Assembly (NCBI GenBank): GCA_046753605.1
Contig: JBHHTZ010000021.1
Span: 1 to 17,314, forward strand
Source of the DNA: Anaerolineae bacterium
GTDB taxonomy: Bacteria; Chloroflexota; Anaerolineae; Epilineales; JAANWY01
Length of the DNA stretch: 17,314 bases
Reading direction: 5' to 3'
Below the pieces are notes generated by a model, which saw only the letters and a list, made by a program, of their open reading frames with translations, was not told the origin of the DNA and did not search any database. The position numbers were made by a program, and so were the translations under genes. This document shows positions 1 through 17,314 of the stretch, one piece after another (positions within the stretch are counted from its first letter, which is position 1; every line of letters begins with the position of its first letter).

Positions 1-1
1 C

Positions 2-391
2 CTCAGCCGGCGGCAGGAGGACTCGACCGAGATCGACGCCGGCCCGTCGGGCGTAGTCGGGATTGAAGGTGCGTTCCAGGCGACGTCCTGAGCCTGTCGA
101 AGGGTCGATAACAGCCACGATGTCGCCGGCCGCCGTTGCCTGGGCGACCGCTTTCAGGATGACGGTGGTCTTGCCCGAGGTGTAAGCGCCGATGCACTCG
201 GTGATCCGGCCCCGAGGCAGTCCGCCGATGCCCAGCGCCTGATCCAGGTTCGGGAAGCCGGTGGAGATGTGGGGGAAGTCCCGCTTGTCGGTGGCCGGCT
301 TTTTGGTTCGCCGCAGTGCGCGGGGACCGTATCGGTGCTGAAGCGATGCCGCCAACGCATCCAGCTTGCGTTTCTTGCTCTTCTTGCCCAC
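2..391 (-). CDS. RecA-fold ATPase, ImuA/RecA-like paralogue (N-terminal 130 codons; runs off left window edge)
   Basis: Absent from the supplied ORF track because it has no stop inside the window. Open frame from GTG at 391..389 (in-frame TGA two codons upstream) to the edge: VGKKSKKRKLDALAASLQHRYGPRALRR..HISTGFPNLDQALGIGGLPRGRITECIGAYTSGKTTVILKAVAQATAAGDIVAVID..NPDYARRAGVDLGRVLL. This follows the RecA N-terminal layout: LDxALGxGGxPRGRIxE, a GxxxSGKTT Walker A, then FID...DPxYAxxLGVD. It is diverged (ECIGAYTSGKTT rather than EIYGPESSGKTT). An SOS box lies in its promoter. Confidence 0.75.
   Translation of the reverse strand, partial: MGKKSKKRKLDALAASLQHRYGPRALRRTKKPATDKRDFPHISTGFPNLDQALGIGGLPRGRITECIGAYTSGKTTVILKAVAQATAAGDIVAVIDPSTGSGRRLERTFNPDYARRAGVDLGRVLLPPAE
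76..104 (-). repeat. Short-form copy of the dispersed palindromic repeat family, in-frame inside the RecA-like CDS
   Basis: Plus strand is ccaggcgacgtcctgag + cctgtcgaaggg. The 17-mer ccaggcgacgtcctgag is identical to 15275-15291. cctgtcgaaggg differs by 1 nt from 15316-15327. It is translated as (D)PSTGSGRRLE, between the RecA-like 'VAVID' strand and 'NPDYA'. Confidence 0.6.
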
Positions 392-442
392 GGTATGTCA
401 GATCTTGTCTGGTGAGCGGGTGAAGATCACTTCCGGGGGGCT

Positions 443-472
443 ATTATACCCGAACATATGTTCTTGTGTCAA
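443..472 (-). promoter_or_regulatory. Sigma-70-type promoter of the RecA-like gene: -35 TTGACA (472..467), 18-nt spacer, -10 TATAAT (448..443)
   Basis: Reverse complement of 467-472 (tgtcaa) is TTGACA. Reverse complement of 443-448 (attata) is TATAAT. The -10 lies about 50 nt upstream of the GTG at 391. Confidence 0.7.
451..464. promoter_or_regulatory. LexA/SOS box of Gram-positive (Cheo) type, CGAACATATGTTCT
   Basis: Perfect palindrome GAAC-ATAT-GTTC at 452-463. It matches 13 of 14 positions of the consensus CGAACRNRYGTTYC. It lies inside the spacer between the -35 and -10 elements of the RecA-like gene promoter. Confidence 0.75.
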
Positions 473-541
473 GGAGAAGTGAGCAAAGAAGCAGGGGGCA
501 AGGGGAGCATAGGGGCAAAAGAGTGGCGGAGCATGTAGGCA

Positions 542-1000
542 GTGGGTTTCGGCAGTCAAAACCTCAAGCCTGTTCGTGGGGTAGTTCGGCACGACGCCGA
601 CGTTCCCGATGCCTGCATCGACGGGCTGATCCTGTTCCCTGTCCTCGAGGACCTGCCCTTCCTGGCCCGCCCGCTGACGCAGGAAGAGAAAGGGCGGGCA
701 GAGGACATGGCCGGCATGTGGGGCATCGAGGCCATCGAGGAGTCGGTCCCGATCTCGGTGATCGGCACCGGGCCGGACCTAAACGCCGCCACCGACAACG
801 GGCTGGAACGCGCAGCAAAGTTGCTCGACATGCCGGTGCCCGAGGTGAAGAACCGGGCGACCATCACCGGCGCCATTGAGATTGGCCGGCATCCCGGTGT
901 GGTTCAGGTCACGTTCCGCGCGCCGGCGGACAAGCTGGAAGAACTGGGCCTGCTGGGCTTCGCCCGTGATCAGTACGGCGTCGGCCAGGCATCAGTTTAG
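542..1000 (+). CDS. Acetamidase/formamidase-family C-terminal fragment (probable gene remnant), 152 aa, GTG start
   Basis: ESVPISVIGTGPDLNAATDNGLERAAKLLDMPVPEVKNRATITGAIEIGRHPGVVQVTFRAPADKL resembles the C-terminal 'tiGsa..ledAar.A..eli.wl...gl...eAy.l.s.agdlrisq.vd' region of FmdA/AmdA-family amidases. The N-terminal half of that family (about 150 aa) is missing. The GDxHAxQGDGE-type segment is replaced by RPLTQEEKGRAE. In-frame TAG at 533-535 limits the ORF. The SD is weak. Confidence 0.4.
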   Translation: MGFGSQNLKPVRGVVRHDADVPDACIDGLILFPVLEDLPFLARPLTQEEKGRAEDMAGMWGIEAIEESVPISVIGTGPDLNAATDNGLERAAKLLDMPVPEVKNRATITGAIEIGRHPGVVQVTFRAPADKLEELGLLGFARDQYGVGQASV

Positions 1001-2064
1001 ATAACCGACCAGGCGTGAAACTTAGCCTGGCACGGCCGGCCATTGGCGAAGAGGAACTCACCGGCCTCGGGGAAGTAAAGCACTGTGGAGATAGTAGCGG
1101 AGTGAGGCTCAATCTCCGGATGCCTGCAGATGGCATCCTGTGAACGGCCGTGGCTGGTCATCAATGCCTGCGCCCAGCCGGCGCCCACCTGGCCCTGAGC
1201 GGCTTGTAATGCCGCCGTGACCCTGGCATGCCGGCGCTCGGAGTTCCCGCGCAGATCCGCCGGATTGCGATCCACCCATTGGTCACGTAGCAACTCTGTG
1301 ACAAAGTGGTTGGTGCTGACGACAAAGCCGTCCTTGGGATGAATTACGCCCTGATGCGCGTGACCCGCCTCGAAGACAGCCACGTCACCCGTGGCGTCAG
1401 CAACTACCAACGTGCCGTCGCCAATGTGGGACACGCCCCGCAGGTAATCCAGAGCAGATTTTACGCTGTCATGGTACTCCAGGCACGCCATTTCGACGGA
1501 GTAGCGCGCCACACCGGGACCGATGTCCAGCGAAGTGACGTGGGTGTCGGCCACGGCCAGGCCGGCCTCGTTCATGCCTGAACTGAACACCGCTGGACTG
1601 CCGGCGCTGGTCACGTACGCATAGCGGTATCCCTCGGCGGGACGGGCGCGGGCCAGACATTGCAATGGCAGGTGAGCCAACCGGTAATCGCGGTTTTTCG
1701 CCAGAATCGGGGTGCCGTCCCGCGCAATCGGTGCAGCCGCCGCCCACGCCGTGCAGCCTTCGGCGTGGGCAGCGGCGACCCTACGATCCTCCAGGTACGA
1801 AGCGATGGTATAGCGGAAGAAGGGGTCCCACTCCAGTTCGAGCGCGTCGGCGATACCGCGCAGCATCTCCACCGTCGGAAGGGCTGTCACCTCCCAGGCT
1901 GACCGGAGCTCTGTCACCAGGGGCTGCACGTCCGCCTCGGACTGCGCCAGCTTCGCCAGGCGCTGATCCACGGCCTGTAAGAAAATAGGCCGCAGATCAC
2001 GAATCTGGTGGCCGTGCTGCCGGCCCATCTCATAGTGCGTGCCGGCCAGTTCGAGGACCCTCAT
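997..2064 (-). CDS. Peptidase C45 family Ntn hydrolase / acyl-CoA:6-aminopenicillanic-acid acyltransferase-like protein
   Basis: 355 aa. N-terminus [21 protein letters not shown]. Candidate nucleophile context EGCTAWAA followed by ILAKNRDY, then GMNEAGLAV and STNHF, all typical of the AAT/C45 family. Its ATG overlaps the upstream ATPase stop by 4 nt (ATGA at 2064..2061). Confidence 0.8.
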   Translation of the reverse strand: MRVLELAGTHYEMGRQHGHQIRDLRPIFLQAVDQRLAKLAQSEADVQPLVTELRSAWEVTALPTVEMLRGIADALELEWDPFFRYTIASYLEDRRVAAAHAEGCTAWAAAAPIARDGTPILAKNRDYRLAHLPLQCLARARPAEGYRYAYVTSAGSPAVFSSGMNEAGLAVADTHVTSLDIGPGVARYSVEMACLEYHDSVKSALDYLRGVSHIGDGTLVVADATGDVAVFEAGHAHQGVIHPKDGFVVSTNHFVTELLRDQWVDRNPADLRGNSERRHARVTAALQAAQGQVGAGWAQALMTSHGRSQDAICRHPEIEPHSATISTVLYFPEAGEFLFANGRPCQAKFHAWSVI

Positions 2065-3176
2065 GTTTCAACCTGCACCGAACCCGTGTCTACCCGCGAT
2101 GCTGCGAGTTGGTCATCGGCCACGGGATGATCGTCGTAGATCCAGCACGCCACCTCCTGTCCGCCCACCTGGAAGAAGGGCGGGTACCTATTCTCGCAGA
2201 TGTCACCTGCCTTGGTGAAACAGCGGGGATGGAACGGGCAACCGGAGGGCGGATCGATCGAGCTGGGCACGCTGCCGGATAGGATAATCCGTTCCCGCCG
2301 GGCCTCCTTCCGGACACGGGGGATAGCCGCCAACAACGCCTGCGTATAGGGATGCCGAGGCTCCTCGAAGAGATGGTCCGTCGGTCCCATCTCGACGATG
2401 TGGCCCAGGTACATCACCGCCACCCGATCGCTGATGTAGTTGATCACGCTGAGGTCGTGGGCAATGAATAGATACGTAAGATCGAATTCCTCCTGGAGCT
2501 CTTCCAGAAGATTGATGACCTGGGCTTGAATCGAGACGTCCAACGAAGACACCGGCTCATCGGCCACGATGAAGCGGGGTTGCATGGCCAACGCTCGGGC
2601 GATGCCGATCCGTTGTCGCTGACCACCGGAAAACTGATGAGGGTAGGAATCGATGTGGTGCTTGCTCAGCCCAACACGATTTAGGAGCTGGATCGTCGCC
2701 GCCTCACGTTCAAGGGGATCGGTGACACCCCGGTGGTACAGCGGCGTGCCGATGATGTCGCGCACCGGCTTACGGGGATTCAACGAAGAGTACGGGTTCT
2801 GAAAGACGATCTGGGCCAGGCGATAATACTTCACTTCCTGGGGGGTATCCGTGCCATTCAACGACGCAACGACTTTGTCTTCCCGAAGAGGATGTCCTTG
2901 AAAGGAAATCTCACCCGACGTCGGCTCGCAGAGGCGAGTTAGAACACGGCCCAGTGTCGTCTTGCCACAACCGCTTTCACCCACCAAGCCCAGGGTCTCA
3001 CCAGGCCAGATGCGCAGATCCACCCCATCAACGGCTCGGACAATCTTCTCTCGGGCCTGCGCCAACACCCGCGTCAAGATGCTTGGCCGGATGAGGAAGT
3101 ACTTGCGGATGTTTCGGGCCTCAATCAGCGGGGGGTCAGTTCTGTCAGTGTTTAGATTCCTCATCGATTTGCTCAC
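2061..3176 (-). CDS. Oligopeptide/dipeptide-type ABC transporter ATP-binding protein (OppF/DppF-like)
   Basis: Walker [10 protein letters not shown], signature [15 protein letters not shown], Walker [13 protein letters not shown], and a C-terminal oligopeptide-ATPase extension ([18 protein letters not shown]). GTG start at 3176. An alternative ATG is at 3164. Confidence 0.9.
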
Positions 3177-3189
3177 AATGACCTGCGGT

Positions 3190-3232
3190 GTGAAACGTGA
3201 TGCGCGAGAGAGAAAACGCCATCACGTTTCAC
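3190..3232 (-). repeat. Intercistronic hairpin: perfect 13-bp stem (3190-3202 / 3220-3232), 17-nt loop
   Basis: gtgaaacgtgatg ... catcacgtttcac. It overlaps the last codons and stop of the OppD-like gene and sits just upstream of the OppF-like start. No U tract follows on the minus strand, so it is not a classical intrinsic terminator. Confidence 0.6.
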
Positions 3233-4301
3233 GTTTTGCGCCCTCGCTCTGGACCTCGTCACTCCAATCCCAATCCTCTTCGCGCGCGTAGTTCAGATGG
3301 ATCAAACAACGGTTGATGTGGCCGGCCCCCGTCTCAATCATAGGGATTGGGCCTTCATCGCACACCGGCTGATGATGCGGACAACGCGGCGCGAAGGCGC
3401 AGCCCACCGGAAGACCGACCAGATCTGGCACATTGCCGGGGATTGGCCGCACACGCTGACCTCGTACAGCGATGCTTGGCCGGCACTCAAGCAACCCCTG
3501 CGTGTATGGATGTTGCGGACTCTCGACGACCTGATCGACGGTGCCACGCTCTACGATGCGGCCGGCATACATCACAGCAATCGTGTCGCAGAATTCAGCG
3601 GTTAATGCCAGGTCATGGGTAACCAGGATGATGGCCGTGCCGTGTTCCCGGTTGATCTGCCACATCAGATCCATGATCTGGGCCTGGATGGTGACGTCTA
3701 GCGCGGTGGTGGGCTCATCGGCCAGGAGCAAGGCCGGCCCGCACACCAACGCAATAGCAATGAGCGCGCGCTGCTGCATGCCTCCCGAGATCTGATGCGG
3801 ATACGCCGCATACCGATCCATGGGCGAGGAGATACCCACCTCGCGCATCACCTCAAGCACGCGCTCCTTTTCGCGGCGCCACTGCGCAAAATTGAAGGGC
3901 CACGGCAGCCGTGATCCATCCAGGATGCGATGCAGGCGCAGCGCCTCGCGGATCTGCTCACCCACAGGGAAGGCCGGATTCAGGGTGGAAAGAGGATCCT
4001 GGAAGATCATAGCGATTTCCTTCCCCCGGATAGTGCACATCGCTCGCTGAGATAGCGCTCGCAGGTTCTGGCCCCGGAACAGAATCTCACCCCGGGCAAT
4101 ATGTCCGGGCCGGTGGATCAGCCGCAGGACGGAGAGCAGTATAGTGCTCTTCCCGCAACCCGACTCACCCACAATGCCCAAGATTTCCCCCTCGTTCAGT
4201 GTGAGGTTGATACTATCTACTGCCTGCACTACCCCGCGATTGGTGGGATAGACCGTGCTCAAATTGCGAAGTTCCAGTAGCGCTTCTGCTCCGTATCCCA
4301 C
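3222..4301 (-). CDS. Oligopeptide/dipeptide-type ABC transporter ATP-binding protein (OppD/DppD-like)
   Basis: Walker [10 protein letters not shown], signature [15 protein letters not shown], Walker [14 protein letters not shown]-loop VTHDL, and C-terminal [22 protein letters not shown] start at 4301. Confidence 0.9.
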
Positions 4302-4311
4302 CCCTTCTGAC

Positions 4312-4536
4312 TTACCTCCTCTCTACTTCGGCCACGATGGCTGCGATCCGCCGGCTAGCCTCCTCGCCCAGTGGGGGTGGCTGGTGCTGCTCCAGGATCC
4401 GTGCGACTGTCTCACCGGCCCGCTCCCGGAGGGACATTGCACCATTCATCGAGCCCTGGCAAATGCGATCAATCTCGTTCTCGGTCAAGGGCCGCAGGTA
4501 ATGACCCTTGAGTCCGACGCGGTCTAGGCCAGCCAT
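4312..4536 (-). CDS. Small hypothetical protein (74 aa) embedded between the permease and ATPase genes
   Basis: The ATG at 4536..4534 is 2 nt after the OppC-like TGA (4541..4539). Its stop is 10 nt before the OppD-like GTG. Sequence: MAGLDRVGLKGHYLRPLTENEIDRICQGSMNGAMSLRERAGETVARILEQHQPPPLGEEASRRIAAIVAEVERR. The longer 111-aa track ORF begins inside the permease gene and its N-terminal part looks non-coding. No family is securely recognised. Confidence 0.4.
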   Translation of the reverse strand: MAGLDRVGLKGHYLRPLTENEIDRICQGSMNGAMSLRERAGETVARILEQHQPPPLGEEASRRIAAIVAEVERR

Positions 4537-4538
4537 AC

Positions 4539-5525
4539 TCACTCGATCCTCAACCTTGGATCCAGGACATCCCGCAACCCCTCCCCAAACACATTGATGG
4601 AGAGCACCAGCAGTAGGATCGCGATGCCGGGGAAGGTGGAGACCCACCAGGCGACCAGCAAATAGTCGCGACCAGCCGCCACCATGGAGCCCCAGGCCGG
4701 CGTGGGTGGCTGGATACCCAGGCCCAAAAAGCTGAGACTCGCTTCCATGATGATCATGTGCCCCATGCGCAATGTGCCCAGCACCAACACGGACTGGATG
4801 ATGTTCGGTAAAATCTCCTGGGCAATAATGGCGGCGTTGCTCTGGCCAGTGACCTTGGCCGCCTCCACGTATTCCTGCGTCTTCTCCGACAGCATCTCAC
4901 CGCGCACCAGCCGGAAGAACTCCACCCAGCCCTTGAACGTCAGCGCCAAGATCAGGTTCGTGAAGCCGGGTCCCAGGAAGGCCATGACCCCGATAGCGAA
5001 GATGAGGTACGGGAAGGCCAGCAACAAGTCCGCAAACCGTGACACCAGACTGTCGAGCCGGCCACGATAGTAGCCGGTGATGGCGCCCAGGAACGTTCCA
5101 ATGACAACGGAGATGCCTACCGACAGAAGCCCGACGGCCAGCGAGATGCGGGCACCGAATACGATGCGCGTCAGGAGATCGCGGCCCTGCGCGTCCGTGC
5201 CCAACGGATACGACCAACTCCCCTCCAGATGCCAGGCCGGTGGATCCAGGCGCAGCCGCAGATTCCCCAGCGAGGGGTCGTGCACTGTGATCTGCTTGGC
5301 AAAGATAGCTGCTAACACATAGACCAGGACGACGATACCCCCCAGCATCGCCAGGCGATAGCTGCGCAGTTCGTCAAGGAAGCCGGCCAGGCCCTGGCGC
5401 CACAGCCTCAGGCGAACACGCCACAGATAGGCTTGCCGGGCTACCGGCGTGTCAACTTGCGGAGCAACGTCCAGTAGAAGACCTCCTGTTACACAGTACG
5501 CAATACGCTTCACGATATGCCACAC
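4539..5525 (-). CDS. ABC transporter permease (OppC/DppC-like)
   Basis: Multi-span membrane protein with a BPD-transporter core (SRFADLLLAFPYLIFAIGVMAFLGPGF.., EYVEAAKVTGQS.., LPNIIQSVLV). The start is uncertain. The GTG at 5525 has no SD. A strong AGGAGG (5487..5482) sits 7 nt before an in-frame CTG (5474..5472). No ATG, GTG or TTG occurs in frame until Met59. Confidence 0.85.
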   Translation of the reverse strand: MWHIVKRIAYCVTGGLLLDVAPQVDTPVARQAYLWRVRLRLWRQGLAGFLDELRSYRLAMLGGIVVLVYVLAAIFAKQITVHDPSLGNLRLRLDPPAWHLEGSWSYPLGTDAQGRDLLTRIVFGARISLAVGLLSVGISVVIGTFLGAITGYYRGRLDSLVSRFADLLLAFPYLIFAIGVMAFLGPGFTNLILALTFKGWVEFFRLVRGEMLSEKTQEYVEAAKVTGQSNAAIIAQEILPNIIQSVLVLGTLRMGHMIIMEASLSFLGLGIQPPTPAWGSMVAAGRDYLLVAWWVSTFPGIAILLLVLSINVFGEGLRDVLDPRLRIE

Positions 5526-5553
5526 ACTTAACTTCGCATCGCGTATTGCGCAC
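5497..5553. promoter_or_regulatory. Inverted pair of the GTATTGCGT motif (13-nt arms, 1 mismatch, 31-nt spacer) at the oppB/oppC-like junction
   Basis: gtacgcaatacgc at 5497-5509 and gcgtattgcgcac at 5541-5553. The 9-mer GTATTGCGT (reverse complement at 5498-5506) recurs exactly at 12805-12813 and 14947-14955. Confidence 0.45.
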
Positions 5554-5562
5554 TCCGTGTTC

Positions 5563-6573
5563 TCACAACAAAATCTTCGGGTTCAAATACGTATACAATA
5601 CGTCAACAATCAAGTTAGCCATAACGAAGGTGAAGGCGTAAACCATCACAGTTCCCTGCACCAGCGGGAAGTCCCGCTCGAAGATGGCCTTCACGACCAG
5701 CCGGCCCAACCCTGGCCACCCGAACACCGTTTCGACGATCATGTTACCGCCCAGGAGCACGCCGACCTGCAAACCGACCACGGTGACAGTGGGAATCAGC
5801 GCGTTGCGTAGTGCATGCTTAAAAACGACGTGCCACTCAGGCGCGCCTTTGGCCCTGGCCAGCGTCACGTAGTCCGAGCGCAGTGTCTCCAGCATGCTGG
5901 ACCGCAGCACCCGTGCTACGACAGCCGCTACCGGCGCGCCCAGGGTTATGGATGGCAGCGCAAGGTGTTTCAAGCTGGCAGCCAGGGCGGCACGGTTCCC
6001 CGCGATCAAGCTGTCCAAGACATACAGGCCCGTGACCTCTTCCAACTGCACGCCGTAGCCGATTCGGCCTTGAACAGGCAGCCAATGCAGGCGCACAGCG
6101 AAGATCAGGATCAGCATGATGCCGAGCCAGAATCCAGGCATCGAAATGCCGAGGAAAGCCCCGGCCATACTGAACCGATCCAGCGGCGAGTTCTGGCGCA
6201 CAGCGGAGATGATGCCGATGGGAATCGCCACAACCAGACCGAAGATCAGAGCCCCTAACGCGAGCTCAATGGTTGCCGGCAAGCGCTCCGCGATGAGGGT
6301 GCTCACCGGCCGCTTCTGGACATATGAGTAGCCCAGATCGCCGCGCACGACGTCCTCGAGAAACAACCACAGTTGCACGTACAGCGGTTCGTCCAGATGG
6401 AACTCGTGGCGCAACTGCTCCATCTCGCCAGCGGAAACTGCCCCACTCTGCCCCATCATGATGTCTACCGGGTCCCCCGGCGTCAGGCGCATGAAGAAGA
6501 ACACCACAATGGCCACGCCAAACACGATGGGGATGGCGACCAAGATGCGCTCTACAACCTTGACAGCTCTCAC
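5563..6573 (-). CDS. ABC transporter permease (OppB/DppB-like)
   Basis: 336 aa. The N-terminus ..RILVAIPIVFGVAIVVFFFMRLTPGDPVDIMMG is typical of DppB/OppB. It has a BPD-transporter core (DYVTLARAKGAPEW..HALRNALIPTVTVVGLQ). GTG start at 6573 is preceded by GAGGGGAG. Confidence 0.9.
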   Translation of the reverse strand: MRAVKVVERILVAIPIVFGVAIVVFFFMRLTPGDPVDIMMGQSGAVSAGEMEQLRHEFHLDEPLYVQLWLFLEDVVRGDLGYSYVQKRPVSTLIAERLPATIELALGALIFGLVVAIPIGIISAVRQNSPLDRFSMAGAFLGISMPGFWLGIMLILIFAVRLHWLPVQGRIGYGVQLEEVTGLYVLDSLIAGNRAALAASLKHLALPSITLGAPVAAVVARVLRSSMLETLRSDYVTLARAKGAPEWHVVFKHALRNALIPTVTVVGLQVGVLLGGNMIVETVFGWPGLGRLVVKAIFERDFPLVQGTVMVYAFTFVMANLIVDVLYTYLNPKILL

Positions 6574-6623
6574 AGGTTACACTCCCCTCACCACAACTCC
6601 CTCAACTAAGGGCGTGTCAAGAA

Positions 6624-6744
6624 CTCGACTTTGGCCATTTTGAGGAGTGAGCACGCCTACGTGCGAATGGCTCACAAGATACGGCACGTGGGCGTGCCTT
6701 ACTCCTCAATATATTGTGGTATTAGCAGAATGGCCAAAGTCGAG
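6624..6744. repeat. 121-nt nested palindromic element (MITE/REP-like or structured RNA)
   Basis: The outer stem is a perfect 16-bp stem: ctcgactttggccatt at 6624-6639 against aatggccaaagtcgag at 6729-6744. The inner stem is imperfect and about 24 bp: ttgaggagtgagcacgcctacgtg at 6640-6663 against cacgtgggcgtgccttactcctcaa at 6685-6709. Confidence 0.7.
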
Positions 6745-6836
6745 AAGAAAAAACTTCCCGCTTTCTCGCCGTCAGTCGAGCCAGACATGCGTGACTCCTG
6801 GCAGAATACGACCTGGCAGCGAGTTCGCCTGAGCAT

Positions 6837-6890
6837 CCCTTCGACAAGCCGCCGTGGTGAGCCTGTCGAACCATCAGGACGCCGCCTGAG
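6837..6890 (+). repeat. Dispersed palindromic repeat, copy A (intergenic)
   Basis: The 42-nt core cccttcgacaagccgccgtggtgagcctgtcgaaccatcagg (6837-6878) is identical to 10968-11009 and to the reverse complement of 16769-16810. The internal arms ttcgacaag / cctgtcgaa can pair. Confidence 0.9.
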
Positions 6891-6915
6891 CGGCTGCGAA
6901 CGGAGTGAAGCAGCA

Positions 6916-6973
6916 TATCGAAGGGTGCGGCCACTCCAGGCCAATGTGTCATTGCGAGCCGCACCCTTCGATA
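6916..6973. repeat. Perfect 16-bp inverted repeat with 26-nt loop
   Basis: tatcgaagggtgcggc at 6916-6931 against gccgcacccttcgata at 6958-6973. The loop contains gtcattgcgag. Confidence 0.8.
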
Positions 6974-7034
6974 CGGCCTTCAGCCTACCCAGGATGCTTG
7001 CCCTATTCTCCGATTCGGCCCTATACCCGCCTCG

Positions 7035-8756
7035 CTACGGAGTCAGGCATACATCATGCAGGTTGATGCGGCTGTCCGAAGCCGGCTCCCAGTTCTGGAC
7101 ACGGATCGATGCAGCCTCGGCTTCCTCTGGCAGCACCAGGAACACCGCCGGCGTCTCTTCATAGACGATCTCCTGAGCTTCGTCGTAGATCTCGTGGCGC
7201 TTCGCCGGATCTGCTGTGGTCTCGCCTTCCTTGATGAGCTCGTTTACTCGCTCGTTGCTGTAGGTCGAGAAGTTTCCGCGACCGTAGGGCGTCCCTTCCA
7301 CGCGGCCGTGCCACTTGGCCTCGAAGTGGCCGACTGGATCAAAGGCCGAGTCGCCCCAGTTGTCCAGGTAGGCCATCCGCTCCCCGGCGAGCAGTTTCGG
7401 CTTCACCACACTGTACTCCCAGATGCGGACGCCGGCATCGATGCCCAGAGCCCGGAATTGGCCGGCCACCGCCTCTGTCAGAGTACGATGCAGCTCGATC
7501 GTATCGATCGTGAAGGCGAACGGCTGACCATCCTTGTCCAGGATACCATCGCCGTCCGAATCAGTCCAGCCGGCTTCCTCAAGCAGAGCCAGTGCTTTGT
7601 CTGGATCGTATGGGTACGGCTTCAGATCTTTATTGACGAAGTTGTTGAACGGCGACAGTGGCCCCGGGAGCGCCACCGCGCGCCCACCGTAGAGTTCATC
7701 AATGATGAGCTGTTTATCCACAGCGTAGTTCAGCGCCTGGCGAGCCCGTACGTCGTCGAAAGGCGGCCGGTTGACGTTCATCTCCATCCACCTGGGCTGG
7801 GTGCTCGGCGCTGTCTTCACCTGAATCCCGGGTGTCTGGGCCAGGGTATCAACCAGCTCCGGCGGCACCGCCTGGATGATGTCCACCTCGCCGGCTAGCA
7901 ACGCCGCGACGCGGGTCGACGCTTCGGGGATCACGCGGAAGACCGCACGCTCCGCACAGGCCGGTCCCACCGGCTCCAGGTCAGGTGACCCGCCGTAGTA
8001 GTCATCGAAGCGCTCCAGCACCACCTCTTCCAGACCCGACTTGGCAGAGACGAACTTGAACGGCCCGGTGCCTACGGGCTTCTCGATGAAACCTTTCGTA
8101 CCCACTTCCTCCAGGTAGTGCTTGGGCACGATCTGCTGATGCACGATGAGCTGCATGGCCGGCGGCCAGGGGCCGCTGAAATGCATCACTACGCTGTAGT
8201 CGCCCGTCTTCTCAACGGCCTCCAGGGGCGCGATGAGGCCCTTGCGCGGGGAGGTATGGGCCTCCGGGTACTCGATAGCGTTCTCCCGGATGATGCGGTT
8301 GAACGTGAACACCACGTCGTCAGCTGTCATCTCCGTGCCGTCGTGGAACCTGACACCCCTGCGGAGCTTGACCTCCAACGTCTGGTCGTCCAACCAGTTC
8401 ATCTCCTCCGCCAATTGCAGGTGGACGCCGCTGCGAGTGTCACGGGTGACCAGGCCGTCGAGCATGTTGCGGATCACCGTCTCCGATTGCCGGCTACGAT
8501 GATCAGCCGGGTCCAGCGACGTTGGAGCGGAAGCCAGGCCCACAACAATCGTCTGACGCCCCGGAACAGGAGTGGGCGTGACGACCTTCTCGACCTGCTC
8601 TTTCTCCTTAACCACCACCGTCTCTTTGACCACGACGGTTTCCTTAACAGTCTTCTCCTCGACGCGAACCTCTGGCGTCGGCTGCGCACAGGCACCGACC
8701 ACCAGGCCCAAGAGCAAAAAAACGGCCAGGATGATCAGGTTCTTTCGGTTGAACAT
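7035..8756 (-). CDS. ABC transporter substrate-binding lipoprotein, family 5 (peptide/opine/nickel type)
   Basis: 573 aa. Signal peptide plus lipobox (LLLGLVVGAC, Cys23). A repetitive linker VKETVVVKETVVVKEKEQVEKVV is coded at about 8580-8648. The mature domain has family-5 SBP character (TIVVGLASAPTSLDP.., FKFVS.., RPPFDDVRARQALNYAVDK.., WGDSAFDP). SD AAGGAGGAGG precedes the ATG. Confidence 0.85.
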   Translation of the reverse strand: MFNRKNLIILAVFLLLGLVVGACAQPTPEVRVEEKTVKETVVVKETVVVKEKEQVEKVVTPTPVPGRQTIVVGLASAPTSLDPADHRSRQSETVIRNMLDGLVTRDTRSGVHLQLAEEMNWLDDQTLEVKLRRGVRFHDGTEMTADDVVFTFNRIIRENAIEYPEAHTSPRKGLIAPLEAVEKTGDYSVVMHFSGPWPPAMQLIVHQQIVPKHYLEEVGTKGFIEKPVGTGPFKFVSAKSGLEEVVLERFDDYYGGSPDLEPVGPACAERAVFRVIPEASTRVAALLAGEVDIIQAVPPELVDTLAQTPGIQVKTAPSTQPRWMEMNVNRPPFDDVRARQALNYAVDKQLIIDELYGGRAVALPGPLSPFNNFVNKDLKPYPYDPDKALALLEEAGWTDSDGDGILDKDGQPFAFTIDTIELHRTLTEAVAGQFRALGIDAGVRIWEYSVVKPKLLAGERMAYLDNWGDSAFDPVGHFEAKWHGRVEGTPYGRGNFSTYSNERVNELIKEGETTADPAKRHEIYDEAQEIVYEETPAVFLVLPEEAEAASIRVQNWEPASDSRINLHDVCLTP

Positions 8757-8954
8757 ATCCTCCTCCTTGCTCGTTGCAATTCATGTGTAGACTGAACCAA
8801 GAGCGATCAGTGAACCGGCTGCAGACAGCGTTTCTTTTAGTTATCACCTCCTTTCTGTGTGGAGAGCGGAGATGCAGGGGTGCTGGGGTGAGAGGGAGAA
8901 CCTTCTCGCTTCCTGCCCCCCCGTGCTCCCTTGCACCCAGGCTCCCTGGCCCAA

Positions 8955-11900
8955 CTAGGCTGGCACCAACGCACGCTCATGTACCGAGACTTCCACATCG
9001 AGCGGCAGGAGCTCACGTTTCATGACCCGCAGCGCCTGCTCCGGATGCACCCGGCCATACAAACCACCCAGGATACCCACCAGGTACTTGGCATCCAGCA
9101 ACATCGGTCCCGTGGGCCGCAGGATGTGCGACTTCTCAGGATCATACAGCACGCCGCTGGCAATCAGTGCCAGATCTTCCTTGAAACCAGGTTCCCAATC
9201 CCGACACTTGTGATAAATCGTGCCGCCGATGAGCAGCACCGTCACGGGCTGGTTGAAGTAGTTCACGCCATACTGCAGGAAATACGTCTCCGTTTCGTCC
9301 ACCCGACCAACGTGCTTGCCCGTTGCCACGGCCATGATCTCCTTTGCCAGGAAGGACCGCGCGGCATTTTCCAACACCGTCTCCGGAACTCGGTGCGGGT
9401 TCTGAGTGAGCCAGCTCAGGTAGTTGTCCAAGTCCACCTGGTAGGTACCGTCGTAGCTGCGGACGAAGCGCCGAAACTGATCGTCGCCTGGACCGAAGTC
9501 GCTGGGGAAGCGGACAGCGAGGTAGCGACTCATTTCGCGCGCCATCGCATCATTCTGGAAGCGCTCCAACTCCTTCAGGTTCTCAGCATTGTAGCTCAGG
9601 CCATACTTGCCTTCCACGCGACGGTACACCAGCGGCACGTTCGGGGTCTTCAGGATTGTGCGCTTCACCCTGCGTCGATGATCCTCACCGGGATAGAGGT
9701 ACAGCGGGTTATCATCCACGTTAGAGTAGAAGTCCGTCGTCGCGCCACCGATGTCGAGGGCCACGATGTTACCCAGACCCTCTTCACCACCGTATCCCTG
9801 CGCCAGCAGGTTGATGCCCCGAAAAGTCGCTCGCGGGGTCGGCATGAACGGTGCATCCATATACTCCTCAACCACGTCGAAGCCCTTGCCTCGGATGATC
9901 ACCGTCTGGAAGAGCTCGCGGATGGCCTCGTTTACCACCTCGATGTGGAACTCGTTGATCTCGGGCATGATGTTGGGCGTCACGCGGATGTCCACATCGT
10001 GGTGGTGGAAGATATTCTCGATCTGCTCACGGATGTCCTGGTTGCCGGCGTAGATCACGGGTACGCCGTACTCGGTGTAGGCGACATACTTGGCCGCCTC
10101 AGCCAGCATGCGGGCGTTGTGGAGCTGTGTCCCGGTGTCGCCGCCCTGATCCGTGCCACCGGCCAAGAGAATGATCTCCGGCTCGTCAACTTCGTAGATG
10201 GCGCGCGCCTGCTCGGGTGTTAGCTTGCCTTCGTAGGTGCCCAAGAGCTTGGCGCCGGCCGTCAGCGCTGCCAACTCGGCCGCGAAGCCCGATTCCTCCT
10301 TCACCAGTGACACGGTCACCATCTTGAGGCCACCCTTCGCGCTGGAGCAAGGCAGACGCACCACGAACTCGCCCATCTTCTCCGCCAACGGCTGCCAGTC
10401 GCCACGCTCTTCACATGCCTCCAATACCCCTAGCCCATTGGCCAAACCGGCGCGGATGTCCTCAACCGTGGTGGGCACGTAGCGCAACTCGAAGATCTCG
10501 TCCTTGGTGTCGAAGATGCCAACCTTCGTATAGGTGCTGCCAAAGTCCACCACCAACACCTTCTCGTCCGCCAGACCGGTCACGCCGATTTGTTTGCGAA
10601 ACCTGGCCACGGTTTCGTCGTCGATCTCTTCGACCTCAGCGTCCTCCACGATAAAGGTGTCGTCATCGGCGCGCGTCACGTCTTTGTAGAAGTACCACGG
10701 ATAGCGCTCACGGACGAGGTCCACGCGTTCGAGCTCACTGCCGACTTTGATGCCGTCCCACTCGTCGATGCGACACATGCCGCCGACGACCTTGGTGCGG
10801 CAGGCGCCGGCCATCTCGTACCGCCGGTCGACGACCGTGATGTGTGGGCCCTGGAACAGGCCAATCTGCAACGCCAGGTCTAGCGTGTCAGCGCTGATCA
10901 GGCCGCAGGCCCCGGTCGGGTAGTTCGCCTCATCGATCAGGCTGAGCAACATGGTCTCGAAGTTCTTCCCTTCGACAAGCCGCCGTGGTGAGCCTGTCGA
11001 ACCATCAGGGCGTCGCCCAGGATCCTCTTCCGGCTCATGAGCCCACTCCCAAAAGTTCTCCGGTGTGACAGGGCCGTCATACCCGCCGAGGATGGCGCCA
11101 TGAAGCAAGTTGTACATGGCACCCTGCTTCAACTCCAGCTTGCGGTCCTTCAACACCGGATCATTCCAGATATCAGGCATGTGCCCTTTGACGAAATCCC
11201 AGCAAACCTGCTTCGTAATCTCGCAGGACTCGATGATGTCGTCGGCGCCAGCCTCGTGGTGGGCCTCGGAGTGGGTGACTACGTGCAAGATGTCGGGCTC
11301 CAGATAGAGCTGGGTGTAGATGCCAAAAGCGAGATGTCCTTTGGCCTCATTCAGATTAGGCGGGAAGCTGGGCAGTCCCGATCGTGTCTGTTTGATGATA
11401 CTGAAATCGAAGTGGCGTGTGAGAGGCTCGGCCAACTCGTAGGCCGCCTTCATCTTCGCCAGATCATCCAGCGCCGAGATTTCGGGCGGCAACTCGAACA
11501 TCATCTGCATCACGTAGTGCTTGACGCTCTTCTTCAGCGCGATGACGGCACAGAGGACATGGTCGGCAACCTGCATGTCGTCGCTGGCATAGCGCAGGCC
11601 CCACTGATGAGGGTCGTTGATCTCCACCGGCTTACCCTGTTCAGTCCACCATTCAATCGTGCGGAAATGTTCATCGAAAGAATCGCGGATGCTGATGGGG
11701 CCGCGCCCGTCCAGTTCGTTGTAGAAGAAGATAGGCACAGCCGGAAAAGCCATATTCAGATGCTCTTCCCACAGCTTGGCCAGCTCGATCAGCTCGTCGG
11801 TGCCAGTGTAGATACGGGTCAGGGGGTAGTTGCCCCGTTGCGAAGCAGCTTTCAGACGCTTCAGGTCTTCTATGGTGCGGATCGGCGCACCACCCTGGCC

Positions 11901-12761
11901 GGCTAGATACCTGTCAGGCTCCTCTTCGCCTCGGATGAACTTGGCGAGAAGCTCTTGCGAGGTCTGATCCGGAGCCAGAGAGACGATTTCGAGAGCGCCG
12001 GCATCGGACAGCTTCTCAATCGCCTTCACCGTGGGTTCGATGCTTTCATCAGCGATGCCGATGTGAGCGCGGATAATCGGACGGTTCTCCCGCTCACGCA
12101 CCTGGCGAATGCGCTCAACCAGGTAATCAGACCATTCAAGCTCCTTCGCCTCGTGGGCTGGCGGCACCCGATGAGCGAAGCGCTCCAGCTCCTCCATCGT
12201 CACGAAATCGTCCACTACGAGTTCGAAGAAGCCCTGGAAGTGCTCCTTGTCTTTGTACTCTTCAGCTACCTCATCCAGGTCAAAGTGCCTCTCGTCCTCG
12301 CGGACGAAGCGGTCCGGTTCCAGCGGTAGGCCGGTCATAGCTCGGACCACGTTGGCTGCCGGCCGCAATCCCCCGAAGGTGTAGCGAATGCCACTTTCCC
12401 GAGGGTGCAACCCGTGTTTGGTCGCCGATTCCACGAACTCAGTGATCAGCTTGTCCACGTGCAGGTCGCCCAGCCGCATGGACACACCGACGACCTCGGG
12501 GCGCGCTTCGCGGATCTTGTTGATGACTTCCTGGATCGGGACGGCTGGCCCCAGCTTAACAGTCACATAGCCCAAGCCCAGATCTTCCATCCACCCGGCA
12601 AAGTTTTCAACACCCAGATTGTGGACACATTTGCCGATGGCTCCTACCATGACCCGCCGCTTCGTGGTGAGCTCCGTCCCGAGCCCGTCGAGGGGCTTGT
12701 CGAACCGCTTGTGATCCGAATCTGGCGGCTTTTCTTCGGCCTTCTCGTTTGATAAATCCAT
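8955..12761 (-). CDS. Large fusion protein: B12-binding (GlmS/MutS-like) domain + GlmE/MutE-like TIM barrel + GlmL/MutL (glutamate mutase L, ASKHA reactivase-like) domain
   Basis: 1268 aa. ATG at 12761 with SD CAGGAGGT at a 9-nt spacing. (1) aa ~36-140: VMVGAIGKCVHNLGVENF..VVGVSMRLG..RYTFGGL has the layout of the cobalamin-binding Rossmann domain (DxHxxG...SxL...GG), with Cys at the Asp position. (2) aa ~205-695: RPIIRAHIGIADESIEPTVKAIEKLSDAGALEIVSLAPDQTSQ ... LTRIYTGTDELIE ... PVEINDPHQWG ... HVVTHSEAHHEAGADDIIES ... GLFQGPHITVVDRRYEMAGACRTKVVGGMCRIDEWDG parallels, as I recall it, clostridial GlmE (ITMAQPRAGV..ADFLPSTIDAYTRQ ... QARHGTPD ... INREPFGPLTG ... IVKTPHEAIGIPT ... [30 protein letters not shown]). 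(3) aa ~733-1268: KVLVVDFGSTYTKVGIFD ... CSSAKGGLKM ... IILLAGGTDQGGDTGTQLHNARMLA ... VIYAGNQ ... MPTPRA ... IVALDIGGATTDFYS closely follows GlmL/MutL (IDFGSTYTKV, ACSSAAGGLKM, ILLAGGTDGGN, VVAGNK, MPTP, VVDIGGATTD). Domain (3) is high confidence, domain (1) good, domain (2) moderate. Confidence 0.8.
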   Translation of the reverse strand: MDLSNEKAEEKPPDSDHKRFDKPLDGLGTELTTKRRVMVGAIGKCVHNLGVENFAGWMEDLGLGYVTVKLGPAVPIQEVINKIREARPEVVGVSMRLGDLHVDKLITEFVESATKHGLHPRESGIRYTFGGLRPAANVVRAMTGLPLEPDRFVREDERHFDLDEVAEEYKDKEHFQGFFELVVDDFVTMEELERFAHRVPPAHEAKELEWSDYLVERIRQVRERENRPIIRAHIGIADESIEPTVKAIEKLSDAGALEIVSLAPDQTSQELLAKFIRGEEEPDRYLAGQGGAPIRTIEDLKRLKAASQRGNYPLTRIYTGTDELIELAKLWEEHLNMAFPAVPIFFYNELDGRGPISIRDSFDEHFRTIEWWTEQGKPVEINDPHQWGLRYASDDMQVADHVLCAVIALKKSVKHYVMQMMFELPPEISALDDLAKMKAAYELAEPLTRHFDFSIIKQTRSGLPSFPPNLNEAKGHLAFGIYTQLYLEPDILHVVTHSEAHHEAGADDIIESCEITKQVCWDFVKGHMPDIWNDPVLKDRKLELKQGAMYNLLHGAILGGYDGPVTPENFWEWAHEPEEDPGRRPDGSTGSPRRLVEGKNFETMLLSLIDEANYPTGACGLISADTLDLALQIGLFQGPHITVVDRRYEMAGACRTKVVGGMCRIDEWDGIKVGSELERVDLVRERYPWYFYKDVTRADDDTFIVEDAEVEEIDDETVARFRKQIGVTGLADEKVLVVDFGSTYTKVGIFDTKDEIFELRYVPTTVEDIRAGLANGLGVLEACEERGDWQPLAEKMGEFVVRLPCSSAKGGLKMVTVSLVKEESGFAAELAALTAGAKLLGTYEGKLTPEQARAIYEVDEPEIILLAGGTDQGGDTGTQLHNARMLAEAAKYVAYTEYGVPVIYAGNQDIREQIENIFHHHDVDIRVTPNIMPEINEFHIEVVNEAIRELFQTVIIRGKGFDVVEEYMDAPFMPTPRATFRGINLLAQGYGGEEGLGNIVALDIGGATTDFYSNVDDNPLYLYPGEDHRRRVKRTILKTPNVPLVYRRVEGKYGLSYNAENLKELERFQNDAMAREMSRYLAVRFPSDFGPGDDQFRRFVRSYDGTYQVDLDNYLSWLTQNPHRVPETVLENAARSFLAKEIMAVATGKHVGRVDETETYFLQYGVNYFNQPVTVLLIGGTIYHKCRDWEPGFKEDLALIASGVLYDPEKSHILRPTGPMLLDAKYLVGILGGLYGRVHPEQALRVMKRELLPLDVEVSVHERALVPA
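10968..11021 (+). repeat. Dispersed palindromic repeat, copy B, lying in-frame inside the mutase-fusion CDS
   Basis: 10968-11009 is 42/42 identical to copy A, and similarity continues to about 11021 with 2-3 mismatches. On the coding (minus) strand these 54 nt are 18 codons, PGRRPDGSTGSPRRLVEG (aa 581-598). Confidence 0.9.
12664..12706 (-). repeat. Diverged repeat-family copy inside the N-terminal extension of the mutase-fusion CDS
   Basis: gtggtgagctccgtcccgagcccgtcgaggggcttgtcgaacc is about 79% identical (34/43 by hand) to 15285-15327. It shares cgtggtgagc and tgtcgaacc with the type-1 core. It is translated as RFDKPLDGLGTELTT (aa 19-33), upstream of the B12-domain start. Confidence 0.55.
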
Positions 12762-12802
12762 TACAAGATACCTCCTGTAGTGAGTAATGCATAGTGCGCG
12801 TT

Positions 12803-12813
12803 GCGTATTGCGT
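12803..12813. promoter_or_regulatory. GTATTGCGT motif copy upstream of the mutase-fusion gene
   Basis: gcGTATTGCGTga, 44-52 nt upstream of the ATG at 12761, within the 76-nt ODH/mutase intergenic region. Confidence 0.4.
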
Positions 12814-12814
12814 G

Positions 12815-12850
12815 ACGCATCAGACGATACTCACGCATCACGACGCATCA
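12815..12850. repeat. Three direct copies of ACGCATCA (TGATGCGT on the coding strand)
   Basis: Copies at 12815-12822, 12833-12840 and 12843-12850. The second overlaps the ODH stop codon. The third lies within the last ODH codons. Confidence 0.5.
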
Positions 12851-14013
12851 TAGACTAAGTCTTTCAGCTCGTAGAAACCATACCGCTGCGGCGCACGTGT
12901 GGCTGCCGCATCGCGGCCCTGCAACTTTCCGTCGACCAGATATTCCTTTTCAAGTTGCTCCTGTGCCCACGTGATGACCTGATCCATGGTTGGCGTTGCC
13001 ACACCGGCCAGCTCCGCGATGCTCCGTGTCACCACCAAGCCATAGGGCACATCTTCGGCCAGATAGCGGGCGTGAAAATCCGGCGCCAATCCGCCCTCGG
13101 CTGGGCGCATGGGGGCACGGAGGCCGGCATAGCTGCGGTTCGTCACAAAACAGCTCTGCAACGTAGTTGGATCAGCGATATCCTTGCCGTACGAGCGTCG
13201 TGCCCACTCATCCAGCGACCGCACAGCAGACAGATTGAGATCCGGGTAGTGGCGCTCCAAGACGGCACGCAACGTCTGGACTTCATCGCTCAGTTGCTGG
13301 AGGATGCCGGCTATGGTGGCGTTGATGCCCTGGTAGAAGGACGGTGCTTTGGCATAGGGCCGGCCATCCCAATCGTGGAACAGACCGTACATTATGCCGG
13401 GGTGAATGAGCTGCCCGGTGTTGGCCAGCGTGAGACCGAGAAGGCTTGCCGCATGTTGCAGGCGAATCCCCAACGGATCACTGAGCAACCCGGAGATTTT
13501 GCCGGCATAGGATGGCGGCAAAGCCGCCAGATCGACTTGCTTCTTGGTACCGAGGATTGTGACTTCCTCCCCATACATGTTGAGCCGGCAGGCCCACGGC
13601 AGCGTCTGCAAACCAAAGACGACGATGGACGCCGTCTTACCCCCCAGAACATCCTCCACACACCAGTCAAATCCGCCGCGAGCCGGCAGCGCTCCCAACC
13701 AAGCCCCGTCGTCGATGTAAGGAGCGATGTCGCGTAGAACGATCTCGTGCGCAAAGGCCGGCAAAGCCAACAACACGAGCCGCGAGCCCGGAATGACCTC
13801 CGCCGGATCGGCACTGATGCGAGCGGGCCGGCCCACGACACGACCACGTGGCATGACAGCGGTTACACCGCCTCGAGCTTCCATGGCCTGACGCCAGCGT
13901 TGAGTCTCGTCGCCGTACGGAGCGTACACGTTCACGGCCCAGTCGCGCCGGCCGGCTAACAAGCTGACCAGAGCGTGAGCTCCGTTCCCACCTCCACAGA
14001 CAGCAACTTGCAT
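12838..14013 (-). CDS. NAD(P)-dependent opine dehydrogenase (octopine/nopaline dehydrogenase family)
   Basis: 391 aa. N-terminal dinucleotide fold MQVAVCGGGNGAHAL. Central/C-terminal LANTGQLIHPGIMYGLFHDWDGRPY and FHARYLAEDVPYGLVV are characteristic of opine dehydrogenases. The ATG is 1 nt after the RpiR stop, with GGAG at -7. Confidence 0.8.
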   Translation of the reverse strand: MQVAVCGGGNGAHALVSLLAGRRDWAVNVYAPYGDETQRWRQAMEARGGVTAVMPRGRVVGRPARISADPAEVIPGSRLVLLALPAFAHEIVLRDIAPYIDDGAWLGALPARGGFDWCVEDVLGGKTASIVVFGLQTLPWACRLNMYGEEVTILGTKKQVDLAALPPSYAGKISGLLSDPLGIRLQHAASLLGLTLANTGQLIHPGIMYGLFHDWDGRPYAKAPSFYQGINATIAGILQQLSDEVQTLRAVLERHYPDLNLSAVRSLDEWARRSYGKDIADPTTLQSCFVTNRSYAGLRAPMRPAEGGLAPDFHARYLAEDVPYGLVVTRSIAELAGVATPTMDQVITWAQEQLEKEYLVDGKLQGRDAAATRAPQRYGFYELKDLVYDAS

Positions 14014-14014
14014 A

Positions 14015-14878
14015 CTACTCCGTGATTAGAAGGTTTCGTTTGCGATACGCCGTGTCGACCCGCCGCAGGGCATCCATGCTCTGCTCCGGCACCCGATACG
14101 AGAGAGCGGCAATGAGCACGTTGATGAGCGCGATGGTCGCCGTCGGTGATAGGCTATGCGTGACTCCATCCGTAGCCACCTCGAAAGCATAGTCCGCTGC
14201 CTGTGCCAGCGGTGAGACGACGCTGTCGGTGATCGCCACGACCGGTGCTCCCTGTTGACGAGCTGCGTACACCGCCTCCACTGTGGAACGTACGTAGCGC
14301 CACAGATCGATAGCAATCAGGAGCGTATCCACACCGAGTTGTGCTGTGTCCACAGCCAAGGAAAGCCCACCGTCCAGGGCTGCCCGCGCATCGAAGCCAA
14401 TGACCTTCAGTGAGTGGGCCAAGAACAGCGCCGGCACTGTGGAGAGCCCCGAACCAACGACAAGGATATGGTCCGCACGCACGATCTCTTCCAGGACAGC
14501 ATCAAGCTGCTGCGCAGACAGTCTGCTGGCTGTGCGTTGAAGATTGGTGATGTCGGTGTGAAAGACCTGTTGGGGAATGTCATCTGCGGCCGGAGGTGTG
14601 GTCAACCGCTCTTGCATGCGCTCGACGGTAGTCAGATAACTGGGGAGTTCCTCACGGATCGTAGCCTGGAGTTCAGAGAAACCCTCGTACCCCAAGCCCT
14701 GAGCAAAGCGAACCACGGTGGCAGCGCTGGCATCGACCTTGTCCCCCACCTCGCCGGCTGACGCAAAGGACACGAAGTACTTGTTTTCCAGAACGAAGCG
14801 CGCCAGCCGTCTCTGCTTACCACTGAATCCATCGAGGGATGCCCTGATCCGTTCTTCTAAGGTGTCTGTCGAACCCAT
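14015..14878 (-). CDS. MurR/RpiR-family transcriptional regulator (HTH_6 + SIS domain)
   Basis: 287 aa. N-terminal HTH: RRLARFVLENKYFVSFASAGEVGDKVDASAATVVRFAQGLGYEGFSELQ. SIS sugar-isomerase-type domain: ILVVGSGLSTVPALFLAHSL .. LLIAIDLWRYVRSTVEAV .. GAPVVAITDS. SD CAGGAGGA precedes the ATG. Confidence 0.9.
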   Translation of the reverse strand: MGSTDTLEERIRASLDGFSGKQRRLARFVLENKYFVSFASAGEVGDKVDASAATVVRFAQGLGYEGFSELQATIREELPSYLTTVERMQERLTTPPAADDIPQQVFHTDITNLQRTASRLSAQQLDAVLEEIVRADHILVVGSGLSTVPALFLAHSLKVIGFDARAALDGGLSLAVDTAQLGVDTLLIAIDLWRYVRSTVEAVYAARQQGAPVVAITDSVVSPLAQAADYAFEVATDGVTHSLSPTATIALINVLIAALSYRVPEQSMDALRRVDTAYRKRNLLITE

Positions 14879-14914
14879 AGCAGTCCTCCTGAAGGCAATT
14901 CGTTGGCCGGGCCT

Positions 14915-14943
14915 ATTATATCACAGGCCGCCGAGAATTGCAA
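14915..14943 (-). promoter_or_regulatory. Sigma-70-type promoter of the rpiR-led operon: -35 TTGCAA (14943..14938), 17-nt spacer, -10 TATAAT (14920..14915)
   Basis: The minus strand reads TTGCAAttctcggcggcctgtgaTATAAT. The -10 is about 37 nt upstream of the rpiR-like ATG (14878). Confidence 0.65.
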
Positions 14944-14946
14944 CTA

Positions 14947-14955
14947 GTATTGCGT
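14947..14955. promoter_or_regulatory. GTATTGCGT motif copy abutting the -35 of the rpiR promoter
   Basis: Exact 9-mer, 3 nt upstream of the -35 hexamer on the coding strand (ACGCAATACtagTTGCAA). Confidence 0.4.
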
Positions 14956-15150
14956 TAGGTCAGATAGATGGAACAATCGTTGCACAAAAGAAGCGTGGCT
15001 GTAGGATTTCGCACGCGCAAGAAGGATGTCTCGTTCGAAGAGGAGCGACGCAAAGCGAAGGCGTGGTCAAAGAGCACAAGGCCGAGAGCTCCGTCATCGA
15101 CCGAGAGCAGGTGGTGGGGGTAGATCGAGACAGCCTACAGCGGGACGCCG

Positions 15151-15190
15151 CCCTTCGTCAACCCTTCGGACCGAGGGGCTCATCAGGACG
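15151..15190 (+). repeat. Degenerate copy of the repeat family (intergenic)
   Basis: cccttcgtcaacccttcggaccgaggggctcatcaggacg shares both termini with the type-1 core (cccttcgNcaa ... catcaggacg). The interior is diverged and shorter. Confidence 0.4.
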
Positions 15191-15194
15191 GGGC

Positions 15195-15395
15195 TTAAGT
15201 CGTTCGCCGGCGCAGGACCTGGAGCTGGTGGGCGCGCTGGACGTATTGCTGCATGACGTCGTCGATCTCGTGGCCCAGGCGACGTCCTGAGGTCCCTCCC
15301 GAGCATGACGAGGGGCTTGTCGAAGGGTTGGCCAGACGCTTGTCCCACCGGGCGCGAGGGATGTCTTCGGCGAACAGGGAGAGTTGTTGGGTCAT
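15195..15395 (-). CDS. Small hypothetical ORF (66 aa) downstream of fic, largely built around a repeat copy
   Basis: ATG at 15395 with SD GAGGAGAA, 25 nt after the Fic stop. MTQQLSLFAEDIPRARWDKRLA-NPSTSPSSCSGGTSGRRLG-HEIDDVMQQYVQRAHQLQVLRRRTT. The central third is translation of the repeat at 15275-15327. It may be a remnant rather than a functional gene. Confidence 0.3.
   Translation of the reverse strand: MTQQLSLFAEDIPRARWDKRLANPSTSPSSCSGGTSGRRLGHEIDDVMQQYVQRAHQLQVLRRRTT
15275..15327 (-). repeat. Type-2 (long variant) copy of the repeat family
   Basis: Minus strand: cccttcgacaag-cccctcgtcatgctcgggaggga-cctcaggacgtcgcctgg. The ends are shared with the short copy at 76-104, and the interior is shared with 12664-12706. 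Confidence 0.7.
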
Positions 15396-15420
15396 TGGGC
15401 TTTCTCCTCGGCTTTGCCCC

Positions 15421-16359
15421 TCACGACAGTTTGCCAACCGAACGCAGGTACGCCTCCACTGCCCGCCGGGTGGTGACCCAGTTGCGCCCCCGTTTGATGG
15501 CCTCCAGCCGGCCCTTGCGCGCCAGCAGGCTGAGGTATTCCTGGCTATAGGGCGTACCTTTGGCCGCTTCTGCAAGCGGAATGTACTCGCCCTCAGCCGC
15601 CGGCGGCCCCTCCTGGGGAGTCAATGCCTCCAGGTAGACGGTCAGCGCATGTTCCACGGCCCGTCCCACGAAGTTGATCAGGGGAGCCAGGTTTCCAGCG
15701 TCGGCCTTAGCCAGCGCGCTGTAGTAGCTGCGGCGGTCCACCTTGCGGATGACTGTCGGAGGGTAGCCGTCCTGCATGAGGAGCAGGTTCATGACCAGGC
15801 GCGCCGTGCGGCCGTTGCCGTCGATGAAGGGGTGAATGTAGACCAACCGATGATGCGCTTCGGATGCGCGCTGCACCGGATGCAGCAACCGGGCATCGGT
15901 GGCCAACCATTCCGCGAACCCTTGCATGAGATGGGGCACATCCCAGGGCTCGGGGGGCCGATGATTCGCACCTCCGATGCGCACAGGCAATTTGCGGTAC
16001 TGGCCGGCCTCTGCATCGTCTATCTTAGCCAGCACCAGGGCATGGATCTGACGGACGGTGTGCGCAGTGATGGGTTCCCCTTTCCGGGCCAGGTCTTCGA
16101 CAAAGTCGATAGCCTCTTTGTGGTTGAGCACCTCGAAGTGTTCGCGCAGGGACTTGCCGGCGATGGTCAGACCAGTCTCCAGCACCAACCGAGTTTCCTT
16201 GAGGGTCAGCGTATTGCCCTCGATGGCGTTGGAATTGTAGATCCACTCCAGGGTGATGCGCTCCCAGAGCCGGGTGAGAGCGGCTCTGGGCAAGGGACGC
16301 AGAGCGTCCAGTTGTGCCTTTTTGGTTTCGATGCGCGCCTTCAGGCGTGGGTCAAGCAC
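15421..16359 (-). CDS. Fic-family protein (AMPylase-type) with N-terminal inhibitory helix and C-terminal helix-turn-helix
   Basis: 312 aa. Fic motif HPFIDGNGRTAR (15834..15799). N-terminal (S/T)xxxE(G/N) inhibitory motif SNAIEGN (class II arrangement). The C-terminus IPLAEAAKGTPYSQEYLSLLARKGRLEAIKRGRNWVTTRRAVEAYL looks like an excisionase/MerR-type HTH. GTG start. Confidence 0.9.
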   Translation of the reverse strand: MLDPRLKARIETKKAQLDALRPLPRAALTRLWERITLEWIYNSNAIEGNTLTLKETRLVLETGLTIAGKSLREHFEVLNHKEAIDFVEDLARKGEPITAHTVRQIHALVLAKIDDAEAGQYRKLPVRIGGANHRPPEPWDVPHLMQGFAEWLATDARLLHPVQRASEAHHRLVYIHPFIDGNGRTARLVMNLLLMQDGYPPTVIRKVDRRSYYSALAKADAGNLAPLINFVGRAVEHALTVYLEALTPQEGPPAAEGEYIPLAEAAKGTPYSQEYLSLLARKGRLEAIKRGRNWVTTRRAVEAYLRSVGKLS

Positions 16360-16375
16360 AGGAAGCCCCCTGTCA

Positions 16376-16423
16376 GTATCGGATAGCTGTCGATATTATA
16401 CATCCGATACCGACAAGAAGCAA
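16376..16423 (-). promoter_or_regulatory. Candidate fic promoter (-35 TTGCTT 16423..16418, 17-nt spacer, -10 TATAAT 16400..16395) bracketed by a 9-bp inverted repeat
   Basis: The minus strand reads TTGCTTcttgtcggtatcggatgTATAAT. The perfect inverted repeat gtatcggat (16376-16384) / atccgatac (16402-16410) flanks the -10, an operator-like geometry. Confidence 0.5.
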
Positions 16424-16590
16424 GCAGCGGCCGACGAAAGAAGGCGATGGGCGTGGCTCGGTCGCAGAGCAAGGGCTGTGCCGCCGGCCAGGTAGAACGG
16501 GCGCAAAAGAGACACCTGCCCCAAGGTAGTCAGCAAATCTCGCGCTTCCACCGTTACAGCCCCCCAATGCGGCGTGGTCAATGGGGCCAT
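16396..16590 (-). pseudogene. N-terminal remnant of an AbiEii/AbiGii-type nucleotidyltransferase toxin gene
   Basis: 64-aa ORF: MAPLTTPHWGAVTVEARDLLTTLGQVSLLRPFYLAGGTALALRPSHAHRLLS... This matches the N-terminal signature of that family (..L..L.....L..F.LvGGTALAL..GHR.S.DlDfF). It degenerates after GGTALAL and stops after 64 codons, where full-length members are 250-300 aa. Its 3' end is overlapped by the fic promoter. Confidence 0.4.
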
Positions 16591-16758
16591 ATCCGCTCTC
16601 CATGACGATAGTCAGTGATCCCAAAGAAGCACAGCCAATACTTGAGCCGTTGCCTGGGCAGGCAGCGCCAGCCGGCCCGGCGCACCCATTCGGCCAGCCG
16701 ATTTGCCCCACGAAGCGCGGCGCCCACCCTGGGGCCTCCTCCGCTCCCCCGACGTCGA

Positions 16759-17034
16759 TCACGCTCGTCCTGATGGTTCGACAGGCTCACCACGGCGGCT
16801 TGTCGAAGGGATGGCTCCACGTCTCTCTGCCTGGTATCCCCGCCAGGAGGCCGCAGCCGCCAACTCCCAGTTGGCCAGGATGAACTCGGTGTGACTCTCG
16901 ACGCTCTCGCGCCCGGAGGGGAGGTTCTGCTTCTTGAACTTGCGGTCGTGGGCGCGGACAAACGAACCCCGCCATCTCCGCCGGCGTCGGCGTTTCTTGT
17001 TAGTCATCGTCCGCTGCCATGCCTGCGCCGGCAC
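16759..17034 (-). CDS. Hypothetical very basic small protein; C-terminus replaced by repeat copy C (possibly disrupted gene)
   Basis: Sequence (MPAQAWQRT)MTNKKRRRRRRWRGSFVRAHDRKFKKQNLPSGRESVESHTEFILANWEL..., ending in the repeat-derived IPSTSRRGEPVEPSGRA*. The alternative ATG at 17007 overlaps the upstream ORF stop (ATGACTAA). No family is recognised. Confidence 0.3.
   Translation of the reverse strand: MPAQAWQRTMTNKKRRRRRRWRGSFVRAHDRKFKKQNLPSGRESVESHTEFILANWELAAAASWRGYQAERRGAIPSTSRRGEPVEPSGRA
16766..16810 (-). repeat. Dispersed palindromic repeat, copy C (inverted orientation)
   Basis: The reverse complement of 16769-16810 is 42/42 identical to copies A and B, and the match to copy A extends to 45 nt. 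It supplies the last 17 codons and the stop context of ORF 16759..17034. Confidence 0.9.
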
Positions 17035-17158
17035 TGGTGTCGGCCAGCTCCACCGCTGCCTCGGCCAGGGCCTTGATCACGTCGTTGATCTCGTGGACGT
17101 AGACCGCGATGCCCTCAGGACATTCCTCGTCGATCTCCGCCGCCCGACTGCGCAGCAC
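17000..17158 (-). CDS. Hypothetical small acidic ORF (start uncertain; frame is open to the window edge)
   Basis: ..PLLVLRSRAAEIDEECPEGIAVYVHEINDVIKALAEAAVELADTSAGAGMAADDD*. The stop TAA at 17002..17000 overlaps the next ORF's ATG. The GTG at 17158 is one candidate start. This may instead be the frameshifted continuation of the ORF ending at 17197. Confidence 0.3.
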   Translation of the reverse strand: MLRSRAAEIDEECPEGIAVYVHEINDVIKALAEAAVELADTSAGAGMAADDD

Positions 17159-17196
17159 CAGAAGGGGCTGCTCACCGACCGGAGCCGGGTAGAGCT

Positions 17197-17313
17197 CTAT
17201 AGCTCGTGATCCCTGGGGCCTACGCTGCCCTGGGCGTCGCCGCGTTTGATGAGGGCATTGAGGGCTCCCAGGAGTTCGATGGTTGTGTGCCCCAGTTGCT
17301 CGTATTGTTTCCG
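17197..17313 (-). CDS. C-terminal 38 codons of an unidentified protein entering from the right edge
   Basis: Absent from the ORF track because its start lies outside the window. ..RKQYEQLGHTTIELLGALNALIKRGDAQGSVGPRDHEL*, with TAG at 17199..17197. The composition is protein-like. No family is recognised. Confidence 0.35.
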   Translation of the reverse strand, partial: RKQYEQLGHTTIELLGALNALIKRGDAQGSVGPRDHEL

Positions 17314-17314
17314 A

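Follow-up and report, generated by a model that had tools for sequence, protein, structure and literature searches.

Several described systems resemble parts of the locus reported here. In the glutamate mutases of Clostridium and E. coli O157 (GlmS/GlmE/GlmL, or MutS/MutE/MutL), whose known reaction is thermodynamically favoured from methylaspartate to glutamate, a B12-binding domain and a TIM-barrel catalytic subunit are accompanied by a GlmL-type ASKHA protein, and in IcmF an isobutyryl-CoA mutase is joined to a MeaB-type G-protein chaperone. Opine dehydrogenases (ODHs) are known from other settings: the scallop octopine dehydrogenase is a terminal glycolytic enzyme that uses arginine and has no mutase partner, the cnt operons (staphylopine, pseudopaline, yersinopine) and the Agrobacterium opine regions combine ODH or opine chemistry with Opp/Nik-type or family-5 importers, and Agrobacterium itself cleaves octopine and nopaline by flavin oxidases and is not known to use an ODH and a B12 mutase for this. 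Metagenomic ODHs (mODHs) with an Arg/Gly pair, which by mutagenesis switches specificity to L-aspartate, prefer L-Asp and L-Glu with pyruvate and form true opines in an L-specific manner, with poor kinetics for L-Asp (KM 0.5-25 mM, kcat at most ~1 per s) (Telek et al. 2024, PMC10787698). 3-Methylaspartate was not among the substrates tested with these enzymes, and an adjoining mutase and a physiological role go unmentioned (PMC10787698).

The window, by which we mean the whole 17,314-nt stretch of Anaerolineae DNA that was analysed, carries a minus-strand locus (997-14943) of nine genes and one gene remnant, which we read tentatively, with less than even confidence, as a putative substrate-regulated uptake and breakdown operon. 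Its features are:

14915..14943, minus: sigma-70-type promoter (TTGCAA, 17 nt, TATAAT, TG ahead of the -10)
14015..14878, minus: RpiR/MurR-family regulator, 287 aa (HTH_6 PF01418, E 1e-10; SIS PF01380, E 9e-14)
12838..14013, minus: opine dehydrogenase, 391 aa (PF02317, E 3e-34)
8955-12761, minus: 1268-aa fusion, weak B12-binding plus MutL/GlmL
12357..12662, minus: fusion S domain, aa 34-135, B12-binding, Rossmann-like (PF02310, E 6e-6, under cut-off)
10692..12134, minus: fusion E-like domain, ~aa 210-690, predicted TIM barrel related to glutamate mutase subunit E
9009..10559, minus: fusion L domain, aa 735-1251, GlmL/MutL ASKHA-type putative reactivase (PF13941, E 5e-91)
7035..8756, minus: SBP_bac_5 family-5 substrate-binding lipoprotein (SBP), 573 aa (PF00496, E 6e-83)
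6574..7034, minus: structured intergenic region, the 461-nt SBP/permease gap, with two long hairpins (~6917-6972 and ~6625-6742)
5563..6573, minus: DppB/NikB-type ABC permease, 336 aa (PF00528 and PF19300)
4539..5525, minus: DppC/NikC-type ABC permease, start codon uncertain (PF00528 and PF12911; under NCBIfam cut-offs)
4312..4536, minus: MttB-family (trimethylamine methyltransferase superfamily) gene remnant, 74 codons (TIGR02369 positions 426-469 of 469, E 2e-5)
3222..4301, minus: DppD/OppD-type ABC ATPase (PF00005 and PF08352)
2061..3176, minus: DppF/OppF-type ABC ATPase (PF00005 and PF08352)
997..2064, minus: C45-family Ntn proenzyme, hydrolase or acyltransferase, 355 aa (PF03417, E 3e-14)

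The preliminary description had counted ten genes; their coordinates and strand hold, but the small ORF was rejected as a separate kind of gene and represents what is left of the C-terminal end of an MttB-family gene. It is 49% identical to the C-terminus of an intact 494-aa MttB-family gene in one related locus (L047; PF06253, E 6e-89), and an intact gene of this family (~494 aa) occupies the remnant's position in 11 related loci. In gene order the junctions measure 1, 76, 198, 461, 37, 2, 10, 45 and -4 nt, which reproduces exactly the values quoted earlier for rpiR/ODH (1 nt), permease/small ORF (2 nt), small ORF/ATPase (10 nt) and ATPase/C45 (4-nt overlap). The good promoter proposed at 14915-14943 was also found, with 10 of 12 consensus matches, a 17-nt spacer and an upstream TG, and an AGGAGG ribosome-binding site lies ahead of the rpiR ATG. 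The long SBP/permease gap is strongly structured (RNA fold z = -5.5) and contains both a terminator-like and a promoter-like site; its hairpin arms occur only in the window and in one 97%-identical locus (L006), and the corresponding gap is 55-95 nt in other loci.

Conservation of the gene neighbourhood in relatives had been chosen beforehand as a test, and the arrangement RpiR-ODH-fusion-SBP5-permeases-ATPases-C45 recurs: of 83 related loci, 21 have the full set, 15 following the window's order; the flanks are unrelated, and overall the same members are arranged in three gene orders. The ODH gene adjoins the S-E(-L) mutase gene in 76 of the 83, often with overlapping stop and start codons, and the seven exceptions all have less than 300 bp of upstream sequence. 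The pair spans Chloroflexota, Bacillota, Atribacterota, Bipolaricaulota, Thermotogota, Poribacteria and Asgard archaea, and among species-representative genomes of bacteria and archaea at least 583 stretches encode a relative. At the heart of the locus stands the ODH-mutase pair, which we take to be old; transporter, C45 and RpiR were added in particular lineages, and elsewhere TRAP transporters, a C26 peptidase, D-aminoacylase-like enzymes or ligases take their place. Among the related loci the regulators are of RpiR, GntR-UTRA or GntR-FCD type, the importers SBP5 ABC or TAXI-TRAP, and the hydrolases C45, C26, Amidohydro_3 or GGT.

The S domain of the fusion carries CVHNLG in place of DxHxxG, followed by SMRL and FGG; its family profile matches corrinoid proteins and mutase B12 domains (E 5e-8), and the CxHxxG cobalamin motif is found in 141 of 145 family members. 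For the E-like domain, Pfam, NCBIfam and PDB sequence searches gave no match, and it is by fold and profile-profile comparison only that it may be assigned: the best Foldseek match of its AF2 model (pLDDT 88) is GlmE (1cb7_B; E 1.6e-13, TM 0.66, 14% identity), the fold matches comprise GlmE, ornithine and lysine aminomutases and methylmalonyl-CoA mutase and no methyltransferases, and hhalign against the GlmE profile gives a probability of 80% (E 1.5e-5). The adenosyl-ribose Glu of GlmE aligns with the invariant E499 of the fusion. The substrate residues of GlmE (Arg100, Arg149 and Glu171 in Clostridium numbering) align with unlike ones (R99 with Q269, R148 with Y318, E170 with P340), so the mutase substrate may not be free glutamate or methylaspartate. 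The L domain, with the motifs DFGSTYTK and DIGGATTD, is 28% identical to E. coli O157 GlmL and passes TIGR01319 (214 bits, cut-off 204); against the equivalog NF040745 it scores 296 bits, under the cut-off of 475. On the best reading, the protein would be a divergent adenosylcobalamin-dependent carbon-skeleton mutase of GlmE fold with its own B12 domain and a GlmL-type ATP-dependent reactivase. The S-E-L architecture proposed earlier is thereby borne out at the fold level, and of the suggested likeness to glutamate mutase the GlmE fold and the GlmL domain stand; a glutamate mutase in the strict sense was rejected, given the CxHxxG motif and the lack of conservation at the aligned GlmE substrate positions.

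The window ODH matches Pecten octopine dehydrogenase (PDB 3c7a) over its full length (E 1e-89, 40% identity) and has the Rossmann motif GGGNGAH, the catalytic His204 and RYLAED. It carries the 'acidic amino acid' pair as Arg112 and Gly200, and Arg and Gly occupy the equivalent positions (111 and 198 of ArODH) in 60 of 63 mutase-linked ODHs, the window's included. Of the characterised enzymes, mODH-45 and mODH-47 share 66-76% identity with ODHs encoded directly after S-E genes, and a near-identical ODH lies 72 nt after an S-E gene under the NCBI name Anaerolinea thermophila. An amino-acid-related substrate had been anticipated, and its acidic type now has experimental backing from mutase-linked orthologues that prefer L-Asp or L-Glu with pyruvate (PMC10787698). 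For the window ODH itself, 23-25% identical to the characterised mODHs, a preference for acidic amino acids is predicted from the two residues Arg112 and Gly200. Its NADPH-determinant position lacks the Arg present in 10 of 10 ODHs of the ligase-associated S-E-only group, a difference that we list as inferential support for the reading set out below.

Among the remaining proteins, the SBP has a signal peptide, the lipobox VGAC and a repetitive VKETVVVKE linker, and its nearest solved structures are binders of peptide, glutathione, agrocinopine and nickel. The C45 protein, encoded in 34 of the 83 related loci, clears NF040521 (181.7 bits, cut-off 85) and has a predicted self-cleavage site at Gly103/Cys104, the GC site being spanned by the alignment to PDB 3gvz (E 9e-12). 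The RpiR protein falls under every equivalog cut-off in the NCBIfam search, and RpiR is found in 32 of the 83 loci, mostly in Chloroflexota.

The classical partners of glutamate mutase, already noted as missing, were not found: tblastn of the window and the 83 related loci detected neither methylaspartate ammonia-lyase nor canonical GlmE/GlmS nor class-I fumarase/mesaconase, and none of the ten window genes gave a Pfam or NCBIfam match to citramalate lyase. The locus had been said to match no known pathway; in agreement, the literature yielded no characterised pathway with this gene set and no described pathway that uses the ODH-mutase pair.

Our best reading, possible rather than probable, is a catabolic one. 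The family-5 ABC importer would take up an opine-type secondary amine, probably as an amide conjugate, the opine being one in which pyruvate is joined to a dicarboxylic C5 amino acid of 3-methylaspartate/glutamate type. The C45 Ntn hydrolase would release the opine, the ODH with NAD+ would oxidise its C-N bond to give pyruvate and the amino acid, and the mutase would rearrange a branched methylaspartate-type skeleton to glutamate, so that the products would be pyruvate, glutamate and NADH. Alternatively, the mutase might precede the ODH and act on the intact opine, turning N-carboxyethyl-methylaspartate into N-carboxyethyl-glutamate. Such a flow would require no methylaspartase, mesaconase or citramalate lyase and so would account for their absence, and we infer the catabolic direction from partners that are substrate-type regulators, importers and hydrolases, with no exporter. 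In related loci where an S-E-only mutase occurs together with an ODH of NADPH type, amide ligases, methyltransferases and an MFS pump, the two reactions may proceed towards synthesis. Both 3-methylaspartate and its opine are proposals as substrates. Several points count against this reading: an ODH-plus-importer operon without an exporter could still be biosynthetic, the MttB-family gene of 11 loci has no role in it, and neither has the sensing of sugar phosphates that is usual for SIS domains of the RpiR family.

On an unlikely rival reading, the locus would make an opine-type metallophore and take it up again, like the cnt (staphylopine) operon. The mutase would convert glutamate to 3-methylaspartate, the ODH would join this with pyruvate, the tricarboxylic secondary amine so formed would chelate nickel or cobalt, and the Nik/Opp-type importer would recover the metal complex. 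The pairing of an ODH with an Opp/Nik-type ABC importer has this architecture, the product would be an aminopolycarboxylate, and the universal linkage would make sense if the ODH pulled the mutase against an unfavourable equilibrium. The SBP scores about equally against nickel/NikA-type and peptide-binder models, and the permease at 5563-6573 passes NF045470, 'Opp2B nickel ABC transporter permease' (354 bits, cut-off 350), which fits a metallophore and speaks against opine catabolism. However, the window has no nicotianamine-synthase-like CntL and no exporter, the CntA model reaches 93 bits against a cut-off of 800, the regulators are of RpiR/GntR types rather than Zur, Fur or NikR, hydrolases recur (C45, C26, D-aminoacylase-like, GGT), the NADPH-determinant Arg that typifies the ligase-linked group is missing from the window ODH, and the importer in Atribacterota is a TAXI-TRAP system, of a kind that carries organic acids.

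Decidedly unlikely is a pathway, new in kind, that would process the glutamate of imported peptides of gamma-glutamyl or D-amino-acid type, for example stem peptides of the cell wall. Here the hydrolase would free glutamate, the mutase would form 3-methylaspartate, and the ODH, acting as an amino-acid dehydrogenase without any opine, would take off the amino group by oxidation and so lead through 3-methyloxaloacetate to 2-oxobutyrate. Recurrent neighbours of gamma-glutamyl or D-amino-acid character (Peptidase_C26, GGT, D-aminoacylase-like Amidohydro_3, D-glutamate-cyclase-like PF14336, Ala_racemase_N) and fusions to ATP-grasp or Peptidase_M15_3 would suit it, as would the absence of the classical downstream enzymes, the association of TAXI-TRAP systems with glutamate and C5 dicarboxylates, and that of MurR/RpiR regulators with cell-wall recycling. 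Yet we know of no ODH-family enzyme whose amine is ammonia, the characterised orthologues are L-specific and form genuine opines with pyruvate, and the glutamate-binding residues of GlmE are not conserved.

That the S-E protein is instead a corrinoid methyl-transfer protein, with MttB-family and URO-D/MtaA-like methyltransferases acting on an N-methylated amino-acid derivative and the ODH processing the demethylated amine, seems highly improbable. In 11 loci the transporter block encloses the intact MttB-family gene, two S-E/ODH pairs have URO-D-like genes nearby, SAM methyltransferases occur in putative producer loci, and among PDB sequences the S domain best matches corrinoid proteins that belong to methyltransferase systems; but most loci have no MttB gene, the window has it in decayed form, and the 500-residue domain has the fold of GlmE, aminomutases and methylmalonyl-CoA mutase rather than of a methyltransferase. 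The adenosyl-ribose Glu is conserved, and a GlmL reactivase is fused to S-E, a type known, to our knowledge, only with radical B12 mutases.

Fortuitous adjacency of an ordinary peptide-uptake unit (transporter and C45) with an unconnected ODH and mutase, for which the 76, 198 and 461-nt gaps would allow separate transcription units and the lineage-dependent transporter and hydrolase types might speak, is scarcely credible and already contradicted by the comparative data, because 21 loci with differing flanks, in three gene orders, contain the full set and because ODH adjoins mutase wherever this can be tested, even between phylogenetically very distant lineages.

In comparison with the known systems, the predicted uptake and breakdown operon shares with GlmS/GlmE/GlmL all three modules and the adenosyl-ribose Glu (E499), but it has them in one 1268-aa chain, its barrel is 14% identical to GlmE with no PF06368 match, CxHxxG replaces DxHxxG, Gln, Tyr and Pro stand at the substrate positions, and genes of its type never adjoin methylaspartase or mesaconase, always an ODH. 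As in IcmF, whose structures are among the weaker fold matches, a B12 mutase has the protein that maintains or repairs it in the same polypeptide; in IcmF, however, that protein is a P-loop GTPase rather than an ASKHA ATPase, the barrel is of another family and the substrates are CoA esters. With mODH-45, -47, -48, -49, -55 and -582 (PMC10787698) the window ODH has the fold, the catalytic His/Asp and the Arg and Gly pair in common, although it belongs to another subfamily and lacks the NADPH-determinant Arg; with Pecten maximus octopine dehydrogenase (3c7a) and invertebrate ODHs it shares the GGGNGAH, His and RYLxED motifs, but has Arg112/Gly200 where the scallop enzyme has the specificity residues Gln118/Tyr208. 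Unlike the cnt operon, the window is without CntL, CntK and an exporter, and Cnt-specific NCBIfam models stay far under their cut-offs, whereas the opine-binding family-5 proteins AccA and AgaA of Agrobacterium are among the structural relatives of its SBP.

Comparison of the locus with its relatives shows that the conserved unit is a pair of genes, encoding an opine dehydrogenase (ODH) and a mutase-like protein, and that all other genes of the locus are exchangeable. The mutase occurs either with a fused reactivase (S-E-L: B12-binding domain, GlmE-like barrel, GlmL/MutL reactivase), as in the window's 1268-aa fusion protein, or in shorter relatives that end after the barrel (S-E). With one genome scanned per GTDB species, at least 583 stretches proved to encode a relative. 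In 76 of 83 related loci that we compared, the ODH gene directly adjoins the S-E(-L) gene, and the seven exceptions have less than 300 bp of upstream sequence; this count was taken from a tblastn table, ORF calling having missed some ODH genes. The adjacency persists in relatives down to 32% identity and extends to Bacillota, Atribacterota, Bipolaricaulota, Ignavibacteriales, Spirochaetales, Thermotogota, Poribacteria and Asgard archaea, with the two genes in either order and their stop and start codons often overlapping.

Around the pair, the whole gene set is present in 21 of the 83 loci, and ODH, mutase, family-5 substrate-binding protein (SBP), permeases and C45 Ntn proenzyme are found together in 28. 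The window's gene order recurs in 15 loci, the order RpiR-mutase-ODH-transporter-C45 in five, and one has the transporter first. The co-occurrence of ODH, S-E-L fusion and SBP, raised in the preliminary description, is thus real, and the comparative data exclude a chance adjacency. Homologues of the fusion itself number more than 400, from Chloroflexota assemblies (72-98% identity among the best 120 listed), and the same nine genes lie on three long contigs with unrelated flanks. Contig CAZHMV010000017.1 (L006) of an uncultured Anaerolineales MAG is 97-100% identical to the window.

The genes of the locus are as follows.

Genes of the window locus, in reading order
14015-14878, minus strand, RpiR/SIS regulator
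12838-14013, minus strand, opine dehydrogenase
8955-12761, minus strand, 1268-aa fusion protein
7035-8756, minus strand, family-5 substrate-binding lipoprotein
5563-6573, minus strand, first permease
4539-5525, minus strand, second permease
4312-4536, minus strand, 74-codon ORF, remnant of an MttB-family gene
3222-4301, minus strand, first ATPase
2061-3176, minus strand, second ATPase
997-2064, minus strand, C45 Ntn proenzyme

While the coordinates and strand of this ten-gene locus stood as first described, the small ORF did not hold as a gene of its own. It aligns with the final 44 positions of the trimethylamine methyltransferase model. In a related locus (L047), an intact MttB-family gene of 494 aa (3556-5040; PF06253, E 6e-89) separates the second permease from the first ATPase, and the ORF shares 49% identity with its C-terminus. 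An intact MttB-family gene sits within the transporter block in 11 related loci, including L047, L019, L033, L042 and L068. Because the match is C-terminal only and an intact gene occupies the same position elsewhere, the ORF is a deletion remnant of a gene of this quaternary-amine methyltransferase superfamily and not a new small protein.

Successive genes are separated by 1, 76, 198, 461, 37, 2, 10, 45 and -4 nt, in exact agreement with the four junction distances reported earlier; the promoter at 14943-14915 (minus strand) likewise proved to be TTGCAA-17-TATAAT with an extended -10, and a clear AGGAGG-type ribosome-binding site precedes most genes. With the genes co-directional and conserved, a single transcript from this promoter to the end of the C45 gene is plausible, but there are gaps of 198 and 461 nt, and the 461-nt gap between the SBP and first permease genes contains sites that resemble a terminator (6698-6683) and a promoter (6737-6708). 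This gap (6574-7034) is strongly structured (RNA fold z = -5.5), with two long perfect hairpins at about 6917-6972 and 6625-6742, and is confined to the window and L006, the corresponding gap measuring 55-95 nt in other relatives. The insert may be a small mobile element or repeat; alternatively, it may act in mRNA stability or attenuation between the two genes. A permissive Rfam scan of the window found no riboswitch, for cobalamin or otherwise, its only matches being two plant microRNA models that fell by chance on the long hairpin; the window holds no tRNA genes.

Several further features accompany the locus. In the promoter region (14879-14950), an inverted repeat GCAATTC/GAATTGC brackets the -10 region and the leader start, and GGCC...GGCC lies on either side of TATAAT; either repeat might serve the RpiR regulator as an operator. 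Upstream, beyond about 480 nt of non-coding DNA, lies the gene of a Fic/DOC-family protein with a C-terminal HTH_17 (15421-16359, minus strand); the flanking ORFs include no pathway genes and, apart from this one, have no Pfam match. A perfect 12/12 sigma-70 consensus promoter, TTGACA-18-TATAAT (443-472, minus strand), is directed at a 68-codon ORF (154-360) that matches no family. Residues 25-60 of the SBP (window 8600-8690), after the lipoprotein signal peptide, form a repetitive Lys/Glu/Val-rich linker, VKETVVVKETVVVKEKEQVEKVV, which probably tethers the protein in a cell that lacks an outer membrane. The C45 proenzyme passes NF040521 (181.7 bits, cut-off 85), and its predicted self-cleavage at G103/C104 would leave an N-terminal Cys.

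The exchangeable part of the neighbourhood varies widely. The ABC system is replaced elsewhere by TAXI-TRAP or DctM-type transporters and RpiR by GntR regulators, and instead of or beside C45 there are Peptidase C26, Amidohydro_3, GGT, a D-glutamate-cyclase-like and a racemase-like protein. In the S-E-only group, the neighbours are Ddl-like ATP-grasp ligases, an AsnB-like enzyme, SAM methyltransferases and an MFS pump. Two proteins, P0132 (locus L005) and P0136, have S-E fused to a glutathione-synthetase/RimK-type ATP-grasp (with a Peptidase_C26 gene next) or to Peptidase_M15_3. Additionally, URO-D-like genes lie at or near two S-E/ODH pairs (L079, 11515-12558; L085, 11544-12491); the URO-D family includes methylcobalamin:acceptor methyltransferases.

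As for the mutase, only two domains of the fusion are recognised by sequence models, B12-binding weakly (aa 36-134) and MutL/GlmL strongly (aa 735-1251); aa 140-730 have no match in Pfam, NCBIfam or PDB sequences. Searched against 1.8 billion representative proteins, residues 1-735 gave 397 clusters, made up of S-E-L fusions and S-E-only proteins of 540-630 aa. The GlmE model PF06368 does not match the window's fusion even at E 10 and is reached marginally by a few distant S-E-only relatives (25-27.5 bits, cut-off 26.6), and PDB sequence searches with the fusion and the family profile returned B12-binding domains only; GlmE was found by fold alone. A confident AlphaFold (AF2) model built on 43 family members (pLDDT 88) has as its best Foldseek matches GlmE 1cb7_B and 6h9e_B (E about 2e-13, TM(target) 0.66, some 505 aligned columns; 1cb7_B, glutamate mutase subunit E, E 1.6e-13 at 14% identity), followed by ornithine and lysine aminomutases and methylmalonyl-CoA mutase. 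Together with an hhalign probability of 80% between the family profile and a GlmE alignment built from the E. coli O157 gene, this bears out, at the level of fold, the S-E-L make-up first proposed. The L domain scores 306 bits with PF13941 and 214.4 bits with TIGR01319 (cut-off 204.05), falls below the equivalog NF040745 (296 bits against 475), is 28% identical to E. coli GlmL and keeps its ASKHA motifs (DFGSTYTK at aa 739, DIGGATTD at aa 1003).

The family carries its own signature. Its cobalamin motif is C45-V-H47-N-L-G50 in the fusion (CVHNLG; window 12612-12629), and Cys replaces the Asp of DxHxxG, with His and Gly kept, in 141 of 145 members; the Asp is retained solely by the most distant ones (22-26% identity). 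We take substrate binding in GlmE to involve three arginines and Glu171, as in the C. cochlearium structure papers, and Glu330 to be the residue that holds the adenosyl ribose. In an hhalign alignment that is locally of low confidence, GlmE R99, R148 and E170 (E. coli numbering) fall on Q269, Y318 and P340 of the fusion, and E329 falls on its invariant E499 (HSEA against PHEA), so that only the adenosyl-ribose Glu is kept among the site residues compared; other invariant arginines of the family are R231, R295, R316, R353, R390 and R460. This difference in the substrate site is tentative, since the local alignment is uncertain; the non-conserved residues would fit a larger, tricarboxylic substrate.

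The window's ODH (PF02317, E 3e-34) aligns over its full length with scallop octopine dehydrogenase (OcDH, 3c7a; 40% identity, E 1e-89) and carries GGGNGAH at aa 7, His204 in TGQLIHP and RYLAED at aa 316. It is far closer to the scallop enzyme than to the bacterial one of Arthrobacter (ArODH, E 4e-18), a likeness that may point to an ancient gene exchange between bacteria and marine invertebrates. In a 2024 study (PMC10787698), six ODHs from a hot-spring metagenome were expressed (mODHs); they are L-specific, favour L-aspartate over L-glutamate as the partner of pyruvate, depend on NADPH in most cases, and handle L-Asp poorly (KM 0.5-25 mM, kcat up to about 1 per s). A double-mutant swap in that study traced their specificity to Arg at ArODH position 111 and Gly at 198; gene context is not mentioned in it. 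Using the sequences of its supplement, we found mODH-45 and mODH-47 to be 66-76% identical to ODHs encoded directly after S-E genes in five Chloroflexi loci. The nearest named protein (92%) is attributed by NCBI to Anaerolinea thermophila, and its gene follows, at a distance of 72 nt, an S-E gene whose 546-aa product shares 36% identity with that of the window.

Because 60 of the 63 mutase-linked ODHs, spread over all groups, have the Arg/Gly pair (R112 and G200 in the window; Gln/Tyr in scallop OcDH, Ala/Asn in ArODH), these enzymes appear to have been selected for acidic amino acids. An obvious candidate substrate is 3-methylaspartate, which resembles aspartate and is formed from glutamate by GlmE-type mutases. 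Furthermore, in one Chloroflexi group (L023, L050, L051, L059, L062) the ODH following the mutase belongs to another subfamily, 28-32% identical to the window's and 41-47% to the mODHs, with the pair kept; both types occur in L031. Non-orthologous replacement inside the ODH family, with the functional constraint unchanged, seems to have taken place. A role of the ODH as cobalamin reductase for the mutase is rejected, as the catalytic and specificity residues of true ODHs are conserved and orthologues form opines in vitro.

In the pathway that we propose, a conjugate would be imported by the SBP system and its amide bond hydrolysed by C45; the ODH would then split an N-(1-carboxyethyl) opine of a methylaspartate- or glutamate-type amino acid into that amino acid, pyruvate and reduced cofactor, and the mutase would convert the branched skeleton to glutamate. 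Glutamate formation is the favoured direction of the known mutase reaction, and the classical downstream enzymes would be absent because such a pathway needs none. Equally possible is that the mutase acts on the intact opine. We infer that the window's locus runs in the catabolic direction, since importers, hydrolases and effector-binding regulators but no exporter stand beside the pair and its ODH lacks the NADPH-determinant Arg, which all 10 ODHs from the S-E-only group have. The loci of that group, with ligases, SAM methyltransferases, an MFS pump or an ATP-grasp fusion, look like the synthetic side of the same chemistry.

A bolder and rather unlikely reading is that a natural opine not described so far passes between uncultured lineages, some producing it and others feeding on it. 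This compound would be 3-methylaspartate or glutamate with an N-(1-carboxyethyl) group (C8H13NO6), perhaps with additional amidation or methylation. Producers would be Asgard archaea, some Chloroflexi, Poribacteria and Thermotogota, with S-E mutase, NADPH-type ODH, ATP-grasp/AsnB-like ligases, SAM methyltransferase and MFS pump; consumers would be Anaerolineae, Caldilineae, Bacillota and Atribacterota, with S-E-L mutase, ODH, importers, hydrolases and sometimes an MttB-type demethylase. The isomerase shared by the two sides would belong to a new adenosylcobalamin-dependent class, marked by a Cys-x-His cobalamin motif, and would act on the opine itself and not on a free amino acid.

Other explanations fare less well against the proposed catabolism. 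An opine metallophore system like that of staphylopine (cnt) would account for the ODH with a Nik/Opp importer layout, and one permease exceeds the cut-off of a 'nickel permease' model; however, the ten ORFs include no CntL-like or exporter gene, there is no metal regulator, scores are far off (CntA 93 bits against 800, CntC 197 against 440, CntD and CntF 212 against 380-385) and the hydrolases are left unexplained. A new route for glutamate, with the ODH as an amino-acid dehydrogenase, fits the gamma-glutamyl/D-amino-acid flavour of neighbouring genes but not the opine-forming, L-specific activity known from orthologues. That L-specificity also marks down D-glutamate as core substrate, an idea that had come from D-Glu-cyclase-like, racemase-like and D-aminoacylase-like neighbours. 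The MttB and URO-D-like neighbours point to a corrinoid methyl-transfer role, but this is at odds with the isomerase fold and fused reactivase.

To our knowledge, opine dehydrogenases and B12-dependent carbon-skeleton mutases are not known as working partners. A literature search found no paper joining opine/octopine dehydrogenases with glutamate/methylaspartate (B12) mutases, in keeping with the earlier statement that no known pathway matches the locus. The enzymes belong to known superfamilies; new are an unannotated mutase family with its own signature and a widespread two-enzyme module, linked in the species-representative stretches of mostly uncultured anaerobes, Asgard archaea among them. 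A whole B12-enzyme family with CxHxxG and a built-in reactivase has been hidden in annotation, because its catalytic domain has no Pfam or NCBIfam model and its public names are 'glutamate mutase L' or 'TIGR01319 family'. For ODHs assayed for biocatalysis, the pairing supplies a physiological context and a candidate natural substrate, and the poor aspartate kinetics suggest that the true substrate of the mODHs was missed. Should the proposed opine exist, communities of sediments, digesters and hot springs would exchange a metabolite that is new and use a B12-dependent step that is also new. Anaerolinea thermophila is a cultured species, and direct testing is feasible because the pair is present in sequences attributed to it.

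The association with methylaspartase and mesaconase/citramalate lyase that is typical of glutamate mutase is not found here: tblastn with queries that included E. coli O157 methylaspartase and FumD detected no methylaspartate ammonia-lyase, canonical GlmE/GlmS or class-I fumarase in the window and the 83 related loci, confirming the absence of methylaspartase and mesaconase noted in the preliminary description. Compared with glutamate mutase (EC 5.4.99.1), the fusion thus has no PF06368 match, no DxHxxG and no methylaspartase or mesaconase gene as partner, and has in common with it the GlmE-type TIM barrel and the adenosyl-ribose Glu. Overall, judged by these sequence characters, the fusion family is distinct from glutamate mutase, its GlmE fold notwithstanding.

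What the first reader, a model, noticed from the sequence alone, without database searches (positions are those of the whole stretch)
8955..12761. All three glutamate-mutase components (B12-binding S, catalytic E, reactivase-like L) fused in one 1268-aa polypeptide
In characterised systems, the coenzyme-B12 glutamate (methylaspartate) mutase is built from separate GlmS/MutS (about 15 kDa, B12-binding) and GlmE/MutE (about 54 kDa TIM barrel) subunits. GlmL/MutL is a separate accessory ASKHA protein encoded between them.

Here a single uninterrupted frame carries all three in S-E-L order:
- an S-like Rossmann domain (GAIGKCVHNLG .. VSMRLG .. FGG)
- a region whose N-terminal, central and C-terminal landmarks track GlmE by eye
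- a very clear GlmL-like domain (VVDFGSTYTKVG, CSSAKGGLKM, LLAGGTDQGG, DIGGATTDFYS)

A mutase covalently tethered to its putative reactivating chaperone would be mechanistically interesting.

The glutamate-binding landmarks I remember for GlmE (for example the NEGGGISYN segment) are not conserved (NMAFPAVPIFFYNELDG). This suggests a different substrate and therefore possibly a new carbon-skeleton or amino mutase specificity.
Basis: partly seen in the sequence, partly recalled or inferred. Interest (0 to 1): 0.85.

Follow-up and report, generated by a model that had tools for sequence, protein, structure and literature searches.

The report
B12 mutase fused to its chaperone
One 1,268-residue protein joins a vitamin-B12-binding domain, a distant relative of the glutamate mutase catalytic subunit that lacks its glutamate-binding residues, and a GlmL-type ATPase; it belongs to a large uncharacterised enzyme family that almost always sits next to an opine dehydrogenase gene.

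Summary
ORF 8955-12761 (-) is one uninterrupted 1,268-aa frame. More than 120 full-length homologues (72-98% identity) exist, and 54 related genomic loci from several phyla carry the catalytic and ATPase parts in one open frame, so it is not an assembly artefact.

- **N-terminus:** a cobalamin-binding Rossmann domain with Cys-x-His-x-x-Gly in place of Asp-x-His-x-x-Gly.
- **C-terminus:** a clear GlmL/MutL-family ASKHA ATPase (PF13941, E=5e-91).
- **Middle (~500 aa):** no Pfam or NCBIfam hit, but it is a remote GlmE homologue. The best PDB fold match is the glutamate mutase epsilon subunit (E=1e-12). hhalign gives 84% probability. Distant relatives pass the PF06368 threshold.

It is not a glutamate mutase. 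Arg100, Arg149 and Glu171 are replaced (Gln, Tyr, Pro), and Arg66 is ambiguous. No methylaspartate ammonia-lyase gene occurs in any of 89 loci.

That family's gene lies next to an opine dehydrogenase gene in 79 of 88 loci.

Best reading: an adenosylcobalamin radical isomerase for an unknown, non-glutamate substrate, with a repair ATPase in cis, working with the opine dehydrogenase. I found no literature on the family. Interest 0.68.

The parts
8955..12761 (-). Whole S-E-L fusion ORF, 1,268 aa plus stop
   Evidence: Single ATG-to-stop frame. Over 120 full-length homologues at 72-98% identity. E and L lie in one open frame in 54 related loci.
12342..12662 (-). S domain (aa 34-140): cobalamin-binding Rossmann (flavodoxin-like) domain
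   Evidence: PF02310 scores 26.6 bits, below the gathering score of 32.1. The family profile hits solved B12 domains 4jgi, 2yxb, 7xcn, MetH, HcmB, GlmS, OraE and KamE. The AF2 model shows an alternating beta/alpha pattern.
12612..12629 (-). Cys45-Val-His47-Asn-Leu-Gly50, a variant of the DxHxxG His-on motif
   Evidence: C45, H47 and G50 are invariant in 45 of 45 close homologues and 14 of 14 diverse relatives. More distant family members keep D-P-H-T-x-G. It aligns with GlmS GADCHAVG.
12147..12341 (-). S-E connector (aa 141-205), including an insertion of about 33 aa (aa ~144-176) found only in the L-fused clade
   Evidence: Alignment A5. The AF2 model has low-confidence segments here.
10662..12146 (-). 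E-like domain (aa ~206-700): TIM barrel plus C-terminal extension, a remote homologue of glutamate mutase epsilon (GlmE). It has a clade-specific variable insertion at aa ~563-612.
   Evidence: Foldseek top hits 6h9e_B and 1cb7_B, E=1e-12. hhalign 84%, E=8e-6, plus a global alignment. Distant relatives hit PF06368. This protein itself has no Pfam hit.
10560..10661 (-). Acidic linker between E and L (aa 701-734)
   Evidence: Low pLDDT. Poorly conserved in A1.
9009..10559 (-). L domain (aa 735-1251): GlmL/MutL-family ASKHA ATPase with intact phosphate-1, phosphate-2 and adenosine motifs
   Evidence: PF13941 E=5.2e-91. TIGR01319 is above its cutoff. 28% identical to E. coli O157 GlmL, E=1e-37. 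The AF2 model with Foldseek matches ASKHA proteins: hydantoinase-A type, sugar and glycerol kinases, EutJ.
12838..14013 (-). Partner gene: opine dehydrogenase family protein (391 aa), 76 nt upstream of the fusion
   Evidence: PF02317. 39% identical over the full length to scallop octopine dehydrogenase 3c7a, E=1.4e-89. Catalytic His212, Arg324 and Asp329 are conserved. An OpDH gene is adjacent in 79 of 88 related loci.
14015..14878 (-). RpiR/MurR-family regulator (HTH_6 + SIS), first gene of the cluster
   Evidence: Pfam, NCBIfam. Present in 33 of 65 fusion-type loci.
14915..14943 (-). Sigma-70-like promoter match upstream of the regulator gene
   Evidence: TTGCAA-17-TATAAT with an extended TG, 10 of 12 positions. 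This is a consensus match only.
7035..8756 (-). Opp/Dpp/Nik-type substrate-binding protein (SBP_bac_5)
   Evidence: Pfam. No NCBIfam equivalog cutoff is reached. Its PDB relatives bind peptides, glutathione, agrocinopine and nickel. Found in 31 of 65 fusion-type loci.
2061..6573 (-). Two permeases (5563-6573, 4539-5525) and two ATPases (3222-4301, 2061-3176) of the same ABC importer
   Evidence: Pfam. Same order in L001 and L002.
997..2064 (-). C45-family autoproteolytic Ntn acyltransferase/hydrolase, last gene of the cluster
   Evidence: PF03417. NF040521 scores 181.7 bits against a cutoff of 85. Found in 20 of 65 fusion-type loci.

Best explanation
**Proposed function.** The ORF encodes a self-contained adenosylcobalamin-dependent radical isomerase of the glutamate mutase lineage. 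Its substrate is not glutamate.

**Proposed mechanism (inferred).**
1. The N-terminal Rossmann domain holds the cofactor base-off/His-on through His47.
2. The GlmE-like TIM barrel sits over the corrin. It binds the substrate and the adenosyl group.
3. Co-C homolysis starts a 1,2-rearrangement.
4. The C-terminal GlmL-type ASKHA ATPase is tethered in cis. It uses ATP to release damaged cob(II)/(III)alamin or to load fresh cofactor. This parallels what IcmF does with its fused G-protein chaperone.

**Proposed pathway.** The enzyme works as a pair with the opine dehydrogenase encoded just upstream. In this clade the pair sits in an uptake and hydrolysis operon (RpiR regulator, Opp-like ABC importer, C45 amide hydrolase).
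- An amide-linked amino-acid derivative is imported and hydrolysed.
- The mutase/OpDH pair then interconverts an amino-(di)carboxylate and an N-(carboxyalkyl) 'opine' form. This yields ordinary keto and amino acids.

**Shown:** domain identities, the fusion, its conservation, loss of at least three of the four glutamate-binding residues (the fourth, Arg66, is ambiguous), and the OpDH linkage.

**Inferred:** AdoCbl use, radical rearrangement, the repair role of L, and the nature of the substrate.
For: **Architecture**
- One ORF. The MutL domain scores E=5e-91.
- The B12 domain is supported by profile hits to solved B12 domains.
- The E-like domain's best fold matches are all AdoCbl isomerase barrels, in the order GlmE, then OraE, KamD and MCM. 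hhalign to GlmE gives 84%. PF06368 hits occur in relatives.

**Cofactor side kept**
- His47 and Gly50 are invariant.
- GlmE His329-Glu330-Ala331 aligns with Ser498-Glu499-Ala500. GGFPxDxxKA aligns with PSFPPNxxEAKG.

**Substrate side changed**
- R100 to Q269, R149 to Y318, E171 to P343; R66 aligns to H233 (R231 is two residues upstream). Y177 and N178 are kept.

**Not glutamate fermentation**
- 0 of 89 loci carry a methylaspartate ammonia-lyase gene.

**Partner**
- An OpDH gene is adjacent on the same strand in 79 of 88 loci across bacteria and Asgard archaea. In several loci the two genes overlap by 4 bp.
- The OpDH catalytic triad is conserved in all 8 partner enzymes examined, as in the scallop reference.

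**Operon**
- RpiR-OpDH-fusion-SBP-permeases-ATPases-C45 has the same order in the window, L001, L002 and L011.
- Other fusion-clade loci swap C45 for a D-aminoacylase-like amidohydrolase or a C26 gamma-glutamyl hydrolase-like protein.

**L is accessory**
- About 550-aa S-E relatives lack any GlmL homologue within 6 kb.

**ASKHA motifs**
- They are intact in the alignment with E. coli GlmL.
Against: - No biochemical data exist for any family member.
- This protein itself has no significant sequence match to GlmE.
- Both AF2 models are of moderate confidence (pLDDT 72 and 74), built from shallow alignments.
- The Asp of the His-Asp pair is Cys. GlmE Lys326 is not conserved; it aligns to Val495.
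- The residue alignment over the first two barrel strands (R66, R100) is of low confidence.
- The L domain's best fold matches are hydantoinase-A-type ATPases and kinases. Diol dehydratase reactivase is not among the top 50. L could therefore activate a substrate rather than repair the cofactor.
- The repair role of GlmL rests on analogy only. The one paper found that mentions it cites the diol dehydratase reactivase work.
- An MttB-family methyltransferase gene sits in 7 fusion-type clusters. This leaves room for methyl-corrinoid chemistry.
- Why an opine dehydrogenase should need a mutase remains unexplained.
Confidence: 0.6

Rival explanations
1. It is a genuine glutamate (methylaspartate) mutase, EC 5.4.99.1, merely divergent and fused. 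It would convert L-glutamate to 3-methylaspartate.
For: - GlmE is the best fold match.
- GlmL is the best family for the C-terminus.
- Databases name the protein 'glutamate mutase L'.
- One distant locus (L009) has a glutamate symporter and a GlnK/GlnL-like two-component system upstream.
- A relative is fused to a glutamate-ligase-type ATP-grasp domain.
Against: - Three of the four residues that hold glutamate in GlmE are replaced in all family members examined, and the fourth (Arg66) is ambiguous.
- No PF06368 hit.
- NF040745, the GlmL equivalog, scores 296 bits against a cutoff of 475.
- No methylaspartate ammonia-lyase gene in 89 loci.
- The constant partner is an opine dehydrogenase instead.
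Confidence: 0.08
2. It is an AdoCbl enzyme but not a carbon-skeleton mutase. It would be an aminomutase or eliminase-type enzyme that shifts or removes an amino group, for example on a secondary-amine opine. The opine dehydrogenase would then oxidise the product.
For: - OraE and KamD are the next-best fold matches.
- GlmL-related proteins accompany ornithine aminomutase (NF040744 matches).
- A mutase followed by a dehydrogenase is the logic of the ornithine and lysine fermentation pathways (established knowledge).
- The partner enzyme acts on C-N bonds.
Against: - No match to the PLP-dependent aminomutase families in Pfam or NCBIfam.
- GlmE ranks clearly above OraE and KamD (E=1e-12 against 5e-10 to 8e-8), with full-length coverage.
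- Tyr177 and Asn178, which hold the acrylate fragment in GlmE, are conserved.
Confidence: 0.15
3. It is a methyl-corrinoid system. The S domain would be a corrinoid protein that shuttles methyl groups. The barrel would be a methyltransferase module. L would be an ATP-dependent reductive activase, analogous to RamA or RACo.
For: - The best single-sequence PDB and NCBIfam matches of the S domain are methyltransferase corrinoid proteins (4jgi, MttC, MtgC, MtaC).
- An MttB-family gene lies inside 7 fusion-type clusters.
- Known corrinoid activases are ASKHA ATPases (established knowledge).
Against: - The barrel's fold matches are AdoCbl isomerases. No methyltransferase barrel appears in the top 50.
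- There is no B12-binding_2 cap domain.
- The L domain has only three scattered cysteines and no Fe-S motif (sequence).
- L is a GlmL-family member by HMM.
- MttB is absent from the window and from most loci.
Confidence: 0.07
4. The L domain is not a cofactor-repair module. It would be a catalytic ATP-dependent step, such as substrate phosphorylation or a hydantoinase-like ring opening, that became fused to the mutase in catabolic clusters.
For: - The best fold matches are N-methylhydantoinase and acetophenone carboxylase (hydantoinase-A type) and sugar kinases.
- A relative has a weak Hydant_A_N hit.
- L is present only in the clade linked to uptake and hydrolysis genes.
Against: - The strong, specific HMM match is to GlmL/MutL.
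- In canonical operons GlmL sits between the S and E genes.
- No substrate-binding residues of kinases or hydantoinases were identified.
Confidence: 0.1

Closest known systems
Glutamate (methylaspartate) mutase GlmS/GlmE with accessory GlmL (MutS/E/L): Clostridium cochlearium, C. tetanomorphum, E. coli O157 ECs_0762-0764
   Same: The same three building blocks are present: a B12 Rossmann domain, a GlmE-type TIM barrel with its C-terminal extension, and a GlmL ASKHA ATPase. His-on binding is expected. The HEA and GGFP..KA motifs and Tyr177/Asn178 are conserved.
   Different: - It is one polypeptide in S-E-L order, instead of three proteins encoded in S-L-E order.
- Identity to GlmE is about 13-17%, with no PF06368 hit.
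- Arg100, Arg149 and Glu171 are replaced, and Arg66 is ambiguous.
- Asp is replaced by Cys in DxHxxG.
- There is no methylaspartate ammonia-lyase.
- The partner is an opine dehydrogenase.
IcmF (isobutyryl-CoA mutase fused with its MeaB-like G-protein chaperone), PDB 4xc6 and 5cju
   Same: It is a natural fusion of an AdoCbl mutase (B12 domain plus barrel) with its cofactor-handling chaperone in one chain. IcmF chains appear among the fold matches.
   Different: The IcmF chaperone is a P-loop GTPase placed between the domains, and the barrel is of the acyl-CoA mutase type. Here the chaperone candidate is an ASKHA ATPase at the C-terminus, and the barrel is GlmE-type.
2-Methyleneglutarate mutase Mgm with MgmL (Eubacterium barkeri nicotinate fermentation). 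Recalled from memory; not tested here.
   Same: It is a single-chain enzyme joining a GlmE-like barrel and a B12 domain. Its substrate is not an amino acid, and a GlmL-like gene is nearby.
   Different: As I recall, the B12 domain of Mgm is C-terminal (E-S order) and MgmL is a separate protein. No sequence was available for comparison.
D-ornithine 4,5-aminomutase OraS/OraE (3kow) and lysine 5,6-aminomutase KamD/E (1xrs), with GlmL-related Or-4
   Same: These are AdoCbl enzymes with a barrel plus a Rossmann domain. A GlmL relative accompanies them (NF040744 matches the L domain at 170 bits). They are the second and third best fold matches.
   Different: They are PLP-dependent. No aminomutase family HMM is matched, and the fold scores are lower than for GlmE.
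Diol/glycerol dehydratase reactivases (DdrAB, GdrAB) and EutA
   Same: They are ASKHA-type ATPases that exchange damaged cobalamin. This is the functional model usually assumed for GlmL.
   Different: They are not among the top 50 fold matches of the L domain. They are separate two-subunit proteins and serve eliminases.
Unfused S-E 'cobalamin-dependent protein' family of about 545-630 aa (for example Halothermothrix orenii, Caldanaerobacter subterraneus, Thermoanaerobacter, Promethearchaeota)
   Same: They share the S and E domains at 23-44% identity and the CVH motif (in the closer half). The same invariant barrel residues are kept: R231, Y318, D351, E380 and D394. They have the same adjacent opine dehydrogenase gene.
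   Different: They have no L domain and no GlmL gene within 6 kb. They lack the two clade-specific insertions. There is no ABC importer or amide hydrolase nearby. Some are instead linked to AsnB-like or ATP-grasp ligases.

Membership tests
Glutamate mutase (EC 5.4.99.1), catalytic E subunit | Match to PF06368 (Met_asp_mut_E) above the gathering score | tested here: not met
   No hit for the whole protein or for the middle domain alone, even at E<=10. Only distant relatives reach it: P0132 scores 27.5 bits against a cutoff of 26.6.
Glutamate mutase (EC 5.4.99.1), catalytic E subunit | Arginine claw Arg66/Arg100/Arg149 and Glu171, which hold glutamate | tested here: not met
   hhalign local and global alignments give R149 to Tyr318, E171 to Pro343 (Pro340 in the single-sequence run) and R100 to Gln269. 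R66 aligns to His233, with Arg231 two residues upstream. Tyr177 and Asn178 are kept. Residue roles come from PMC10947579. The alignment of the first two strands is of low confidence.
Glutamate mutase (EC 5.4.99.1), catalytic E subunit | GlmE fold (TIM barrel plus C-terminal extension) | tested here: met
   Foldseek top hits are 6h9e_B and 1cb7_B: E=1e-12, probability 1.0, TM(target) 0.62-0.63, about 490 columns. The model has pLDDT 71.9.
Glutamate mutase pathway | Genomic linkage to methylaspartate ammonia-lyase | tested here: not met
   tblastn with the E. coli O157 lyase finds 0 of 89 loci at E<=1e-3.
His-on cobalamin-binding domain (PF02310) | HMM match and the Asp-x-His-x-x-Gly ... Ser-x-Leu ... 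Gly-Gly motifs | tested here: inconclusive
   The HMM scores 26.6 bits, below the gathering score of 32.1. The family profile hits solved B12 domains at E=9e-8. His47, Gly50, Ser94..Leu97 and Gly130-Gly131 are present, but Asp is Cys45, which is invariant. Cobalamin binding was not tested.
GlmL/MutL family (PF13941, TIGR01319) | HMM above threshold over the full length | tested here: met
   PF13941 scores 306 bits (cutoff 27) over profile positions 1-450 of 450. TIGR01319 scores 214.4 against 204.05.
GlmL/MutL family (PF13941, TIGR01319) | ASKHA nucleotide-binding motifs intact | tested here: met
   DFGSTYTK, GGTDQGG and DIGGATTD align with DIGSTWTK, GGTD-GG and DMGGATTD of E. coli GlmL. The ASKHA fold is confirmed by Foldseek.
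GlmL proper (methylaspartate mutase accessory protein, NF040745 equivalog) | Score above the equivalog cutoff | tested here: not met
   296 bits against a cutoff of 475.
GlmL as a cobalamin reactivase | ATP-dependent exchange of damaged cofactor | not testable with these tools
   This is a functional claim resting on analogy with diol dehydratase reactivase. That reactivase is not among the top 50 fold matches.
PLP-dependent AdoCbl aminomutases (OraSE, KamDE) | Match to the aminomutase family HMMs, or best fold match | tested here: not met
   No such Pfam or NCBIfam hit. The fold matches rank below GlmE.
Corrinoid methyltransferase systems | B12-binding_2 cap, methyltransferase barrel, Fe-S activase | tested here: not met
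   No PF02607 hit. No methyltransferase barrel in the top 50 fold matches. No Cys cluster in the L domain. An MttB gene is present in only 7 related loci and not in the window.
IcmF-type mutase-chaperone fusions | MeaB-like P-loop GTPase domain | tested here: not met
   No GTPase domain is detected. The resemblance is functional only.
Opine dehydrogenase family (partner gene 12838-14013) | PF02317 match and the catalytic His-Arg-Asp residues of octopine dehydrogenase | tested here: met
   PF02317 E=3e-34. E=1.4e-89 to 3c7a. His212, Arg324 and Asp329 are invariant in 9 aligned sequences. The identity of the catalytic residues is recalled from the OcDH literature.

The most novel reading that the evidence does not exclude
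The S-E(-L)/opine dehydrogenase pair catalyses chemistry not yet known for B12 enzymes. This would be a radical rearrangement of a non-glutamate substrate, most attractively an opine-type N-(carboxyalkyl) amino acid or its amino-acid half. It would define a new adenosylcobalamin isomerase specificity, spread over hundreds of bacterial species and Asgard archaea. The natural S-E-L fusion would also be the first direct ('Rosetta stone') evidence that GlmL-type ATPases act physically on the mutase as a cofactor-repair module.
Probability: 0.45. Interest if true: 0.85.

Novelty: new variant of a known kind. Interest (0 to 1): 0.68.

Why it matters
1. **Few known specificities.** Only a handful of AdoCbl isomerase specificities are known. 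Here is a large, phylogenetically wide family with the cofactor machinery of glutamate mutase, a remodelled substrate pocket and no assigned reaction: over 4,460 protein clusters and at least 596 species-level genomes. That makes it a well-defined target for enzyme discovery.
2. **An unexplained pairing.** Its near-universal pairing with an opine dehydrogenase has no precedent that I could find. It points to an unknown pathway linking B12 radical chemistry with N-carboxyalkyl amino acids.
3. **A test system for GlmL.** As far as I know, and consistent with the one paper found, the role of GlmL/MutL has been assumed by analogy and not demonstrated. A natural single-chain S-E-L enzyme makes that question directly testable. 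It also parallels IcmF, but with a different chaperone class.
4. **A natural cofactor-ligand variant.** The conserved Cys in place of the Asp of the His-Asp pair is a natural variant of the lower-ligand network. It could inform how Co-C reactivity is tuned.

Tried and rejected
**Searches that found nothing**
- Pfam and NCBIfam scans of the whole protein and of the isolated middle domain (E<=10) found nothing for aa ~140-734.
- phmmer against PDB sequences gave only weak B12-domain hits and nothing for E or L.
- Even the family profile did not reach GlmE by sequence.
- Pairwise BLASTP against E. coli O157 GlmE and GlmS gave nothing significant.
- Rfam and tRNA scans of the window found nothing, including no cobalamin riboswitch.
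- Six literature searches found no paper on this fusion, on the S-E family, or on an OpDH-B12 link.

**Technical dead ends**
- The search for related loci with the 44-sequence alignment failed because no stretch was conserved enough. It worked with a 14-sequence alignment.

**Ideas considered and rejected**
- *Assembly or frameshift artefact.* Rejected on the number of full-length homologues and single-frame loci.
- *True glutamate mutase.* Rejected on active-site residues and the absence of the lyase.
- *PLP aminomutase.* No family match, and a lower fold rank.
- *L resembles diol dehydratase reactivase.* Not supported: that reactivase is absent from the top 50 fold matches.
- *An extra conserved neighbour would reveal the substrate.* Clustering of neighbouring ORFs found only OpDH as universal. 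AsnB-like, ATP-grasp, MttB, C26 and D-aminoacylase-like genes are each confined to a few loci.

**Speculative substrates**
- Peptidoglycan-derived gamma-D-Glu peptides, N-substituted glutamate and cyclic imino-dicarboxylates could be neither supported nor excluded.

Full report
**1. The observation**

The minus strand of the window carries one ATG-to-stop frame, 8955..12761, of 1,268 codons.

The frame is not a chance ORF of a GC-rich window and not a mis-join.
- A search of 5.8 billion proteins returned more than 120 proteins of 1,198-1,284 aa. They are 72-98% identical over 96-100% of the query, mostly from Anaerolineae and Caldilineae metagenome bins.
- A scan of one genome per species found relatives in at least 596 stretches.
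- Among the 80 loci fetched plus those fetched earlier, 54 have the E and L parts in a single open frame of about 1,210-1,358 codons. Five break the frame and look like frameshifted or truncated MAG contigs. Five more contigs end before L.
- Locus L011, an uncultured Anaerolineales MAG, is 97% identical and collinear with the window.

**2. The three parts**

*L domain.* This is unambiguous.
- PF13941 (MutL) covers aa 735-1251 and the entire profile, E=5.2e-91.
- TIGR01319 (GlmL family) is above its cutoff. The GlmL equivalog NF040745 is not (296 bits against 475).
- It is 28% identical to E. coli O157 GlmL, E=1e-37, with the ASKHA phosphate and adenosine motifs aligned.
- No solved structure matches by sequence.
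- An AlphaFold2 model (pLDDT 73.8) finds ASKHA proteins by Foldseek: N-methylhydantoinase, acetophenone carboxylase, glycerol and sugar kinases, EutJ. Diol dehydratase reactivase is not in the top 50.
- A sub-domain of about 140 aa matches flavodoxin-like receiver and B12-binding domains.

*S domain.* This is weaker in a single-sequence search.
- PF02310 scores 26.6 bits, below the gathering score of 32.1.
- A profile of the family hits many solved cobalamin domains at E=9e-8 to 0.05. These include corrinoid proteins, an archaeal mutase small subunit, MetH, HcmB, GlmS, OraE, IcmF and KamE.
- The lower-ligand motif reads Cys45-Val-His47-Asn-Leu-Gly50. Cys replaces the canonical Asp in 45 of 45 close homologues and 14 of 14 diverse relatives. 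A more distant branch of the family keeps Asp-Pro-His-Thr-x-Gly.

*E domain (aa ~206-700).* It has no Pfam or NCBIfam hit, even at E<=10, and no BLAST similarity to E. coli GlmE. Three independent lines still place it with GlmE.
- **Fold.** An AlphaFold2 model of aa 1-734 (pLDDT 71.9, pTM 0.65) has glutamate mutase epsilon chains 6h9e_B and 1cb7_B as its best PDB matches: E=1e-12, about 490 aligned columns, TM 0.62-0.63 on the target. Ornithine aminomutase, lysine aminomutase and methylmalonyl-CoA mutase follow.
- **Profiles.** Comparing 44 diverse relatives with a GlmE alignment gives 84% probability, E=8e-6, over about 300 columns. Global and relaxed modes extend this to about 400 columns.
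- **Transitive hits.** Distant relatives of the middle domain hit PF06368 themselves. P0132 scores 27.5 bits, above the gathering score of 26.6. P0141 scores 25.1. Many more carry precomputed PF06368 hits.

**3. It is not a glutamate mutase**

I numbered residues on the C. cochlearium enzyme, whose sequence was recovered from 6h9e_B. Residue roles are taken from PMC10947579. In that enzyme Arg66, Arg149 and Glu171 hold the glycyl half of the substrate, and Arg100 and Tyr177 hold the acrylate half.

| GlmE residue | Aligned residue here | Note |
|---|---|---|
| Arg149 | Tyr318 | invariant across the whole family |
| Glu171 | Pro343 | Pro340 in one run |
| Arg100 | Gln269 | |
| Arg66 | His233 | invariant Arg231 lies two residues upstream; low-confidence region |
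| Tyr177, Asn178 | Tyr347, Asn348 | conserved |
| His329-Glu330-Ala331 | Ser498-Glu499-Ala500 | by my recollection, Glu330 binds the adenosyl ribose |
| GGFPxDxxKA | PSFPPNxxEAKG | conserved |

The side of the barrel next to the cofactor therefore looks preserved, while the pocket for the amino-acid half of glutamate is rebuilt. In addition, tblastn with the E. coli methylaspartate ammonia-lyase finds nothing in the window or in 88 related loci.

**4. The wider family and its constant partner**

An exhaustive HMMER search with the middle domain found 300 representatives at 50% clustering.
- Relatives at or above 51% identity are S-E-L fusions.
- Relatives at 23-44% identity are proteins of about 540-630 aa, made of the S and E domains only.
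- A profile of those retrieves over 4,460 protein clusters at E<=1e-10. They come from Firmicutes (Caldanaerobacter, Thermoanaerobacter, Halothermothrix, Caminicella, Lutispora), Armatimonadota and others. Their names are 'cobalamin-dependent protein', 'cobalamin B12-binding domain-containing protein' or, wrongly, 'methionine synthase'.

*The opine dehydrogenase neighbour.*
- In all six unfused loci inspected with gene calls, the gene directly upstream is an Octopine_DH family gene. In four of the six it overlaps the S-E gene by 4 bp.
- A tblastn survey of 88 loci finds an OpDH homologue on the same strand, directly upstream or directly downstream, in 79.
- Eight of the nine exceptions lack flanking sequence on at least one side. 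Only L079 (Mesoaciditoga) has full flanks and no hit.
- This holds for Asgard archaeal loci as well.
- Clustering of all neighbouring ORFs shows OpDH as the only universal neighbour.

*The window's OpDH (12838-14013).*
- It is 39% identical over its whole length to scallop octopine dehydrogenase (E=1.4e-89).
- The catalytic His212, Arg324 and Asp329 of that enzyme (recalled from the literature) are invariant in all nine sequences aligned, including the 22-25% identical partners of the unfused proteins.

**5. The operon in the fusion clade**

In the window, all genes from 14878 down to 997 are on the minus strand. Their order is: RpiR/MurR-type regulator, OpDH, S-E-L, SBP_bac_5 binding protein, two permeases, two ATPases of an Opp/Dpp/Nik-type importer, and a C45 Ntn-hydrolase/acyltransferase.
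- The same nine genes occur in the same order in Caldilinea (L001) and another Chloroflexi genome (L002). L011 is collinear as far as its contig extends.
- Among 65 fusion-type loci, limited by 6-kb flanks, the counts are: OpDH 61, RpiR 33, the binding protein 31, permeases 20-26, an ATPase 23, and C45 20.
- Fusion-clade members occur in Bacillota, Bipolaricaulota, Ignavibacteriales, Spirochaetales, Atribacterota, Armatimonadota and Zixibacteria. These keep the importer but may replace C45 with a D-aminoacylase-like amidohydrolase (5 loci) or a C26 gamma-glutamyl-hydrolase-like protein (5 loci). They may also use a GntR/UTRA regulator (7 loci).
- Seven loci carry an MttB-family methyltransferase gene inside the transporter operon.
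- The unfused family lacks all of these. It is occasionally next to an AsnB-like amidotransferase (4 loci) or an ATP-grasp ligase.
- One relative is fused to a glutathione-synthetase-type ATP-grasp domain and another to an M15 peptidase.

**6. How it most likely works**

*Shown:* a His-containing cobalamin domain, a GlmE-type barrel and a GlmL-type ATPase are covalently joined. The barrel keeps cofactor-side motifs but not the glutamate pocket. The gene is evolutionarily locked to an opine dehydrogenase. In this clade it is also linked to an importer and an amide hydrolase.

*Inferred:*
- The protein is an adenosylcobalamin radical isomerase.
- L uses ATP to eject damaged cobalamin or load fresh cofactor in cis. 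IcmF does the same with a fused G-protein, and ASKHA ATPases do it for eliminases and for corrinoid methyltransferases.
- The operon imports an amide-linked amino-acid derivative and hydrolyses it.
- The mutase/OpDH pair then turns an unusual amino-(di)carboxylate or N-carboxyalkyl compound into central metabolites.

That L is accessory fits its absence from the unfused relatives.

The substrate is unknown. One attractive idea is an N-substituted (opine-type) substrate. This would rationalise the loss of the residues that clamp the free glycyl moiety (Arg149, Glu171) alongside retention of Tyr177. This is speculation.

Rivals are listed separately with probabilities: a true glutamate mutase, aminomutase or eliminase chemistry, methyl-corrinoid chemistry (hinted at by MttB neighbours and by corrinoid-protein-like best hits of the S domain), and a catalytic rather than repair role for L.

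**7. Novelty**

Six full-text literature searches found nothing on this architecture, on the S-E family, or on a link between opine dehydrogenases and B12 enzymes. The one paper that mentions GlmL supports its 'reactivation' role only by citing the diol dehydratase reactivase work.

The components are known kinds, and fusion of a mutase with its chaperone has a precedent in IcmF. The finding is therefore a new variant of a known kind rather than categorically new.

It still has real value as a large uncharacterised B12 enzyme family with a rebuilt pocket, an unexplained obligatory partner, a natural Asp-to-Cys variant of the lower-ligand motif, and a single-chain system for testing what GlmL does.

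**8. Limits**

- Both structure models are of moderate confidence and built from shallow alignments. I could not inspect coordinates, so pocket residues rest on profile alignments that are weak over the first two strands.
- The context of the Asp-type (DPH) branch of the family was not examined.
- Counts of neighbouring genes are lower bounds, set by contig ends and 6-kb flanks.

Noticed in passing
window 12838-14013 (-): The opine dehydrogenase gene next to the fusion is 39% identical over its full length to octopine dehydrogenase of the scallop Pecten maximus (E=1.4e-89). It keeps that enzyme's catalytic His, Arg and Asp. This is a strikingly close bacterial relative of the marine-invertebrate opine dehydrogenases.
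   Followed up: partly
window 12612-12629 (-), aa 45-50: The cobalamin lower-ligand motif is Cys-Val-His-x-x-Gly rather than Asp-x-His-x-x-Gly. Cys is invariant in the fusion clade and in the closer unfused relatives. A more distant branch keeps Asp-Pro-His-Thr-x-Gly.
   Followed up: partly
window about 9970-10360 (-), aa ~800-930 of the protein: Inside the GlmL-like domain, the predicted structure has a flavodoxin-like sub-domain of about 140 aa. It matches receiver domains and B12-binding subunits (HcmB 4r3u_C, the MetH cobalamin domain) at TM 0.54-0.61. It might mimic or dock the S domain. The fold is very common, so this may mean little.
   Followed up: no
L038, L040, L047, L052, L066, L068, L072 (for example L040:170-1552): Seven fusion-type clusters carry an MttB-superfamily (trimethylamine/betaine methyltransferase) gene, PF06253 E=5e-75. 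In the loci where neighbours are visible it lies among the ABC-importer genes. It is absent from the window. This is a possible hint of N-methylated substrates or of methyl-corrinoid chemistry.
   Followed up: partly
L037, L041, L044-L046, L048, L049, L057: In non-Chloroflexi members of the fusion clade, the C45 hydrolase is replaced by a D-aminoacylase-like amidohydrolase or a C26 gamma-glutamyl-hydrolase-like protein. The regulator there is GntR/UTRA instead of RpiR.
   Followed up: partly
P0132, P0133; L009:5871-6872; L006, L081, L086, L089: Some unfused S-E relatives are fused to a glutathione-synthetase-type ATP-grasp domain or an M15 peptidase. Others sit next to a Ddl-like ATP-grasp or an AsnB-like amidotransferase. 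L009 also has a glutamate symporter and a GlnK/GlnL-like two-component system upstream.
   Followed up: no
window aa ~144-176 and ~563-612 (nt about 12234-12332 and 10926-11075, -): There are two insertions relative to the ~550-aa S-E relatives, and they occur only in the L-fused clade. The second is length-variable. In the window it holds an extra Gly/Arg/Pro-rich stretch (GRRPDGSTGSPRRLVEGK) that is absent from the consensus of close homologues.
   Followed up: no
window 6574-7034: An unusually long (460 nt) gap separates the binding-protein gene from the first permease gene. It has a promoter-like match (6737-6708) and a terminator-like hairpin (6698-6683) on the minus strand. No Rfam family matches.
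   Followed up: no
window 15421-16359 (-): A Fic/DOC family protein with a C-terminal HTH_17-like region lies upstream of the cluster. It is probably unrelated.
   Followed up: no
window 1-~400 (-): The N-terminal part of a RecA/KaiC-like P-loop ATPase gene (motif GAYTSGKTT) runs off the left end of the window.
   Followed up: no
window 8931-10223 (+), 11037-11906 (+), 7056-7898 (+): Long antisense ORFs of up to 430 aa overlap the real genes. Their homologues in other loci appear only as antisense shadows, so they are GC-rich artefacts and not genes.
   Followed up: partly

Follow-up and report, generated by a model that had tools for sequence, protein, structure and literature searches.

A 48-nt palindromic repeat of nested 24-nt modules lies in frame within the gene for a B12-type mutase in an uncultured Anaerolineales bacterium

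The window, that is, the whole stretch of DNA analysed here (17,314 nt), includes the gene for a B12-type mutase fusion from an uncultured Anaerolineales bacterium, together with several copies of a short repeat and of its modules (Table 1). An earlier note on this DNA had placed one copy in a catalytic, GlmE-like domain of the mutase. That name suits the predicted fold: the protein was modelled with AF2 (mean pLDDT 72.5), and glutamate mutase subunit E is the best fold match of the insert-bearing domain, the best Foldseek matches being 6h9e_B and 1cb7_B (E=5e-13, TM-score 0.65 on the target, 14% identity). By sequence the name does not hold, because the TIM-barrel domain gave no Met_asp_mut_E match in Pfam, even at E<=10, and no match to solved GlmE or other PDB sequences at E<=1. 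The neighbouring genes, among them one resembling opine dehydrogenase and a peptide ABC transporter, hint at an amino acid or an opine as the possible substrate.

Table 1. Coordinates of the mutase gene, its domains and the repeat copies in the window
Feature	Position	Strand	Details
Host CDS, B12-type mutase fusion	8955..12761	-	1268 aa; open reading frame and translation
B12-binding-like domain of the mutase CDS	aa 36-134		PF02310 at 26.6 bits, under its Pfam cut-off
TIM-barrel domain, predicted glutamate mutase E-like fold	about aa 229-700		AF2 model and Foldseek
GlmL/MutL domain of the mutase CDS	aa 735-1251		Pfam PF13941, E=5e-91; NCBIfam GlmL family
Copy B, 48-nt in-frame element	10968..11015	-	codons 583-598, RRPDGSTGSPRRLVEG; plus strand CCCTTCGACAAGCCGCCGTGGTGAGCCTGTCGAACCATCAGGGCGTCG
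Hairpin of copy B	10971-10980 and 10992-11001		arms TTCGACAAGC and GCCTGTCGAA; 11-nt loop CGCCGTGGTGA
Inner 24-nt module of copy B	10981..11004	+	CGCCG-TGG-TGAGCCTGTCGAA-CCA; from the module formula, stem covariation and the solo module at 81-104
Outer module of copy B	10968-10980 plus 11005-11015		orientation opposite to the inner module
Nested extra 48 nt in sister strains L001-L004	between 10991..10992		in the hairpin loop; CCCCCTTCGACAAGCTCAGGGCGTCGCTTCGACGAGCTCAGGCGGGGC
Second in-frame 48-nt composite of the mutase CDS	12660..12707	-	aa 19-34, RFDKPLDGLGTELTTK, N-terminus
Copy A, 48-nt element	6837..6884	+	in the 461-bp spacer between an ABC permease gene (5563-6573) and a solute-binding protein gene (7035-8756)
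Copy C, 47-nt insertion	16764..16810	-	sister-strain empty site GGGGCCAT^CGTGATCGA
48-nt composite	15280..15327	+	CGACGTCCTGAG, 23-nt filler, GCTTGTCGAAGGG
Solo 24-nt module	81..104	-	CCCTTCGACAGGCTCAGGACGTCG

The palindromic repeat at 10968-11021 exists as first described, and its sequence was confirmed. It corresponds exactly to codons 581-598 of the mutase CDS (PGRRPDGSTGSPRRLVEG), and the 54-mer is expected 0 times (200 shuffles). Positions 10967-11009 are identical to 6836-6878 (43/43), 10967-11012 are complementary to 16766-16811 at 45 of 46 positions, and 6834-6881 and 16766-16813 are complementary throughout (48/48). The boundaries of copy B, the copy within the mutase gene, were set by the conservation profile of 39 copies (positions 0-47) and are ambiguous by 1-3 nt because of CCC/GGG at either end. 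Its stem has 10 bp, with a single mismatch, A.C on the plus strand and G.T on the coding strand; in the other copies the stem is variable at the A/G and C/T positions. The hairpin of the 48-mer does not exceed shuffled sequence in stability (z = -1.1 to -1.2 as DNA, -0.5 as RNA), and the 96-nt nested form alone stands out in folding energy against shuffles (z = -4.7). The other two main copies had been taken to be non-coding. This is true of copy A, also found in L001 and L002, but copy C frameshifts a hypothetical ORF, which the sister strain has in intact form; the pair of filled and empty sites at copy C shows no target-site duplication. The composite at 15280..15327 borders a strain-variable segment. 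No Rfam family was found at gathering thresholds across the whole window, and a relaxed Rfam search of 6780-7010 returned chance hairpin matches to miRNA models only. Likenesses of the element to a tRNA 3' end (GGTTCGA...CCA), a LexA box and an integron attC site were dropped, as the defining motif was absent in each case.

Alignment of orthologues reveals a clean gap at this site of the mutase in 119 of 120 homologues (72-86% identity), and the DNA of L005-L007 and that of the orthologue with 86% identity show the site empty. The insertion is in frame, as the earlier note had said; its size, however, is not 54 nt and 18 residues, since the net gain relative to the orthologues is 48 nt, or 16 residues (10968-11015, aa 583-598), in a frame free of stop codons. 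Judging from the orthologue consensus (..EDPEK^NFET..), and with the ancestral state at the site read from an orthologue of only 86% identity, P581 and G582 most likely belong to the ancestral sequence. The insert, within which there are no substitutions between strains, is also present in four independent assemblies of this species (JGI 3300038380, 3300023444 and 3300023507; NCBI GCA_964532665.1), at 98.4-99% nucleotide identity, each of which has another 48 nt nested in the hairpin loop. In L001-L004 the nested 48 nt bring the insert in the protein to 32 residues. The insertion is recent in the sense that it followed the split from the 86% orthologue, but it preceded the separation of strains whose nucleotide sequences differ by 1-1.6%. 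Movement within the element family continues or ceased only recently: the strains differ by the nested 48 nt in the mutase gene, by a 24-nt intergenic indel at position 6993 and by the 47-nt gain of copy C, although what sets the window apart from L001 could be a precise loss and not a gain.

The element is composed of 24-nt modules, each with CGNCG, a covarying 3-bp stem and, closed by that stem, a 13-nt core that is conserved (TGAGCYTGTCGAA); the 48-nt element is two such modules, one nested within the other in opposite orientation. Of 159 cores, 81% have a closing stem of 3 bp or more, as against 1.6% by chance, and 18 different stem triplets are represented. Moreover, the composite close to the N-terminus of the mutase is a 24-nt module centrally split by another 24-nt module, and is 83% identical to 15283-15324. 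At this N-terminal site most orthologues have nothing, and the 86% orthologue has the outer 24 nt only (QFDALTTK), so that the site presents a series from 0 to 24 to 48 nt. A tandem array with a 24-nt period is found in L187. The 24-nt nesting architecture appears to be undescribed so far.

Across 39 independent contexts the flanks are random and the 48-nt block is conserved, with consensus ends YCCTTCGAC... and ...CAGGACRNCG. In Anaerolineae genome bins, ORFs that have Pfam domains contain 25 of the 39 copies in frame, a pattern that resembles the Rickettsia palindromic elements, the comparison drawn in the earlier note. LeuB, HMG-CoA reductase, CysRS, KsgA and a histidine kinase are among the protein hosts; the gap in solved LeuB (3u1h) is exactly 16 residues, and solved HMG-CoA reductase (9v7y) shows two gaps of exactly 16 residues each. 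The same 48-nt block recurs in spacers and in about 25 protein families unrelated to one another, and blocks of 44-48 nt are identical across unrelated genes and organisms. The hydrophilic reading frames prevail over the other two open frames by 21:4 (two-sided binomial p = 0.0009, our own arithmetic). The family sits mostly in Anaerolineae protein-coding genes, usually in the two hydrophilic reading frames. Because the census needed an ORF spanning the element, an absence of out-of-frame genic insertions, or selection on frame, cannot be read from it. Compatibility with translation does not extend to every copy, as the 47 nt of copy C shift the frame. Removal of 45-51 nt in silico from the non-genic copies revealed no clearly disrupted long ORFs. 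The exact subtype is low in number, with about 2-5 matches in each genome bin, and the exact 31-mer has only 4 matches in a metagenome contig collection that evidently lacks the JGI contigs. A composite 48-aa query of three element-encoded peptides, used as a protein-level census, gave 1 candidate only, and nothing specific was found in the literature on the encoded peptides or on Anaerolineae repeats.

In the AF2 model a low-confidence coil (residues 559-600), flanked by two confident helices (535-558 and 601-608, pLDDT 96-97), contains the insert; any surface exposure is read from the secondary structure and confidence values of the model only. Mean pLDDT is 55 for residues 581-590 and 63 for 591-600, and residues 589-595 are below 50. 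The stretch is variable and acidic, and lies C-terminal to the TIM barrel of the glutamate mutase E-like domain. The gene is under purifying selection, with a pN/pS of 0.135 (18 synonymous and 8 non-synonymous differences). Since the insert-bearing strains diverged under purifying selection, the enzyme appears, from these sequence comparisons, to tolerate the 16-residue insert.

Probably, the insert arose when a small non-autonomous, hairpin-forming 48-nt repeat entered the mutase gene in this lineage of Anaerolineales. The converse, that the 16 residues are ancestral coding sequence lost elsewhere and that the intergenic copies derive from the gene, has nothing but the open reading frame to recommend it, and is effectively refuted by the homologues, drawn from many lineages of Anaerolineae and Caldilinea, that have no insert and by the occurrence of the block in unrelated families and spacers; we give it practically no credence. 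It is just as hard to believe that a repeat-induced chimera put the element inside the gene during assembly. The repeat is short and occurs three times in the window, but the junctions are identical in the four other assemblies, made from different samples and with different pipelines, the frame is kept and the flanks are collinear with the orthologues; with the insert in the window and in four independent assemblies, the mis-assembly that the earlier note had allowed for is excluded. More is to be said for an exapted loop, selected as a new interface or regulatory segment and not merely tolerated as a passenger, since the insert is kept without substitutions in all five assemblies of a gene under purifying selection. 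Even so, this peptide recurs in unrelated proteins, at positions that do not correspond, its length is doubled by another repeat in the sister strains and model confidence over the insert is low, and we think this reading very unlikely.

As for how the repeat moves, the absence of target-site duplications and of a detected transposase means that the mode of movement can only be inferred. No gene recurs next to the element by all-against-all BLASTP clustering of 3573 ORFs from 194 loci; the clusters near copies in these loci comprise only syntenic structural genes of phage or gene-transfer-agent-like type and members of generic families, with no transposase. Likewise, neither a target-site duplication nor a conserved target motif was seen at the primary insertion sites of the 39 copies. 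Presumably, the folded element is copied and pasted by an enzyme supplied in trans. By analogy, hairpin dependence, the lack of duplication and insertion into the module loop at TGA^GCYTGTCGAA would resemble single-strand HUH/Y1-type systems. The skew of genic copies towards hydrophilic frames may reflect selection on the encoded peptide. Alternatively, copies could spread without a dedicated transposase, through recombination (homologous or mediated by microhomology), through gene conversion or through switching of template at hairpins between existing copies, which would make this a recombining rather than a mobile repeat. Such a scenario accommodates the absence of transposase and duplication, the nested insertions, which hit the centre of existing modules where homology is available, and the module ends, which coincide with the starts of strain-variable segments; CGTC-type REPs have also been reported without a dedicated transposase (PMC3733652). 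The flanks of primary insertions (mutase, LeuB, HMG-CoA reductase, histidine kinase and others), however, are unrelated and lack homology to the element, and the identical 44-48-nt blocks in unrelated genes and organisms speak against it as well. We therefore consider recombination between copies unlikely, if by no means negligible, next to insertion of a mobile element.

The best-known case of in-frame palindromic repeats in proteins is that of Rickettsia, which prompted the idea that selfish DNA may give rise to new protein segments. RPE-1 is reportedly much longer than the present 48-nt unit of 24-nt modules. In-frame palindromic repeats are already known, from the Rickettsia elements and from REPs. 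The Rickettsia element (RPE) is described as a small palindromic repeat that is intergenic and also in frame inside ORFs probably still encoding functional proteins (Ogata et al., 2000, 2002, summarised in PMC3733652). The present element likewise lies in frame in ORFs of otherwise conserved proteins, adds a peptide segment to many unrelated proteins and has a high genic fraction, but its host is an Anaerolineales genome bin (Chloroflexota) and not Rickettsia, it has a nested, Russian-doll architecture, and the likeness meant here is one of pattern. REPs and REPINs (GTAG- and CGTC-tagged) are short, dispersed, imperfect palindromes without target-site duplication, some of which, inside ORFs, encode 20-30 extra residues (PMC3733652; PMC3116915); in the CGTC-tagged class the tag abuts an 8-9-bp stem that begins with A-T pairs, with a 4-5-nt loop and a CCA tail (PMC3733652). 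Our element shares the dispersal, the imperfect palindrome, the lack of duplication and the presence of some copies within ORFs, and, as for CGTC REPs, no transposase has been identified. In contrast, neither of its consensus ends carries GTAG (39 copies), CGTC occurs in copies A and C only, 7 nt off the stem, and stem and loop measure 10 bp and 11 nt. GTAG REPs are associated with a RAYT (Y1 transposase) gene flanked by the repeats; in the 194 loci compared here, no gene recurs beside the element. Its copies are, moreover, mostly genic rather than extragenic, and the exact subtype is less numerous per genome bin than classical REPs. Enterobacterial intragenic small mobile sequences and MITEs are 100-170 bp long, with terminal inverted repeats and usually target-site duplications (PMC2759123; PMC3184786). 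Like them, the element is non-autonomous and may lie in genes and contribute peptide; unlike a MITE (about 70-300 bp as a class criterion), it has 48 nt, no terminal inverted repeats and no target-site duplication, its 39 flanks being unrelated. Another parallel is with SDR4-6 of the Nostocaceae (mentioned in PMC5861425), which Elhai et al. reportedly described in 2008. These are said to be units of 21-27 nt that act like mobile DNA, differ in occurrence among close relatives and lie inserted in one another. The 24-nt unit, the nesting at two mutase sites and the 24-, 47- and 48-nt strain polymorphisms resemble these features, but the lineage is another and the sequence presumably unrelated. 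To our knowledge, neither in-frame genic prevalence nor a 13-nt core with a covarying 3-bp stem is attributable to SDRs.

The phenomenon known from Rickettsia is encountered here in Chloroflexota that are free-living; the unit, 24 or 48 nt (8 or 16 residues), is unusually small and quantised, with gain events visible at the level of strains, and with essential enzymes (LeuB, CysRS, KsgA, HMG-CoA reductase) among the hosts. For annotators and structure predictors there is a warning, in that peptides like PSTSRRGEPVEPSG and RRPDGSTGSPRRLVEG in Anaerolineae proteins are repeat-derived. The family also offers a tractable system for how proteins tolerate random loop insertions, and bears on how minimal elements move without duplication or visible transposase. 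More tentatively, and with more doubt than confidence, we suggest that the mutase insert may be one case of a superfamily, so far undescribed, whose 24-nt stem-loop modules (CGNCG, the covarying stem of 3 bp and TGAGCYTGTCGAA) would grow by insertion into each other's loop at TGA^GC, would be present in several bacterial phyla as well as IMG/VR contigs and, in Anaerolineae, would reside chiefly in protein-coding genes as quantised insertions of 8 or 16 residues. If so, a dedicated mobilisation machinery recognising the conserved core would be implied, and conserved enzymes would be steadily supplied with new surface loops.

The palindromic repeat that the earlier note placed in frame in the B12-type mutase gene is real, and the interpretation given to it there was essentially correct. 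Codons 581-598 (bases 10968-11021) encode PGRRPDGSTGSPRRLVEG; in a self-comparison of the window, 10967-11009 is identical to 6836-6878 (43/43), and the complementarity to the third copy is 45/46 for 10967-11012 (against 16766-16811) and 48/48 for 6834-6881 (against 16766-16813). None of 200 shuffles gave a match to the repeat, whose hairpin arms, TTCGACAAGC and GCCTGTCGAA, enclose a loop of 11 nt. Among the 120 best homologues (72-98% identity; labelled mostly Anaerolineae or Anaerolineales, plus Caldilinea), 119 have a gap at this site (consensus ..EPEEDPEK|NFETMLL..), which identifies the segment as an insertion. Its size, put at 54 nt or 18 codons, has to be revised: in P0002, the closest orthologue with an empty site (86% identity; L005-L007), the DNA reads GAGCGG|AACTTCGAG, and the net gain is 16 codons, with RRPDGSTGSPRRLVEG (copy B) as the inserted peptide and DPG|KNF as the ancestral sequence, the boundaries being suggested by the family consensus. 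Mis-assembly is excluded, because the same insert is present in four independent assemblies of the species (three JGI metagenomes and the NCBI MAG GCA_964532665.1) that are 98.4-99% identical to window 181-15327.

Coordinates of the repeat copies and associated features in the window
Feature	Position	Strand	Description
Mutase ORF	8955..12761	minus	longest ORF in the window, 1268 aa
Copy A	6837-6884		spacer
Copy B	10968-11015		mutase insert
Copy C	16764-16810
Second composite	12660-12707		mutase residues 19-34
Solo module	81-104		plain form
Long hairpin repeat	6902-6986		adjoins copy A
19-nt inverted repeat	6624-6642 / 6726-6744		95% complementary, 83 nt apart
Fic/DOC plus HTH gene	15421..16359	minus	strain-variable segment

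The insert is still changing among strains. Inside its hairpin loop, all four sister assemblies carry another 48 nt, consisting of two 24-nt modules in tandem (window site 10991/10992; 11770-11817 in the sister-strain locus L001), which doubles the insert to 32 residues, PGRRPDGSTG[PLRQAQGVASTSSGGA]SPRRLVEG, and keeps the frame. L001 also has a 24-nt module, CCCTTCGGTGGGCTCAGGACGTCG (15816-15839), without counterpart at window 6993, in the spacer that separates the genes for the solute-binding protein and a permease. At the position of copy C, L001 (about 6152) has an empty site, GGGGCCAT|CGTGATCGA, against which the copy is a clean insertion of 47 nt; comparison of the filled and empty sites revealed no target-site duplication. 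The copy frame-shifts and truncates an arginine-rich hypothetical ORF of 161 aa, which the sister strain keeps intact. Moreover, a second in-frame 48-nt composite encodes RFDKPLDGLGTELTTK in the disordered N-terminal tail of the mutase; these residues are missing in most orthologues, the 86% orthologue having only eight, QFDALTTK (the outer 24 nt), and the DNA is a 24-nt module, CGGTTCGACAAG|CTCACCACGAAG, split at its centre by another. Together with the nesting at residue 582, the gene thus records two insertion series, 0 to 24 to 48 nt at the N-terminus and 0 to 48 to 96 nt at residue 582.

The two strains also differ in a variable segment, window about 15400-16698 against L001 6217-6578 and 6684-7434; it holds the Fic/DOC gene in the window, and a Phage_int_SAM_1 gene and two more modules in L001. 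Shared sequence stops exactly at the end of the repeat 15280-15327 on one side; on the other it stops at 16699, about 65 nt before copy C is reached. The long hairpin beside copy A is a different repeat, ATCGAAGGGTGCGGC...GCCGCACCCTTCGAT, containing TCATTGCGAGC, for which an Rfam search returned chance miRNA-like matches only; that spacer also contains the 19-nt inverted repeat, located just downstream of the start region of the permease gene.

Comparison of all copies gives the formula CGNCG-XYZ-TGAGCYTGTCGAA-Z'Y'X' for the 24-nt module; in the 48-nt element, positions 0-12 and 37-47 belong to an outer module whose core is interrupted by an inserted, oppositely oriented inner module. Each of the three nested events could have arisen by insertion at TGA^GCYTGTCGAA. 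In the fetched loci, closing stems of at least 3 bp are complementary in 81% of 159 13-nt cores, against 1.6% by chance, and 18 different stem triplets are used; thus, the core is conserved and the stem covaries. Six perfect tandem copies of TGGTGAGCCTGTCGAACCAACCTG in an IMG/VR locus (L187, 1020-1158), an array open in five of six reading frames, confirm 24 nt as the module period.

The census (query TTCGACARGC-N11-GCYTGTCGAA, species-representative genomes) returned 102 loci, against about four expected by chance according to our own uniform-composition estimate. For the Anaerolineae-type 48-mer, 39 independent contexts were counted; their flanks are unrelated, the conserved block spans positions 0-47, and no target-site duplication was seen around the 39 copies. 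In 25 of these, the element is in frame within an ORF with domains verified by Pfam (for three of them, close to an N-terminus, the true start is not certain), 'genic' meaning an ORF that spans the element, so that frame-breaking genic insertions escape the count; removal tests for such insertions gave no clear cases. The hosts include a histidine kinase (with the element inside the HATPase_c match), a GT4 glycosyltransferase, an M20 peptidase, HMG-CoA reductase, LeuB, a NarG-like molybdopterin enzyme, KsgA, a CDC48-type AAA ATPase, CysRS, CdhD and alpha-2-macroglobulin. Relative to solved structures, LeuB shows a gap of exactly 16 residues (3u1h_A) and HMG-CoA reductase (L040) two separate gaps of exactly 16 residues each (9v7y_A); several repeat-derived segments are also found in the CDC48-like ATPase (L082), as a block of about 40 residues built from several units, and in a DUF5107-TPR protein (L025), as two tandem copies. 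Four of the six element frames are open, and 21 genic copies fall in the two hydrophilic ones, PSTSRRGEPVEPSG and RRPDGSTGSPRRLVEG, against 4 in the other two (two-sided binomial p = 0.0009, our own arithmetic). The element appears widespread in Anaerolineae proteins. Among the loci from genome contigs (L012-L113) and IMG/VR (L114-L205), the core and stem TTCGACAAGC...GCTTGTCGAA is also multi-copy in bins labelled Microbacteriaceae, Treponema, Bacteroidales, Planctomycetales, Saprospiraceae, Methylotenera and Leucothrix, in which the outer stems covary; the Microbacteriaceae loop is nearly identical to that of Anaerolineae. About 14 viral-contig matches form one homologous set in gene-transfer-agent-like structural clusters and are not independent occurrences.

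The earlier label 'GlmE-like' for the catalytic domain holds for the predicted fold, but not for the sequence: the middle 500 residues have no match in Pfam or PDB, and in Pfam the mutase matches only GlmL/MutL (aa 735-1251) and, below threshold, a B12-binding domain. Residues 1-740 were modelled with AlphaFold2 (mean pLDDT 72.5); the model contains a (beta-alpha)8 barrel at about 229-493, and its closest structural counterpart is glutamate mutase subunit E (6h9e_B, 1cb7_B; E=5e-13; TM 0.65), followed by ornithine and lysine aminomutases. In the model, the insert lies in a coil (559-600) between helices 535-558 and 601-608, both at pLDDT 96-97; pLDDT averages 55 over residues 581-590 and 63 over 591-600, falling below 50 at 589-595. 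The stretch is variable and acidic in orthologues, which would fit a surface loop. Between two insert-bearing strains, the gene shows 18 synonymous and 8 non-synonymous differences (pN/pS 0.135) and has thus been kept under purifying selection since the insertion. Its neighbourhood (997-14878) encodes an RpiR-type regulator, an octopine/nopaline dehydrogenase-like protein, the GlmS-GlmE-like-GlmL fusion itself, a family-5 solute-binding protein, two permeases, two ATPases and an AAT/C45-like protein; the catalytic domain of the mutase matches no characterised mutase in sequence, and possible substrates are an opine and an amino acid derived from peptides.

A fixed 48-nt block has spread in a copy-like manner into unrelated sites, without target-site duplication, with nesting at a fixed module point and with gains at the level of strains. 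A trans-acting enzyme is inferred to recognise the module in its folded form, as single-strand HUH/Y1 systems do, and selection would then retain insertions that are in frame, stop-free, hydrophilic and in loops. Spread by recombination or template switch is a serious rival to such enzymatic mobilisation, and no candidate mobilising enzyme was found adjoining any element copy.

Intragenic palindromic repeats are on record for the Rickettsia RPEs, with which the earlier note compared the repeat, and, across several phyla, for REPs of the GTAG and CGTC types (PMC3733652); enterobacterial small mobile sequences are a further documented case (PMC2759123; PMC3184786). The Anaerolineae element lacks the defining tags of both REP classes, and it has neither the inverted repeats nor the duplication that mark MITEs. 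In its small modular size and its nesting it resembles the SDRs of cyanobacteria, which are reportedly small and nested (Elhai 2008); these SDRs are also mentioned in PMC5861425. No description of the family in Chloroflexota was found in the literature searched. The phenomenon is already known in kind, and the Anaerolineae element is a distinct variant of it.
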